64,000 nucleotides of DNA, taken from the NCBI GenBank assembly GCA_020137815.1, contig CM035351.1, positions 62,001 to 126,000 on the forward strand. Direction: 5' to 3'. Made by a program: the position numbers and the translations under genes. The stretch comes from Hormiphora californensis. Taxonomy: Eukaryota; Animalia; Ctenophora. Positions 1 through 64,000 of the stretch are shown here, in pieces (positions within the stretch are counted from its first letter, which is position 1; each line of letters starts with the position of its first letter). The notes beneath the pieces were generated by a model, which saw nothing but the letters and a program-made list of their open reading frames with translations, ran no database searches and was not told the origin of the DNA.

Positions 1-91
1 TCCCCTACCTCTCCCCACTCAGCCCCTACCCCTCCCCACTCAGCCCTCTAGTCCCTCACCCTCTAGTCCCTCACCCCTCATCCCCCCCCAG

Positions 92-1530
92 GTGTCTTAT
101 GTGGGTGACAGGGGTAACAACTAACACCTCATCCCCCTTTAATACTGCAGGTGTCCTATGTGGGTTAGTGTCTGACGGTGTATAAGGTCCAAATGAGGCA
201 CGGAGCTTTTCTGAATCAGCTTTTCAAGACGAATCCAACGCAACCGGAATTAGCTTTCTATCTTATCGGGAAGGTTCGGTTCACTCACACTCATTTTTAG
301 TCATTTTTGCCGCGCGAGCCAATCAGAGGCCAGAATTTCGAAATCCAGCCCTCTGATTGGCTCGCGCGGCCAAAAATGAAAAAAATGAACCACACCTTCC
401 CGATAAGATAGAAAGCTAATTCCGGTTGCATTGGATTCGTCTTGAAAAGCTGATTCAGAATACCTCCGTGCCTCATTTGGACCTTATACACCGTCAGACA
501 CTAATGTGGGTGACAGGGGTAACAACTAACACCTCACCCCCCTTTAATACTGCAGGTGTCCTATGTGGGTGACAGGGGTAACAACTAACACCTCACCCCC
601 CTTTAATACTGCAGGTGTCCTATGTGGGTGACAGGGGTAACAACTAACACCTCACCCCCCTTTAATACTGCAGGTGTCCTATGTGGGTGACAGGGGTAAC
701 AACTAACACCTCACCCCCCTTTAATACTGCAGGTGTCCTATGTGGGTGACAGGGGTAACAACTAACACCTCACCCCCCTTTAATACTGCAGGTGTCCTAT
801 GTGGGTGACAGGGGTAACAACTAACACCTCACCCCCCTTTAATACTGCAGGTGTCCTATGTGGGTGACAGGGGTAACAACTAACACCTCACCCTCCTTTA
901 ATACTGCAGGTGTCCTATGTGGGTGACAGGGGTAACAACTAACACCTCACCCCCCTTTAATACTGCAGGTGTCCTATGTGGGTGACAGGGGTAACAACTA
1001 ACACCTCACCCCCCTTTAATACTGCAGGTGTCCTATGTGGGTGACAGGGGTAACAACTAACACCTCACCCCCCTTTAATACTGCAGGTGTCCTATGTGGG
1101 TGACAGGGGTAACAACTAACACCTCACCCCCCTTTAATACTGCAGGTGTCCTATGTGGGTGACAGGGGTACCAACTAACACCTCACCCCCCTTTAATACT
1201 GCAGGTGTCCTATGTGGGTGACAGGGGTAACAACTAACACCTCACCCCCCTTTAATACTGCAGGTGTCCTATGTGGGTGACAGGGGTAACAACTAACACC
1301 TCATCCCCCTTTAATACTGCAGGTGTCCTATGTGGGTGACAGGGGTAACAACTAACACCTCACCCCCCTTTAATACTGCAGGTGTCCTATGTGGGTGACA
1401 GGGGTAACAACTAACACCTCACCCCCCTTTAATACTGCAGGTGTCCTATGTGGGTGACAGGGGTAACAACTAACACCTCACCCCCCTTTAATACTGCAGG
1501 TGTCCTATGTGGGTGACAGGGGTAACAACT
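92..1530 (+). repeat. 59-bp tandem array (~19 copies) made of the splice acceptor and first ~31 nt of the APBA exon at 1500
   Basis: Unit is ...cctttaatactgcAG|GTGTCCTATGTGGGTGACAGGGGTAACAACTaacacctcacccc; only the last copy continues into the open exon. Confidence 0.95.
166..503. mobile_element. hAT-like MITE (338 bp) inserted in the 59-bp array
   Basis: ~40-bp TIR TAGTGTCTGACGGTGTATAAGGTCCAAATGAGGCACGGAG, with further inverted similarity inside; 8-bp TSD ATGTGGGT at 158-165 and 504-511. Confidence 0.9.
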
Positions 1531-2629
1531 TGGTCGTAATGGTAAAACAATCCCCTGACAGTACTAGAACAACGTGCCACGTGTTCGATTGTCCACGGAG
1601 CCAGGAGGTTAGTGGTATAACAGGAGGAGTAGGATAGATTACTAACTAGTTTTAATATGTCAGGAGAGGTGACTAACTATTAGTTACTAATTGATAATTA
1701 GTTAATTAATATTTCAGGTTAGGGTGGCAATGAACAGGGCCTTTACCCTGTCCTACAAAGATGTGTTGAAGAGGAGTGGTCAGACAGAGGAATCGCTCAT
1801 GCAGTGTGCATACAGCGAGGTCCTTAGCTCCCAGAAACGTGCCCAGGTATAACATGTGTCTCAATATAACGTGACACATGCACTTATTACTGTTAGTCAT
1901 CGGGTGCCGCAAACTTATTTTTGTATCCCCCCTTATCTACCCCCCCCCCCCATCAGGATGATATAGCAGACGTGTTGGATAGTACAAAACACATTACAGT
2001 TAGCATTATAAAGCGGCCCCAGGAGGCACTAGGACTGTCCCTAATCTCATCTGGACCAGGCTCCATTATACCCACAGTGGTAGTGTCTGGACTCAGACCA
2101 GCCTCCCCTGCTTACAAAACTGAACAGCTGAATGTGGGGAACCAGGTGCTAGAGATTAACGGGAGGTCTCTAGTTGGGCTCTCATTCGAGGAAACTATAA
2201 GTTACATCAGATCCCTCATCTCTTCTACTAAAGTAGAAATGCAGGTTAGTTATGTTATCACAGTAGAACTACTTAGTTGAATTCCCCCTTTCCATACCCC
2301 CCCCCCCTTCTAAAACCACTCCCCCACAGGTAGTGCCAGCCTCTCCTGTGCTAGTGATAGAGCTGATAAGACCAGATCTAAAGTACCCCCTGGGATTTAG
2401 CGTCAAGGATGGACACATCACCACTCTAGTGAGAGGCAGTATAGGAGAGAGGGCTGGTATAAGGGTCGGACACCGGATAATAGCGATTAATGGGGAGTCA
2501 ACAGTGACATTAGACCACGATTCAGTGGCAGGCATTCTTCTATCAGAAACAGGAAAACTCGTTCTAAAAACAATGCAGAGTCAGATATTCAATCACATGT
2601 TAGGACTAGAGGACCCTGATTATTTATAG
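1500..2629 (+). CDS. APBA: X11/Mint/LIN-10 adaptor, last four exons (1500-1607, 1718-1846, 1957-2244, 2330-2629): end of PTB domain plus two PDZ domains; 5' part lies outside the window
   Basis: GT-AG exons join in phase 0 and translate VSYVGDRGNNLVVMVK..TCHVFD..VAMNRAFTLSY (PTB), GLSLISSGPGSIIPTVVV..INGRSLVGL (PDZ1) and IRPDLKYPLGFSVKDG..GIRVGHRIIAING..LKTM..EDPDYL (PDZ2 and tail). This is the Mint architecture. Confidence 0.93.
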
Positions 2630-2674
2630 TCTGAGGTGTGTTTGTCTGTCAAGCTTCTTAGGTGAGGTACCGGT

Positions 2675-2700
2675 TGTGTGTGTGTGTGTGTGTGTGTGTG

Positions 2701-2740
<40 letters not shown>

Positions 2741-2770
2741 TGTATGTGTGTGTGTGTGAGCGTGAGTGTG
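2675..2770. repeat. (TG)n microsatellite in the APBA 3' UTR region
   Basis: Direct reading. Confidence 0.95.
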
Positions 2771-2929
2771 AGTTGGTTTTGCTCTTTCAGATTTTGTTGT
2801 GTTGTTTTTCTTTTTCTTCAAACTTCTCTTACTTTTGTTTGACATCTTTTTTTTGCTAAATTGATATCTGTGTTTTACTCTGAGTGTAACAAAAGACCAG
2901 CACATATGTTGTGATATCGTGTGTACATA

Positions 2930-3188
2930 TTAAGCCAAAAACTAATTGGAATTAGTTGGCGGGAAAGGTGGCCCACTTACACCTTTTGCTGCTACCGGGT
3001 ACCACGAACTGTCATTCTCTTCACGTCACGTCGGTATCTCAATCTCTCTCTCTCACCCTTTCTTTCTCTTTCTCTATTTCACTCACCTCTTATATCCCTG
3101 ATACATTTTAAAATAAAACCCGGCATCAGGCAAAGGTGTAAGTGGGCCACCTTTCCCGCCAACTAATTCCAATTAGTTTTTGGCTTAA
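2930..3188. mobile_element. MITE with ~55-bp TIRs, TA or TTAA flanks
   Basis: TTAAGCCAAAAACTAATTGGAATTAGTTGGCGGGAAAGGTGGCCCACTTACACCTTT and its reverse complement ending GGCTTAA. Confidence 0.85.
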
Positions 3189-4424
3189 TTTAGGTCCCTT
3201 TTTGGTTTCTAATGTCAGTATGACATTATTTCATGATGTAAAATTGTCAAAATGATGTGTTATATGAGAAACGAGACGAATTTCTGTGAAAATCGTAATT
3301 TTGACGTCATTATGACATCATCTGACGTAATTAGTGACGTCGTAACAACGTAATTGCATCACAATATATTTTGAATGAATACCCTGAAGGAGCTTGTAAA
3401 GTATCATTGACCGCAGTGGTCAGGAAAGGGAGTTTTTGCTAGAAAAACGTTCAATTTGCTGAATTTTTCGTCAAATTTTTGACTTCCGACGCAATTTAAG
3501 GGCTCAAAATGATGAGCTACGAAAATTCGATATATAGTATCTGAAAGTTCAGACGATTTGCCGGTAACGATTTTTTGTCAAATCAAAAATCGGAACACGT
3601 CTCAAGGGTGCTAGAGGCGTTTGAAAAAAGTTAGTCGGTCTCGCGCAATGACATCACTCGTGACGTCATTGCGCGCGTCATAGGCAAGATGAAGAGTCGC
3701 CACCAGAATGGGTACATGCACGAGACAATTATCTGTCGATTGCCGCTTGGTTTAAGGTCGTACGATGTCTGGTTCGTCTCAAACTGGGACCAAACGGAAG
3801 GTAACAAAGCGTCTATACATCTATATATGTATATATGTATCAACCTAGTTATCCCCACACTGAATTTTCTGTTTTGGGGGTGGTGTTATAACTTTTGAAC
3901 AAAAAGAGCTAGCCACTTGAAATTTTTACCATCGATAGATGTCTACAAGAAGCTTCTGAGTACACAATTTCAGCTTCCTAGCTCATCCGGTTCGGGAGTT
4001 ATGGCCAGTCAAAAAGTGCCAAAATGGGCTAAAAGTATGAAATAACTATATATACGCTGTGAGCAAGCGGGCCGTTTTTTGGGGGAATTTTTTTCGGGGG
4101 GTTGGATGGGGCCACCTTTGCGCTTGCCAGCGCAGTGATTCAGCTGCAACACACATATTATTCCCAATGCGATTGTAATTTGGTGGGGTAAATAAATAAG
4201 CGCGGTGGCGCGCCCCTACAATTACCCTGTTGTCACTGCGCGCTACACAATATTCCCTCAAAAAGTGTGTCAGCCGTGTGCCACACACATAATTATTATA
4301 CAACTGGGTACTGGATGTTATACATGTAGTTTGGGGGTTGGTAATAAGAAAATGGTAATAAAATATACACAAAATAAGAATTAAACATGTCTTGATAGAT
4401 ATATCGGCTCTACTAATCTGTATT

Positions 4425-4612
4425 TCCTCTGTTCCATTCTCCACACTGTCGCATTCCTCAAATATTGTTCCATTCTCCACACTGTCGCATTCCTCAAATA
4501 TTGTTCCTCTCACTCTCTGTCTATACTCATTCCTCATATATTGTTCCTCTCTCAATCTCTATGTATAATAGAACTCATTCCTCAAATATTGTTCCTCTCT
4601 CAATCTCTACAT
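4425..4612. repeat. Degenerate tandem repeat (core cattcctcaaatattgttcc) starting at the MPND stop codon
   Basis: Four to five copies of the core with variable linkers. Confidence 0.7.
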
Positions 4613-4617
4613 AAAAA

Positions 4618-5453
4618 TCATTCCTCTTTCGCCACAATATGCCTCAGAATATCAACAAAGCGATTGTCACTGATATCTTTGGGAGCCTTTTGTTTCAAGC
4701 TCTCTGCCATCTTTTGAAAGATTGTCATATTGTTTTTCCAGTGTTTGTGTAGCTTCACCCCGGTGGGCTTGTGGGAGTATAGGTTGGACATGGCCCTCAT
4801 TTCAGCTGCTAGTTCCTGAGATATTGTAGAGTCCCACATACACCTGCAGGACATAATGTTAGCATGTGTAATGGGAAGGGGTACTGCGGGAAGGGGGGGT
4901 GATACTAAGGAATGGGCTCTGAACTCGGATCAATATCTCCCTCTTCCTTGTTTTACTTGTACCGCCCTCTTTCTCTACTTACGTATATTCAAGGTGCATG
5001 GGTACTGGTCTGCCATCATTAGTGTGCATCACGCAAAACAACTGCATCTGAAACATTGATATTGAAATATTGGAGGTTAGGGAGTCGAGATGTAATCCAA
5101 ACTAACTAACACATATTCTACTTTATAGACTGATTATAGGGGTGGTGCCGAGGTAGGGGTTACCAAGGTGTTACCAAGGGGGTTACCAAGGGGGTTACCA
5201 AGGGGGTAACCAGGTGTCAGAGTAACTGTACCTCACTAGATGGAGACTGGCCCCGGAAGGGGGAGATAATAACACCAAGACATGGATCTATTCTCCCATC
5301 TAGAGATCTCATGTGTTGCTGATGGACACTCTGGCACACGATGTCGTGTTGGGAGGGTCGGGGAGAGGAAGTAGGGTGGGAGTGGTACCAACCAATCACT
5401 GTCATGTCCTGGGAGGGAGGGGGTTACAACTTGATCATTTCTTTCACTTCTCA

Positions 5454-5528
<75 letters not shown>

Positions 5529-8500
5529 TGAAACTCGATCCTTTGGTTTGATAAAACGAGCTCTCGTCTAATTGTCCGTGTGTACCACCCTTGTACACCC
5601 AGCTAGACGCCAGTAAGCCGCCTAAAACCGTCAATTTCAACTACTAACTGACCAAAACAGCAATGAATGACCTTCAGAAGGACCTTTTGTGTCGTGTCAA
5701 ATTCAGCGTCAATTCTTCCGAGCACTCCTCTTCTGTGAAAGCAGTGTTAGATCTGATTCTGAGCAACGAGGGTGCATTGCCGACCAACTCCAACAAACCA
5801 AGAAAAGAAGATCTATCAGCAACTCTTGATGCCATTAATGACTTTGTGGGAGAGTTTATGACCGGCCGGTCAGAGATCTGGCACTCCAATGCAGACACTA
5901 AAGGCACCATGGCCCTACTGATATCATCATTTTTCGCTCTCAACCCAGCTCCCTCATGTCCAGTGTGTAAGACACCACCTCCCCAAACGTTATCCCTCGG
6001 AACTGACTGTCTTCGATGCCTCTGCTGCGGTTTACCTGCCCACACTGACTGTTATAAGGGGGTAAACCCAAAGAAAGGGATCTACTACATATGTACCAAG
6101 TGTAACTGTGATCCCCGTAGAAATATCGTTACACACAAGATGGCAGTCACGTCCAATCGGGCAGCACAAACTGTAGCCCCAGCCTACACAACGGATTTGA
6201 AGGAACCACCCCACGCTGGAACCATCATAACGGACAAACTGCAGACACAAGTTCAGAGTTCTTCCTCCACTGAAGATACCCACTCACAGTATTCTGTCAC
6301 CACGGATGACAAAGAGCAGACTATAAAGGATACTAGCCATCCTCCCAACCCTGCGAACTCATATAGAAGAAACCGCACATTTGACAGATCGCTCATCATC
6401 TGCAGATACTTTGAATCCAACCGGTGTAAGTATGGCATCACTGGCGGATCCTGCCCTAACTACCATCCACCATACTGCCGGAGATTCCGAAATTATGGTC
6501 CATGTGAGAAACTGGGCTGCACAAACTCGGATGAGGAGTGCAAATATTACCATGCCTCCCTCTGCAGTAAATCTCTGATGGGACGAAGATGCACTAACAA
6601 GGCGTGTAGATTGACGCATATTAGGATGTCACCTACTACAGCTACGAGGGTTGCTCTCCTACCCACTCCACCCAGTCCCAACCACCCGAATGTGCCTATT
6701 CCTAGTTCTCTTCCCACAACCGCCAGTTCTAACAGTAGTAACACGACCTGTGTGAACACGTCTAGTTCTGTGCCCCCATCTACCACCGCCAGCCCTAACT
6801 GTAGTAACACGACCTGTGTGAACAAGTCTAGTTCTGTGCCCCAATCTACCACCGCCAGTTCTAACAGTAGTAACACGACCTGTGTGAACACGTCTAGTTC
6901 TGTGCCCCCATCTACCACCGCCAGCCCTAACTGTAGTAACACGACCTGTGTGAACAAGTCTAGTTCTGTGCCCCAATCTACCACCGCCAGTTCTAACAGT
7001 AGTAACACGACCTGTGTGAACACGTCTAGTTCTGTGCCCCAATCTACCACCGCCAGCCCTAGCTGTAGCAACATGGACTGTGTTGCCGCAGCTAGTTCTG
7101 TGCCCCAATCTACCACCGCCAGCCCTAGCAGTAGTAACATGGACTGTGTTGCTGCAGCTAGTTCTGTGCTCTCACCTACCACCGCCAGTTCTAACGGTGG
7201 TAACATGGACTGTGTTACTGCAGCTAGCTCTGTGCCTCTCTCCCACACCTATGTTGCTGCAAATGGCAACATGGGCCCTGAGAAAGTTCCAATTCAACTA
7301 CCAACGACTGCTCCAGGGCCTAATAACATCCCACTGGATTTTCTGAGGCTCTTGGAAAACCTCACAACCACAGCGAGGCTGATCATGGGGAGTCAGTTCC
7401 AATTCAATACCATCCCGAACTACCAGGTACCGGATCTATACACCCAACAGCCACTGCCAATGAATATGTATTACCAGCACCCTGTACATCCCCACCATGC
7501 TATGGGCCACCAGTACCCTCTTGGCAAGGCAAACATGTAGAGGACCGCTGCCACACTCCCCGACCACCGAGGGAGTTAGCCGAGATGTTTCTGCTTAATG
7601 CACATGGAATCAACCCCGGTTTCTCTTCACACAAAGTGAAGCTGCAGCAAATCAGAGAATGGGTTGCCACATCTCATTTCAAGATCCCCTTCTTCGTTAT
7701 CACAGAATCATGGTTGAATGAAACAGTTTTCGACGCGGAAATATCATTTGAAGGCTTCACGACCTACCGAGCAGACCGTGTTGAGCGGAACCAAGGTGGA
7801 GTGGTGATCTACATCAATTCTGATATTCCTGTCACTGATGTGAAGATCTTCTCATCAACTTACTGTGAAGCAGCCAGCGTGTACATGGAAACAGCAAATA
7901 CTGTCCTATCTGGTGTGTACAGGCCCCCTGCTTCCTACTCAGACCCCACCCGACGATGCCCGGTAGACCATTTCCAGTCGTGTCTTCAGGGAATCGAGAG
8001 CTTCATTAAGAAGCACGAGCCTGCTAATGTTATACTGACAGGAGATTTCAATTTGCCTATGGTAAACTGGGACAATTTAGAGATCAAAAGTGGACTGAAC
8101 ACCCTGGCCACGGAACGACAGTCAGCTGAGCTACTTCTCAGTTTATCGGAGAGACTCTTTCTCCACCAAGTAGTTCATAGCCCCACCCGCATGGATAAGA
8201 ACATCTTGGACCTAGTTCTAACTAACAACGACCACCTGATCCATGATGTGGATGTAGTCAGAACAGAATGGTCAGACCACGACCTAGTGAAGGTAACTCT
8301 GAAGACACAGGAGATCAGTGGTATACTTGTCGAGAGCGAGGAGCCCAAACTCTACGAACCGCAGTCAGAGTTTGACAACTTTAACTTCAACAAGGTCACC
8401 CAGGAGACATGGGAAGAGCTCAACATTGCACTTCACAAAATAGATTGGACTGATGTGACCTCTGCAAAAGACCAAAACGAAGCCTGGGAGAAATTCAGAT

Positions 8501-11500
8501 CGTCCATTGCAAAAGTATGTGCCCAATTCGTACCCCAACACAGTGGCTCTCGAAAGAGACGTGTTCAGAAGATCCCAAAGCACCGGAGAAAGCTTCTTGT
8601 GAAGAAAAGAGCACTTGTACGTAAACTAAAAGGTGCCAAGAAAAAAGAGAAAGAGTGCCTGATACAGTGTAAGAGGATTGAGGAACTGTACACTGCACTT
8701 TCACGAATTGAATTAAACATGGCATCTAACATCCACGAAGACAGACTGCGAGAGGAAAGAAAAATCCTGAGAAAGATCAAAGTGAATCCAAAAGCTTTCT
8801 ACACCTACGCAAAGAAGAACAAGGCGTCTAAGTCAGGAATTGGTCCTCTTAAAGACCAAAATGGTGAACTACATGCCGACCCCGCCATCATGGCCAACCT
8901 CCTCCAAGACCAGTACCAGAAGGTGTTTAGTGAACCTATCGAAGGGCCAGTCAATGAGCAGGGACCACCAGGATCCCCTGTTATGAGTGGTGTGACTATC
9001 ACTACTGACACAGTCGTTGAAGCAATCAAAGAACTGTCTCCCCACACCGCACCGGGCCCAGACAAGTTCCCAGCAATAATGCTGAAAAAGTGCAATAGAG
9101 CCTTAGCGCCAGTAATGGCGGAGCTGTGGCAGGCGTCCATACAGACTGGGGATATTGCGTCTATTTTTAAACAGCAGTCAATAGTCCCAATTTACAAGAA
9201 GGATAATAAGAGCTCTCCCGCGAACTACAGACCTGTTAGTTTGACAAGCCAACTTGTTAAGGTCCTAGAGAGAGTCATCCGGAAGCAGATGGTTAACTTT
9301 GTGGAGGAGAACAACCTCCTCTCGCCGGACCAGCATGGCTTTAGGAGTAACAGATCTTGCCTATCACATCTGATCCAGCACATTGAGGACGTAATCGATG
9401 ATTTAGAGAATGGGAAGAATGCAGATGTGCTCTATCTCGACTATTCGAAAGCATTCGATAAAGTATGCCATCTCACCCTTCTAGAGAAACTATCAGGATA
9501 TGGCATCCGGGGAGACCTCCTAGACTGGATTAGAAGCTTCCTGATGGGTAGGACCCATTCAGTCATTGTTGACGGAGTACCATCGAACCCGGGACCCGTA
9601 AGATCTGGAGTCCCACAGGGGACGGTCCTAGGACCACTACTTTTTGTGTTATACATTAATAACCTACCAGATTATGTGCTCCACAGCAAATCGAAGATGT
9701 TCGCTGATGACACAAAGCTACATAAGTCAGTGTCGAGCGAGGATGATCGAAAACTGTTGATGGATGACTTACAAAATGTTTTCAGCTGGGCACTCGAAAA
9801 CAGTATGGAACTCAACGACACCAAGTTCCAATTACTACAACACGGAAAGAACTTGGAACTGAAGCAGCCATACCAACTAACATCCAACATAGTTGTCAGC
9901 GGAAGGGCAGAAGTGAGAGATCTCGGCGTGATAGTTGACCCTGACCTCACATGGAAACCACACATTACACACATAATCAAGAAAGCTAACACCATGGCTA
10001 GTTGGACCTTGAGGCTTTTCAAAACAAGAGATCCTCAACACCTGCTTACTTTGTATAAGACCTATGTGAGATCTCACCTAGAGTACTGCTGTCCAGGTTG
10101 GTCGCCACACCAGAAGGGCGATATACAAAAACTAGAAGCGGTCCAAAGATCATACACCGCGAAAATGGAAGGAATGGACGGGCTCAACTACTGGGAGCGC
10201 TTAAAAGCTCTCAAGATTTACTCCCTCCAGCGACGCCGAGAGCGATATAAGATTCTCTATATGTGGAAAATGTTAAACGGCCTCGTCCCTAAGTCTCCGA
10301 GTATTGACTTTCGAAAGACCATCAGTAGGAGTGGCGTCATTGCTGAACGTCGCCTCGGCAAATCCACTTGTCCCAAGGGTGTCAAAACCCTGATACACAA
10401 CTCCTTCACCTCTTCGGCGGTTGGGTTATTCAACGCAGTCCCAGCCAGAGTTAAGGACCAGTTAACCATCGAAGGTGCTAAAGCGGAACTGGACAGGTTC
10501 CTAGCGAGCATACCCGATACTCCCCCTACTAGAAATTATTCTCCCTCGAACGACAACAGTATTCTGAAGTGGTTGGAGGCAAGGCGCGGTCAGCAGTCCG
10601 TTAGCCTGACGTAGATTCTACCAGATCTTCTACAAAGGTGACTACAAAGGTGACTCCCTCTCTCCCTCCCTCTCTACCTCCCTCTCTCTCTCTCTACCTG
10701 TTGTGTTATCAGTTCCCGTATTTTCTCTTGTAGCATGGTGCATTCTTTCTGGTCTGAAGAGTTGGTTAGAGAGCAGGGGAAGACCCCCTTAACATGTAGA
10801 GTCAGCTTGTTGGGGTTCCATGTCCCACCTAGATACCTATCAGGAGGGGGAGAATTTATCACAAACCCATGATAATATATGTAGAGGCTCACGTGCCCGG
10901 GTTATTCGCTACACGAAACATCTGGAACTCACCCACACACTTCCTCTGTGCTAAGATGACAGTGGTAGTCCACCCCCTTCCCCCACTTACCCACACACTT
11001 CCTCAGTGCTGAGGTGACAGTGGTAGTCCATCAGTAGTAGTGAGTTACTACTAATGTACACCGTGTAGGGCTGCTTCTGACCCACTACACAGAACTTGAC
11101 GCAGTCAACTAGGGCTGCTTCAGGGGGCACTGCCTCTTGCCGGGCCTCTAACATCGCCTCAGGTTCAGTGGCCTGATGTAGGGGAGGGGAGGGGGGTGTT
11201 AGGGTTTAGATATCAGATATTGGGAATGATATTGTCATAACAGCTGTAACTCACCCTAGCCATGGCCTGCTGCCCCCCCCCCCCCCCCAATATTGGTATT
11301 ATGTATAACTCACCCTAGCCATGGCCTGCACACCCCCCCAATATTGGTACTATGTATAACTCACCCTAGCCATGGCCTGCTGTTCTAATTGAGCCACTGC
11401 CATCTGTATCATATGGGCGTGTTGAACAAGGGCCTGCTCCAATATCAACTGGGCCATCTTATCTTTACTCCCTGAGGCATTGTGTTCCTGAATGGCTTTC

Positions 11501-13846
11501 TCCAATGCAGCCTGATTTATTAGAGCATTCCGTATCATCTCATTCTCTAACACTGCTTTCTGCAGTATAGCTGTTTCATCCATTTGTGCAGCTGCAGCAC
11601 TAGCAGCCTTCCTCTTCTTCCTCTCCTTCACCGTCTCTTTCCCAGATGAAGCCCCCTGCACTGCCAATATCTCCTGCTGGATCTTATAGAGTGCTTCCTG
11701 TTGTAGTTGTGCCTGTAACAGAGCATCTTGTTGCAACCACAGCATCTGTTCCTCCTCCTTGCTACTCCCTCCCCCTCCCTGCTTCTGTTGCTGTTGCTGT
11801 TGTTGCTGTTGCTGTTGCTGTTGCTGTTGTTGCTGTTGGACGAGCGATGCCAGTTCTGCCTGTTGTTTCAATATCTCTGCCTCAGCAGCTGAGTGTTGTT
11901 GTTGCTGTTTCGATGGCTGTGCTGCCGCTGCTGCAGTCCCTGCCTGTTCTATCAGGGCCTTCTCCAACACTAGCCGCTCTGCCTCCGTTAGCTCCTCATT
12001 AGAGAGTAGTTTCTGTGCCAGGAAGGCTACATGATGTTCTGAAGAGGAAGATGAGGTGCCGGGCTGTTGGTGGTGGAAGTGGTGGTCTGCAGTGGGGGCC
12101 GGTACTGGTATGGGGTCTGGGGGTCCTGGGGTTGTGGCTGTCGCACCAACTACTGGGGGTGTGGTGGGTGTTTCAACTTGCTGCTGCACATCAGAACCAC
12201 TAGCAGAGCCCTCCTGGGGAGATAGAGGTGTGAGATGATACAGGGTACATCTCAGGGATATAACTAGTTTAATAATTAATAGGTTTAACCACGTGGAACA
12301 AGGGCAGTATAACTCACGTGTGATACATGTGATGAACTCTCATCTGGCTCACTCTCCATATCATCCTCATCCTGAGAGAGAAGGAGGGGAGAGGGGGTTA
12401 GTAGCTCGGGAGAGGGGTTAGGAAGAGAGGGTTAGGAGAGGTTTGTGAGACAATTTGTTGCTGATTAGACTCCCAGTACCTGTTTCGTAGTATGTAATGT
12501 AATGTGTGATGACGTGTTTCCAGTCATTCTAGTGGCAAGGAGAGCCACAATGGCATCATGGATGAGTTGGTGTTGTGAACTTGGGGTGATCCTCTCAGGT
12601 ACCCCTGGTTCCATGATATTCCTGGTGCCTTTTCGAGGATGTTGTTGTTTGTTGGATGGTTTGTTGGATGGTTTGTTCTTTAGTGGTATTTTTAGTGCCA
12701 GTTTGGGTGAGGATTTCATGGTGTTTGGTGTAGTTAGTTGAATGCTCTGTGTACTGTACTTCTCTACTATTGTGGGTCGCACTGTGGGTCGTACTGTGGG
12801 TCGTACTGTGCTTTTACCCTTTACCTATAATATGATGTGAGGTTTAATTCCTGACTCCTGTGAGATTGTTCATTAGTTATGAAACACATGCATCCTGGCC
12901 TCTAGCCAATATGCCCTCACTCCCGAGATTCCATTACCTGAGTACCATGGGGGGAACCACCCCCGTCACTTCCTGTTGTACTACACACTGTACTACTACA
13001 CAGTCCCCTAGTAATACTAGTCCCCTAGTCCACCCTTATTGTCATTACCTGAGTGCCGTGAGGGGAACCACCCCCGTCACTTCCTGTTGTACTACACACT
13101 GTACTACTACACAGTCCCCCCTCATTACCTGAGTCCCATGAGGGGATCCACCCCCGTCACTTCCTGTTGTACTACACACTGTACTACTACACAGTCCCCC
13201 CTTATTACCTGTGTCCCATGGGGGGAACCACCCCCGTCACTTCCTGTTGTCTTGTGACCATGCATCTGCAACCACTTGTTTTTATACCAATCTAACTTCT
13301 TTCCCTCGTATTTCACTGTAGTCCACCCACAGGCATTCTTCTGGTCTGGGTTCACCAGTCTCTTGCAGTGAGATGCCCAGGCCGAGGGGGTCGGAAAGAT
13401 CAGGTTCATATCCTTCCATTGTACCTGCCCATCCTCCAGCAGGTCCCCCTCGAATATGTTACTGAAATACTCCATCTTCAACACACCGCTACCTGGGAAT
13501 GGGGAGGGATGGTTACAACTCCATCTTCAACACACCGCTACCTGGGAATGGGGAGGGATGGTTACAACTCCATCTTCAACACACCGCTACCTGGGGGACA
13601 CAAGGTTACCATGATGGTGATTGGGAAGATCATGGATGATGAAACATAGTCATATGTCTGTCTGTCTGTATGCCACGTTACCTGGCTTGAGAAGCTTGTC
13701 CTTTATCAGATAGGAAAGATGAAGGCTCCGACCCCAGCCAAGCTTCTTCTCACTTCGTCTCCTACTCTTCCCCTTGTTAGAAGAAGGGGGCGGTGGGTTC
13801 TGGCCCCTTTGAGCCTGTTTTTCCAGGGTTTTCCGTAGAAGATCAT
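4618..13846 (-). CDS. MPND: MPN domain-containing protein (RAMA domain, Gln-rich linker, JAMM/MPN+ domain); ~10 exons, approx. 13846-13682, 13492-13209, 12824-12480, 12371-12317, 12213-11374, 11172-10991, 10837-10698, 5409-5232, 5047-4983, 4843-4618
   Basis: RAMA-like: LSYLIKDKLLKPG|SGVLKMEY..FPTPSAWASHCKRLVNPDQKNACGWTTVKYEGKKLDWYK. MPN: LLLMDYHCHLSTEEVCG|YLGGTW and VIGWYHSHPTSSPRPSQHD (JAMM HxH..S..D). The start at 13846 needs one extra G (ATGGAT), which is an inference. Confidence 0.9.
5663..7540 (+). CDS. LINE ORF1 with PHD finger, CCCH-type zinc fingers and an internal 20-aa Ser/Thr repeat
   Basis: CPVC..CLCC..HTDC..CTKC (PHD); CRYFESNRCKYG..CPNYHP, CRRF..C..CKYYH, CSKS..C..CRLTH; 60-bp repeats at ~6715-7235. 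Confidence 0.85.
   Translation: MNDLQKDLLCRVKFSVNSSEHSSSVKAVLDLILSNEGALPTNSNKPRKEDLSATLDAINDFVGEFMTGRSEIWHSNADTKGTMALLISSFFALNPAPSCPVCKTPPPQTLSLGTDCLRCLCCGLPAHTDCYKGVNPKKGIYYICTKCNCDPRRNIVTHKMAVTSNRAAQTVAPAYTTDLKEPPHAGTIITDKLQTQVQSSSSTEDTHSQYSVTTDDKEQTIKDTSHPPNPANSYRRNRTFDRSLIICRYFESNRCKYGITGGSCPNYHPPYCRRFRNYGPCEKLGCTNSDEECKYYHASLCSKSLMGRRCTNKACRLTHIRMSPTTATRVALLPTPPSPNHPNVPIPSSLPTTASSNSSNTTCVNTSSSVPPSTTASPNCSNTTCVNKSSSVPQSTTASSNSSNTTCVNTSSSVPPSTTASPNCSNTTCVNKSSSVPQSTTASSNSSNTTCVNTSSSVPQSTTASPSCSNMDCVAAASSVPQSTTASPSSSNMDCVAAASSVLSPTTASSNGGNMDCVTAASSVPLSHTYVAANGNMGPEKVPIQLPTTAPGPNNIPLDFLRLLENLTTTARLIMGSQFQFNTIPNYQVPDLYTQQPLPMNMYYQHPVHPHHAMGHQYPLGKANM
7585..10614 (+). CDS. LINE ORF2, APE endonuclease plus reverse transcriptase (CR1 type)
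   Basis: ITESWL, GVYRPP, TGDFNLP, LDLVLTN, SDH (APE); NYRPVSLTS, LDYSKAFDKV, GVPQGTVLGPLLF, MFADDTK (RT); LEYCCPGWSP and YWERLKAL (CR1 C-terminus). Confidence 0.96.
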   Translation: MFLLNAHGINPGFSSHKVKLQQIREWVATSHFKIPFFVITESWLNETVFDAEISFEGFTTYRADRVERNQGGVVIYINSDIPVTDVKIFSSTYCEAASVYMETANTVLSGVYRPPASYSDPTRRCPVDHFQSCLQGIESFIKKHEPANVILTGDFNLPMVNWDNLEIKSGLNTLATERQSAELLLSLSERLFLHQVVHSPTRMDKNILDLVLTNNDHLIHDVDVVRTEWSDHDLVKVTLKTQEISGILVESEEPKLYEPQSEFDNFNFNKVTQETWEELNIALHKIDWTDVTSAKDQNEAWEKFRSSIAKVCAQFVPQHSGSRKRRVQKIPKHRRKLLVKKRALVRKLKGAKKKEKECLIQCKRIEELYTALSRIELNMASNIHEDRLREERKILRKIKVNPKAFYTYAKKNKASKSGIGPLKDQNGELHADPAIMANLLQDQYQKVFSEPIEGPVNEQGPPGSPVMSGVTITTDTVVEAIKELSPHTAPGPDKFPAIMLKKCNRALAPVMAELWQASIQTGDIASIFKQQSIVPIYKKDNKSSPANYRPVSLTSQLVKVLERVIRKQMVNFVEENNLLSPDQHGFRSNRSCLSHLIQHIEDVIDDLENGKNADVLYLDYSKAFDKVCHLTLLEKLSGYGIRGDLLDWIRSFLMGRTHSVIVDGVPSNPGPVRSGVPQGTVLGPLLFVLYINNLPDYVLHSKSKMFADDTKLHKSVSSEDDRKLLMDDLQNVFSWALENSMELNDTKFQLLQHGKNLELKQPYQLTSNIVVSGRAEVRDLGVIVDPDLTWKPHITHIIKKANTMASWTLRLFKTRDPQHLLTLYKTYVRSHLEYCCPGWSPHQKGDIQKLEAVQRSYTAKMEGMDGLNYWERLKALKIYSLQRRRERYKILYMWKMLNGLVPKSPSIDFRKTISRSGVIAERRLGKSTCPKGVKTLIHNSFTSSAVGLFNAVPARVKDQLTIEGAKAELDRFLASIPDTPPTRNYSPSNDNSILKWLEARRGQQSVSLT

Positions 13847-13957
13847 TGCTATAATACAGTGGAGGTAGTGGTGAGGTAGTGGAGAGGGAAGAAGTATTTA
13901 ACAACATAGATCCAGGCAGAAGACAATTAAAAAACTTTAAAAAACACTGGTAAAATG

Positions 13958-16046
<2,089 letters not shown>

Positions 16047-16203
16047 AATGCCCTAATATGGGGGTAATTAGTAGTAAGATGTTAGTAGTCAGATGTTAGT
16101 TCAATAAAACTGGGAATTCAGAAATGAATGAGAGATGGTAAAACACAAAGTTAGGATAGGATAGCACACTGGTTAAAACACGCTGATATTCTAAAAGATT
16201 ACT

Positions 16204-17121
16204 TCACTGAGTGAAAACATTAGCTAAAATACTACCAGGAATTGTCTTGTCTGTCTTACTAACTGCTAACTGTCTTTGTTTAGTGGTGGCTGGCTCACCC
16301 CCACTACTCTCTACAACACTCAACCCCTTCTCCTCTCTCTTCCTCTTTATCGCTGTTATCTGCTTCTTCTTATCTACTTGATCCAAATAGAAATTAGTTT
16401 CCTTTTTAACCTGGGTCAGCTCCTGCTGCAGCTTCTTTTTCCTGAACTGCTGAATCATAGGCCAACTTCTCTGTCAGGTTAGCCCACTTGAATCGTGGAA
16501 GGTATTTCATGGACCAGATATCATCATGATAATAGCTGCCCTTCTTTCCGCCAATTATATTGCCATTAAGTAGATGCTACCACTGCTTTAGCAATCCTCT
16601 TTCCTTTTGAACTCTATCCAATCCTTCTGTGAACTTTTTCTTTCCTGAGTAAAGGAGAGAGAAGGTTAGGAGAATAACATACCCAAACTAATTGCAATAT
16701 CACAACAATAATAATAAGAAACCTAGCCCTCAACCCAAAAAAACCCGCACCCCATTCCACTAACCCCACCCACCCCTCCAATAACCCCCACCCTCCCCCT
16801 CCATTATCTCTCACCTGAACCTCCGGTCATTTTTCTTCCGTTTTCCTGATATCAGTGTCCTCTGGCTGTAGAAAGATCCTTCCCAACTCTCCATACTTGA
16901 GACATGATATTCCGCATCTTGTTGGGCTTCATGTAGGGTGGGACCCTACTTAGGTAGATTACCCCAGGTTTGGGTCCACCCTTTTTAACAGGACCCTCTG
17001 AAGTAGTGGTGGTGGTAGGAGCATCTTCTGGAGTAGAGGTGGCAGCATCTTCTGGAGGGGTGGTTGAGTCCTGTTCTGTTATGGTGGTGCTTGTTGTAGG
17101 TTCATCATCAGCACTGGACAT
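16204..17121 (-). CDS. ABT1: Activator of basal transcription 1 / Esf2 (RRM, pre-rRNA processing); two exons (~17121-16815, ~16624-16204) with frameshifts
   Basis: PGVIYLSRVPPYMKPNKMRNIM, then (across frames) GELGRIFLQPE, GWIEF, IIGGKKGSYYHDDIWSMKYLPRFKW and KKETNFYL. Confidence 0.88.
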
Positions 17122-17267
17122 TCTGGGAGAGGGTCAAGGGTGATAGTAAGGTGTTGATGTGAGGGGAGAGGGGACTGTGTCTGGGGGAAGGAAAACACGG
17201 TGATCTCATTAAAATAAACTCAACAACAAACTAAAAAAAACAAGTTGATAACTATAAAACAACACTT

Positions 17268-18158
17268 TCATCGGCGACGTTTATAATTTGACTTTACAAA
17301 TTCTGGGTTAAATTGGCTATTGTATTTCTGCTTCATGAACGGCTTTTTACTAAAGTCTAATTTGTCTTTAGACTTCTCAATGCCTAGCAGTTGATTAGTC
17401 CTAGATCGCTCTGCCTCTTCCCTTTTCAATCTCTCCTCTCTCAACTTAGCAACTGATTTTTTGGAAGACGAGGGTCCCTCTTCTGAGCTAGAGTGTCTTC
17501 GTTTTTTCTTCTTGTGCTTCTTCTTTTCCTTCTTTTTTAACTTTTCCTTTAACTTTTCAGGTTTCTTGTCCTTTGAAACTACCTTGCCATACTTCTGTCT
17601 CTCCTCTTTAAACTGCAACACCTTGTCGTGGAAATCTGCCTCGTAATACACAGTCTCAGGTGCTGTAGGTAACGGGACACTGTAGTCAACCTTGCGTCGT
17701 TTCATGTCTGAGATGGGGTCCAATAGATCTATACTGTTAGAAATGTAGCCTCGTTTTCTCTTTGTTGTTGATGGTGGTTGCTCCCCCGGTGCTCTCTGGT
17801 ACCATGGTTTCTCTTCTGCAGTCTCAGCAGATCCAAACCCTAGAGGTTTTAACGCTCCCATTTTAATTTCCCACTCTTTCTGAGCATTCTTGTCATCTGC
17901 TGCCTTTTCCTCATTACCAGTCTTGTTAGCAGTCGTTGAAAACAAGTTGATATGTTCAGCTGGTTGTGTGTAGACTGTGTTTTCATATCTGGCTGCTGAT
18001 TGAGTTCGAAGAAGGGACAACCTCGCCTCACTCTCTGCCTTCAAAACTCTTTGTTTTTCAGCCTCATCAGCAACTCGAGCCTCTTCCTCATCCTTCAAAA
18101 CACGGGCTACGTTCTCTTTAGTCCGCACATGCCACTTCTTTTTTGGTAAGATATTCAT
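17268..18158 (-). CDS. LENG1: Leukocyte receptor cluster member 1 homolog (Cir_N domain), single coding exon
   Basis: MNILPKKKWHVRTKENVARVLKDEEEA N-terminus, HINLF, KPWY, KLREERLKREEAER, KYNSQFNPEF C-terminus. Confidence 0.92.
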   Translation of the reverse strand: MNILPKKKWHVRTKENVARVLKDEEEARVADEAEKQRVLKAESEARLSLLRTQSAARYENTVYTQPAEHINLFSTTANKTGNEEKAADDKNAQKEWEIKMGALKPLGFGSAETAEEKPWYQRAPGEQPPSTTKRKRGYISNSIDLLDPISDMKRRKVDYSVPLPTAPETVYYEADFHDKVLQFKEERQKYGKVVSKDKKPEKLKEKLKKKEKKKHKKKKRRHSSSEEGPSSSKKSVAKLREERLKREEAERSRTNQLLGIEKSKDKLDFSKKPFMKQKYNSQFNPEFVKSNYKRRR

Positions 18159-18723
18159 ATTCTGAAAAGGAATTAAGACAATAATAAAAATTAAGTCAAA
18201 TGACCTCCAGGTGCCTTACTACCTTTGCGAAAAATCGACCGCAATCAAAAGTTGAGCGAAATAATCTGGTAAGAGCAAGTCTGGCGGGGGTTTACGTGGC
18301 TTGACCTCAAAGCCCCTGAAATAGGGGACTACTGCAGACAGAGGTGGCGTAACCGAAGGAAGCTGAGAACGCAGCCCCACCACCCCTCGGCCTCCCCCTA
18401 TAAATTCGTACAGAGGAGGTGGCTAGGAACTGAAATTTTGGGCAAAATGAGCTCAAAATACAGAACTTCGAAATTTTCCGGGCTACGCCCTACGCTACAA
18501 ATTGGTCAGCCCCCTTCGAGAAAAATCATTTCGCCACCCCTGACTAGTGACTAAAGAGTATGCCATATATACGCAATAGTTAATACGCGTATGCAGATAG
18601 GTTCGAGATTTCAGTAGCAAAAAAGGAGGAAACAATTGGCAAACGTTGCTGGCCCCCGCGCAGCGCGGGATAAGGCAGCGCTTTTCAAAGGAAACAAAAG
18701 CAAAAAAAGCGAAACTTGGAAGC

Positions 18724-18967
18724 TAAAGTCCGTTTCAAGCGACTTGACCCGTAATTCTTGGAATTTGGTGCATTGCGCGTGTATTTAAAAAGGGGAAATC
18801 CTGAATTTCCAGGAATCTCAGGTCAAGTCGTTTGAAACGCACTTTAAAGTCCGTTTCAAGCGACTTGACCCGTAATTCTTGGAATTTGGCGCATTGCGCG
18901 TGTATTTACAAAGGGGAAATCCTGAATTTCCAGGAATCTCAGGTCAAGTCGTTTGAAACGCACTTTA
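18724..18967. mobile_element. Head-to-tail dimer of a 121-bp TA-flanked MITE
   Basis: Two near-identical units, each AAGTCCGTTTCAAGCGACTTGACC...GGTCAAGTCGTTTGAAACGCACTT, sharing one TA. Confidence 0.85.
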
Positions 18968-19244
18968 AATAAAAATTGAGATTTTAGATGAATATCGCGC
19001 CGCGCACTACTTTTTGAGCCGCGCACTACGTTTTATTAGAAAGCTGTTTTGCGCGCCACTTTTATACAAATAAAAATTTCCGGATTTGCTTGGCTTCAAT
19101 TCTAAAATAAACAAGATAACAATCAAATTTTGATACTATAAAATGTAACTCAAACTCAAACTTATCCGTTGAGACACCATCAGAGCATTTGCATGGCCTG
19201 ACAGTTGAGTCATCGGTCCGTTGCACTTGCATTTGCATTGCAAT

Positions 19245-19468
19245 TAAAGTCGGATTTTTTGAAACTGTCACCCCCCTGAAATAACAAATTTGTCATATCT
19301 CCGGTTCCTGATAAGATAGAGACTTGAAATTTGGAGGTTCGGAAGAACTTAGCAAGATCTTTATAACCTCCAAATTTCAAGTCTCTATCTCATCAGGAAC
19401 CGGACTTATGGTGATTTAAAGAAATTTGAAAACTCAGGGGGGTGACAGTTTCAAAAAATCCGACTTTA
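19245..19468. mobile_element. TA-flanked palindromic MITE
   Basis: TIR TAAAGTCGGATTTTTTGAAACTGTCACCCCCCTGA; internal inverted repeat ccggttcctgat..gacttgaaatttggaggtt. Confidence 0.88.
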
Positions 19469-19496
19469 GACTCATACGGTCACGGGCCATTCTTAA

Positions 19497-19946
19497 AGGT
19501 TGACAAGATACCTAAAACTTTTCGTATATCGTCTTATTTTGATTTATCATTAATTTTCAGCATTTTTTCAGAATTTTTTGTCGGCTAGAAATATGTGCAA
19601 GATAGGGGGTCTACTGACAAATGAGTGTGCCTTTTTTAAAATTGATAACGTAATATCTCCGGTTCCTGATGAGATACAGAAACCGTTTTGGTAGCGTTGG
19701 AAAGGTCTTATTGAGACCAATCCAACGCAACCAAGATCAAGTTTTTATCTTTTGAGGAACCGGAAACGTGAATTTCAATTTGCGAGACGCAGTGAGTGTG
19801 CCCAGTAAAACCAGTGCTGACAATATCGGTAGACCCCCTATTTCGAATTTTTTTCTAGCCGACAAAAAATTCTGAAAAAATGCTGAAAATTAATGATAAA
19901 TCAAAATAAGACGATATACGAAAAGTTTTAGGTATCTTGTCAACCT
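19497..19946. mobile_element. TTAA-flanked MITE with ~95-bp TIRs starting AGG (Kolobok-like)
   Basis: TTAA at 19493-19496 and 19947-19950; AGGTTGACAAGATACCTAAAAC...GTCGGCTAGAAA inverted at the other end. Confidence 0.88.
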
Positions 19947-20192
19947 TTAAAATAAATTTTACAGTCTGACCAAGATCTGTACATTGTGCAATGTTCATGC
20001 TGTAGCCAAGTCCAACCTAAATGAACAACCTATTGATTTTGAAAATAATAATTTATTGTCTTCATCTCTCTACTCAGAGTCAGTGATCTACATCTGATTT
20101 GCTTTGGTGAGCAGTCCGATTCTTAAAATAGTCCGAGTCCTACTAATCAGTAGGGGGGGGGTGCATTAGTAGTCCTACTAGAACACCTCCTA

Positions 20193-23040
20193 TCAATGAA
20201 CAGTAGTACCGACAGTTTTGAATCCTTCACCGTGCCTACTCTTGAAGCTCCTCTTGTAGAGACTGTAGCCCAGGAGACAGGGAACAAAAGCAGCATTGGC
20301 AAAGGTAGCGAACACGTAGTGACTGGAAACGTTGTATGCGAAATTACTCTCAGAGTAATAGAAGTAAATGTTGAATTTCCATCTTTCACGGGGACTCTCT
20401 GAATCATCGCTCCTAGGGGGAACAAGATCAGGGAATTAGTGGGGGGTTGACTGTATCCACTCTCCTGTAGTGGGAGACACTAGCGTGGTACGCGCAAAAA
20501 AATGCGTGCCACACCAATTTCGTTTTTCAAAAAACACGCAAGAAAAAGTTTTTCAACATCGACTTTTCACGTTTTGGCTCATAACTCCTTTTCCTGATAA
20601 GATAAAGACTTCGATGGGGCTTGAAATTCCCTTTCCAACGGTATGCAAACGATTTCTGTAGCTCATCAGGAACCGGAGATGATCAATTATGATAATACCG
20701 AAGGAAACTTACGCGGTTATTATCATAAGTGATCATATCTCCGGTTCCTGATGAGCTACCCCCAGAGGTGTTTTACTAACCAGTCAGGTATAAGGTTGAG
20801 TAGTGCGAACACAGCAGAGATCCACACCAACAACCAGAAGGAGTAGGTGATGATAAAGAATATCGTCAGGACCAGCATTGTGAAACTTGCCTTGTTCTCT
20901 GCCCTAGTTATCCTACCCCAACAACCTATATATAGGGACATGGGGTGTTACCCATGAAGGGGACATGGTCGGCGCCGACCCGATCAAAATGGGGTCTGGC
21001 GGTGCCAGCTCCAGACAGTTTGGGGGATATCTTACCACGTATTTTAGAAGACAGTGTAGAGGACATTCTCTTGATATGTCTCTCAAACAATGATCCTCTT
21101 CTATGTCTCTCACTCAGCTGGGATATTGATACCATCCTCTTCATCTTAGACAACTGAAACACGTGGCTGGGTTTTAATTGGTTACTTAGACAACTGAAAC
21201 ACGTGGCTGGGTTTCAAGTGTTGAAGAAACACGTGGGTTTTAGGGGGTTCAATGGTTGAAGAAACAAACAACAACACTTAACTAGATTGCCTAATTACCA
21301 TCAGTACGACTCAGTGCTCACATAACAATATCACAGCATTACCTCACAGAGGACCACAACAGAAAGGATGATGTTGAGTATGATGGGCACCACCAGATAC
21401 ACTATAACCCCGAAGAAATAAAACACCAGACTCTCAATAGGGTCCAGTATGTTGGTCATCGTGAAACTACACAGGTAGGATGTGGGGTAGAGTTTTAGAT
21501 AGGGCCGGTAGCAATTCTTATCTCCAAACTGAGGGGGGATAGACTCTATTTAATATAGTAGTAGTAGTTTGTAGTAGGGGAATAGAGTACTGTCAGCACG
21601 ATACCAGTCTCAGAACTGTCAGAAGAGTTGTTACTCAATAACAGAAGAGTGGAACTGACTACAGCTAAGAAGAGTTGTTACTCAACAATCGAATAGTGGG
21701 AAGGGTCACACTGACTACTCTCGTCTCCTGAGAAGTACTGACAATGTCTACCTACCACAAATGGTAGAAGTGTCAGCAGGGTAATGATTGAAGTGTGTGT
21801 TAGTATCCAAATCCAATAATGACGTTTCTTTACTCGGTGGATCCGGTAGGGTTTGCAGATGAAAATATACCTGGGAGGAACATTGGTCTGGATGCCGTTA
21901 GAGATGGGGTAGACACGATCATATGCTATAGGGAAAACAGACAAGAAGGAATCTCTACATGGGTGTATTTCCTTGCTTCCTAACCCGGAGAGAGGGGGAG
22001 AGAGAGGGTCGAAAATCAACTGAAGACAAGCTGTATATCCTTGAGAGAGGGAGCACATACCTATCAACCTATCCTAACTGTATTATATCCTGGCACAAAC
22101 CTATCGACAGTTAGAAGTAGCATGAGCCAAACAATGAGACGAGAAGTGATGTTGAATACAGCACCAGTAAAGTTACACATCACCAACTCAAACAGATGCA
22201 AACTGAAAAAGGGAGGGCGGCTAGTATAGAGACTCAGATATGATACCCCCCAAGATCTACCATCTCCTTAAAACAAGAAACACTTGTTGAGTAAGGGGTG
22301 AGACAACAAAGAAACACAGCAGTTGGGGATTGGGGTACTATTTTCCCCCTTATATTTTCTATTTGGTATTTTGGTACCTACTTGCAGGTGGTGTTTCTAG
22401 TTGAAATTGAAGGAGCCTCAGTAGTTGGTATCAACATGGCAGAGGTTGTGACAGTTTCAAAGGGGATCTCAGTTATAAACGGAGTTGTTTCTGTCACAGT
22501 CTCGCCCAGTATAACCTCAGAGCGGTGGGGTTCACTAATCCTCAGTGTGTACAGTTGATGTAACATATAGGGCATACACAGTAGCCCCGTACACAGCCCA
22601 GATATTGTTAGGGAGAGGTAGATTGGAGTCTGAAACATGCAGGGGGTTAGGTAACAATGTCAGGACAATATGGGCAATCAAAATTTCAGAATCGTAAAGA
22701 TTTTGCCGAGACTGTTTGACGAATCACAAATTCAATCGAGAAAAGCCAATCAGAAACTCAGAATCTAGATAACTGGTACAGAGGAACTGCTAGTGTGTTA
22801 CCCCACACAATCATAACAACAATCAACTAGTACCTGGATAGCTCTGGAGGTAGTGATGATGTTGAGGAGTCGATAGGAGACGTATCCATTACCTAGCACT
22901 GCCACTAAACACAGCCAACACCCGAATATGAAGAATGCCCACTCAGTGGAGAGAGAGGACCGAGAGAGCTGTATAAAGTTGATCTGGTGGGTATCCGATA
23001 CAGTATCCGATACAGTATCCGATACAGTATCGTTAGACAT
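20193..23040 (-). CDS. Rhodopsin-like (class A) orphan GPCR, ~8 exons
   Basis: TM1 CLVAVLGNGYV; TM2 YLSLTISGLCTGLLCMPY; TM3 LIVWLMLLLTVDR|YIFICKPY (DRY); TM4 WIWILTHTSIITLLTLLPF; TM5 YLVVPIILNIILSVVVL; TM6 FTMLVLTIFFIITYSFW; TM7 YVFATFANAAFVPCLLGY. Some exon boundaries are approximate. Confidence 0.8.
20479..20758. mobile_element. Truncated palindromic MITE in the last GPCR intron
   Basis: Hairpin tagctcatcaggaaccggagat..atctccggttcctgatgagcta at 20660-20758; shares the ccggttcctgat motif with neighbouring MITEs. Confidence 0.6.
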
Positions 23041-23515
23041 TCTGCAGTAGACCCTGTCTCTCTATCTAGAAGACCTTGTCAGTCTCTCTATCTGGTATTA
23101 ATCTCCCCAGAGGATGGCTACTATATGGATGTGTTAGTTAGTGGCAGGGTTATTAGTACAAGTACTACTACTAGTGCAATTAGTAGTAGTGGCATATCTA
23201 GTACAATTAGAACAAGATCATGGGTATAGCTTCATCACACAGTCATGACTGTGCATTATAAGTACTGCCACGCTGCAGACGTACAAGCCTCGCACAGGGA
23301 GTTACTTTACTATGCTGATTATATCTAACTAAGTAGCAGGAATAATTTATTAGACAGAGGCATTCAACTAAATTTAGTAAATACGTCAAATCAAATGCCA
23401 TGATTAGTTGGACAGATTGAGAGTACAACGAAATTCGGCAAAATCGCGAAAAGATAATTGCTCCAACTAATATTTCATATTCGTGACATGCCAATCAATA
23501 ACAAAACGAGACTTG

Positions 23516-23646
<131 letters not shown>

Positions 23647-26600
23647 ACAATAAGACTGTGACAAAGAGAGAAGACGCGTGGTATATTTGAGACAATCATA
23701 TGACGAGGTAGAAGCACATATATGACAATTATTATACCTATTAGTCGGTAGTCATGATGTGTCTCTCTACAGCCAACACATACAGGCAATACGATAGAAA
23801 AGCAACACAACATTTTGTTGGAATATGCTGAAATATTTCTAGTAAAATATTATTTCTAGTAATTGTATGTCAACTTAGCTGAATGACATCCAGAATTAGG
23901 ACGCTATTATACAGTAGTAGTATAGTACTGCTGCAGTGATCTAGTCTCTATCTACAGTATATAGTGCTACCCGACAAACAGTCTTATTCTACACGGTGTA
24001 GACTACACCGACAAACTATGGAGTTCCATCAGGGGCATCAATAAACATTAAACAAGGATATTATATACCGGATATGTTACTTGTTGAGTAAGACAAAGAT
24101 ATACAGGGTTATATTCATAATCTAATAACTCAAGGTTTCAATCAATTATCAAACCCTTAACCCCCTATCAATATCATGTTGAAGTTGAACATGTAATGAC
24201 GTTTATAAACTTTATACTCTCTCTGTCTCTCTCCCTCTTCTCTATTTCCCTTGGTCACACTGCACCATTGCACCACTTCTCTCTTTCCAATATCTGGGTG
24301 AGGACACATGTTTTCTAGCCAATGGGAGAGCTAGTTGTAGGGTGGTCTGCACCAATAGCACGCTTCCAACAGCTCCAGGCCCCCCCCCCCTACACTGAGC
24401 AGCTCCTTATCTCGCAATATCTCCGTCTCGTCCCGGCGATGTACGATACCGTAACAGGCGTAACAGCCTGCGTTAACAGTCTGCAGCTCGGCCCTCACGT
24501 GTCCCTATAGCCTTGTAATACCACACTTTACAACTCGCTTTCTCCACTCTCTCAAATAATTTTCACATAGCCACATAACACCGACTCTTCGCCAGTTTCA
24601 TAATTACCGGTGTTACCCAGTGGAATACCCACACCAGCCGCTCTAACCAACCAACCCACACGGTTAACATGCAGTAATCAATGCAATTGGGAGAGAAACC
24701 CCGGGTTGTCTCCTAAATTTTAGGTCATGCCCGGTTCAGTGCTGTCTTTTAGGCCCTAGTGTAAGGCTAAAAGACTGCACTCTCTGAACCGTGACCGCAA
24801 TTCTCGCAGCGTACATTATTTGAGGTCCAAGCTAAAATTAGGGGGCGTTTGAATGAACAAACATCAACAGTGTCAATTAATGTGTTAAATCGTAATTATA
24901 TATAGGTCTGTGGAGGCTAGACATGAAACTATAGTTCAACTCAGAATGCAGTGTATAGCATTCAACAAAGATCATCAAGACAGGGTTGAACTTTAATATC
25001 GAACCAGGAGATATATATTGGGGATATATTCCATATAAAATGGGTTAAACAGAGGTTGTAACTCCCATTACTCAGCAGTAACATGCAACTGGTATTGCGG
25101 AGCTCAGAGCTAAAGCCTGGTATTAGGAGTATATATTAGGAGCTAAGAGAGCAATCACATTTATTGGTCCCAGTCCACGTATATCCCAACACGCCTTGCT
25201 ACAATCATATCAATCATACTATCAAACAAGTAACAGAGCGGCCTTTCCATGGATATGAGGGGATTAGCGGTTAGCCCCACATATGTGTATCAGTACATTG
25301 GGGGGATTAGTACATGGTGCCCACATGTGTATCAGTACATTAGTAAGACATTATATAGTCGGTGGGTCCAGGATGGACTGAAAAAGGGAACACAGTGCAG
25401 TTAATTGAATGGAGATATTATAGAGCTGCAGAGTTCCTATAGAGGCAGCTAGCTCCATGTTCCAACTCTATAGATGCAGCTAGCTCCATGTTCCAACTCT
25501 ATTAATTCTAAACATGCGGCTCAGCTCTTTGGAGTGCCGGCACTGATCTATCTAGGCGAGGGGGGGGGGTGTGTACAAAACATGGGCGGTAAGGGTCAAA
25601 CACGACATATTAATCGTACAACTCACACTACATAATTCAACAGCAGGTTAGTAAACCCCGCGCAGGGGTGTAACATATTTTTGTGATAAATCACATTAAT
25701 TAAGGTGTGTTGGTAGTACTAGTAAGTTTACAACACATTAGCACAATATTGTCTCATATGAGACAGCTTCATGTGTTACCAACATGAATTGGTTCTGCAG
25801 CAGCAGCCATGTACCCCTACAAAACACACGTGAAGCCTGCAGTATCATAGCACATGGGCAATTAATCGATTTGTTAGCCCGGCTATGTATAAGTAACTCT
25901 CAAGTAACTCTCACAATATCATATGGTAACACGTCGTTCTGTATGAGACATACTACATGTATATTGTAGCATTGCTACATGCTACATGTAGCAGTAGCAG
26001 TAGCAAGTGTCCCACACATGATCAGGACATCTACATCTTAGAGAGATCAGATATCAATTGTATTGCCTAGCTAGACTCTGTTTGGCGCGCCCCGCCCGCG
26101 AAACACAAATGTAAAGGAGGGTTAGAACATATCAACAATTGTAAATATGAACTAAGATCCAGATACAATAGATCTGCAATATGAACTAATACAATGGAAG
26201 TGCAGGATTTGATGATAATATAGTACAAAGGAATGGTATCCATTGTAAGGTAAGTACAACAGGGAGAGAAGGAATGGGAGAATGGTATCTGCATTCTAAG
26301 GAAAGTACAGCTGCAATGAGGATCAGGGAGTGTTTCAACATTGAAAGAACAAGGAAGGAGGTGGAGTGCTTGAGAGCACAGCTTGGTTTCCTGATATAGG
26401 AATGTAAAATATTGCAATAAATAATAATAAACCTGAACACATCAACACATCATACAGCCGATAAATATTGAAATTAAATATTCGAAAAGTCAATATTCGA
26501 TACATTGCTGGTATCCTAGATTGTATCTCGACACAGTAACATGTATAATGGTCGATCAACTATGGACGCGTCTCTCTATCTCTCTATTTTTAAATGGACT

Positions 26601-27198
26601 AGTTGTAAATATAAAGAATGTGAGGCCATTATAGAGACACACACGGGGCGGCAACCAAACAAAGGCAGACTTGTTGAGTTACTCAACAAAGGTAGACTAA
26701 AGGGCATCGCACGAGTCATCCATCCTTAACAGAGGTCTTTTGTTCCTGTATCATTAGTCATGTGTTTGTTGAGTCATTATATGTGGTAGTGGAACTATAG
26801 TGGAACTATATAGAAAACTCGTCAACCACTGCACTGGGAGTTCAAAGGGGCCCGAACAAACTACCCTTCCCACGGTGACACTATAGAGCATCAAACATCA
26901 AACACAAGACATCAAAACAACATCAAACACAAGACATCTCCCACATCTTCTTCATTGTAAAGGCTAGCATCTCCTGTCATGCTCTGTCAGCTCATCTGGG
27001 GGGGGTGTTTTTATAGGTGACATGAAGAGAAATACAATATTATGTATTCAAGGCCGGTCGACCCCCCCCCCCTCCCCCCAACATGATGAAGAAACTGCAA
27101 TCCAAATCGACAACTGCACTCTGCTCTCAGAAAACACACATCTTTCTAACAAAGGTTTCAATAAGAAGTATTGTCTGTACTTACCAAAAATAGGGTAG

Positions 27199-27377
<179 letters not shown>

Positions 27378-28029
27378 GGAGAGTTAGCCGTTGGGGAGAG
27401 AGAAGGATAGAGAGAGTTGTCAGTTATAGCACAACGACTTGTGGTATTGGGCGGACCTTTCGCATTGTCCAGTGAATTGTGACATCTCCTGCTCTCCCCC
27501 CCCCCCCCCCCCCTCTAGCTCTCTCTTTCTCTCTCACCCCATCGGTACATATATATGCAAAACACATGTGCTGCTATTACACCATCAAACACCAATACAA
27601 TCTTCATTTGCCGAATCTCCCAAAAAAGTAAGTATCACTATTCATGTTATATTCTGCCCTCTAACATGTGTCATGGTTCTCCCTCATTTCGCCCCAACTA
27701 CAACATGTTGAAATTAGGGGAATATAGTGGCAGAACGATAAAGTAATGTCTGATAATTATTATTATACGGTGGTCGGTGGAACAATAGGAATTAGCCCCC
27801 CCCCCCTATATTGCTAGGAACAGGCTGTGGTCAGAGCATTGGCCTGACAGCGAACAGGAGTTATAGGTTACTAAGGTTACTAAATAGGCAGCCTATAAAC
27901 CGTCTCCAATGATCAAATAACCTAACATGATGTGTTCAATAACATTTCAATAACAACTATAACCGTGACTAAAGAGTGATATTATACTGACTATACTGAC
28001 AAAGCAATAGAGGAAGTGAAGCATGGAGG

Positions 28030-31000
28030 GAGGACAATGTGTGTTTTGTATAATGGGGGGGGGGTAAATAAATATCTTTTACTAGTAGTCTCTAGGGGTA
28101 TTTGTAACAATGGAGGGAATATAAAAAAAATAATGGTTTCCATAAAAGGGGGCCGGGGTGTGGGGTTAAAATGAAATACTATTCTTACTAGTTTTTTGAT
28201 TTTTGGGGTGTCGGAAGTTACAAAGCTGGTCCGTTTAGGGGAAGCTGGGGGGATTTGGCCCCCGGGGAAAATGCCCATTTTGGGGGAAATGGGCCCAGTT
28301 ATTATGTGGGGCACTACTTTTTCTCCCGGGGACCTGCTCTTCTGTTTCCGGTTTTTTTTCAAAACTGCTGTAAATTTTGTTTGAGTTGGGCCCATTTTAA
28401 TTTTGGGAAAAAAAAATCCATTAGGTTTTTTATCCTTTTAAATCTTTTAAAAAAATTTTTTTTTTTAAAAAAACTCATTTAATTTGATTAAATTGTCAAT
28501 TTTTTTGAATCGGGCATTGGCCCACCTCCGGGCAAAATGGTCCCCGGGCTGGGGCAAAGTGGCCCCCTCTTTGGAAATGTGGGGGCCTCAATACCCCGTG
28601 ACATTGAAAAAGGGGCCCATGTAGTCCAGACGGTCAAATTGGGGAAAATGGCCCATTTTCCGGTGCAGAACATGGCCCCTTTCCCCCTATTTGATCGTTT
28701 CGCTAAAAACACCAGGCACGTAAAAAAAACGAGCAATGCTTTGGCTTGGGGCCCATTTGCCCGTGAAAATTTTCCAAAAAAAACGCCTCACCAATTTATT
28801 TAAATTGATTAATTAACCCATTAAATAAAATTTCAGTTTTTAAAAAATTAGCTCGGCAAAAAGAAAACGTCCATTGTACCCTTTATTTTTTTCTTCCTCT
28901 GTATATATTGCGTTTTTGAAACCCCAAAAATTAAAAAAGGGCCCCTTTTACCCCAGCTTACCCCATTTTTATTACTGCTACTGTTTTTTTCAGGGGTTTT
29001 TTCCTCAAAACTCATGTTTACGAAGGGTCCCCCTTTCCCTCGGAGTCTAGGAAAAATCATTTTCCCAGCATTTTTGGGTTCTCTCCGGGGCCATCATTTC
29101 CCCCCCCGCCACAAGAGGCAAAGTAGCCCCTTACGTGAAGTCTCCTGAAAATGAAAAACCCGGGAAAAAAGACGAAACAAGGAAAAGCGAAAAAATGATG
29201 GAAACATGTCAAGAAAAAAAGGGTGATGAAAAACCCTCCTGCCCAAATTAAAACCCAAAAAAGGGGAACATTTTCCGCTCCTTGACAAATTTTCAATTTT
29301 TTTTTCCCAACAAAGGTTTTAAAATTTTGGAAAAAATGGGAAAGGGGCAAAATTTTTTACCACCCCCTGATGTAGAAAAAACAAAAAGTGGGGAACAATG
29401 AACAAAGAGGGGGCAGCAAAAAAACTAATGTAAGTCCCTTCCCTGTTAAAATATGCAAAACTGGAGGCCCATTGGAAGTGCAAAAAAATCAAAATGCCAT
29501 CTGTACATGGGGAGAAGTAGGAAAAATCCCCCCCCCCCCACTGAAAAAATGTCCCCCCCACAAACCATCAGGGGTCTATAAGGGCCACGGCCCCCCTTTT
29601 TTTCCTCGGGAACCCCTAACAGCTCGATGGGAGCCCTCTCCCACGCCCCCCAAAAAAAAGGACGGAAGGCGAATTTTCAGAACCCTCTTGTTGTGCCCAA
29701 AGGCGCTCCAAAAATTACACACAGCTTCCGAATTTTTGCTGCAAAATGCTGGGAAAAAACCCACCTTCCTTGCCAACGCCAAAAAGAAAAAGCAATTGCT
29801 GAAGGGTGGGTTTTCTGGAAAAATTTTCCCCTTTTATTTATCACTGAGACCATTTAACTAAACTTTTTTTTGATGTAGAATTTTGAAATGGAAAAATTTT
29901 TGGGTTTTTTAGAGCTGACCGGTTTCGAAAAAACATGGGGGTGTGGGTATATACGTGGAAACACCCAGCTGACTCCCCAAAAAGTGTTTTCCCTCATCTT
30001 TGTGAACTCCTGGGGCTGATTGTTCACAAATGTTCATGATCGGGATTTCCGCCCACCACTTCCTTTTCTCACCAAAAGATGCTGTCCCCCGGAACCTTCG
30101 GAACTGTCTCACGCTTAAAAAAGTTTATGGGAGAATAAACCCCAAAAAACGGATCATATCCGGTGACCTTTAAACTCCTTTGTGAAAGGGGAAATCCCAG
30201 AAGTAACACCCGGCCTCAATGTACTTGTGTCTAAGAGTGCCCGGGAAATCACATTAGTTAATGAATTCTCTGTTCTTTTCACCAGTTGTGAAAGAGCCCA
30301 CCGAAAAAGGAAAATAACTCGATGTAATCCTAACCCAACAAAGAGAATATGATTCACGCATGAAGTAAAAGCCACTACCCTCTCAGTCATACCCCTTTTG
30401 TCCCCTTCTGTTGCCAGAAAAATTCCCGCTCAATGGAAGAAGAAAGGGGCCCTTGCAAAGGGCGGGCTTCACCCCAAAACCCTTTTTCACTCCGGTAGAA
30501 CAAGCTCGGGGGCAATATCCGGGCGGGAGCTCCGAGTCTGATGGTCTAAGTACTTTCAGCCCCCGACAAGATCTTGCTGGGCATGTTTTCGACATTTTCG
30601 CAAATGTTGTGCAAAAAACCCCCCAAAAACACAAGACAAAATCCCGAGGTAAAAACATACCCAGGGAAAGACGTATCCTCCTACGGAAAAGAAAAAAGTG
30701 CTACCAAAGGATAAAAAGGGGCCCCCAAAAAGAAACCAAANNNNNNNNNNNNNNNNNNNNNNNNNNNNNNNNNNNNNNNNNNNNNNNNNNNNNNNNNNNN
30801 NNNNNNNNNNNNNNNNNNNNNNNNNNNNNNNNNNNNNNNNGTGTCTCTCCACTACGAATGCCCCCCATTCCGGGTCGGATTCAGGCAAATTTACGTCGGT
30901 ATGGCAATTATTGGGATGACCACTGTTAAAAACGATAAAAAACCGAAGTTTTTAGAGGGGGAAGAAAACAGCCCCGTTTTTATGAAATTTGGGTCAGAAA

Positions 31001-32428
31001 GTGTTTGGTGAAAAAAAAATTTAGTCCCAAACTCCTAAATTTACGATTTTTGGGTTTTTTTTGGGTTTTGGGGGGTTTTTGGGGGTTTTTTCAGAACGTC
31101 CTAGAAAAAAATGAAAAAACCCACTTTCTTAGCGTGAAATTCTGTATCGTTTTAGTGGCAAAAACCTTCTATACAAAGTTTACCCAAAACGGCTCTGTTT
31201 GGGGGGGGGTACTGTTTGGGCTAACGGACGAACCTCTTGTAAAAAAACCCATGTTTAGGATAAATCGACGTATAGGGGGTGAAATCTTTTTAGTAAACCT
31301 TTTTGATCTGCATTCTGTGTAACAAAATAAACCAAAAAAACCCTTACCACATAATCTACCCTTGGGTTTTTTGGGAAACCTTTTAAACCTTCGACACGCT
31401 AAAAAGGGTTTACAGCCCATGATCGATGCAAATTTCACCCGAAAAATATTCTATTTATTTTGTTCTAGGACTTTTCCTAAAACCCCCATAAAACCAAAAA
31501 AAACCCAAAAAACCTAAAAAACCTAAATTTAGGTTTTGAGCACCCCCAAAACATTTTGACTTCTAATTAGACATCAAAGCCATTCTGACTGATTTTTTCA
31601 TCAAAAATCCTATTTTCACTTTAAAACCTTCTTTATTAAAACAACTCAAAATTTCCGGGGTTCGCTTAGGGGTAAGGGCCACCCTAAAATGAGGCTTATC
31701 ACCCCCAACACTAGGGGTATTGGTTGGAATCGATAGAGGGACTTAGAAAAAATATTAAGGGGGTTGAAAACACCTTTTTATTTAATAATAGTGTAAATTC
31801 GTTTTAATTAATGTCCTTTAAAGTTTTTTAAATTTTTTTAAAATGCCCTTTAAAGCCCGGGGACTTTAAAGTCACATTTATTTAGGACGATTTAATTCAC
31901 GCGGGCCCCCCCCCCCACCCCCCACTCCCCCCATGGGGCCTAAGGTCCCACCGGGTTAATCCCCCCACCCGCCCTTTTTTGGATCTGGGGGCCCGGGGGC
32001 CTGCGGATAAGGAGGTAAACAATTTACTGGGGTAATTGAACAATGTACTAGGGGTTAAAGTAAGGGAAAACATTTAAAAGGGGAGTTAAAGCTCATGGTG
32101 GCGGAGCATAAGACCCCTAACTATCTGGGAAAAAACCCCCCGGGGTGAAAACAAAAGGGGAAAAGGAAAAAATGGAATCAGGGGAAAAGGGGGAAAAGGG
32201 AAAAAAAAAAAATTTTAAAAAAGGGGGGAAAAAAAATTCATTGGAATTTTTTTCTCCTCTCTCTCTCCCTCTTCCCCTCCTCCTCCCCCTCCCCCTCCCC
32301 TCCCCCCTCTCTCCCCCCCTCCCCTCCCCGCCTTCCTCCCCTTTTTTCCCCCCCGACGGGGACCCTCCCTTTTCCGGTTCCCCCCCATTTTTCCCCTTTT
32401 GGGGGGCCCCCCCGGGGGGGGGAAAAAA

Positions 32429-32461
<33 letters not shown>

Positions 32462-35400
32462 GGGGGGGGGCCCCCCCGGGGGGGGGGCTTTCCCCCTTCC
32501 CCTCTCCCCGGGTTTTTTTCCGGGGGGGCCCCTTTTAAATGTGGGTTTTGGGGTTTTTTGGGGGAAAAAACAAAAAGGGGGGGGGTTGACCCGGTTTCCC
32601 CCCCCAAAAATTTTTCTCCCCGGGGGCCCCCTCCTTTTCCCGGAGGGGGGGGGGAAAAAAAGGGAAAAAAGGGCCTTGGGCCCCCCTTTTTTCTTTTCCT
32701 TTTTCCCCTTTTTTTCCCCCTTTTTTTTCTCTCCCTTTTTTGGGGCCCCCCCCTTCCCCCCCCGGGGGGTCTAATTTTAAAAAGGGGGGGAAAAAAATTA
32801 CCTGGGAAGGGGGGATAATGAAAGGGAAAAAAGAAAAAGGGGGGAGTTTTAAAAAAAAAGATAAGGTCCCTCCCCTGGGCCTTCCCCTCTCCCTTTTTCA
32901 ACCCTTTTCCCACCCGGGGGGAAAAAAAGGGGTTTAAAAAAAGGGAGAGGGTTTGGCCCCCCGGGGGGGGTTTTTTGGGGGGGGGGGGGTCCGGGGGGGG
33001 GCCCCCCCCCTTTTTTGGGGAAAATTTTTAAGGGAAGGATTATCCCATTTTTTTTTTTAAAAAGGGAAAAATTCCCTAAAAAACAGTGGGTTGCTTTTAA
33101 AAAATTCCCCAAAATAATACACCAAACAGTGCTGGAATGGATGGGGGTGATTCGTGCCGGGATGAAGTAGAAAAAATAGCTACCCGGGTGACTGGGGTGT
33201 TTAAATACCTGAGGCCATAAATGCCTTTGGGGAGTATGTTTGTAAGGAACCTATCAAGGGATATAACTCTAACAAGTTTTATAGTTTTGTTGTTTGGGGG
33301 AAATCTTCTACCTTTCCCCCTTTTTCAACAAAAATTTCTACCCTAATATGATTTCACCACTTTTTGGGGGAAAAATGCTAAATATGCTACCAGGAAAATC
33401 AGTGGAAGAAATCTGGGGGGGGCAAAAAAATAGATATCTCTGTCCCTCTACTATTGGATATTGGGGTGATGGGTTGGATAGGGGAAATTTTTTATCAAAA
33501 CAAATTATTATTGTATCTTTTGGCCAGTTAGACAACAAATACAATTCCACGTACAATTACTGCGGCTATACTGTCCTTATTCAGATCTGTAAACTGTCCC
33601 TCTTAAAATTAATAAGTTAAAAAAAGTAATCAAGTAAAATCAAAAAATCAGTTAAGAAGTAATCATAACCACACAACTGAATAACCACACAACTGGCACA
33701 AGACCAGATCGAAAGATCCCCGTCAAATATCCAATTACATTAATTTAAACGGCCTACTCGTCTTTTTTTTACCGAAATAAAAAATATTCTAAAGAAGGTT
33801 CAAATGGCTCTTTGGGGCCCAAACCACCTTTCAAAGACCCCCCCCCCCCCCCCCGCCCTTTGGGGCGCCGTCACCTCTCTGCTACCGGGCTTTTGTTTTT
33901 GGGGGCCTAAACGCCGAGTTTAAGGGGGGGCTGCGTCAAACCCCGGCCCCCACAGTCTAACACACACCATTTTCCCATCAGCCTCTACTCTTATAGGACA
34001 CGGGAGAAGAGAGAGGAGAAAAGGGGACCCCGCTATAATAAGATGGTAATTAGGTGACACCGATTGACATTATTAAAATCCACAAACATTATATGCAATA
34101 AAGTATGTTGATGAAGGAGAAAATAATAACATATAGCGACAGTGGTAAAAACACACTGCTAATACATCAAACGGGTGGCACACTGAGGATTCTCTCTCTC
34201 CATTGTTCTTTCTAGTATATGTTGTTGTGTATAAAACTCATTTGCTAATGAATAGTATTCACAATACAATATGTAGGGGGAAGCTGCAAAGAAGTGTGAA
34301 CCATACATCTATAATACCAGTCATTATCAGGCTACCACACTGCAACGATTGGACTCGGACCAAATGATAGCGGGTTACTATAATTGGAATATAAGGTCCA
34401 GGGGGAGGCCTCTATTGCAGCACTGGTGGTGCGTGTCTACCTATAATAATGAGAAGGTAATATACTGGCGGTGTATATCAAAGAAAGTGTGGCCCCGTGG
34501 TGATGGAAAGAAGGGAGAGTGGATAGAAGGGAGAGAGTGAAAAGAAGAGAGGGAGAGTTATAATAGAGACGTGGTAGAGAGAGATCAGAGAGGGAACTAT
34601 AATGTTACAGAAATGAATAGAACATAGAAAGCACCACCTGATAGCTGTATTATTATTGTATAACTACATTATTATACTACAACATTATACTGGGCACTAC
34701 AGGACAGAAGACGGGCTAAAAGTGAAGGCTTGTTCAGACTGTTTTGCGTTTTAACAATGCCGTCGAACTCATGATGATGAATCATCGTAAAACTACTTGA
34801 ATTTGTGGTGTATTGCCTTCGAAAGAGATAAACAGAGTCATAGCCGGCTGATCCTAGGTAATAGAAAACTATCAAGGGTGGATAAGAACTGTAAATCATC
34901 GGGGAGAGAGAAAGGGAGAGAGAAAGAGAGAGAGAGAGAGAGCGACGAAGAAAAAAGAGAGACGAGTAAGGAGATAAGAAAGGAAAAGAGACAGGAGGCC
35001 GGATAGGAAGGCACGTGCCCCTTTGAAAAGCCCGGGGGCCCGGGCGGGCTCGAGCCGGTGTGCGCCGTCAAGGGGGGTTTTTTGGGGTTTTATGCTTCTT
35101 TGGGGAACTTGGATTCTAAGAGCGAAAGGGACCTGGGACGTGTGTCAGAGAGATATTAGTTGGGGGTATGAGGAAGTACCCCATTCGGGATGGGGCTTTT
35201 AGATTTAGATAGGTTCGAGAGATCAAAAAATGAGTCGAGGGGATGTGGTGAAGAACACTTCACAGGTGGGATAAAACGGTTTGGGGGGGGGGGAAAAAAG
35301 GAGGGGGGGGAAAAAGGCCCAACCAAAAAAAATTTAAAACCGGGGGGGAAAAGGGGGGGGGAAAAAGGGGGGTTCCCCCCCCAAAAACCCCCCCCCCCCC

Positions 35401-36728
35401 GGGGGGGGAAAAGAACCGGTTTTCCCGAAAAAAGGGGGGGGTTTTTTTTGGGGGGGGGGGGGGCCCCCCCCCCCGGGGGGGGTTTTTTTTTTTTTCCCCC
35501 CGGGCCCCGGGGGGGAAGGGGGGGGGGGGGGGAAAAAAAAAAAAGGGGGGGGGGGGGGCCGGGGGGGAAGGGGTTTTTGGGGGGGGGGGTTGGGGGGGGG
35601 GGGGTTTAATTGGGGAAAGGGGGGGGGGGGGGGGGGAGGGGGGGTTTTTGGGGGGTTAAAACGGGGGGGGGGGGGGGAAAAAAAGGGGGGGGGGGGGGGG
35701 GAAGGGGGGGGGGGGGGGGGAAAAGGGGGGAAAGGGGGGGGGGGGGAGGGGGGGGGGGGGGGGGGGAAAAAAAAGGGGGGGGAAAGGGGGTTTTTAAAAT
35801 TTTTAATTTTTGGTTTTTTTGGGGGGGGGGGGGGCCCCCCGGTTGGGGGGGGGGGGAAAAAAGGGGGGTTTAAAAATTTGGGGGGGGTTTGGGGGGGGGG
35901 GGGGGTTTTAAAAAATTGGGGTTTTTTAAAAAAAAAGGGGGGGGGGGTTTTTTAAAAAAAAGGGGAGGGGGCCCCGGGTTTTTTTTTTGGGGGGGGGAAA
36001 AAAAAAGGGGGTTTTTGGGCTTTTTTTTAAAAGGGGGAAAGGAAAAAAAAAAATTTTTTTGGGGTTTTCCTTTTCGGGGGGCCAATTTTTTTTTCCCCCC
36101 CCCCCCCAAAAAATTTGGGTCCGGGAAAAAAACCTAATTAAAAAAATTTTTAAAAGGGGAAAAAAAAAGGGGGGGTTTTTTTAAAAAGGGGGAAGGGGGG
36201 GGAAAAAGGGGGGGGGGAAATTAAAAAAAAGGGGGGGGGTTTTTTTTAAAAGGGTTTAAAAATTTGGGGGGTTTTTTTTTTTAAAAAAAAAAATTTTTAA
36301 AATTTTTTTTAAAAAAAAAATTTAAAAAAAAAAAATTTTAAAATTTTAATTTTTTTCCCAAACCCAAAAAAATTTTTTTTTAAAACCCATTTCCGGGTTT
36401 CCCAAACCCAAAAAAAATTTTGGGGGGTTCCCCCCAACCCCGGGGGGTTTTCCCCCAAATTTTTTTTAAGGGTTTGGCCCCAACCTTTTTTTCCCTTCCG
36501 GGGGGGGGTTTTGGGGTTTTTTTTAAAAAACCCCCCAAAATTTCTGTTTTTTTTTTTTGGGGGGGAAAAAAAAAAAAAAAAAATTTTTTTAAAAAAAAAA
36601 TTTTTTTAAAAACCCCCCCCAAAAAAAAAAAAAAAAAACCCAAAAAAAAAAAAAAAAAACCAAAAAAAAAAACAAAAAAAAAAAAGGGGGGGGGGGGGGG
36701 TTTGGGGGGGGGGGGGGGGGGGGCCCCC

Positions 36729-36765
<37 letters not shown>

Positions 36766-36845
36766 TTGGGGGGGGTTTTTTGGGGGGGGGGGGGGGGGGG
36801 GGAAAAAAAAAAAAAAACCCAAAAAAAAAAAAAAAAAAACCCCAA
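28030..36845. other. Low-quality, homopolymer-inflated sequence around a scaffold gap (100 N at 30741-30840); not interpretable
   Basis: Long runs of G/C/A/T with no codon or splice structure, worst at 32150-33110 and 35280-36845; typical of untrimmed read ends. Confidence 0.85.
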
Positions 36846-37245
36846 ATTCATACCAACAGGTGGTCCGGGATATAATACTAATTATAAAATGCGTTATGAA
36901 CATGAAATTCTCCCTAGAAAAAGAGAGGAGCCAGGTCGTGGTGGAAATGAAAAAGAAAGGGAGAGGTTGGAGTGGGAATTGTGGTGAAGGGAACTGGAAA
37001 GTTCCATGGAAAGTTTCCTGCGGTTCGAATAAATCTAATAACTCGATAGTTACGGGGTTTCGCGAAAAAATGTTAACATTCTGATAAACACAATTATAAT
37101 ATATTAATATTGCAGATTACCAATAGCGTCTATAAATATAACGGTTTAAAAATCCACTTATCTTGTCTCTCACATTACAATCCTATTATATCTGTTAGAG
37201 TCGGACCCGGATTTACCGGGTCTGACTATATCTCAACAAGTGCAA

Positions 37246-40200
37246 TTAACGAGTGCAAACCTCGACCCTGCGAAGTGGTGTCCCCTGACCGGGTCTGCCG
37301 GGGAGGTGTCCAGTTATAGTGTTTGTGTTGAAATCAGCCCTCACCTCAATCCTCTGCTTTCCGTGTCTGTGGGATGTTATAAGGTCAATGATCGTAAACA
37401 TAAAGACGTGAAAAGTCTGACTAAATTCGGCATAAAATCAGAAATCCAGGGAAAATGCAGACAGCGGTTGAAAGACAGGCACATAACTTTGGGATTTAGG
37501 AGACAATATTATTTAGGAGTCACAGACGCAGGCAACATAACAAAATCTCACCTGCTAGAAAAACGGACCATGTGACGATCTCTGAAAAACGAAGACCAGT
37601 CGATTGGACTGTAGTCCCAAACAAGACATTTTAATACTACAGCTACTGTTATAGTACTCACGTTAGTTTGGAAGTCCTGACACCGCCAGTGGTCTGAATT
37701 TTAGAGGCTGGTTCCAGGAAACAACTGATGAATTCAGGGAGGGAGTGCCACAACCCCGTTCTCTGGTCACACCACTCCCAGGAGAACTCTCTAGCAGGGT
37801 CACGCAGCACGCTACTACAAGATAGATCAGACATAACGGACTGGAATGAAACTGTCTTGTGGATGAGCGGCTCCTGATCTGGCTTCGTACTGAATGAATG
37901 GGTGAGAGATGGGAGTGAGATGGGAGGGTGAGAGATGGGTGGTGAGATGGGTGGTGAGATGGGTGGTGAGATGGGTGGTGAGATGGGTGGTGAGATGGGT
38001 GGGTGAGATGGATGGTGAGATGAGTGTGAGATGGGTGGGTGAGATGGGTGGGTGAGATGGGTGGGTGAGAGATGGGTGGTGAGATGGGTGGTGGGATGGG
38101 AGGGTGAGATGGGAGTGAGATGGGTGAGTGAGATGTGTGGTGAGATGGGAGTGAGATGGGTGGTGAGATTGGTGGTGAGATGGGTGGTGAGATGGGTGGT
38201 GAGATGGGTGATGAGATGGGAGTGAGATGGGAGTGAGGTTGAAACATGTAGCTGGTTGAAGTGAGGGTGAGTAACAACTCAATGTAGCAGTGAGAGGGGT
38301 GGATCAAATAGAAGTACCTGTTCTGTAGAGCATTCTGCACACTAGGATGTCTCATAAAGGTCTTCTGCATTCTGTGATTATTGGAATCATACTTGACACT
38401 GTCTGAAGACACGTTCCTCCCTCGTGATGCCTGGAGAAATGTATAGGTGTTAGTTAATTGTGCAATGAGAGATATAGGTGCTAGTTAATTGTGCAATGAG
38501 AGATATAGGTGCTAGTTAATTGTGCAATGAGAGATATAGGTGCTAGTTAATTGTGCAATGCTATGTTCATCTATTGATAATAAGTTCCCTTCCTACACAC
38601 TTCACCCCACTACCCAGAGGGGGTTTTCCTCTGTTTCTCTAGTAGAAAGAATCTAACCACTCCTTTACCCACCTGCTCCCATATATTAAATTGGGTTTGA
38701 AAATATTACTCCCCAGGTGCAATATGGAGGGAGGGGCGGGGAGATATACGGAATTTTAACAGGGTTATTATAGTATTTAGTTACACACATTACCCCTCCC
38801 TAGACAGGGGTATCTTGTACCCTTCTACACGTCATATTGAACTTTACACTACACCTTTATAACTAATGCCACACAAGATCTCTGGTCACCGAATGACTTG
38901 TTACCGTCATCTATCATATTAAACTCTTCATCTCATGATCTAATACACGCCACCAACAAATAAAGATCCCTATCTAATTCTAACACATAGTCACATGGCG
39001 GTACTACCCCCCCCCCCCCCCCTCATGGTCATGACTCATTGTAAAGTTTCCAGGACACTTCCCAAAACAAAACATGAAATTCCAGACTGCGAATAAGGCT
39101 GGCAGTGGGTGCGCGCAGCACTGCTACTAACATCTTCTACTTTCATCTCTCACTAGGTCAATTACTATGGCCTGCGCGCCAAATACAAACTCCCCGCGGC
39201 ACAACTCCTGAAGTCTCCCACTCCATGGAGCTCCAGCCTCCAAGGTCTTTACTTGGTTCTGACTTCTAACAAAGCAGGTAGCAATGAGTTGCAGGCAGAA
39301 TGTCCTGACTCCCCCTCTAACAGCCCCCTATAAACTCACGGGTGTGTGTGGGACATGTCTGTGTCCCAGATGACTCTCAGAGATGTCCGGGGCAGTAGTA
39401 AACATCACACTGTTCTCAATCATTGTAGAATTAGACATGGGCGTAACGGCAGGGGTTTTGGGTGGTGGGGCTGGGGTGAAGAGTTGGTGAGGTTTCAGGT
39501 CAGGAGCAATGCATCGTCTAATAGGAAACTCTTCATTTATCTTGGGATCCACTAACACGAAACTGGGGGGAGGGGGATGAGAAATGTGGGGATTAGAAAT
39601 GAGGGGGTTAGAAACATATTGGGAAACTGGGAGGGGTGGAGGGAGGGCGAGAAACATATTGGGTAGGGCCAATTTTTGGCAAATTTCACAGTATCAGAAT
39701 AGGAGCAAGGAGGGGAGTATAACTGTATAACTAGAAATTTGTTTTGTTCAAACACAAAAGACGGTCTTATAGCTAGGCAACTAGAACTAAATACTCACTA
39801 TGGGTCAAAGTAGATCCAGTATGCTTGGTTATTGTATACAACAGTTACTCTAGTTTTACCCTCACTAAAGGCTCCCTCCATGATATCTATAGTATCGGGC
39901 TGGAAGCGGACCCAGACCGTATCACTTCCCTGGTGCTCCCATATAACACCACCTGTGGACGGGATAGTTTAGGGAGATATTGGATTAGATATTGGTTTAG
40001 ATATTGGGTATTGGATATTGGATATTGGATATGTTGGAACTTGGACACTGGACAGTGGACACTCTCAAAACCCATCAAATAGATGGGGGCGGGGGGGGGG
40101 GGGGGTGATATAACATGGTCAGTATTTATAGGATGCCCCCTCCTAACCTGATAAAGTTGCAGCCTTCTTGATGGTGGGTGGGGTAGGTGTGGAGGCTGCA

Positions 40201-43200
40201 TTGGGACTATTATCTACTGCACGTGTTGCAGGAGCAGCCCCTCTAGTAGAGACACCTGGGGATACCGTCCCTGCTGATCTTTGTATCCTCTGAACCTTTC
40301 TCTGTTTCCCAGTAGCTGTGTTTGTCTGTACTCTGCTCTTGGTGTTGACGCTGAACCTGCGGCGATATCTGCATGTTCAGTATTAGCATCATAGTGAACA
40401 ACAGTAGCGGGGGGGGGGGGGGGGAATAACATTCACATTGTAGAGAGGTGAAGAGAAAACTGAACCGGGGAAATATTACCAACACACACACACACACAAA
40501 CTGAAGCAGGAAGGGGCAGGGTACAGGAATGTTAAAGGGAGTATTACCTGGTATTGTCAATGTTAAGAATAACACAGGCAGTCCCATGTTGCAGGTAAGC
40601 AGTTTCTAGTTTACTGCTCTGCTCTGTTCCGTAGTCGCTCCATATATTGTCATCAGTCAGCCACTGCCACACTGGCACCTGCACCTGGTCAGAGAGAGAG
40701 TGGGTGTTAGAGGGGTAGTAGGTGGAGGGGGAGAGGATCTGTCAACCACTGCCACACCGGTACCTGCACCTGGACAGAGAGAGGGGGGTTAGAGGGTGTA
40801 CCTGCACCTAGAGAGACGGTGGGTTAGAGGGAGAGTGGGTTACTGTCAACCACTGCCACACCGGTACCTGCACCTGGAGGAAGAGAGGGGGGGTAAGAGG
40901 GGTAGTAGAGGGGGGTTAGAGGGCAGGTTAGAGGGAGATGGGGTTACTGGGTCAGCTGTGTGGAAGGGAGATCGGTTAGCTGGGTAGACACTGCACCTAC
41001 CTGTACAGTCACACTCTCTTCCCCCGCTGTTTCATATAACACCTACCTGTACAGTCACACTCTCTTCCCCCGCTGTTTCATATAATTTGTTGATTTCATC
41101 GACTGCAGGCATCCAGTTCCCAACGGGGCGGGATGCAGACCTCTTCACGATCTTGTCATAAACCAACTTGAACCTCCCTATCCTCCTGCTGGCTCCACTA
41201 GAGAGAGATTTAACTGTACAGGTCTGGAAGTCAACAAGGTATCCAGGATGGGCTGAATCCGCTCCTTTCATACTCATCCTGCTTTCACCACGCAGGTAGA
41301 TGGCATCAATAACTGGGGGGAGAATTAGAAATGTGAGGTAGGGGGGAGTGGAGAATTAGAAGAGTGTTGCTCCAGTGTTGCCATGGATACAATTAGTAGA
41401 GTTGTGTTTTCAGATTGTCCTGTAAACCACCCCCTGTTTAAAACCCCTGCTGTGTACCGGGAGGATTTGTTTTTAGCCCTACCTTCATTTTGTTTCGGAT
41501 CGTATGGGTACCAGTTATCGTTATCCCCCATCCAATGCCACATGAGAATGTCCTGACTAGAGGACATGACTTCTGGAGAGGGCAGATCGATCCAACCCGA
41601 GGGGAACACCCTGTTATAAACTGCCAACACCTCTTTAGATATTTCGTGAAATATCACATCACGTTCTATGGACATTATCACACGCTTTAACAAACCTAGA
41701 ACAAGAATGAAACAGATTTAGCTAACCTGAAACAGGAATGAAACAGTTCTTATATCACAGACCATTGGTTTTATGATCAGAAGTTTCCCAGTACTTACCG
41801 CTGTATTTCATAACTACACTTTGCAGTATTTGAGCGATCTGGCGGTGAGGTACCTTCCTCCCCTCTGTTAGATGCGGAGAGAGAACAAGACAGTCAACAC
41901 CCTGACTAGCAGCTCCAACGATTAGCAGGGCTATCTTCCTCTTTAGAAGGTGGGCTTCTTCTTTAGTTAGACTGGTACTATCTCTACCTTTCTTTAACTA
42001 AACGGGGGGGGGGGGGCAATTAGTTAGACTCGTACTATCTCTACCTTTCTTTAACTAGGAGAGGGGGGGGGGCAATTAGTGCAAGTAGCAAAAGAGCCAG
42101 ATAAAGTACATTGAGTAACAATTGAAACAGGGGAGATGGTATTGACTATAAAGTACCTTAGGTAGGGGAGTAACAGAGAAGACGTCAAATTACCTTAGGT
42201 AGGGGAGTAACAGAGAAGACGTCAAATTACCTTTGGTAAGGGAGTAACAGAGAAGACGTCGAGATGTTCAGGTTTCTGAAGGAGCATGTAGTTGCGTTGT
42301 TGAGATTCTCTGAACACAGCCACTCCACTGTTAATCTGAACCTCTGTAGGACCTAGCAAACCCAACTTGCCACTCCGCTTGTGGCTCTTTACAGCACTAA
42401 AACAGAGAGGGGAGTTACTACTGGTAGTGTGATACACAACTAATTGATTAATAATCACTCAATTTACAATTAGTCGCTAATTGCTCAGTGTCTCACACTA
42501 TAACTATATCTCCCTTCCCACTCACCCGTCTACATCGTCTACACAAGTGTAGTAGTTGCTACGTCGTATAAACTCTTCCAGCGGCCCAATACCCCCTGTC
42601 CTCCATTCTCCCCCGGGACTATCCGGGTGGGCGGGTACAAATACACCCGGCCGGTACCCACTCCTTTGCAGGTGGAGACACACCTAAATGATAGGGAGGG
42701 AGGCTGTTAGATATAAACTATATAGGGGAGGGAGGCTGTTAGATGGGGGGATGTTTGCTAGATTGTTGCACATATTGGACTATAGCAACTAATTCACCTG
42801 TATCGGGTCTGTATTAATGACATTGATCTCAGTGGACTTGTAACGTGGAAGGGGTGGCTCCTGAAGGACCCCCTTGTCCATTATAACATGTTTGGAGGTC
42901 TTATTGGGCAGGTGGACATGCCCCCCAGTGGTAGGTAGTGTATAATTCCCCCTCGTTACTGCCTCTCTGGTCCCCATCATAACACCCACTAACAGACTCC
43001 TCATCCTCTTTACCTGGTAACAAATAGAGTTCTGGAGTTCAGAGTTAGGAGATAATAGTGAGGGGACACACACGAGACAACAGTGTTGGTAATTTGGGAA
43101 GGTATTATAGGTCCATGGGAAGTATACCTTAGCATTAGCTTTATAGAACTCGAACCAGGTTCTCCATTGTTGGCTATCAACAGCGGACCAATCAGGTGAG

Positions 43201-43230
43201 TTCTGGTCTAACAAGACATTCTCCCAGCAC
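37246..43230 (-). CDS. Multi-exon gene: microbial-type PARG-like (DUF2263/TIGR02452-like) macrodomain followed by four WWE domains
   Basis: STEINVINTDPIQ|VCLHLQRSGYRPGVFVPAHPDSPGGEWRTGGIGPLEEFIRRSNYY, SGVAVFRES..LLQKPEHLDVFSV, LLKRKIALLIVGAASQGVDCLVL. WWEs: MWHWMGDNDNWYPYD (~41530), VWQWLTDDNIWSDY..RFSVNTKSRVQTNTATGKQRKVQR (~40680-40290), VIWEHQGSDTVWVRF..YWIYFDP (~39950-39800), FSWEWCDQRTGLWHSL..ADFNTNT..LRRV (~37790-37250). The links between 39800 and 38430 are not fully resolved. Confidence 0.75.
37897..38237. repeat. Intronic (GAGATGGGTGGT)n-like minisatellite
   Basis: Direct reading. Confidence 0.9.
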
Positions 43231-43345
43231 CTAGGAAGTTAGTATGAACTAATTGAGAAACAGTACCTGTATTAGGAAGTTATAATGAACTAATTGAGAA
43301 ACGGAGCATGCAACTAAATTACTTTTATCTAATCGACCCACTCAC

Positions 43346-45499
43346 CCCCTGCCCTGGTGCCCCAGCAACACCAGACACTAACCGTTCGAAGTCCTCCTGG
43401 ATTGGTGGTCGTCTGGTGGCCCTCTTGTTGCTATCTGTGAAGCTATAGAACTGTGTCTGATCAGCTCCAGGTGCTGTTAGGTCTGCATCCTCCCAGACAC
43501 TGCTATCTTTAGTGGAGTACCGACACCACCTCAACTCAGCTGTGTGAAGTGGGTTAAATTTCGGGTCTGAGACTCTCAGTTTGTTCAGACACTCAGACTG
43601 AGAGTCTGAACAAATCAACTTTGGAAAACTTTGGAAACACAAATTGATCAATATCTAGTTGGGACTGATCAACACCAGTAAAACAGCTCCAGCAACAGAT
43701 AACCTGTCAACTTGTAACTTGTAACTTGTCAACTCCTTACCAGATGTTGCTGCGGGAATGTTGTGGATAGAGGGAGGGAGGGCAGGCGGAGAGTTCACCC
43801 TGACATTAGCATTGGTTCTCTGAAACAAGGTAGTAAATCAGACAGATATACAATCAGACTTAACTACTAGATCTTGTTCCCAACAATTAACACCCAAACA
43901 AACAAACAAACAAACAAACAAACAAACAAACAAACAAACAAACAAACAACCAAACAAACAAACAAACACCCAAACAAACAAACAAACAAACAAACAAACA
44001 ACCAAACAAACAAACACCCAAACAAACCAAACAACACTCAACACCTCGTGTGTGAACCTACCAAGGGTGTGAACCTAGAGGGTGTCATTGCAGTTCCAGT
44101 GTTAACAACATCTCTCCTCTGGTGGGTGACCTGATAAACGGGTGCTACCTCCTCCTCTACAGTAGGGGTATATTGCTCCCTAACTACTGTACAATATTCC
44201 TGCTCATAGGAGGGCTCAGCAACAACTACCGGTGAGGGTTGCTTGGTGGGAGGGGAGCGGGGAGGGGGTTCGTGGTAGACAGAGGAACAATCTGTATAGG
44301 CCGTCTCATCGATCACTGGAGGAACGGGAGGGGGTTAGAACTAGGAGCAACAAGGGGGATGTTGTTAGAACTAGGAGCAACAATAGTAGATTATAGATAG
44401 TTCAAATCTTGACATTAACCTCTTCACTTATGAAACTAAGCGGTATAAGAATAAGTCTAAAGTCGTTACTTACAGTATTCCCCGGTTAGATGGTTAAATG
44501 TGTCATTAGTTTTGTGTTGTTCCTCGGTGTTGGGAGAGATACAGGAAATATCCTCCAGCGGCGTTTTTAGGGACATGTCGTATAGTGTCTGAGAGGTGGT
44601 GAGGGGTGAGAAGGGGTAGTGAGACAGGGTCGAACATTGCAAGGTGGTAGTTATTAGTCAACTCAGACCTTACTACATAACAACAAGAGGGGGGCAACTA
44701 AAAACAGGAAACGAGCTCAGTATACAGTAGTATACACCAAAAGAAAGGATTAACTGCAACCAAGGGCATGTACAAGGGGGGGGGGAGGGGGCACCGCAGT
44801 AACCCACCAGCAGGAAATGCACTAATATAGTACACATATATATTCAATAGTACAATATTACCACAGGCACCACTTCCAACTGTGTGTGGGCCCAACAAAG
44901 GTAGCTTTGAACAAGAACAGCTATAGCCATGATTAGGACTGACCTACTACTAATTATTAGTTAATTAATTACCTTTGTAGGACTGGTATCGTGCACGTTA
45001 TCTCCCTCTTCCTCTTCTCTCAGGGCCTCTGTGGTACTAACGAACATCCCTTCTCCACCCCCACCTCATATAGAAATATACCGGAATATTATATTGCGTT
45101 TATGTGTGTGTCTGTAACTTGTGTAAACACTCGTGGAAAGACACATAGGAAAGACATACTAAGGCACATTTTATATGCAGTGTGGTGAATTATTGAATTA
45201 CAACATTAAGAAATGTGTAAATTTACTACTAATATAACATATGTCCGGTAGTTACCTATTGTTTCATCTAAACTACTACTAATATAACATGTCTACACTA
45301 CACTAATATAACGAATAACATGTCCCGGGACTGTACCTATTGTTTCATCGGCCTCCTCCTCCTCCTGATCCTTAGTAGGGGTATATCTACCAGGAGTGAA
45401 GGCCTGGGTCATAGCAGTATCGTTTAGATTAGGAGGGATACTTTTAAATGTATCATCTTCTATTGCAGTCATCTCCTTTGTATCTACAGGACTTTCATT
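43346..45499 (-). CDS. Exons of unknown function (acidic and Tyr/Pro-rich), probably the 5' part of the PARG-like/WWE gene
   Basis: Open GT-AG exons, e.g. 45499-45338, ~45064-44973, ~44316-44062 (YHEPPPRSPP..YEQEY), ~43819-43741, ~43607-43346; mostly phase-compatible. Confidence 0.55.
43895..44035. repeat. (AAAC)n microsatellite
   Basis: Direct reading. Confidence 0.95.
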
Positions 45500-45850
45500 C
45501 TTGGAGGGGAAAACAGGGTAGTTGGTAGAGTATTGAGAGAATGGAAGGGGAGATCCAGGAGTGTTGTTATATTGGGATAGTTGGTAGATGGGAGTGTTGG
45601 GAGAATTGGAGGAGTGTTATATTGGGATAAAATAGTAGTGGCATTGAGTGTGTGTGTCAGTGCAAGTGTGGGTACATGTAAGAGTTATACTCCGGTGGCT
45701 GAACAGATCAATGCGCAATGAAACAATAAAGTGAAACAATGAAATGAAATAATGAATACAACTGTATTTAGATCAACTGTACAACAAGTACAACACATAA
45801 AACATGATAAATGAGGGACTGGTGAGGGATGATAACCAAGGAAACAAGAG

Positions 45851-48800
45851 TTATGTGAGAGATGAGTACACACTCTCTACCTCAATTTTCTTTTTTCCTC
45901 CTCCTACTGCAGCACCCTTCTTCCCCTTCTTCCCTCTCTTGCCACCCTGAGCCTGCAATTTCTCCGATTTTATCTGAAACAAAGAGATGATATCATTTTG
46001 ACACACGGTACCACTTAAGTTACAAATCAAGTAACCGGAGTAACTGCATGGAGAACTTACAAAAATCTTCCCGAAGTCAGCTCCTTCATAACGAAGTGGT
46101 TTTGTGTAGTTGGTGCTGTCAACTAATTCCTCCAGGGTGCACTGCATCTCTCCCAAGAAATCTGCCTTGGTAATGTCATCATTGTAATCATCTATATCCC
46201 AGACTTTGAAAATCAGCTCCTGCTCTTCAAATGGGTCATAATCCAGTGTTATAGTTTCCTTGAATTTGGGATTTAGCTCGTTATCGATACACTCTGTTCG
46301 GCCCAGCTGGATAGGAAGAAGGTGGTTAGTAACTTCTTGATTCAAGTTTCCACTGGTTACTAACCCCTCTTATCTTCCCCTTATTGATTGTTGCATGTCA
46401 TAGGGGAGGAGGCACATAGGTCCGATGCTGAGTAATGACAGAACACCTAGGGGTGGATAACCACGAGTCCTAAAAAGACTGGCTGTATTTTATGTACGGT
46501 GGCAAACGTGGGCTAAAGTGTGTAGTGAACCACTGAACATGCACCACTCTGCCTTCTATAGGCTTAGTGGAACAAACCAGTTGTAAATTATGCACTCAGA
46601 GTCCTTCAGTTCAACTCCCATTTTATGTTGTCCTGGCTAACTCTAGAGAGATCCAAATTCCTTGCTAGTGACTCATGTTACTACGGCCACAAATTCGTTA
46701 TAAAATCTCTTCTACCCAGCGCCAGCTGGAAGTGTAGTAGAGTCGGTTCGCCGCCTTTATTTCTAATGCTATGATTGTCTTGTCTGTGGAGTCACGCCTG
46801 CAGACGTAAATGCAGTGAAAGAAAAATAATGATGGAAAGTTTTTATAAGGATATTAGCCAAACGTTCATTGGAACTCTAAACTGTCGTACCTTACGTACA
46901 GTCGAACGGCAAGAGGAGCTGGCTTATAAGTTCTGCAATAGCAAACTTGGTGTACTCGCAATTCAAGAACATCGGATAGTGCATGCACCGGGTGAGGTTA
47001 TACGCATTACTCCGGCTGGGTCAGACTGCATCCTCTTAACATCTACAGCCGAGAGAAACCAGAGAGGGGCTTCAGTGGGGGGCGTGGGGATCGCCATGAG
47101 GGCGGCGGCGTGGAAGCTGATTACGGAGAAGGAGGTTGTTTCACCTCGCATCCTAAAGGTTACGTTTGCAGGAAACCCTCGTTTCACTGTAGTCTCTGTG
47201 TATTCACCAACTGAGGGCTACAGCAGAGATGAAGTAGAGAAGTTTCACCATGACCTAAGGGATTGTATAAACACTATCCCTGCCCACAATCTAGTGGTCG
47301 TGGCGGGAGATTTCAATGCGAAACTCGGCTGGTCGGATTCCCCCTCAGGATGGTACTACCACAAGAGCACTAGCCCTAATGGACTCTGTCTGAAGGAGAC
47401 TCTACGAGAGGCGAATATGGAGGTTGCTAATGTACGTTTTCAGAAACGGAAATGCCGCCTCTGGACACACCTTTCGGACGGTACTCTCAGTAAATCCACC
47501 AAGGACTATATACTAGTGCGTAGGAAATGGCGGAACAGTATCAAGGACGCCGATGTGTCTGAGATATTTAGTTCTCTCGGATCGGACCATAGGGCGGTCA
47601 CTGTTAAACTGAAGCTAACACTGCGGAAACGTAAAACACCCCCGGGGAGGACCTCTTACTGCTACGAAGAGCTGAAATCTAGCCCAGAACTGCAGGAGAG
47701 GTTCTCTGTGGAGGTGCATAACCGCTTCGCAGTGTTAGATTCAGCCATAGAAAACAGGGAAGATGCGACCGAGCGATATGGATGTCTAGTTGAAGCTGTT
47801 GGGCAGACGAGCAAAGCCCTACTGGGGAAGAAGCGAAAGAGGATCAGAGACGTGGTGGCTGATGATTTCAGGGTTAAACGAGCAAGGGAAAATGTGGAGA
47901 CTGCAAGCCAGCAGTACCATTCTGCCCCATCTGAGGAAACCTTGGATAGAATCGGAACCGCGAAGGAGGACTTACAGAATGCGTACCAAAATGTGCACTC
48001 TGAAATTCTGGAGAACAAGATTAGTAAGGTTGAGGTTGCTACTAAGCACGCCAAGACCAGGGAAAGCTGGAGGTTGATCAACGAAATTTCGGGACGACAC
48101 CAGCGAGAGCAAAGTCAGATTGAGGGTGACTCAGCCGATGATAGAGTTGAGATATGGTACAACCATTTCAAGACCCTACTTGGGACACAGGCTGAATCGA
48201 CTGATGGAGATCTGGAAATTCCGGAGATTCACCCTCCTGGCCCAATCGAAGTTGGCCCCTTTACCCGAGACGAGCTGAAGTCAGCGAAGTCTAGACTGAA
48301 GGAAGCCAAGGCGTTTGGGGATGACTCAATCCCTCCAGAAGTACTAAAGAGATGCGATGTAGATGACATTGTACTGGAGTTCTGTAACGGAGCACTAAAT
48401 GGGGAAGGAGTTCCGGATCAGTGGCGTGTAAGCAACCTGATCCCAGTCCCAAAAAAGGGCGACCTTTCAAAACCCGGAAACTACCGTGGGATAGCTCTGA
48501 CTTCGATTGTAGCTAAAACGCTAAATCGGATGATCCTCCACAGAATTAGGCCCCATGTGGAAACTCTGCTCAGTGATAATCAGAACGGGTTCAGGGAAGG
48601 CCGATCCACTACTAATCATGTTCTCACTTTGAGGCGGATTCTTGAAGGTGCGAGGGCAAAGAACCTTCCTGTTGCGATGGTATTTATAGATTTCTGTAAA
48701 GCCTTCGACAGCATCAACAGGAAATCTTTGATGAAGATTCTCAGAGCGTATGGGATCCCAGCACGGATAGTGGACCTTATATCTTGGCTCTACACAAACA

Positions 48801-50014
48801 CAAGGGCAAAGGTCATTACCGCTGATGGAGAATCTGCTCTCTTTGAAATTGTTGCCGGGGTGTTACAGGGCGATACGCTCGCACCCTATTTGTTCATAAT
48901 AGCACTGGACTACTGCATCAGTACGGCACTCTCGAGGCACCCGGAGATTGGTTTCACCATCCAACCAGCACGGGGTACCAGATCTCGACCGATTGAGGCT
49001 CAACGGGTATCGGATACGGAGTTTGCTGACGATCTAGCGCTCCTTGCCGACTCTACTGAACAACTTGGAACTCTGCTCAAGGAGGTGGAAACCGTGTGTG
49101 GCCAAATTGGCCTCCGTTGTAACCTTGGTAAGACAGAATTCCTGACAGAGGGCATCGATAACCCAGGGCAGTTAACATCTCTGTCGGGAGAGAGCATCAA
49201 GAGGGTACAGGACTTCAAGTATCTTGGTAGTTGGATCGCGGACTCCACCCGGGACATTAACACCAGAAAGGCTAAAGCATGGGTGGCATGTCATAAACTC
49301 AAGAAGATCTGGAACTCGAGTCTTAAAGATGAGCTAAAGGTCCGATTGTTTGTGGCATGTGTAGAATCTGTTCTGCTGTACGGCTGTGAGACTTGGACTC
49401 TTACTAGGGACCAAGAGCGTAGTCTAAACGGCACCTACACTCGAATGCTCAGGATGGCACTGAATAAAAACCAGTATCTCCTGAGGATGACCAACTGCGA
49501 GCTGTATGGAGACCTACCGATTCTCAGCACCAAAATAGCAGAGAGACGCCTGAGACATGCTGGCCACGCGTTTAGACACCCAGAGCTAACACTTCACTCA
49601 GTATTGTTATGGGAACCCTCCCACGGTAAAACGAAAAGAGGGAGACCAAACCTTACATTCGTGGACACCATACGAAGAGATACTGGAGTGAAGAGCGTAG
49701 CAGAGATATCCTCAATGATGGCTGGCCGAGATCCTTGGCGAAAACTGACCTACAGCGTTCGAGAATACCACTCGCCTTAAGTCAAGTAAGTCAAGTGGTT
49801 ACTTGGAGACATTTTCAAATAACACGAATCAAGGAGTTGTTTGGTGGTCCTCATCGTTCCACCCTGTCTCACCCCCCCTCCTAAGTTTAAAGGAGGGTTA
49901 GAAAGTTATTACCTCATTATTGAAGGTGTCGAAAACAGTACAGAGAGGATCAGACTTGGAGAATACGTCAGCATCCCTTAGTCCGGTACAAGAAATCGTC
50001 AATTTGACCTTCAT
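45851..50014 (-). CDS. Copine-type C2 domain protein; exons 50014-49913, ~46306-46061, ~45973-45851 (or spliced at 45882)
   Basis: MKVKLTISCTGLRDADVFSKSDPLCTVF..|LGRTECIDNELNPKFKETITLDY..LIFKVWDIDD..DFLGEMQCTLEELV, then a Lys/Gly-rich tail. No second C2 or vWA domain is seen. Confidence 0.8.
46362..49795 (+). mobile_element. Full-length RTE-clade non-LTR retrotransposon, antisense in intron 1 of the C2 gene
   Basis: TSD TGGTTACT at 46354-46361 and 49796-49803; single APE-RT ORF; 3' tail (TAAGTCAAG)x2 directly after the stop. Confidence 0.92.
46775..49780 (+). CDS. RTE ORF, APE endonuclease plus RT (likely ATG ~46829)
   Basis: IGTLNCRTL, IQEHR, AGDFNAKLG, SDHRAV; NYRGIAL, FIDFCKAFDSI, GVLQGDTLAPYLF, EFADDLALL, FKYLGS, VLLYGCETWTL, KRGRP. 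Confidence 0.96.
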   Translation: MSCLWSHACRRKCSERKIMMESFYKDISQTFIGTLNCRTLRTVERQEELAYKFCNSKLGVLAIQEHRIVHAPGEVIRITPAGSDCILLTSTAERNQRGASVGGVGIAMRAAAWKLITEKEVVSPRILKVTFAGNPRFTVVSVYSPTEGYSRDEVEKFHHDLRDCINTIPAHNLVVVAGDFNAKLGWSDSPSGWYYHKSTSPNGLCLKETLREANMEVANVRFQKRKCRLWTHLSDGTLSKSTKDYILVRRKWRNSIKDADVSEIFSSLGSDHRAVTVKLKLTLRKRKTPPGRTSYCYEELKSSPELQERFSVEVHNRFAVLDSAIENREDATERYGCLVEAVGQTSKALLGKKRKRIRDVVADDFRVKRARENVETASQQYHSAPSEETLDRIGTAKEDLQNAYQNVHSEILENKISKVEVATKHAKTRESWRLINEISGRHQREQSQIEGDSADDRVEIWYNHFKTLLGTQAESTDGDLEIPEIHPPGPIEVGPFTRDELKSAKSRLKEAKAFGDDSIPPEVLKRCDVDDIVLEFCNGALNGEGVPDQWRVSNLIPVPKKGDLSKPGNYRGIALTSIVAKTLNRMILHRIRPHVETLLSDNQNGFREGRSTTNHVLTLRRILEGARAKNLPVAMVFIDFCKAFDSINRKSLMKILRAYGIPARIVDLISWLYTNTRAKVITADGESALFEIVAGVLQGDTLAPYLFIIALDYCISTALSRHPEIGFTIQPARGTRSRPIEAQRVSDTEFADDLALLADSTEQLGTLLKEVETVCGQIGLRCNLGKTEFLTEGIDNPGQLTSLSGESIKRVQDFKYLGSWIADSTRDINTRKAKAWVACHKLKKIWNSSLKDELKVRLFVACVESVLLYGCETWTLTRDQERSLNGTYTRMLRMALNKNQYLLRMTNCELYGDLPILSTKIAERRLRHAGHAFRHPELTLHSVLLWEPSHGKTKRGRPNLTFVDTIRRDTGVKSVAEISSMMAGRDPWRKLTYSVREYHSP

Positions 50015-50462
50015 GTCGCATCTCTTCAGTCCGCCATCTCTACAGTCAAATAACATTATACTCAATATCCCGATTTTTGAGAGTAGATATCAGATTGGTG
50101 CACGCTACCAAAACAAGGTCTTCGACAGACTTTTACAACCGGCCATAACCACGCAGCCAATCAAAAACATGGCCGTGCAAATACATGGACACACAACTAT
50201 CTAACCATACAAAAACATGGCCAATCTGAGTAAACAAAAAGGTATCCTATAGATAATCGATTGCACTAACCGATAATGCCAAACATAGCCCGGCTTACCA
50301 GACCCTAACTGGCAGCCCTAACCCGGCTCAGCCGCCAAAATCGATGGATTATACCAATACCGATAGGCACCCAGATGTTAACGTCTTCTTTGTAGCACAT
50401 TCCTTGGTTTACGCTGTCGGCCCTCTAACGAGACCAGCGTTAAAAGTGCTGACAAACGGTTT

Positions 50463-50508
50463 TTAGGGTTAGGGCTAAAGTAGGGTTAGGGTTAGGGTTG
50501 GGGTTAGG
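50463..50508 (+). repeat. Short degenerate interstitial (TTAGGG)n
   Basis: ttagggttagggctaaagtagggttagggttagggttggggttagg. Confidence 0.75.
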
Positions 50509-50948
50509 CCTTGACATTCCCTACCAGATAAACTTTGAATCAGCCAAAACGGTTGAGTGGTTTGGCGGTTAGAGCCATTTTAGTGAATCAACTTTTTTGG
50601 CAGCGCGCACCTGTAAACAGGCCTCCAAACACCCAGATCGTAACGGCGCCCCTCTAATGAGGGGGTACGCCGTACGTGCATGAAGGGACTGTAGCTGCTA
50701 CAGTGTAGCACATGGCATACGCTGCAGGCCGCTTTAGATGAGGGGGCTGCAGCGCCAGTAAAAAAATCGCGTTTTCTCAACTTTAAAAAAATGAACTCAA
50801 AAAACTTCAAATCATAAAAATGCTACAAGTATGAAAAACGCGCGGCAACGGAGAAGTATAATACTCGCGTTCGCACGCTCCCCGCGCGCATTTTATTTAT
50901 TTAAGAATTCCATCGGATCGCGAAAAAAAAGAAACAGTTGAGCACCTC

Positions 50949-51218
50949 ATGAGGCCCCTCGGAAATGTTCAAGTCATGCACAATCAAGTCACGCCCACCA
51001 ATCACAGCTCAGAACGCGCGGAGTGCTTCGCGCGTTCTGCGCTGTGATTGGTGGGCGTGACTTGATTGTGCATGACTTTGAAAAGCGCTGCCTTATCCCG
51101 CGCTGCGCATGGCGCAGAACATCGGGGGCCAGCAACGTTTGCCAATGCATGACTTGAACATTTCCGAGGGGCCTCATTGAAAAGCGCTGCCTTATCCCGC
51201 GCTGCAACGTTTGCCAAA
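50949..51218. repeat. Nested-palindrome repetitive element; part also present, inverted, at ~18638-18690
   Basis: Inner hairpin caatcaagtcacgcccaccaatcacagc..gctgtgattggtgggcgtgacttgattg; outer atgaggcccctcggaaatgttcaagtcatgca and its complement; shared aaaagcgctgccttatcccgcgctgc. Confidence 0.75.
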
Positions 51219-51220
51219 GC

Positions 51221-51430
51221 ACCTCAGGGGGTCTGACTCCAGAGAGCAACAGGATCCTCAGAACACTAGCAGGAAAGATGGTAAAGGATCATGGGAATAC
51301 CTACAGTGAGGCAATAGATTACCTCAGACTCCGCATACGGTATCCTGATAGTGTGTCTGATAGCACTACGAGATACCCGAGTGAAAATACATCACGCCCC
51401 CATAAACAATGGGGACCTTAACCTTAAACG
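51221..51430 (+). pseudogene. 3' remnant of a CRE-like (restriction-like endonuclease) non-LTR retrotransposon
   Basis: Translates TSGGLTPESNRILRTLAGKMVKDHGNTYSEAIDYLRLRIR then VCLIALRDTR..DLNL, which resembles the CRE ORF C-terminus (from memory, not searched). Confidence 0.55.
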
Positions 51431-52752
51431 TTTGTTAGGTTTCCCTCTTATTTTAGAGTTTATTTTGTACAGCGTGTAGGCGTGAATATTTATATACTAT
51501 ACTTCAAACAGCAATCCGACAATACCGGGTTCCATGATGGATACGAGGGTACTCTCGACACTTCGGTGTTGTACCACTTTGCAGGTTCACTAGCTGTGAC
51601 CAATCGTGGTGTGCGTTTATTATCTGAGAGCCCGGTGTCGGCTTGTTGTTTCTTCAAAAAGTTGAAAAGCCGAAAGTTATATGCAATGAGGGCTATTGTT
51701 GCTTGGGTTTAGAGGGGCGGCTTTGGAACCCGCCAAACCGTCCGCGGACGGTTAATAAATTGCCGCCCCTGGCGCGGACGGTTAAGGCCACGAGCCGCCC
51801 CTGTTGGGTTGTTACTTGGGTGTCTATGTAGTAATAATGAATTGGTACGTGATTTTCATGTCTGAGCCTTCAGTATTAAGATTCATTACCCAGGGAATAG
51901 ACATAACCTTTCAGATAGTTTTCATACCTGTTTGCTTTGCAAAAAGTCATAGCAGCTCAGATCGTAACGGCGCCCTTAATTTTCGAGAATGACCGAAAGA
52001 GCGGTTGCTATGGTGGTGAACCCCTGTTGGGGACCCTACGCACAAGGACCAATTACTTAGTGATACACTTAGTGATACCGCAAGTGAGGGCCGTGAGTTG
52101 ATCTTGGTGGAAGTGAAGCTGAGTGTGGTTGTGTAGTGCGGTAGTGTTTCACTGGAGCCGACTCGTTTACCCCGGGGTATGCCTGGGTCACCCTGACGGT
52201 TTCGTTTGGTACCGCAAGAAGAGAAAGTTGATGGAAAGGGGTTAAACTTCGAGAATGATCCAATTTATTATCGAACTATGCATATCGGGCTAAGACCTGC
52301 AGAGCGAATTAGTTTTGATTTCTTTTCGGAGCGATATCACATATTGCTTGTCAGCAACTGTTAACTTTTGCGAATCCTAGAGCTAGAAGTTTCACCCGTC
52401 ACATGATATTCTAATACGGGAGTGATTGCAGTCACCTCTTGGTGACATAGACACCTGGTGCGACCCCCGCACACTCGATCTCGGTCGCGTCAGGTGTCTA
52501 TGTCACCAAATTCAGCTCATAATCAGATGCATCAACTGTATAAGAAATGTTTTGTCTGCTGTTTTAACAACTAACCCGAGTATTATACATCATTATGTGG
52601 GGTAACATGCACACATATACACTTGGTTCCCGTTCCTAACATGTAAGAAATATTATTTCTCACGATACGAAGATGATCGTCCAACGATCGTCCAACGATA
52701 GTCGACTCTCTGTCTCTCTCTCTGTCTCTCTCTGTCTCTCTCTCTCTGTCTC

Positions 52753-52876
<124 letters not shown>

Positions 52877-52929
52877 TTTGATGATTTTTAGTGTGATTAT
52901 TCTTGTTTGTGTGCAGTGAGAGTCAGAGA

Positions 52930-53680
52930 CACGGCGTGCCTGGTGAAATTTTAACACGACCTAGCATGCGACGGGAAACCACCACTTGTACGTGGTAGCT
53001 GAGGGTCTTTTCTTGCTTATTTTCACCGTTTTGCCTACTTAAATTTTCTATAAATCAACGATCTGTTATTGGATTGGTATGAAATCTTGGATTTTAGTCG
53101 AAAATTGTCCCATAAACAACTTAAGCATGGTCCCGATTGACCATTTCAATCAGAAGTTTGTCAAAAATGCCAAAATCCAAAAAACAAGAAAATCAAGTTA
53201 CGGTTCTCCTAGTTGGCAGATTTCAACAATTTGCCCAAATCTAACCATAAATTGGATATACACGAAAACTTAGTTCTTGGTAGAAAAATGACCATTTTAA
53301 CGATTGGCACTAGTTTCAAATCCCTATCTCAACGTTTTCAATGGTTTAGGGGCCAAAAACCTCCAAAAAATGGTAAAAAATCAACTTTTGACCATTTTAC
53401 AGTCATTTTAGAGATTCGACTTCAACGGCAATCGATTCTACGTGCAAAAATAGGTAGGGGTGACATATTTCGTGTGCTAAGTCATTATGGATTTTTCGGG
53501 ACCACGTTTAATATAGCCAATTTTGACCCAAATCAAATAAAAGTAAAAAAAACGATTTTAGGGCATGGACTTTTTTTTCCCGCACCGTAGCGCCATTCTG
53601 TAGACCCTCAGCTACCACGTACAAGTGGTGGTTTCCCGTCGCATGCTAGGTCGTGTTAAAGTTTCACCAGGCACGCCGTG
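52930..53680. mobile_element. Non-autonomous DNA transposon with CACGGCGTGCC termini and a 4-bp TSD (Chapaev/CMC-like)
   Basis: ~79-bp TIRs; TSD GAGA at 52926-52929 and 53681-53684. Confidence 0.88.
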
Positions 53681-53780
53681 GAGAGTGGACTGCTCGTGCA
53701 GATAACCAAACACAGAAGTTTCCAATCAGGTATATCTTCTCCAGCCATGTAATAACTATACACAATAGGGTTGATGGGTC

Positions 53781-55086
53781 ATGAGGAAACTCTACAGACT
53801 GACGATTGGAGCGGTCTGTTTCTGCTTCGTCTACATTATAGTTGTCACCTCTTACCAGAAGGGTCGCCAGGATCCTGATCACCATATCGACGTACGTTAT
53901 AGTACAGCTTGTACTCAGTAACCCCCCCCCTGATGACGTGTTTGGCTATGGTAACAGTCCCCCCTAGCAACCCCCCCCCCTAGCAACCTCCCCCTAGCAA
54001 CCTCCCACCCCAAGCAACCCCCCCCCCCCTAGCAACCCCCCCCCCCCTGATGACGTGTTTGGCAATGGTAACAGTCCCCTCCCCCTAGCAACCCCCTAGC
54101 AACCCCCCTAGCAACCCCCCCCCTAGCAACCCCCCCCCCCCCCCCACTAGCAACCCCCCAAGCAACCTCCCACCCCTAGCAACCCCCCTAGCAACCTCCC
54201 ACCCCTAGCAACCCCCCTAGCAACCTCCCACCCCTAGCAACCCCCCCTAGCAACCCCCCCCCCCTAGCAACCCCCCTAGCAACCTCCCACCCCTAGCAAC
54301 CCCCCTAGCAACCCCCCCACTAGCAACCCCCCTAGCAACCCCCCTCCCCCCCTCAGATCGAGCAGTTTATAGACCGTCGTGATGAGAGGAGTGGTAATTC
54401 TACTGTGAATTTAGACGGTTCAGATGGCTTTCAAGGCCTTGTGCTACAGAAGGAGGAGAAAGAACCCATGTGTCTTGACCCCATGTTAGCTACATCAAAC
54501 AGCGCTGATATCCAGGTATGACGTCATCTAACTATATCTAATGCAAATTTGCACGGAAATGTGACACCCTATCGTCAATGTGACGACGTGATCCGTCAAT
54601 GTGACGACGTGATCCGTCAGTGTGACGACATGATCCGTCAGTGTGACGACGTGATTCGTAGGTATCACGTATCACACGTGTTGAGAACTGCTTGCGACTT
54701 GAGGGGTCACATCACATGTATAAAAGGGAGAGAAAGAGAGAAAAAGAGAGGGATCACATCACATAGCATATAGCAGACAGGCAGAGAGAAAAACATAGAA
54801 ACAGACCCCTCGATTTGCGATCGGTACGATCGCCCCAGTTTTGCTAGTATATATAATAATAATACCATGACGTAATGACATGACGTCACACTACTCATTG
54901 TGAGAATTATTGGTTATTCAATCAGCGTCAAAAAAATAGTCAGACAGTTGTTTTTATTGAAAACAACCATGTCTGATTATTATTGTAGGGTCTAGTATTC
55001 TGAAAACTTTTCAATCCGCAGGTTTCCACCTTGGTAGAAGAATTATCCTTTGAACTAGAGAATGGAGGTGAGTTGGAGAAGGGTGG

Positions 55087-55158
<72 letters not shown>

Positions 55159-58100
55159 GAGAGAGAGAGAGAGAGGGGGGGAGAGGGTTTTTTAAAGCAT
55201 CTGATTGCAAAAACTGCTAAGGAACAAGGTGTTTATTATAAAGGAACACTATTTAAGTCCCTTTGATCCTCCTTAACATCAGAAGCTGACGTTCTCCATG
55301 TAACAGGATCGGAGAAAACAGCATTCCCAGGACTCCAACCACTCCCATTCTCTGAACCACCCCCCCCCCCCCCCTAGCAACCCCCTAGCAACCCCCATAG
55401 CAACCTCCCAAGCAACCCCTCCTTAACATCAGCAGCTGACGTTCTCCATGTTACAGGATCGGAGAAAACAGCATTCCCAGGACTTCAACCACTCCCATTC
55501 TCTGAGCCACTCCGAGTGTTTCTAGTGCCCCACACACACTGTGACCCAGGTACGGGTGGGAAACACATGTCATTCAATAGTCAATTATAGTCAATGTTGT
55601 GAGAGAAATAAGGGGATATCTTCTCGCACCACACGGTATAATAGAGGCTAGTCACGGCGTGCCCGAGGGTAGTTTAACATTTGTTTGAGTGCACACCTCC
55701 AATTCCGGTTGTAACTGGTCGGGAAGACCTCCCTGAAGGTCGTGGCGGTGCGGGAAAAATAGGGTAGACCTGCTGCGGCTTCAGAAAATTGAGAAAAAGA
55801 TAGCTATCTTTTTTTTCACTTTGAAAATAAGACGTTTTTTATTAAAAGATCCTTGATCAGTGAGATACGGTTGTCCCCCACCTATTTTTTGACGTAGAAT
55901 CGAATGCCGTTGAAGTCAAATCTCTAAAATGTTGGCAAAATGGAGAAAATCACGTTTTTAGGTGTTTTTTGGTGAAAAAAGCGTTCAAACTGGTAGTAGA
56001 TGATGGGATAGAGTCCCAAAAATATCATAAATCGATTTTTTGGGTCTTTTTCGCCCTAGGAAAAGAGTTTCATGAAAATCTGGTACAACGCCTATTCTCC
56101 GTTTGCTTTCAAAGAAGCTGAATATTGCTCTAATTTAGCCAATTTTGAAGAAAAGGCGTCCAAAATGATACCAGTTGACAGGATAGAGTCCCAAAAACGT
56201 GAAAATCATCAATTTTAGGCATTTTATACCCTAGAAACAAATGGACATGGTGGTCGAATGATATTTTTTATCTCGGTAGGCCTCTGAAGTATGTGGAAAT
56301 AGCCACAATGTAGAGATTGTGGTAAATTAATGTGAATAAACGTTTACCAAACCCACTTTAGTGGGCTTCTGGATTATGCAAGAGCCACTCTTCTGGGTTT
56401 GGTAAACGTTTATTCACATTAATTTACCACAATCTCTTCATTGTGGCTATTTCCACATACTTCAGAGGCCTACCGAGATAAAAAATATCATTCGACCACC
56501 ATGTCCATTTGTTTCTAGGGTATAAAATGCCTAAAATTGATGATTTTCACGTTTTTGGGACTCTATCCTGTCAACTGGTATCATTTTGGACGCCTTTTCT
56601 TCAAAATTGGCTAAATTAGAGCAATATTCAGCTTCTTTGAAAGCAAACGGAGAATAGGCGTTGTACCAGATTTTCATGAAACTCTTTTCCTAGGGCGAAA
56701 AAGACCCAAAAAATCGATTTATGATATTTTTGGGACTCTATCACATCATCTACTACCAGTTTGAACGCTTTTTTCACCAAAAAACACCTAAAAACGTGAT
56801 TTTCTCCATTTTGCCAACATTTTAGAGATTTGACTTCAACGGCATTCGATTCTACGTCAAAAAATAGGTGGGGGACAACCGTATCTCACTGATCAAGGAT
56901 CTTTTAATAAAAAACGTCTTATTTTCAAAGTGAAAAAAAAGATAGCTATCTTTTTCTCAATTTTCTGAAGCCGCAGCAGGTCTACCCTATTTTTCCCGCA
57001 CCGCCACGACCTTCAGGGAGGTCTTCCCGACCAGTTACAACCGGAATTGGAGGTGTGCACTCAAACAAATGTTAAACTACCCTCGGGCACGCCGTGTAGT
57101 ATTATATACAAACCATTACAGGAGCTATACTATTATTACTATTTTCTGTAGTAAACAACCAATCAGAACTCGTTATTTAGGTCATGTGACTGGTTATCAG
57201 CCAATCAGGGACCAGTATTTCCACACTATTTTCTGTAGGCTGGTAAACAACCAATCAGAACTCGTTATTTAGGTCACGTGACTGGTTATCAGCCAATCAG
57301 GGACCAGTATTTCCACACTATTTAGGTTGGTTGGAGACGTTTCACTGGTACTACGAGAAAAAAGTGAGATCCATCCTAACGTGGCTGTACATCAAGGCCT
57401 CGGATACACCCGATTTCAAATACATGTATGCTGAGGTAAACCTTACAATTTATCAGTACTCTCCCTCCTCTCGCTAGTGGTATTTGTTCAATGGTCTTCA
57501 CCGTATGGGTACATGATAACATGCAGTTACCATGGTAACACTGCAACTGGTAACATGCAGTTACCATGGTAACACTGCAACTGGTATTATAATGGTTACC
57601 ATGTGGTACTGAAGCTGTAATGATTACAATTTCAGGTGTCCTTCTTCAGTGTTTGGTGGGATGAGCAGGAGGATGATGTGAGGGAGGGGATGAAAAAGTG
57701 AGTTCAATAGAATCAAGATCATGTTTAAAACATTATACACATGTTTTCCTACTGCATAGTACCGTTACATCTTGGTATCGAAGACACCTCACACTCAGGC
57801 CGCTTCGCCACACTCAGGCCGCTTCGCCACACTCAGGCCGCTGCGCCAAACGAAGGCTACGAAGCGGCCGCATCGCGGCCTTCGTTTGGCGCACTTCGCG
57901 CGCCGGTAAGGGAGGGGTAACTTCGTTACCAACGTTATATCTATGATATATATATACGTTGTATATAGGCCCAGAGACGGCAGACGACAGTCACAGAAAT
58001 CTGTATAATCCAGTTAATAAGAACAAATTATAATAGAGATAATATGCAGCATGATGCAGCATGTAGAAACCATAGCTTAGGTGAGGTTTCTACTACGTGG

Positions 58101-59897
58101 TGTGTCGACACGGTCCTTGCACTGTTACTGCAGCCAAGCCATACAGGGCGGCCCAGTCTATCATGTAGAGTTGGGAGGGACAAACTCAGAGCTCAGTCTA
58201 TCATGTAGAGTTGGGAGGGACAAACTCAGAGCCCAGTCTATTATGTAGAGTTGGGAGGGACAAACTCAGAGCCCAGTCTATCATGTAGAGTTGGGAGGGA
58301 CAAACTCAGAGCCCAGTCTATCATGTAGAGTTGGGAGGGACAAACTCAGAGCCCAGTCTATCATGTAGAGTTGGGAGGGACAAACTCAGAGCCCAGTCTA
58401 TCATGTAGAGTTGGGAGGGACAAACTCAGAGCCCAGTCTATTATGTAGAGTTGGGAGGGACAAACTCAGAGCCCAGTCTATCATGTAGAGTTGGGAGGGA
58501 CAAACTCAGAGCCCAGTCTATCATGTAGAGTTGGGAGGGACAAACTCAGAGCCCAGTCTATCATGTAGAGTTGGGAGGGACAAACTCAGAGCCCAGTCTA
58601 TCATGTAGAGTTGGGAGGGACAAACTCAGAGCCCAGTCTATCATGTAGAGTTGGGAGGGACAAACTCAGAGCCCAGTCTATCATGTAGAGTTGGGAGGGA
58701 CAAACTCAGAGCCCAGTCTATCATGTAGAGTTAGGAGGGACAAACTCAGAGCCCAGTCTATCATGTAGAGTTGGGAGGGACAAACTCAGAGCCCAGTCTA
58801 TCATGTAGAGTTGGGAGGGACAAACTCAGAGCCCAGTCTATTATGTAGAGTTGGGAGGGACAAACTCAGAGCCCAGTCTATCATGTAGAGTTGGGAGGGA
58901 CAAACTCAGAGCCCAGTCTATCATGTAGAGTTGGGAGGGACAAACTCAGAGCCCAGTCTATCATGTAGAGTTGGGAGGGACAAACTCAGAGCCCAGTCTA
59001 TCATGTAGAGTTGGGAGGGACAAACTCAGAGCCCAGTCTATCATGTAGAGTTGGGAGGGACAAACTCAGAGCCCAGTCTAGTGTCCTGCACTGGTCTCCA
59101 ACAGAAGTTTCAAAGTGTTTCTCAAAGAGCTGTGTTTAGTAAACACGCGGCTCACATTGTACAGATTTTCCAGTGTGTGTTTTCCGTTCTAATACGTCTA
59201 ACACATGATCATTGATCAAACACTGCTGTTGGCAAGCCCAGCTGCATACTCGGAGTAGTAGTAGTATTGATAAACGTATTCCACACTAGGCTGGCTCTAG
59301 AAGGGAGGTTTGAGTTTGTCCAGGGAGGCTGGGTCCAGACTGACGAGGCAAACACTCACTACTTCGCGATGACCAATGAAATGTTCGATGGACATCAGTG
59401 GCTCAGCGAAAACTTCCCAGGTATAGCAACACTAGCCTCTCCCAGCCACCAGGTATAGCAACACTACTAGTATTACTAGCCACCGCCCTGATCCCCCGGC
59501 CGACAAGCTCAGCTTTTTCCAAAATCTAAAATTGAAAAGTACCGGTGTAATAAATTTCCCGATTTTCAGAGGCTATACCACGGTCTGGTTGGGCTATTGA
59601 CCCGTTTGGACTGTCCCCTGTGATGGCATATGTCAATAAAATCTTCGGTCTCACTGCTATGCACATTCAGGTGATTCCATTAGCTAGATCTAAGAGGTGT
59701 TCCAGGTCCCACTAGAAGGTGTGAAGGGAAACCAGCCCCACACCTGGTTAGACTTCTTTGTGTTAGTTCTTTGTGATATAAATCCACCTCTCTCCCTCTC
59801 TTTAACACACTATTCTTGACTTAGAGAGTCCACTACTCCATAAAGAATCATCTGGCAAAAACTAGAAACCTCGACTTTCGCTGGAGACAATCGTGGG
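53781..59897 (+). CDS. MAN2A: Golgi alpha-mannosidase II (GH38), exons 1-9: 53781-53891, 54357-54515, 55022-55067, 55457-55549, 57326-57435, 57636-57697, 59290-59420, 59570-59670, 59825-59897; continues beyond the window
   Basis: Type II anchor [22 protein letters not shown]; [15 protein letters not shown]|WLETF, YMYAE|[40 protein letters not shown]|RVHYSIK..FRWRQSW. All exon phases are consistent. Confidence 0.93.
53920..54350. repeat. Intronic (CCCCCTAGCAA)n-like minisatellite; shorter tract at 55358-55420
   Basis: Direct reading. Confidence 0.9.
55653..57096. mobile_element. 1444-bp foldback element with ~700-bp near-perfect arms, CACGGCGTGCC termini and a 4-bp TSD
   Basis: Arms ~55653-56354 and ~56394-57096; TSD TAGT at 55649-55652 and 57097-57100. 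Confidence 0.93.
57766..57940. mobile_element. Degenerate MITE with internal 19-bp repeats and a hairpin
   Basis: Imperfect TIR ttggtatcgaag / cttcgttaccaa; (cacactcaggccgcttcgc)x3; gcgccaaacgaaggc..gccttcgtttggcgc. Confidence 0.55.
58151..59080. repeat. 40-bp intronic tandem repeat, ~23 copies
   Basis: Unit GCCCAGTCTATCATGTAGAGTTGGGAGGGACAAACTCAGA. Confidence 0.95.
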
Positions 59898-60149
59898 GTG
59901 AGTGTGAAACAATTTTTGCAAAGTATTAGAACCAGATGGACCTCACATGGTGCAGAATTATCAAGGGGATCCATGGTTAACTGCCAGTCCAATGTTTTCA
60001 CCACAGTGCGAAGAGGACGGTCTTATATGAGACAAAGGGATCCTGTCCAACTGTCCAATGCTCTCATCACACTGTCATGGTTTCTAGGGGTTTACCATGT
60101 ATAAGGTCTACATGGTGCACAAAACCATTGGTTTCTTGCTATAATAATT

Positions 60150-63100
60150 TCCCCATGTTTTCAGATAAGACAGGTATAACGTCTTGCTATAACTCCATAT
60201 TTTCAGATAAGACAGGTATCACTGATATCCACAATAACAATTCCCCCATGTTTTCAGATAAGACAGGCATAACGTCTTACCATAACAAATTCCCCATGTT
60301 TTCAGATAAGACATATTCCCCCATGTTTTCAGATAAGACAGGTATCACAGATATCCACACACATCTTATTTTCAGATAAGACAGGTATCACTGATATCCA
60401 CACACATCTTATTTTCAGATAAGACAGGTATCACTGATATCCACACACATCTTGTTTTCAGATAAGACAGGTATCACTGATATCCACACACATCTTGTTT
60501 TCAGATAAGACAGGTATCACTGATATCCACACACATCTTGTTTTCAGATAAGACAGGTATCACAGATATCCACACACATCTTGTTTTCAGATAAGACAGG
60601 TATCACAGATATCCACACACATCTTGTTTTCAGATAAGACAGGTATCACTGATATCCACACACATCTTGTTTTCAGATAAGACAGGTATCACTGATATCC
60701 ACACACATCTTGTTTTCAGATAAGACAGGTATCACTGATATCCACACACATCTTGTTTTCAGATAAGACAGGTATCACTGATATCCACACACATCTTGTT
60801 TTCAGATAAGACAGGTATCACTGATATCCACACACATCTTGTTTTCAGATAAGACAGGTATCACTGATATCCACACACATCTTGTTTTCAGATAAGACAG
60901 GTATCACTGATATCCACACACATCTTGTTTTCAGATAAGACAGGTATCACTGATATCCACACACATCTTGTTTTCAGATAAGACAGGTATCACTGATATC
61001 CACACACATCTTGTTTTCAGATAAGACAGGTATCACTGATATCCACACACATCTTGTTTTCAGATAAGACAGGTATCACTGATATCCACACACATCTTGT
61101 TTTCAGATAAGACAGGTATCACTGATATCCACACACATCTTGTTTTCAGATAAGACAGGTATCACTGATATCCACACACATCTTGTTTTCAGATAAGACA
61201 GGTATCACTGATATCCACACACATCTTGTTTTCAGATAAGACAGGTATCACTGATATCCACACACATCTTGTTTTCAGATAAGACAGGTATCACTGATAT
61301 CCACACACATCTTGTTTTCAGATAAGACAGGTATCACTGATATCCACACACATCTTGTTTTCAGATAAGACAGGTATCACTGATATCCACACACATCTTG
61401 TTTTCAGATAAGACAGGTATCACTGATATCCACACACATCTTGTTTTCAGATAAGACAGGTATCACTGATATCCACACACATCTTGTTTTCAGATAAGAC
61501 AGGTATCACTGATATCCACACACATCTTGTTTTCAGATAAGACAGGTATCACTGATATCCACACACATCTTGTTTTCAGATAAGACAGGTATCACTGATA
61601 TCCACACACATCTTGTTTTCAGATAAGACAGGTATCACTGATATCCACACACATCTTGTTTTCAGATAAGACAGGTATCACTGATATCCACACACATCTT
61701 GTTTTCAGATAAGACAGGTATCACTGATATCCACACACATCATTGTTTTCAGATAAGACAGGTATCACTGATATCCACACACATCTTGTTTTCAGATAAG
61801 ACAGGTATCACTGATATCCACACACATCTTGTTTTCAGATAAGACAGGTATCACTGATATCCACACACATCTTGTTTTCAGATAAGACAGGTATCACTGA
61901 TATCCACACACATCTTGTTTTCAGATAAGACAGGTATCACTGATATCCACACACATCTTGTTTTCAGATAAGACAGGTATCACTGATATCCACACACATC
62001 TTGTTTTCAGATAAGACAGGTATCACTGATATCCACACACATCTTGTTTTCAGATAAGACAGGTATCACTGATATCCACACACATCTTGTTTTCAGATAA
62101 GACAGGTATCACTGATATCCACACACATCTTGTTTTCAGATAAGACAGGTATCACTGATATCCACACACATCTTGTTTTCAGATAAGACAGGTATCACTG
62201 ATATCCACACACATCTTGTTTTCAGATAAGACAGGTATCACTGATATCCACAATAACAATTTCCTGTTTTCAGATAAGACAGGTATCACTGATATCCACA
62301 CACATCTTGTTTTCAGATAAGACAGGTATCACTGATATCCACACACATCTTGTTTTCAGATAAGACAGGTATCACTGATATCCACACACATCTTGTTTTC
62401 AGATAAGACAGGTATCACTGATATCCACACACATCTTGTTTTCAGATAAGACAGGTATCACTGATATCCACACACATCTTGTTTTCAGATAAGACAGGTA
62501 TCACTGATATCCACACACATCTTGTTTTCAGATAAGACAGGTATCACTGATATCCACACACATCTTGTTTTCAGATAAGACAGGTATCACTGATATCCAC
62601 ACACATCTTGTTTTCAGATAAGACAGGTATCACTGATATCCACACACATCTTGTTTTCAGATAAGACAGGTATCACTGATATCCACACACATCTTGTTTT
62701 CAGATAAGACAGGTATCACTGATATCCACACACATCTTGTTTTCAGATAAGACAGGTATCACTGATATCCACACACATCTTGTTTTCAGATAAGACAGGT
62801 ATCACTGATATCCACACACATCTTGTTTTCAGATAAGACAGGTATCACTGATATCCACACACATCTTGTTTTCAGATAAGACAGGTATCACTGATATCCA
62901 CACACATCTTGTTTTCAGATAAGACAGGTATCACTGATATCCACACACATCTTGTTTTCAGATAAGACAGGTATCACATGATATCCACACATCTTGTTTT
63001 CAGATAAGACAGGTATCACTGATATCCACACACATCTTGTTTTCAGATAAGACAGGTATCACTGATATCCACACACATCTTGTTTTCAGATAAGACAGGT

Positions 63101-64000
63101 ATCACTGATATCCACACACATCTTGTTTTCAGATAAGACAGGTATCACTGATATCCACACACATCTTGTTTTCAGATAAGACAGGTATCACTGATATCCA
63201 CACACATCTTGTTTTCAGATAAGACAGGTATCACTGATATCCACACACATCTTGTTTTCAGATAAGACAGGTATCACTGATATCCACACACATCTTGTTT
63301 TCAGATAAGACAGGTATCACTGATATCCACACACATCTTGTTTTCAGATAAGACAGGTATCACTGATATCCACACACATCTTGTTTTCAGATAAGACAGG
63401 TATCACTGATATCCACACACATCTTGTTTTCAGATAAGACAGGTATCACTGATATCCACACACATCTTGTTTTCAGATAAGACAGGTATCACTGATATCC
63501 ACACACATCTTGTTTTCAGATAAGACAGGTATCACTGATATCCACACACATCTTGTTTTCAGATAAGACAGGTATCACTGATATCCACACACATCTTGTT
63601 TTCAGATAAGACAGGTATCACTGATATCCACACACATCTTGTTTTCAGATAAGACAGGTATCACTGATATCCACACACATCTTGTTTTCAGATAAGACAG
63701 GTATCACTGATATCCACACACATCTTGTTTTCAGATAAGACAGGTATCACTGATATCCACACACATCTTGTTTTCAGATAAGACAGGTATCACTGATATC
63801 CACACACATCTTGTTTTCAGATAAGACAGGTATCACTGATATCCACACACATCTTGTTTTCAGATAAGACAGGTATCACTGATATCCACACACATCTTGT
63901 TTTCAGATAAGACAGGTATCACTGATATCCACACACATCTTGTTTTCAGATAAGACAGGTATCACTGATATCCACACACATCTTGTTTTCAGATAAGACA
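60150..64000 (+). repeat. 43-bp tandem array (~90 copies, running off the window) made of the acceptor and the start of the next MAN2A exon
   Basis: Unit cacacacatcttgttttcAG|ATAAGACAGGTATCACTGATATC; joined to the phase-1 donor at 59897 it reads WRQSW-D-KTGITDI, the expected continuation of mannosidase II. Confidence 0.9.

Follow-up and report, generated by a model that had tools for sequence, protein, structure and literature searches.

The stretch of DNA analysed here, 64,000 nt of the Hormiphora californensis genome (the window), raises the question why exon edges recur together with their splice sites inside the adjacent introns, and why these copies depart from the working exons mainly at silent sites. 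The exon models of the five genes concerned were all built by hand, and a few junctions in poorly conserved parts are best guesses. Every intron of the APBA, MPND, PARG/C2/WWE (PARG below) and MAN2A models shows AG/GT and the exons join in frame, while the GPCR model is in frame with AG/GT up to one frameshift in the sixth exon. Compared with their ctenophore orthologues, the PARG model reaches 56% over 1184 columns and the MPND model 48% over 851 columns. One MPND exon is 100% identical to a Pleurobrachia bachei protein over 94 amino acids, and a PARG exon matches a Mnemiopsis leidyi protein with PARG, C2 and WWE domains. Pfam supports PDZ, C2, WWE and Glyco_hydro_38N; 7tm_1 stayed below the cut-off. 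The MPND stretch 12480-12824 comprises 115 in-frame codons with good splice sites, lacks a clear counterpart in the related protein P0002 and is possibly a cassette or lineage-specific exon. The assembly itself has flaws, namely frameshifts within some exons and junk at about 28-37 kb, where a 120-N gap lies amid homopolymer-rich, unpolished sequence (28000-37000) that is unfit for interpretation.

An anchored, codon-blind scan was applied for comparing each of the 95 annotated junctions with its own intron, a score of at least 11 being taken as a copy. Copies were detected at 15 of the 95 junctions, roughly every sixth exon edge (8 donors, 7 acceptors), with tandem units of 31-150 nt. In the control, 0.12% of 3368 comparisons of a junction with an intron of a foreign gene reached the same score. 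The terminal MAN2A array with its 90 copies represents a sixteenth duplicated junction (Table 1). A preliminary description of this DNA had reported about 15 such junctions, and the blind scan confirms this. The description had also stressed that acceptor copies lie upstream and donor copies downstream of the real exon; the placement is correct and has no value as evidence, being the geometry of any tandem duplication that crosses a junction. AG or GT is present in every printed copy, which the scan itself in effect required. As also claimed before, the copies run into stops or lose the frame: none of 38 copy splice sites would yield an in-frame, stop-free product. Two gapped look-alikes were missed by the blind scan (near 43275, with one non-synonymous change, and near 57239, with one synonymous change). 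Purely intronic duplications are common as well, 11 of them having units of at least 30 nt, and a duplication at 53922-54079 that had been considered as a donor copy proved to be intronic once the first exon of MAN2A was placed.

Table 1. Duplicated exon edges in the window, with the differences between the copies and the working exon
Gene and junction	Coordinates	Strand	Real edge	Copies	Exon differences
APBA acceptor array	89..1499	+	exon 1500-1607	18; intron end plus up to 31 exon nt; 59-nt unit; palindromic insertion 166-503	1 synonymous (97), 1 non-synonymous (1171)
MPND donor	10927..11030	-	10991-11030	one, 40 exon nt; different intron flank	3 synonymous, 0 non-synonymous
MPND donor	11247..11382	-	ends 11365	two (16, 18 exon nt)	0
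MPND donor	12932..13250	-	13209-13250	three of 42 exon nt	6 synonymous site-alleles, 0 non-synonymous; silent variant set differs from copy to copy
MPND acceptor	13469..13595	-	exon from 13492	two of 24 exon nt; intron flank of outer copy diverged	0
GPCR acceptor	21145..21214	-	exon from 21153	one, 9 exon nt	0
GPCR donor (counter-example)	21621..21699	-	ends 21682	one, 18 exon nt	1 synonymous, 3 non-synonymous
PARG/C2/WWE acceptor	40652..40949	-	exon from 40684	at 40769 and 40873 (33, 29 exon nt); additional short copy near 40805 (by eye)	4 synonymous, 0 non-synonymous
PARG donor	40994..41085	-	ends 41047	one, 39 exon nt	0
PARG acceptor	41686..41746	-	exon from 41695	one, 10 exon nt; 31-nt unit	1 synonymous, 1 nonsense
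PARG acceptor	41963..42080	-	exon from 41997	one, 35 exon nt	1 synonymous
PARG donor	42150..42260	-	ends 42231	two of 30 exon nt; 37-nt unit	2 synonymous
PARG donor	45253..45349	-	ends 45337	one, 13 exon nt	0
MAN2A acceptor	55268..55510	+	exon 55433 (or 55436)	at 55283, 78 exon nt	3 synonymous, 1 non-synonymous or intronic depending on the AG used
MAN2A donor	59417..59466	+		one with 4 exon nt	0
MAN2A acceptor array	60134..64000	+	beyond the window	90, including 78 identical 43-nt units	among copies: silent at 3 clear sites, 1 ambiguous

Between copies and working exons 22 synonymous and 6 non-synonymous unique site-alleles were counted in 424 exon nt, the two look-alikes and the variants of the terminal MAN2A array being left aside. 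The reading frame of that array was deduced from the phase of the preceding exon and from MAN2A sequence. The synonymous share thus amounts to 79%, compared to 23-28% calculated for neutral decay, a range that matches the quarter assumed at the outset (p 6e-9 at a transition ratio of 2, range 6e-10 to 5e-8). A stricter null lets the working exon accumulate silent changes during the decay of the copy and predicts 37-44% synonymous changes (p 5e-5 at a transition ratio of 2, range 9e-6 to 2e-4). Leaving out one junction at a time, the worst case was p 5e-6 for neutral decay and 2e-3 for the stricter null, and with one draw per junction 6 of 9 junctions had a synonymous majority (p 0.011 and 0.11, respectively). 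Inclusion of the look-alikes near 43275 and 57239 gave 23:7 (p 6e-9). Expressed as rates, the copies show a dS of 28/147=0.19 and a dN of 6/483=0.012. The original hand count of about two dozen synonymous changes, including first-position CTG/TTG and TTA/CTA exchanges, holds; its estimate of about two non-synonymous changes was too low. The GPCR donor copy at 21634 accounts for three of the six, and the change in the MAN2A copy at 55283 counts as non-synonymous only when splicing takes the upstream AG of a NAGNAG acceptor. At 6 of the 15 junctions the copies are free of any exon difference. The data support the conclusion that the copies carry sequence once under protein-level selection and that their divergence is of allelic scale; this silent bias is statistically firm and apparently unreported.

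Five of nine matching sequencing runs were compared with the window, the comparison being confined to the PARG gene among the five; run X9 had no useful coverage of it. Contigs of X1 span 40411-40768 without a difference and 41057-42004 with one difference, and a contig of X5, a second sample, spans 41051-42000 with one difference. The acceptor duplication at 41686..41746, for example, is found within single contigs of both runs. X1 may be the source of the assembly, and so X5 serves as the independent witness. Since real edge and copy share single contigs, the PARG copies within these spans exist, with their differences, in short reads, and where checked, in PARG, the boundary duplications are not an assembly artefact.

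The same contigs bear on haplotypes. In 507 readable exon nt X6 differs from the window by 22 synonymous changes and 1 non-synonymous change (dS 0.21, dN 0.0025), and the dS of the copies is close to this value. Among the haplotype differences listed (those of X6 together with 24 exonic ones among 40 of 158 entries) synonymous and non-synonymous changes stand at 39:8, which is indistinguishable from the 22:6 of the copies (Fisher p 0.76). In X6 the duplications at 40994 and 41686 are absent, and a private 25-nt duplication (41294-41318) crosses the acceptor at 41312; X5 has a contig without 40832-40910. At 40735-40781 depth rises to 8210 in X6 and 4014 in X5, compared to single-copy values of 541 and 373 (about 11-15x), and X5 reaches 1978 in bin 42198-42385, at a PARG donor, compared to about 370-490 nearby. 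Joints and depth in X5 and X6 thus reveal copy numbers that differ between haplotypes. X5 and X6 carry a common sample label and different haplotypes; instead of an allele, X6 may represent another, diverged population or a cryptic species. One X7 contig (depth <3) shows four X6 letters in one exon and window letters in the next, within about 250 nt, which is a weak sign of one gene pool and could be chimeric. Over most of the 1.6 kb at 41051-42668, X1 and X5 are nearly identical to the window, about 4% of the exon bases are different in X6, and the flanking exons are highly polymorphic; a recent sweep or a shared long haplotype is possible. Two metagenome scans found no alleles of the PARG exons.

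Splice-site use was read from X7, which we guess to be RNA. Two spliced joints, 40684/41047 and 41695/41799, each resting on single contigs of depth <4, cover three duplicated junctions, and at all three splicing takes the exon-proximal donor or acceptor and bypasses the copies. For these three junctions this bears on the earlier question of which copy is used in RNA. We also looked for a duplicated AG/GT pair that splices out a new intron; the RNA joints lie at the original sites, and among the 38 copy sites none is viable.

Similar repeats are known from amphioxus as mirages; the founding paper is said to be that of Canestro 2002 on Adh3, and somatic instability has reportedly been observed for the Adh3 mirage. 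According to the sections available to us, amphioxus mirages occur in Adh3, the globins BflGb6 and BflGb9, troponin C and PGBD5 (PMC3087553, PMC3902484), with tandem units across donor and acceptor boundaries, haplotype-variable copy number and normal splicing. Four features recur in the window: units of tens to about 160 bp at donors as well as acceptors, a repeat unit that spans the exon-intron boundary (at the 15 junctions and in the terminal array), copy number that differs between haplotypes, and use of the authentic site in mRNA (3 of 3 covered junctions, X7 depth <4). On these grounds the repeats of the window are mirages, apparently extending them to a further phylum and to a high density; unlike in the amphioxus cases, 15 of 95 junctions are affected in a single window of a ctenophore. 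How mirages are generated is called unclear in the globin paper, which puts forward a way in which introns could be gained; its main text, in which the word 'synonymous' occurs 0 times, contains no discussion of silent-site bias or allelic origin (PMC3087553). Human boundary-spanning minisatellites (F7 intron 7, CBS intron 13, 6-16, lamin B2, PDGF) likewise reiterate donor sites, which remain unused since splicing selects the most upstream one; unlike the window, they are isolated loci in a low-diversity species and, in the parts of the source at hand, come with no allelic signature (PMC1557585). In the Rogers model of intron gain by tandem duplication the duplicated segment also contains AG/GT, but there an exonic duplication creates a new intron (PMC3265369), whereas the duplications of the window lengthen introns that already exist, and no new one was found. 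The preliminary view that the structure was undescribed therefore falls, given mirages and the human minisatellites, and survives for the silent signature, for which we found no published account. Our literature search returned no paper in which boundary-spanning repeats are examined for synonymous bias or an allelic origin, and none that reports such repeats from ctenophores; most subscription journals lay outside its scope, so this absence is not proof. The accessible portions of the Hormiphora genome paper do not mention boundary repeats either; they report 3.2% heterozygosity and non-coding DNA rich in indels (PMC8527503).

Very probably, the exon parts of the copies are former working alleles. 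In X6 the joint 41685/41717, which fits equally at +10, is reproduced by one of four letter combinations, the silent letter of the copy with the sense codon of the real exon; indirectly, this implies that the silent variant of the copy at 41686 would be the working exon edge of X6. Furthermore, an X6 exon contig ends at 40682, positions 40683-40687 are uncovered (depth 558.9 = 625.4 x 42/47) and depth piles up on the copies, which suggests that near 40684 the working edge of X6 fits the copies of the window better. Both arguments are indirect, as the contig comparison did not report differences in the outermost 30 nt or so of a contig. X7 has four differences in 40546-40682, and the overlap of two contigs places at least one of them in 40653-40681. 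A by-eye look at the amphioxus BflGb6 alignment (PMC3087553, supplement 4) showed that the working exons of two haplotypes differ at 5 silent sites, and that, within the stretch shared by copies D3-D5 of haplotype 1 and the exon of that haplotype, 6 sites differ, all of them silent; at three of these 6 the copies have the letters of the working exon of haplotype 2. Other BflGb6 copies carry several amino-acid changes as well. The original proposal that each copy was taken from a functional allele is thus well supported, by the silent bias at allelic scale, by duplications that vary between haplotypes and, indirectly, by the X6 joint at 41685/41717.

As to how the repeats arose, we lean towards unequal exchange between homologs, the species being highly polymorphic and each copy being the working exon edge of another allele. 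Repair or recombination would engage the homolog within conserved exon sequence, copying would then cross the splice site into intron that diverges between alleles, and the strand would rejoin out of register, so that two edges from different alleles come to lie in tandem. Out-of-register joining may follow homolog-templated repair of breaks. As long as the exon-proximal site is used, as seen at three junctions in low-depth RNA contigs, the event would be tolerated, and further unequal exchange could expand, contract and mix the array faster than point mutation decays it; presence and copy-number differences were observed, and the rate is our inference. No function of the copies is implied. 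The premise, that strong divergence between alleles directs recombination to conserved exons, has a precedent in hypervariable Schizophyllum commune, where crossovers favour exons; these differ from the present case in being equal crossovers, and the available sections report no duplications (PMC4209137).

Among the other explanations, birth on one chromatid by slippage or sister exchange appears possible, if less likely. The copies would be identical at birth, and later allelic recombination or gene conversion would swap the working edge or refresh the copies. The silent bias would still be allelic and arise after birth; duplication followed by allelic conversion gives the same bias as exon-initiated exchange. 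The copies identical to the exon at 6 of the 15 junctions, which count against birth between homologs, fit this origin, as do the simple tandem units (46 nt at 40994, 37 nt at 42150) and the RNA contig that switches haplotypes within about 250 nt. At the MPND copies at 10932, 12937 and 13590, the APBA copy at 92 and the MAN2A copy at 55283, however, the inner and outer intron flanks are distinguished by indels or are entirely different, whereas the exon parts align gap-free. Slippage on one chromatid produces no such divergence at birth, and flanks divergent up to the breakpoint need out-of-register joining of two alleles or long divergence; absence from X6 at 2 junctions points to youth, though X6 may have lost the copies. 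Because the flanks differ up to the breakpoint, the exon parts are gap-free and the duplications appear younger than the allelic divergence, we favour birth between homologs. What speaks against the favoured origin, apart from the identical copies, is the GPCR copy at 21634, in which 3 of 4 changes are non-synonymous, and the weak enrichment at junctions, which exon-initiated exchange predicts and birth on one chromatid does not require. In a hand catalogue of 25 duplications with units of at least 30 nt in 48 bounded introns (the APBA and terminal MAN2A arrays, whose introns run off the window, were excluded), 14 span a junction, compared to 10.7 expected with transposons and microsatellites masked (p 0.12) and 5.5 unmasked (p 2e-4). 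With a median intron length of about 140 nt, overlap with a junction is frequent by chance alone. Purely intronic repeats within 20 nt of an exon edge number 11 of 21, compared to 7.3 expected (p 0.045). Targeting of duplication to junctions is therefore no more than suggested.

The GPCR copy and the nonsense change at 41723 would suit old duplications that decay neutrally while the working exon drifts at silent sites, yet such drift should leave roughly two in five changes synonymous (37-44%) and not the 79% observed (p 9e-6 to 2e-4), so we consider it very unlikely. That copies are sometimes spliced in, translated and held under protein-level selection would account for the synonymous bias and for the splice dinucleotides, but the lack of any in-frame, stop-free product from the 38 copy sites and the skipping of copies at all three covered duplicated junctions (depth <4) make this highly improbable. 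Equally improbable is an assembly artefact, caused either by the joining of two haplotypes at exon sequence common to both or by errors in polishing. The junk at about 28-37 kb, the exon frameshifts and a probable base error at 41086, where X1, X5, X6 and X7 all carry another letter, are in line with it; single short-read contigs of X1 and X5 that span edge and copy with 0-1 differences (in PARG) and the duplication that X6 carries elsewhere contradict it.

Conceivably, and we advance this tentatively, hyper-polymorphic animals routinely build short tandem duplications from both homologs, by repair that begins in conserved exon, overruns into unalignable intron and ends in out-of-register joining, so that high diversity would generally produce mirages as a by-product, mostly at exon edges. 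Silent differences offer a built-in reporter of the copy source, by which homolog- and sister-templated duplication can be told apart genome-wide with existing assemblies and population reads. If the both-homolog reading is true, heterozygosity itself drives intron growth and splice-site reiteration, and introns are a readable archive of extinct and living exon-edge alleles as well as a steady source of intron growth. In practice, reads are mismapped to such copies, which can give rise to false synonymous SNPs and false exons.

Several other repeats were observed in the window. The insertion at 166-503, within the second unit of the APBA array, is a near-perfect 338-bp palindrome flanked by an 8-bp duplication, which resembles a non-autonomous hAT-type element. 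Large intronic inverted-repeat elements lie at 55640-57095 (about 1.4 kb, in MAN2A, by eye) and at 299-503, and further transposon-like palindromes at 18.2-20 kb and 50.6-53.7 kb. Two LINE-like elements, presumably CR1/L2-like and RTE-like, are located in introns, at 5640-10620 (MPND; two long ORFs) and at about 46400-49800 (first PARG intron), both oriented opposite to the host gene. One and the same C-rich repeat motif of 11-12 nt immediately precedes two different MAN2A acceptors (53959-54352 and 55369-55419), in the latter case between the copy and the real edge. An intronic minisatellite at 58151-59080 consists of 23 copies of a 40-bp unit that matches no annotated exon edge.

Follow-up and report, generated by a model that had tools for sequence, protein, structure and literature searches.

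An exon end and its splice donor form a copy-number-polymorphic tandem repeat, with silently differing copies, in an MPND-like gene of the ctenophore Hormiphora californensis

Internal tandem repeats at the exon-intron boundaries of human duplicated genes were reportedly described by De Grassi and Ciccarelli in 2009, and the CBS 844ins68 insertion duplicates a splice junction. Among the minisatellites known to lie across an exon-intron boundary are the 37-bp VNTR of human F7 intron 7 and those of CBS intron 13, lamin B2, PDGF and 6-16, as enumerated in one account (Borensztajn et al. 2006, PMC1557585); in F7 the first donor is normally the only one in use, according to the same account. For CBS 844ins68 and c.833T>C, gene conversion from the insertion-bearing chromosome to the working exon of the homologue has been proposed (Vyletal et al., PMC2630376). 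The internal repeats of human duplicated genes are described as varying by unequal crossing-over and slippage (PMC2812944). In the literature covered here (titles and abstracts, with most subscription journals outside its scope), none describes silent exon-end arrays that are fed by other alleles, and none deals with synonymous diversity in Pleurobrachia.

The window, by which we mean the whole 64-kb stretch of H. californensis DNA that was analysed, contains an MPND-like gene. It was so called from a RAMA domain in the repeat-bearing exon and a JAB domain downstream, and the ortholog P0003 bears the name MPN domain-containing protein-like. An 86-residue query from the exon showed 100% identity to P0001, labelled Pleurobrachia bachei by its source, and 75% identity to P0002, the cluster of which includes a Bolinopsis MPN-domain protein. 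P0001 is a predicted gene model that diverges into unrelated sequence after HGTQ and was excluded as splice evidence. The parts of the locus are as follows, in the order of transcription:

13209..13492, minus strand: MPND exon with the RAMA domain; repeated unit formed by its last 42 nt (13209-13250); phase-0 donor CAG/GTAATA
13171..13208, minus strand: spacer 1, 38 nt; opening bases of allelic intron type C
13129..13170, minus strand: copy 1 with its donor; GGA, CCT, ACT; X4 record 13, 0 differences
13091..13128, minus strand: spacer 2, 38 nt; differs from spacer 1 by one change
13049..13090, minus strand: copy 2 with its donor; CCT, CAC, GGC, ACT; X4 record 12
12980..13048, minus strand: spacer 3, 69 nt; intron start of allelic type B, then a 29-nt tail common to all spacers
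12938..12979, minus strand: copy 3 with its donor; GGT, ACT; X4 record 9
12825..12937, minus strand: rest of the intron; opens with allelic type A, which lies directly 3' of the real exon in copy-less alleles
12480..12824, minus strand: likely next exon; phase 0, open frame; P0002 is without a counterpart

The candidate exon at 12480-12824 (minus strand) comprises 115 codons and has 12-nt internal repeats and in-frame allelic indels; two of its four changes among those listed are non-silent. A LINE-type element (5648-10614, plus strand) lies antisense within an MPND intron and possesses two open reading frames, one of 630 aa that has 66-nt coding repeats and one of 1095 aa for an endonuclease/reverse transcriptase; a second long open reading frame of similar look was seen at 46775-49780.

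On the minus strand the end of the MPND exon (13250-13209) is repeated three times in the intron (13170-13129, 13090-13049 and 12979-12938). Each unit is 42 nt long and reads TTGSDGGGSPHGTQ, and GTAAT follows in all four cases, which confirms that the donor copies described in the first-pass annotation are real. The periods are 80, 80 and 111 nt and the spacers 38, 38 and 69 nt, so that the 80-bp spacing given there holds for the first two periods and fails for the third. The 80-bp spacing is out of frame, as had been claimed: read-through to the donors of the copies would add 80, 160 or 271 nt, none of them in frame, and this use of the copies as alternative donors was rejected. The intron part of the last unit is unrelated to those of the other units. 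All three copies have one junction and an identical 52-nt core in common, and their five variable sites fall within the last seven codons of the unit (P = 0.03).

Six distinct changes set the units apart, and they fall on five third-codon positions, namely 24, 30, 33, 36 (twice) and 39 of the unit. All six are silent, one Gly codon occurring in three states, much as the first-pass annotation had read them. With 27-30% of the possible changes within the unit being silent, six of six has a neutral probability of 4-8e-4, which puts the unchanged peptide beyond chance.

The MPND array is one of eight framed exon-edge arrays in the 64-kb window. Together these hold 14 copies, six of which match the exon exactly and eight of which differ, and their distinct changes are silent in 15 of 15 cases (log10 P = -8.8), two being first-position Leu changes; outside the MPND focal array the count is nine of nine. 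The frame of each array was fixed independently, from the WWE match, from the fact that one frame alone was open, or from the joined reading frame of MPND. Copy boundaries were set by eye, which slightly favours a silent result, and one of the 15 changes lies at the last base of a copy. A 59-nt acceptor array (504-1530), the exon of which is unframed, was excluded from the count. An automated donor-repeat scan, run without a shuffle control and not used as a statistic, found no further exon-edge donor array, and a degenerate-pattern scan across metagenome contigs returned 0 matches. Three of the arrays with silent differences are:

exon end 10991-11028, intronic copy 10933-10970, minus strand: second MPND array; three silent differences
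exon start 40655-40684, upstream copies 40740-40769 and 40844-40873, minus strand: start of a WWE exon; four silent differences, including CTG/TTG
42157..42260 overall, exon end 42231-42260, minus strand: exon end with two copies; silent TTA/CTA and CCA/CCT; one of the three frames is open

The first upstream copy of the WWE exon start, 30 nt long (40844-40873, minus strand), has an acceptor ahead of it and a donor-like GTAACC site behind it, and is a possible in-frame cassette microexon. Other exon-edge duplications on the minus strand (13469-13600, 11255-11380, 41001-41082 and 45256-45349) have exonic parts that match the exon exactly; downstream of the copies at 11255-11380 and 45256-45349 the intron starts differ. 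At 90-1530 (plus strand) a 59-nt repeat of an acceptor plus exon start, in about 17 copies, lies upstream of PDZ-domain exons, its first unit being split by an insertion of some 340 nt (~166-503) with inverted-repeat ends. The window further contains MITE-like small elements with terminal inverted repeats (2929-3189, 18635-18690 with 50949-51205, and 52930-53680), homogeneous tandem arrays (40-nt x23 at 58151-59080 and 43-nt x85 at 60324-64000) and, at ~28000-37000, homopolymer-rich and apparently low-quality sequence around a 100-N gap (30741-30840) that is unfit for annotation.

The array was compared with contigs from sequencing runs X1 to X4, which represent one sample (S1), and X5 and X6, which represent a second sample (S2), taken from another study. 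Of the six copy variants, four (GGA, ACT, CAC and GGC) are present in other alleles at the working exon end. GGA was found at the real exon end in X5 record 21, ACT in X5 records 18 and 21 and in X6 record 26, and CAC together with GGC on a second S1 haplotype (records 2 and 10), where contig-graph logic places them in the real exon. Neither CCT nor GGT at position 36 was seen at a real exon end among the rows listed, the table omitting changes near contig ends. For the unit region this table has 14 rows: seven changes in the real exon, all silent, two on the second S1 haplotype, four in copy 1 of S2 and one in a spacer. Three of the four S2 copy-1 changes are silent, and the fourth (X5 record 19), which alters the unit's first base and turns Thr into Ala, is the sole non-silent change found in any copy. 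Two of the silent S2 changes make the copy in X5 record 18 a mosaic, itself silent and new, of copies 1 and 2 of the window; the third, in X6 record 25, restores GGT at position 24 of copy 1. The real-exon alleles of S2 vary at unit positions 9 and 15, where the window copies are invariant; the restriction of variation to the 3' half is therefore a property of the copies.

The intron starts show a corresponding variety. In X6 record 25 the copy is followed by intron of the spacer type (type C) that continues for a further 125 nt, so that the spacer is likely to be the start of a third allelic intron type, the one that bore the first duplication. In a copy-less S2 allele (X6 joint 12911-13204) the real exon passes straight into the sequence found downstream of copy 3, and at another copy-less joint of S2 (X5 joint 12905-13204, record 13) the intron start agrees at 21 of 23 columns with the sequence that follows copy 2. 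GTAAT is all that intron types A and C have in common. Copy number thus varies among alleles, being 0, at least 1, or 3. The second MPND array has its copy on the other S1 haplotype as well, one X4 contig (record 2) covering both exon end and copy; there the copy (10933-10970) has three listed changes, at unit positions 15, 24 and 30, all of them third positions. Direct evidence that the copies of the focal array are composed of exon ends and intron starts from other alleles is the new element here.

The best reading is that the MPND array is real and that known recombination processes acting on extreme diversity explain it. Specifically, we propose, with a probability of about 0.72, that it is a copy-number-polymorphic tandem repeat of the exon end plus donor, the copies of which are likely to be silent-only through out-of-register recombination between homologous chromosomes, by which working exon ends from other alleles take the place of their 3' halves. 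A single duplication of 42 nt of exon and 38 nt of intron would have arisen on an allele of intron type C; the shared junction and identical core of the three copies support one founding event. A copy would then have mispaired with the real exon end of the homologue, and a crossover or a conversion tract starting within the unit would have imported the exon 3' half and intron start of that allele. Support for this step comes from the type-B start after copy 2, the type-A start after copy 3 and the confinement of variation to the 3' half. The type-B patch after copy 2 rejoins the spacer at a GGGGACT common to both and has the look of a conversion tract; copy 3 with the entire downstream intron looks like a crossover, though recombination is here deduced from sequence, in which the two processes are indistinguishable. 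Exchange between two copy-bearing chromosomes would add units. For the listed changes, alleles differ at about one fifth of silent sites and rarely at replacement sites; the imported pieces would for this reason differ only silently and, having been working exon until recently, would already have passed through purifying selection. Splicing would use the first donor and leave the copies untranslated, to judge from the frame and by analogy with F7. Several points speak against this scheme: the homology available for exchange is just 42-80 nt, CCT and GGT at position 36 are missing from the real exon ends among the rows listed, the window copies do not share the S2 exon variation at positions 9 and 15, one S2 copy has the Thr-to-Ala change, and copies 2 and 3 might in principle be in-frame cassette exons.

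The proposal requires much allelic diversity. In the MPND coding exons 30 of the 34 allelic changes are silent (the coding ones among the 40 of 264 difference rows listed), and 87 of the 1694 sites in seven exonic pieces (5.1%) depart from the window sequence. Silent divergence among alleles is ~0.21 per silent site (0.10-0.27 over the seven pieces) against 0.26 between units, an estimate that comes from the longest listed pieces of one gene and is likely to be biased upward toward divergent haplotypes. Throughout 10900-13900 exon divergence is very high (~5% per site, ~21% silent) and the intron starts are largely unalignable. These values suggest species-wide hyperdiversity. H. californensis is credited with 2% SNP heterozygosity and indel-rich introns, exonic heterozygosity being high and intronic heterozygosity apparently under-measured (PMC8527503). 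The barnacle Balanus improvisus is cited with a coding diversity of ~5%, and ~20% at fourfold sites (PMC8270832), figures close to the 5.1% and ~21% obtained from this one ctenophore gene; the synonymous diversity of 14.1% given for C. brenneri (PMC11925023) is in contrast lower than the ~21% of the single gene MPND. Since the MPND divergence is of the same size as in hyperdiverse animals, the level of diversity that the model requires has a precedent.

Four other explanations were weighed, one of which questions the array itself. It is very unlikely that the exon ends of several pooled animals were stacked in tandem by the assembly, even though all four units are never spanned by one read or contig, S1 is possibly the assembly's own source and low-quality sequence exists elsewhere in the window (~28-37 kb). 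The X4 contigs include the real end, each copy and the spacers, all with 0 differences and at depths of 39-48, the two-fold shared piece having a depth of 100 and the three-fold spacer core one of 145, and 31-mer unitigs built from the window predict these pieces with multiplicities 1, 2 and 3. Predicted and X4 contig ends agree except for one base at copy 2, the order of copies 1 and 2 not being fixed by the contigs; a second departure, a fork at unit position 30, is accounted for by the second S1 haplotype. This haplotype, the sole other exon end among those listed in S1, leads from exon through unit into copy-3-type intron without a spacer. The alleles of S1 form a two-allele pattern, which suggests a single diploid; in that case all four units must lie on the other chromosome. 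In the independent study, one S2 contig (X5 record 18) runs from the exon across the spacer into a copy, with over 31 letters to either side. Run X1 has near-zero depth over copy 1, although X4 from the same sample contains it, and this gap was treated as contig filtering. The first-pass annotation had argued that two haplotypes could not yield the array by artefact, and had named pooled animals as the circumstance that would undo its reading. The first point is borne out by the S1 and S2 contigs; as to the second, a four-copy layout at one-haplotype depth next to a copy-less second haplotype, together with the bridging S2 contig, makes pooling unlikely.

The remaining three accept the array and explain its silence otherwise. 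The copies might reach the protein, either as cassette exons or by way of alternative donors, and be kept silent by protein-level selection on the copies themselves, which we consider unlikely. With AGs in the spacers as acceptors, copy 2 would form an open in-frame exon of 72 nt and copy 3 one of 87 nt; the donor is kept in every copy, and at the 40k locus one copy is bordered by an acceptor and a donor-like site. However, these candidate acceptors have 45% and 30% pyrimidines as compared with 60-100% in six real acceptors, and one of them is GAG; an acceptor with its own pyrimidine tract was not found for each copy, and the frame could be kept for copies 2 and 3 through weak AGs but would be lost by donor read-through. 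The sole in-frame AG of copy 1 lies just 8 nt past the real donor and is unusable, and several alleles are without copies. Two contigs of X7, a run guessed to be RNA, are ~80% alike (<90%), leave the unit region uncovered and have no bearing on expression. Selection on the copies or their use as exons, at which the earlier reading had hinted, is not needed, since the variants are ordinary alleles of the working exon and silent divergence between alleles approximates that between copies. It is rather unlikely, too, that each copy is a one-time frozen snapshot of a different allele or time, with no later exchange. Such snapshots would also draw on allelic variants and, once the first events had occurred, would need no short-homology recombination; but separate duplications should differ in their junctions, which here are one and the same along with the 52-nt core, and S2 has a mosaic copy. 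Moreover, neutral old copies at 26% silent divergence would be expected to show ~8 replacement changes per pair, and 0 were observed (P 3e-4). Chance, by which neutral copies happened to gain only third-position changes, is scarcely credible: the array was indeed singled out for its silence, but the other arrays are just as silent, and alleles of the real exon segregate for these variants too.

Out-of-register exchange with other alleles, the reading preferred here, would explain a signal that resembles protein-level selection on non-coding DNA without any function of the copies, and is a warning for gene annotation and for dN/dS tests in highly diverse marine genomes. The locus also points to ~20% silent diversity in a ctenophore gene, within the range of the most diverse animals reported. 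On this reading the copies are natural recombination markers within 40-80 bp of homology, each recording its partner allele. A single 64-kb window has ~8 arrays in its genes, so that testing the idea genome-wide would cost little. A wider and more doubtful idea, which we put forward tentatively, is that the allelic introns of this hyperdiverse ctenophore differ so much that exon edges are left as the main homology, and that misregistered exchange at these edges is constantly creating and renewing stacks of working alleles in introns across the genome. If this were true, the stacks would preserve a legible record of recent recombination partners, would be a reservoir returning silent variants to exons and would act as a nursery for new cassette exons.

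The MPND array resembles the minisatellites of the F7 and CBS type in that its first unit spans the exon-intron boundary, its donor is repeated in the intron with GTAAT after every unit, and its copy number is polymorphic among alleles. The F7 unit is described as including four exonic bases and giving identical pseudo-sites (PMC1557585), whereas the MPND unit comprises 14 codons and its copies are silently different. Unlike those of F7, the MPND copies are followed by different allelic intron starts, and several such arrays occur within 64 kb. The head-to-tail monomers of MPND are uniform in the first two periods (80 nt) and not in the third (111 nt), and the last intron part has no relation to the others. 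As with CBS 844ins68, sequence is proposed to have passed between a copy-bearing chromosome and the homologue's working exon. The CBS case, as presented in PMC2630376, is that of a single insertion and a single harmful variant, where conversion is a surmise based on haplotypes; in MPND several copies each took up neutral alleles, and the apparent flow is into the intronic copies. Two marks of a duplicate fed by alleles were found, namely variants common to the duplicate and working alleles (four of six) and exchanged flanking markers or mosaic units (the intron starts after copies 2 and 3, and X5 record 18). The repeats treated in PMC2812944 likewise span exon-intron boundaries, but that study compares paralogues with new introns or retained repeats, and the word 'synonymous' is absent from its main text. 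Besides the evidence from alleles, what is new in comparison with these systems is the density of such arrays in ctenophore DNA.

Follow-up and report, generated by a model that had tools for sequence, protein, structure and literature searches.

Introduction

Bacterial microbial-type PARGs (mPARGs; DUF2263/PF10021) are among the closest described systems to the locus reported here, with structures from T. curvata (3SIG/3SIH) and D. radiodurans (5ZDA-5ZDG). According to PMC4030884, both signature glutamates are required, the first activates water, and the diphosphate is held in place by the GVFG Phe. In PMC6445106, the pyrophosphate in DrPARG is contacted by the main-chain NH groups of Gln110, Gly224, Gly226, Val227 and Phe228, and the E112A mutant still binds ADP-ribose; catalysis and binding are therefore separable. 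Residue roles in the WWE pocket are given in PMC8853533 and PMC11269756. No earlier publication on a C2-mPARG-WWE protein was found in a literature search, and literature searches returned no paper on ADP-ribosylation in Ctenophora. The text and one supplement of a Mnemiopsis HGT survey (PMC6005172) contained no PARG, DUF2263 or WWE; the supplements of an HGT compendium (PMC13342648) may list the gene.

Gene model and domain organization

The window, namely the whole stretch of 64,000 nucleotides of Hormiphora californensis DNA analysed here (contig CM035351.1, positions 62,001 to 126,000), contains a minus-strand gene of 23 exons that runs from 50014 to 37246 and comprises 1278 codons and a stop in one open frame, with all 22 introns being GT-AG. 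Its features are listed below in window positions.

37246..50014, minus strand: whole gene, consisting of C2 domain, linker, mPARG-derived domain, three WWE repeats and a WWE-like repeat (gene model collinear with Mnemiopsis P0002, and tblastn)
46061..50014, minus strand: copine-C2A-like C2 domain, exons 50014-49913 and 46306-46061 (PF00168, E=5.1e-11)
46775..49780, plus strand: LINE retrotransposon ORF (endonuclease and reverse transcriptase) in intron 1, between the C2 exons and outside the protein
45917..45940, minus strand: polybasic Lys/Gly patch directly after the C2 domain, in both species
43383..45499, minus strand: acidic, Pro/Thr-rich linker, exons 4-9 (alignment; fragments P0020, P0022 and P0079)
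41580..43230, minus strand: domain derived from mPARG (DUF2263/PF10021), encoded by exons 10-15 and sharing 67% identity with its Mnemiopsis counterpart
43137..43181, minus strand: helix at the N terminus of the mPARG-derived domain, a kind also present in eukaryote-type mPARGs, with residues 454-475 identical in both species
42558..42614, minus strand: rebuilt catalytic loop, with Gln replaced by Pro584, the first Glu by Leu585 and the third Gly by Glu576, and the second Glu present as Glu586 (42578-42576)
41857..41880, minus strand: rebuilt diphosphate-binding loop, SPHLTEGR for GAWGCGVF (alignment)
41170..41543, minus strand: WWE1 (PF02825, E=0.0043, first exon)
40287..40672, minus strand: WWE2 (PF02825, E=6.2e-8 and 0.042, two exons; DTX1 and TRIP12 matches)
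39514..39944, minus strand: WWE3 (PF02825, E=1.6e-5; fold-level match)
37261..37783, minus strand: tentative fourth repeat, WWE-like, sharing 77% identity with its Mnemiopsis counterpart and missing the pocket Gln and Arg

The 1278-codon model aligns end to end with KAL5255578-KAL5255581 of Mnemiopsis leidyi, and the flanking genes are ordinary eukaryotic ones, in agreement with the intron-rich animal gene of a preliminary description of this DNA. That description had also placed the PARG-like and WWE parts in one gene, and exon 41695-41483 indeed encodes, in one frame, the last PARG-like helix and the first strands of WWE1. The interval given for the feature was real but fell short at the 5′ side, since the gene begins 6.8 kb upstream with the C2 domain; this domain, detected by PF00168, was absent from the earlier description although it shapes the mechanism proposed below. 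The C2 exons were joined to the remainder through the Mnemiopsis gene model and the collinear linker exons, and linker exons 5 and 7 are less certain at their ends, which lie outside the tblastn support. In the first gene model, the donors at exons 7 and 9 were rejected by reading phase and by alignment with Mnemiopsis, respectively; the same alignment spoke against the exon 18 acceptor and against a microexon of 30 bases (37581-37552), both of which were discarded. Exon 15 and the fourth repeat are absent from an older Mnemiopsis model (P0005).

The C2 domain is 81% identical to that of Mnemiopsis, and acidic residues occupy its calcium-loop positions, as judged by the five-Asp pattern of such loops. 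The linker is 51% identical to that of Mnemiopsis over aligned columns, with differing lengths; its last part, from 43534, is a conserved segment with Trp/Tyr. Pfam found neither a RING, HECT or PARP domain nor a zinc finger in the orthologue.

mPARG-derived domain

Homology to mPARG/DUF2263, as suggested earlier, was supported by several searches. PF10021 matched a single window exon with E=0.0033 and 18.2 bits, under the cut-off, and the Mnemiopsis orthologue with 30.7 bits, above the cut-off of 23.5; TIGR02452 matched the orthologue with E=1.1e-6 at 28.4 bits, below its curated cut-off of 50; and PF10021 accounted for 29 of the 30 hits by ESM features (best score, 0.94). The comparison with bacterial PARG structures that had been proposed was made with an AF2 model (pLDDT 83), which matched 3SIH in Foldseek (E=8e-16) and in VIA (Z 31.0, rmsd 2.2, 261 aligned, 17% identity); the alignment used for the model consisted mostly of bacterial mPARGs, and the match to 3SIH is therefore not independent, though the ESM features agree with it. 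The model predicts a PARG-like macrodomain fold with an N-terminal helical extension.

Both loops of the active site have been rebuilt. The signature GGG-x6-8-QEE with its two glutamates reads GGE...PLE, and the diphosphate loop GxxGCGVFG reads SPHLTEGRK. The preliminary description had correctly reported the signature stretch, which lies at 42614-42558, and the replaced loop, with SPHLTEGR at 41880-41857 (minus strand), but the register of the former is QEE to PLE, so that the second, catalytic Glu is retained. The register LEE for QEE was rejected, as it requires two gaps and its last Glu is Asp in P0012. The G[AG]xG[CT]Gx[FY] loop is kept in 70 of 71 bacterial sequences, and among related full-length domains 129 of 131 have the first Glu and 122 of 134 the GxG loop; of the 72 columns that reach at least 75% conservation in the bacterial set, both ctenophores retain 18. 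Between the window and Mnemiopsis, the rebuilt loops are identical at 19/19 and 7/7 positions (26/26), against 161/259 (62%) in the remaining domain, the chance of such identity being about 4e-6 if sites are assumed to be independent. Because of this difference, the site is regarded as conserved and not decaying, and the earlier term 'degenerate' is misleading. The rebuilt loops recur in exon-sized fragments from other sources (P0012, P0017, P0024 and P0066).

With respect to the roles in PMC4030884, the first Glu is Leu and GVFG is EGRK here, and the five DrPARG contacts named in PMC6445106 correspond, in order, to Pro (which lacks the NH), Leu, Glu, Gly and Arg. Having lost the water-activating Glu and with another sequence in place of the GxxGCGVF loop, the mPARG-derived domain is predicted no longer to hydrolyse PAR. 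The catalytic loop still has the proton-donor Glu, two glycines and Arg-x-Ser, all conserved, as would also be the case in an enzyme, and the residue following Glu586 varies between Glu and Asp (Asp in P0012), as in active PARGs.

WWE repeats

Four WWE domains had been described previously, of which three were confirmed by Pfam: PF02825 matched three stretches of the orthologue (E=9e-33), corresponding to repeats 1-3. The fourth gave no Pfam hit in the window exons or in the Mnemiopsis orthologue, and its score against the profile of repeats 1-3 (-1.4) was no better than that of shuffled sequences (288 of 1000 equally high). By ESM features (0.85), all of its 10 best family hits belong to the WWE clan, which is a lead only. 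PDB searches with single WWE exons as queries were weak or empty.

The residues of repeats 1-4 compared here are the four positions of the ADP pocket (Trp/Tyr, Tyr, Gln and Arg). WWE1 has three of the four by spacing (Trp, Tyr and Arg), with the adenine-binding Gln replaced by Val, and WWE2 likewise has three (Trp892, Gln940 and Arg949), with Phe931 for the phosphate-binding Tyr; in WWE3 they are mostly replaced, leaving one of four, the same count as in the fourth repeat. This mapping was based on spacing and Pfam positions, following PMC8853533 and PMC11269756, and not on a structure. The adenine-binding Gln is missing from three of the four repeats, and ADP-ribose reading by the array may, as judged from these residues, be minor. 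The previous proposal of a PAR reader acting through four WWE domains was too strong, as only WWE2, whose Trp, Gln and Arg are kept in both species, keeps most of the ADP-binding residues; it is the best candidate ADP-ribose reader.

Distribution and origin

The nearest full-length hits to the mPARG-derived domain (24-33% identity) are eukaryotic, from Ceratiomyxa, Ploeotia, Entosiphon, Diphylleia, Gamsiella and Adineta steineri, the named close relatives comprising an amoebozoan, euglenids, CRuMs, a fungus and a bdelloid rotifer. In animals, mPARGs have otherwise been reported only from bdelloid rotifers. Among 64 scanned of 133 longer mPARG-domain hits, no WWE or C2 was found, and 12 had a PBZ match, some of them weak. 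Shared-word homologue searches returned only the Mnemiopsis protein, a weak negative since one of them missed long rotifer proteins recovered by another search; a metagenome scan gave three loci from 600 pattern matches, none matching P0001 or the mPARG profile, and plasmid tblastn gave one hit, by chance. Each of the domains is known, and their combination was found nowhere else in these searches. The earlier suggestion of a pseudo-hydrolase or reader with an unrecognised architecture is supported, with both ADP-ribose-contacting loops rebuilt and none of the 64 scanned relatives carrying WWE or C2.

In trees from quick searches, the ctenophore pair forms a long branch whose partners shift with sampling: it joined P0100/P0144 in a 156-row tree and the Gamsiella pair in a 42-row tree, both flagged as long-branch joins. 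AU tests retained clades with the GTDB bacterial set (p=0.148) and with rotifer-like rows (p=0.293); a clade with P0084/P0152 was the sole grouping rejected (p=0.0019). These trees, which contained no named choanoflagellate sequence, do not separate horizontal transfer from vertical inheritance. The gene is part of the host genome and carries spliceosomal introns, five of them within the mPARG-derived domain (six exons), at exon ends common to orthologous fragments. Horizontal acquisition, as suggested previously, and vertical descent both fit these data: the relatives are eukaryote-type, the tree partners shift, and an mPARG has been reported from the choanoflagellate Monosiga (PMC4245714).

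Proposed function and alternatives

We lean, by a modest degree, towards a calcium-recruited membrane adaptor that is predicted from its residues to read ADP-ribosylated targets without erasing them. The active site has been rebuilt yet is unchanged between species, and an adaptor is therefore likelier than an eraser. When calcium rises, the protein would dock on acidic membranes through its copine-type C2 domain and the basic patch next to it. WWE2 would bind proteins carrying mono- or poly-ADP-ribose at the terminal ADP unit, comparable to ZAP, in which the pocket belongs to only one of two tandem WWE domains. The remaining WWE repeats may be structural or protein-binding. The substitutions in the mPARG-derived domain would abolish PAR hydrolysis, and the rebuilt, conserved cleft with the conserved N-terminal helix could bind some partner or a ligand that is not the ribose-diphosphate of PAR. 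The domain would derive from the eukaryote-type mPARG branch, and its presence, introns included, would predate the divergence of the sampled orthologues.

It is possible, though we consider it unlikely, that the domain is still catalytic through Glu586 on another substrate, such as a mono-ADP-ribosyl linkage, another nucleotide-sugar or a glycoside without diphosphate, and is brought to ADP-ribosylated membrane targets by the C2 domain and WWE2. Glu586 occurs in the window, in Mnemiopsis and in fragment P0012, with the Glu/Asp variation of its neighbour known from active PARGs, both loops are strictly conserved, and the Arg of the new loop could bind phosphate; however, the water-activating Glu is gone, Pro drops the pyrophosphate NH contact, Glu replaces a phosphate-binding Gly, and the two species share only the 18 of 72 bacterial columns given above.

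WWE domains can also bind proteins, as in Deltex-Notch. A scaffold independent of ADP-ribose, in which the macrodomain and the WWE array bind proteins and the C2 domain targets the membrane in a calcium-dependent manner, appears somewhat less probable again. It would account for the pocket Gln missing in three of four repeats, for the absence of Tyr from WWE2 and for both rebuilt PARG loops, but not for the retention of Trp, Gln and Arg of WWE2 in both species, and it makes the fusion of two kinds of ADP-ribose module a coincidence, while fusions of mPARG and PBZ recur (12/64).

That the mPARG-derived domain itself reads ADP-ribose, binding without cutting and adding avidity to the WWE array, is improbable. 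The fold is retained, although in a model built circularly from a mostly bacterial alignment, and DrPARG E112A binds ADP-ribose in PMC6445106; the loss, however, affects mainly the binding apparatus (diphosphate loop and Gln NH) with the catalytic Glu kept, the reverse of a simple reader conversion. An artefact, contamination or a decaying pseudogene is scarcely credible and already largely refuted by orthology: the assembly beside the gene is poor (homopolymer-rich to about 36850, N gap at 30741-30840), but the frame of 1278 codons is unbroken across 22 GT-AG introns, the collinear orthologue sits on a 20.9 Mb Mnemiopsis contig with domains 65-81% identical, and orthologous fragments from other sources end at the same exon boundaries.

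The calcium-recruited adaptor, if correct, would couple calcium/membrane recruitment to ADP-ribose reading in one chain. Two substrate loops that were rebuilt and then frozen offer a test case for conversion of an eraser to an adaptor or for its gain of a new substrate, and the ctenophores become the second animal lineage in which a domain derived from mPARG occurs, which poses the question of protist transfer versus retention from an ancestor shared with choanoflagellates; a pre-animal gene retained by ctenophores alone would be a gene-content marker for the animal root. A bolder and rather doubtful proposal is that ctenophores turned an mPARG, through an ancient protist transfer or from a pre-animal gene that they alone kept, into a membrane receptor or neo-enzyme triggered by calcium, with a rebuilt, invariant cleft for a signal related to ADP-ribose and handled by no known macrodomain.

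Comparison with known systems

The Mnemiopsis orthologue (ACHWQZ_G010974), annotated as hypothetical and with no description found, has the same domain order, length and rebuilt loops. The C2 domain is nearest to copine C2A in the PDB, the top match of the orthologue being Arabidopsis BONZAI1 (6KXK; E=1.5e-12), but copines have two C2 domains and a vWA, and with a single C2 and no vWA (Pfam, orthologue) the protein is not a copine. The mPARG-derived domain shares with bacterial mPARGs (3SIG/3SIH, 5ZDA-5ZDG) the profile, the predicted fold and the register of the second catalytic Glu; it differs in QEE to PLE, in GGG to GGE, in the lost GxxGCGVF loop and in the additional N-terminal helix, and sits inside a protein of 1278 residues. 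Eukaryote-type mPARGs share with it the motif of the N-terminal helix and the RRSN that follows the signature, and several have altered signatures as well, but most retain QEE and GCG. The mPARG-PBZ proteins of Adineta steineri are another animal fusion of mPARG and PAR reader, there with PBZ on an apparently intact enzyme and in ctenophores with WWE on an altered domain. In sequence, WWE2 and WWE1 resemble DTX1 (Deltex1, 8R5N) and TRIP12 (9BKR), and in the ZAP/PARP13 central domain, as in the ctenophore protein, only the second WWE keeps the pocket; these tandem-WWE readers have one or two repeats, against three or four in the ctenophore protein.

Gene model and exon structure

Three-frame translation of the minus strand gave short coding exons spanning window positions 50014 to 37246, and the final gene model comprised 23 exons (1278 codons in one open frame) with GT-AG boundaries in 22/22 introns (median length, 233 bases).

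Exons of the final gene model (window positions, minus strand)
Exons 1-6: 50014-49913, 46306-46061, 45973-45881, 45499-45337, 45028-44973, 44588-44474
Exons 7-12: 44315-44062, 43819-43741, 43605-43383, 43230-43128, 43013-42798, 42683-42526
Exons 13-18: 42396-42231, 41997-41799, 41695-41483, 41312-41047, 40684-40548, 40356-40148
Exons 19-23: 39952-39799, 39562-39340, 38430-38318, 37889-37662, 37366-37246

An alternative donor for exon 7 was discarded because of its reading phase, and comparison with the orthologue ruled out two other splice sites and one microexon; for linker exons 5 and 7, tblastn gave no support. The preliminary description, which had placed the gene at 37246-43230, covered exons 10-23 but left out exons 1-9 upstream. 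Its fusion of PARG-like and WWE parts in one gene was confirmed by exon 15, in which the PARG-like domain finishes and WWE1 begins without a change of frame, so that the fusion is independent of gene prediction.

Tandem copies of the adjacent exon end with its splice site, duplicating donors or acceptors, were present in several introns (window 42230-42150, 42060-41998, 41046-41000, 40880-40685 and 45336-45250) and may be a route of intron growth in this genome. Intron 10 (window 43127-43014; 114 bases) is stop-free and in frame; if retained, it would lengthen the PARG-like domain by 38 residues, placed in its N-terminal helix.

Orthologue and related fragments

The exon 10-11 stretch, used as a query, matched one of 58 candidate proteins. 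This is ACHWQZ_G010974 of Mnemiopsis leidyi (1302 aa; precomputed C2, PF10021 and WWE; four annotated isoforms), and its alignment with the window model spans both proteins end to end. Identity was 81% in C2, 51% in the linker, 67% in the domain derived from microbial-type PARG (mPARG), and 80, 75, 65 and 77% in WWE or WWE-like repeats 1-4. A representative homologue search gave 412 matches at E up to 0.001, of which the best 150 were listed; these included 17 short high-identity pieces, each matching a single exon (36-98% identical when compared with the two full proteins), with similarity ending at the gene's own exon ends. We infer that these pieces come from further ctenophores; since their boundaries coincide with exon boundaries of the gene, both the gene and a number of its introns would be older than these species.

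The linker finishes in a segment with Trp and Tyr (window 43534-43383) that Mnemiopsis also keeps. Fragments P0020, P0022 and P0079 share it as well, and in these fragments it continues directly into exon 10 without window intron 9. An older Mnemiopsis model, P0005, lacks exactly the window exon 15 part and ends where exon 21 ends; the gap reflects either a misprediction or a genuine isoform, and it points to shared intron positions.

The mPARG-derived domain and its rebuilt active site

In the orthologue, PF10021 scored over the cut-off and TIGR02452 under it, and 29/30 matches by ESM features were PF10021, in agreement with the DUF2263-type macrodomain proposed earlier. Modelled with AlphaFold (pLDDT 83), the Mnemiopsis domain matched T. 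curvata PARG (Foldseek, E=8e-16; VIA, Z 31.0, rmsd 2.2), with a VIA score far over those of canonical PARGs (Z about 15). The expected structural likeness to bacterial PARG was thus seen, but it is not independent, because 60 of the 65 rows of the model's alignment are bacterial mPARGs.

A bacterial set was obtained by motif scan (120 loci; complete proteins from 71). As it was selected by the catalytic motif, conservation of that motif is there by construction, and the diphosphate loop was used as the independent measure. The catalytic loop aligned without gaps: Gly102 of DrPARG is replaced by Glu, and Gln110, Glu111 and Glu112 correspond to Pro584, Leu585 and Glu586, respectively (DrPARG residues numbered as in PMC6445106). 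Fragment P0012 has an Asp after Glu586, comparable to Asp113 of DrPARG, which supports this register. The diphosphate loop, whose replacement the preliminary description had noted, reads SPHLTEGR at the position where 70/71 bacterial sequences have the standard loop. Conservation reached 75% or more of the bacterial set in 72 columns, and both ctenophores keep 18 of these. Among the longer matches listed (from the best 150 of 412; not motif-selected), the signature Gln was found in 119/131, the first Glu in 129/131, the second in 124/131, and the GxG loop in 122/134.

PMC4030884 describes both signature glutamates as essential, the first activating water, and the Phe of GVFG as restraining the diphosphate. 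With the first Glu changed to Leu and the diphosphate loop replaced, PAR hydrolysis is predicted to be lost; the earlier reading as a pseudo-hydrolase holds to this extent, although the second catalytic Glu is retained. Two defining motifs were tested and neither is present in its standard form, so the domain is derived from the active mPARG family yet outside its membership. The rebuilt loops are identical between the window and Mnemiopsis (19/19 and 7/7, versus 161/259 in the rest of the domain) and were found again in fragments P0012, P0017, P0024 and P0066. By these sequences, the active site was rebuilt once and conserved afterwards.

C2 domain and WWE repeats

The C2 domain was detected on a window exon (PF00168, E=5e-11), and that of the orthologue had copine BONZAI1 as its best PDB match. 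Aspartates are present at the calcium-loop positions, assigned by the Asp pattern of calcium-binding C2 domains. A Lys-rich patch directly follows C2 in both species. In copines, C2 aspartates bind calcium and acidic lipids, according to PMC12167975.

Of the four WWE domains claimed previously, three passed Pfam; the fourth had no Pfam match, could not be told from 1000 shuffled sequences with a profile built on repeats 1-3, and has an ESM lead only (0.85). Pocket residues were mapped by spacing on our own alignment, partly with the WWE consensus. By this mapping, WWE2 has the Trp, Gln and Arg, with Phe replacing Tyr; WWE1 has no pocket Gln; and WWE3 and the fourth repeat each have 1/4 pocket residues. 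The pattern is identical in the window and Mnemiopsis. According to PMC8853533 and PMC11269756, ADP is contacted by a Trp or Tyr that stacks on it, by a Gln at the adenine, and by Tyr and Arg at the phosphate, and in ZAP the second WWE alone binds.

Relatives and origin

Twenty matches were looked up, and the six with organism names (Ceratiomyxa, Ploeotia, Entosiphon, Diphylleia, Gamsiella and Adineta steineri) were all eukaryotes; one further match has an MMETSP member. The ctenophore N-terminal helix motif was found in 45 of the 86 long matches with room for it (listed, from the best 150 of 412), in 0/71 bacterial sequences (trimmed near likely starts) and in 111/2000 random windows. This distribution points to the eukaryote-type mPARG branch rather than a direct bacterial donor. 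In trees, the ctenophore pair lay on a long branch outside the clade of GTDB bacteria and also outside the rotifer-like one, its partners being other altered sequences that shifted with sampling. In AU tests, a bacterial sister was not rejected (p=0.148), nor was a rotifer-like one (p=0.293).

PMC4245714 places bacterial-type PARG in all eukaryotic supergroups except Plantae, Monosiga included, and in none of the animals tabulated, ctenophores being outside its sampling; it also records that the signatures are altered in Naegleria and that an Adineta PARG carries PBZ repeats. In our rough judgement, transfer from a microbial eukaryote comes close to an even chance; vertical descent, made plausible by the Monosiga mPARG and the supergroup-wide spread, is a serious possibility short of even; and direct acquisition from bacteria is unlikely.

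A Pfam scan of 64 of the 133 longer matches listed gave no WWE or C2 (0/64), and the architecture therefore remains unrecognised among these relatives; PBZ matched in 12/64 (some weak) and NADAR in 2/64. Altered signatures also occur in the eukaryote-type mPARGs P0043, P0045, P0100, P0102, P0103 and P0144 (euglenids, Diphylleia, Gamsiella and others), and the Entosiphon mPARG has an additional weak dynein-stalk-like match.

Other features of the window

Features outside the coding exons (window positions)
1897-2626, plus strand: tandem PDZ exons
5648-10614, plus strand: second LINE, two ORFs
13128-13526, minus strand: RAMA-domain exon
13961-16081, minus strand: double AAA ATPase
46775-49780, plus strand: LINE ORF within intron 1, antisense to the gene

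The intron 1 ORF is intact (1001 codons; endonuclease, RT and DUF6451), with short tandem repeats at its end; 8 bases that recur at 46354 and 49796 may be its target-site duplication or may match by chance. ORF1 of the second LINE (630 codons) is Cys/His-rich with internal repeats and had no Pfam match; its other ORF (1095 codons) is endonuclease-RT. The PDZ and RAMA exons and the AAA ATPase are ordinary eukaryotic neighbours. A low-quality homopolymer-rich stretch (about 28000-36850; N gap, 30741-30840) immediately beyond the 3' end of the gene is probably an assembly artefact, and a few CCCTAA telomere-like repeats lie at about 50460-50505, upstream of the start codon by ~450 bases.

Proposed function and novelty

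The sequence establishes in which order the domains stand, which residues are substituted, and that these substitutions are conserved. The protein is somewhat more probably than otherwise an adaptor: C2 would dock it on a membrane in a calcium-dependent manner, WWE2 would read ADP-ribose, the mPARG-derived domain would have given up PAR hydrolysis, and its rebuilt cleft may take on a new binding role. A neo-enzyme, with Glu586 kept beside a lost Glu111 equivalent, is unlikely. A scaffold independent of ADP-ribose, with pocket residues sparse in WWE3 and the fourth repeat and largely present in WWE2, is rather improbable, and the macrodomain itself as the reader, its fold kept and its diphosphate loop replaced, is very unlikely. 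An artefact, given the end-to-end orthologue, is scarcely credible.

The orthologue is already in NCBI as a hypothetical protein carrying C2, PF10021 and WWE Pfam labels. Literature searches on DUF2263 with WWE, ctenophore PARP, ctenophore WWE and mPARG yielded no description of the protein, and the part of the Mnemiopsis HGT survey PMC6005172 covered, with one supplement, does not mention the gene. Every part is of a known kind; the novelty, as far as these searches reach, lies in how the domains are combined and in the frozen rebuilt site.

Follow-up and report, generated by a model that had tools for sequence, protein, structure and literature searches.

The window analysed here, a 64,000-nt stretch of Hormiphora californensis DNA, ends within a tandem repeat of which every regular unit carries a 3' splice site, and the locus raises the question of whether such an array gave its gene a new intron or lengthened an old one. 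The first-pass annotation, made from the letters alone, had favoured a new intron reached through a 9-nt microexon. We consider it about three in four probable that the array arose when an existing 3' splice site and 34 exon nucleotides were amplified in tandem, that the last copy is likely the one spliced, and that an old intron was thereby lengthened. The locus comprises four features:

54357..59897 (+): upstream exons of a GH38 alpha-mannosidase II-like gene; 8 exons, all GT-AG, in a single open frame.
59898..63992 (+): ancestral phase-1 intron holding the array; 4,095 nt or more, measured to the last acceptor in view.
60134..60332 (+): edge of the array; first acceptor (exon-like from 60165) plus 4 copies off the regular period (42, 51, 48 and 27 nt), their intron parts varied and their codon variants synonymous.
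60324..64000 (+): homogeneous array of 43-nt units, 85 or more of them; acceptor and exon start, internal AG|GT at +8 to +11, TAA on read-through.

The array was called by TRF at 60324-64000 (period 43, 85.4 copies, 99% matches), with a degenerate edge at 60134-60313. The repeat continues past the window end, so the copy number is a lower bound, and the 85-fold expansion of one version described in the first pass stands as a minimum. There were 90 acceptor copies, the first at 60165 and the last at 63993; 78/89 complete units were identical and 82/89 were 43 nt long, copies 1-6 being irregular. The unit is composed of 9 nt of intron end with the acceptor AG and 34 nt of exon start encoding DKTGITDIHTHL, and its coding content (D-KTGITDIHTHL) extends four residues beyond DKTGITDI. 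A YTRAY branch-like motif lies 25 nt before the next AG in each unit. The annotated internal AG|GT was located at unit positions 8-11, and reading through from a regular copy does reach the annotated TAA, after 15 codons. The first 20 nt of the unit had no other occurrence in the window on either strand.

The edge copies encode DKTGIT synonymously, as first described: GGT ATA ACG in copy 1, GGT ATC ACT in copy 2, GGC ATA ACG in copy 3 and GGT ATC ACA in copy 5, the last of which recurs in copies 10, 11 and 66. In the first 17 exon nucleotides, all four unique substitutions were synonymous, where 13/51 possible changes would be (P = 0.004; 0.027 when drift of the real exon is allowed for); copy 4 was excluded from this count as a breakpoint falls within its 17 nt, and the ATA/ACG variants adjoin a breakpoint. 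Synonymy was thus borne out beyond chance, and it generalises to other junction duplicates (below). As to the age attributed to them, these variants probably represent other alleles rather than ancestral states.

Short-read contigs of run X1 showed 0 differences from the window at 60244-60344 (edge copies 3-5). X1 is possibly the sample behind the window, and its match guards against misassembly only; in that sense an assembly artefact was ruled out for the edge and for the duplicates at 40530-41069, where X1 contigs also matched with 0 differences. The 43-nt unit was covered by contigs from two DNA studies. Summed contig depth over the unit, relative to its flanks, differed about six-fold between X1 and X5, and in the opposite direction at 40746-40772, depth not being equivalent to copy number. 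Run X8 yielded no contigs for this locus or for 40530-41320, and the seawater run X7 none for the latter, results that carry no information. Run X5 had a different array edge from the window, and the length of its 43-nt array is unreadable from contigs. Within the array's intron, 59980-60060 stood out in both DNA runs by a very high summed contig depth and numerous loose ends and is likely a dispersed repeat.

The host gene was identified as a GH38 alpha-mannosidase by its Glyco_hydro_38N domain (Pfam matches in 2/5 exons tested, E 3.4e-10 and 4.4e-5) and its mannosidase II homology; it matches solved mannosidase structures, and its C-terminal part lies outside the window. The eight exons (54357-54515, 55022-55067, 55457-55549, 57326-57435, 57636-57697, 59290-59420, 59570-59670 and 59825-59897) form an open frame that ends in FRWRQSW before the array's intron. 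The closest proteins were from ctenophores (150/199 residues identical in Mnemiopsis, 75%, and 143/199 in Bolinopsis). Homologues read RWRQSWD-SEGVTDMLTHLGPFVSYGQQHSCGPDP across the junction, and the unit frame DKTGITDIHTHL aligns with them without gaps (D..G.TDMLTHL in the ctenophore proteins). The array was therefore born from a splice junction, as the first-pass annotation had claimed, its unit being the acceptor and exon start of the GH38 gene: the tandem unit lies across an intron/exon boundary of its host gene, keeps the frame of the upstream exon and aligns to homologues, and a homogenised core is accompanied by divergent edge copies. A protein search with a GH38 exon returned nothing above 84% identity (15 matches from 17 candidates), and hence no annotated continuation. 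Diverged GH38-like copies, with exons about 10-16% different, were present in runs X1 and X5. A 40-nt, 23-copy minisatellite at 58151-59080 lies entirely within a GH38 intron, off the junctions, and was treated as background. Elements bounded by inverted repeats (DNA-transposon-like, by eye) were seen at 55610-57100, inside a GH38 intron, and at 52930-53680 and 19200-19950.

Introns of the window have a median length of 189 nt (n=39). A metagenome locus with a ctenophore-like GH38 gene, L004, has an intron of 244 nt at the same codon position as the array's intron (W, then G|AT), and introns are present in L004 at both positions flanking the 73-nt exon. The 244-nt intron is followed by an 86-nt exon in one piece (DSSGETDILTELGAFSGYNSQYTCGPDPD), which has no intron at +9. 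By this comparison the array's intron is ancestral, being present at the equal position in a relative; an intron at +9 would count as new, given that the L004 exon is uninterrupted there. These comparisons cover 6/39 metagenome loci, among which L004 was the sole ctenophore-like one and none was this gene. In X5, a diverged copy is represented by a 602-nt contig that carries both the upstream exon and 41 nt of acceptor and exon start, which would leave the intron about 210 nt at most.

Splice sites were scored with a matrix built from the window's own 42 acceptors and 40 donors. The main acceptor of the unit is ordinary (43rd percentile of 42). Its internal AG scored -3.4 (-1.4 to -4.2), while the minimum of the other 42 acceptors was 2.2, and none of them (0/42) has a second AG within 9 nt upstream; by sequence scoring, the duplicated AG would not be a usable acceptor. 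As a donor, the internal GT is passable (18th-40th percentile of 40). A contig from a seawater run, X7, which we guess to be RNA, exactly skips the GT..AG intron 59671-59824, has 0 differences over 59823-59897, and continues after 59897 with 13 nt matching the unit start, without a repeated 9-mer. This is one contig only, at a depth of 3.4, and the environmental sample it comes from could carry a shorter allele; the 13 nt fit copy 1 and regular copies equally. The continuation is compatible with the microexon and the ordinary route alike. An in-frame DKT insertion, expected if the microexon were spliced to the main acceptor, was absent from this one RNA contig. The cDNA check suggested in the first pass cannot tell the microexon route from the ordinary one: its synonymous markers fall downstream of the AG|GT, and the transcript is identical both ways.

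Three other readings of the array have to be weighed against lengthening of an old intron. The proposed intron gain would splice to the first acceptor, leave a 9-nt microexon, and use the internal GT as donor and the last internal AG as acceptor of a new intron. Its geometry does restore the reading frame, its donor looks usable (18th-40th percentile of 40), and elsewhere a duplicated AG|GT was spliced in cells at 6-16% (PMC3265369, as far as the accessible part of that report goes) and human UBC employs dual-specific AGGT sites that lie in tandem repeats (PMC10809524, likewise in part). We nevertheless regard it as very improbable: the internal AG scores under each of the 42 other acceptors and has a normal one 9 nt ahead of it, the shortest annotated exon in the window is 46 nt, and the intron already exists in L004, where the next exon is one 86-nt piece. 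Splicing from the donor at 59897 to the last ordinary acceptor would yield the same mRNA with no new intron, and with an ancestral intron the microexon model becomes unnecessary. A crippled allele or gene copy, in which upstream acceptors are used, transcripts meet the TAA and diverged GH38 copies cover the loss, is unlikely, though less so than intron gain. Reading on from any upstream acceptor meets a stop within 15-71 codons, X1 and X5 do contain diverged GH38-like copies (exon difference about 10-16%), and the exit of the array lies beyond the window; against this, the eight upstream exons are open with 75% identity to the Mnemiopsis protein, contigs of two DNA studies cover the unit, the spliced contig has 0 differences over 59823-59897, and 12 other junction duplicates sit within open-frame genes.

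The third reading concerns the edge. Copies 1-4 (60165-60332) have lengths divisible by three (42, 51, 48 and 27 nt) and are stop-free, giving 71 open codons from the first acceptor, possibly by chance; they could once have been an in-frame coding insertion read from that acceptor, which would account for silent-only differences. We hold this to be as improbable as the microexon. The observation is post hoc and the copies are related by descent, best repeat offsets were divisible by three in 3/13 cases only (51, 150 and 516, the last equal to 12 units of 43), homologues have no insertion here, and the X5 edge is different.

Lengthening of an old intron, the reading that we prefer, would have begun with a short duplication spanning the junction, in which a 2-nt TG microhomology likely formed the join; the TG would fit the glycine expected as the next residue, homologues continuing HL-G. 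More copies would have been added, likely by unequal exchange between homologous chromosomes, the spare copies carrying silent differences of alleles that were functional until capture, and one 43-nt version may then have expanded inside the array. The last acceptor is likely the one chosen, since it alone would have the next donor as its nearest partner; choice of an upstream acceptor would lead to TAA and presumably to removal by nonsense-mediated decay. The true exon start is accordingly predicted to be the last copy, past the window end. Use of the last acceptor is supported by the 12 other junction duplicates of the window, in which the real site is on the exon side. The short introns of the window (median 189 nt) count against it, as pairing across the intron would favour the first acceptor. 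We propose no function for the array.

Junction duplicates were next sought across the whole window. Exons were annotated by hand (10/19 segments tested matched a fitting Pfam family, with E up to 0.05), and 83 junctions with frame support were kept, the array's own included, while 18 exon ends were dropped. A duplicate was defined as a local, ungapped match of at least 16 nt and at least 85% identity spanning the junction. Large inserted elements were masked by hand before counting, and 28100-36900 was excluded from all counts. This region is homopolymer-rich and of low quality around a 100-N gap (30741-30840) and is likely unpolished long-read sequence. Two LINE-like elements with long open frames and, by eye, endonuclease and reverse-transcriptase motifs were found at 5560-10615 and 46800-49775, both intronic and on the strand opposite to their host gene. 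Three arrays or duplicates are needed for what follows:

89..1607 (+): control; 59-nt acceptor and exon-start array in another gene, 17.4 copies at 504-1530, the last entering the PTB-domain exon 1500-1607.
55267..55510 (+): second acceptor duplicate in the same GH38 gene; spare copy from 55307, real exon from 55457, exon differences 2/2 synonymous.
59416..59466 (+): donor duplicate in the same GH38 gene; second copy missing from an X5 contig.

A local duplicate was present at 13/83 junctions in the window (6 acceptors and 7 donors). The extra copies were always on the intron side, upstream in 6/6 acceptor cases and downstream in 7/7 donor cases, the exon-side location of the real sites being partly built into the annotation. 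Per boundary, duplicates were 6.0 times as frequent at junctions as in introns and 8.7 times as frequent as in non-genic sequence; per event, 13 were observed against 7.1 expected (P 0.004, or 0.12 if intron-only repeats fade twice as fast). These figures suggest, rather than establish, an enrichment of duplicates at junctions in the window. In the control, the last copy of the 59-nt array continues into the PTB exon, in frame with two PDZ exons. X5 contigs lacked two of the window's duplicates (59451-59537 replaced, 40973-41038 skipped), indicating that copies come and go between individuals.

Several of the affected genes deserve description. The second copy of the 59-nt array contains a 340-nt MITE-like element at 166-503, with long terminal inverted repeats by eye. 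One gene with RAMA and JAB domains, presumably MPND-like, has four junction duplicates at 10917-13595 (-). Directly upstream of it, three closely packed same-strand genes at 13950-18165 (-), which we take to encode an AAA-ATPase, an ABT1-like and a LENG1-like protein, include some with an acceptor AG immediately before the ATG, which is compatible with trans-splicing. At 40652-42260 (-), a gene with C2, microbial-type PARG-like and several WWE segments (Pfam) has duplicates at five of its exon ends. Within 21144-21699 (-), an acceptor duplicate and a donor duplicate fall in a multi-exon membrane-protein gene, GPCR-like by eye, in which one junction breaks the frame, possibly through assembly errors.

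Spare copies were compared with their real exons at 16 junctions (the 13 plus 3 found by eye, 3 being without a qualifying copy), with alignments extended from the junction in a codon-blind manner; for the 43-nt array the majority unit was substituted for the real exon, which lies outside the window. Unique substitutions were synonymous in 20/25 cases (80%). Decay alone would give a fraction of 0.23-0.28, and decay with silent drift of the real exon 0.37-0.44; the P values range from 2e-9 to 3e-4, and 6/9 arrays were all-silent against 0.6-1.6 expected. Three of the five non-synonymous changes come from a single weak 18-nt alignment. In a GH38 gene of another animal (locus L035, 2661-2950), a 145-nt acceptor and exon-start duplicate had 5/5 exon differences synonymous, a count that excludes one intron difference and two breakpoint codons.

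Alleles of another sample differ enough from the window to be a possible source of such a bias. Over two exons, X5, from the other study, and the window differed at 11 listed sites, and every one of these was synonymous (0.154 per silent site). This allelic distance, about 15% of silent sites, would suffice for the silent bias if copies came from unequal exchange between alleles: it predicts about 16.5 silent differences over 472 nt, and 19 were observed outside the 43-nt array. The X5 contig over the real exon 40548-40684 had 6 differences, 2 of them at listed positions; the sites of the four variants of the window's spare copy lie 6-27 nt from the end of that contig, beyond the listed positions, which would fit allele capture and was not counted. 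In the contigs compared, none of the spare-copy variants turned up directly in the real exon of another individual. A diverged allele was not the source of every copy, since the duplicate at 40993-41085 is identical to the window exon over 39 nt although X5 differs within it (41083).

Alternatively, the bias could arise from copies made within one chromosome, either as older exon versions or because amino-acid changes were purged by occasional conversion or replacement of the real exon edge. The long arrays are homogeneous (78/89 units identical) and several copies equal the real exon, as such an origin would have it, yet an older version plus decay expects 37-44% silent changes where 80% were observed (P 1e-5 to 3e-4), and the donor array at 12931-13250 (-) holds, in three copies, three different silent haplotypes with different intron parts. 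We judge within-chromosome origin rather unlikely, and lean slightly towards allele capture as the likeliest source of the founding and edge copies, followed by later expansion inside the array. A more general form of allele capture, which we advance tentatively and with somewhat less confidence, is that mirages, as repeats of this kind are called, are an archive of alleles: in animals of high heterozygosity, recombination between homologues would pair in the conserved exon, slip at its edge, where the introns diverge, and time and again drop the edge of another working allele into the intron. If true, this would explain why spare copies resemble sequence under coding selection without being coding, why roughly one junction in six has a copy in this ctenophore and why copies turn over between individuals, and it would imply strict exon-side splice choice in an early-branching animal with short introns, across at least 89 decoy acceptors. 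In practice, gene prediction can be misled by spare junction copies, and coding function should not be read from their dN/dS-like signals. The roughly 90 near-identical complete acceptors are also a natural test of 3' splice site choice in ctenophores.

The 43-nt array is a mirage, a repeat type known from amphioxus, a highly polymorphic animal, and from human F7. The available portions of the amphioxus reports describe mirages in Adh3, the globins BflGb6 and BflGb9, troponin C and PGBD5, one of them calling their origin unclear (PMC3087553; PMC3902484); normal splicing is reportedly undisturbed there and in the human F7 VNTR (PMC3087553; PMC3902484; PMC1557585, each in part). Hormiphora has a SNP heterozygosity of 2%, and no such repeats are mentioned in the accessible part of that report (PMC8527503). 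A literature search, over sources available in part, returned no ctenophore mirage and no silent-site analysis of mirages; the BflGb6 alignments (PMC3087553 supplements) could bear on the latter.

Intron gain by tandem duplication of AG|GT is documented for ATP2A1 (PMC3265369), and dual-specific sites for UBC and VCX3A (PMC10809524). The accessible text of both describes a tandem unit with AG|GT like ours. There, however, the duplication is within an exon and the AG|GT is needed for rescue of the frame, whereas the ctenophore unit brings a complete acceptor and sits in a pre-existing intron. Human junction minisatellites include the 37-bp VNTR of F7 IVS7 and those of 6-16, CBS, LMNB2 and PDGF (PMC1557585, in its available part). 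As in the ctenophore, identical splice sites are reiterated in the F7 intron, and F7 uses the exon-proximal one (PMC1557585, same part). The human group consists of donor arrays and is explained by 5'-to-3' scanning (PMC1557585, same part), but scanning from the 5' side fails to explain an acceptor array, in which the used site would be the last one made.

The closest likeness is to amphioxus, as far as the parts of those accounts at hand describe it: minisatellite-like tandem duplication of an intron/exon boundary, a BflGb6 unit made of an intron's 3' end with an exon's 5' part, clusters with a homogenised centre and divergent edges, and both donor and acceptor cases. The amphioxus arrays also differ in length between haplotypes, which the different edge of X5 may parallel. 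The ctenophore case differs in scale, with at least 89 spare acceptors compared to 3-6 units in BflGb6 (by the same partial accounts), and in density, with 13/83 junctions affected in one window. It also differs in the silent-site bias reported here for its spare copies, which does not feature in the accessible parts of the amphioxus accounts (PMC3087553; PMC3902484) and which provides a countable signature for distinguishing capture from other alleles from plain duplication and decay.
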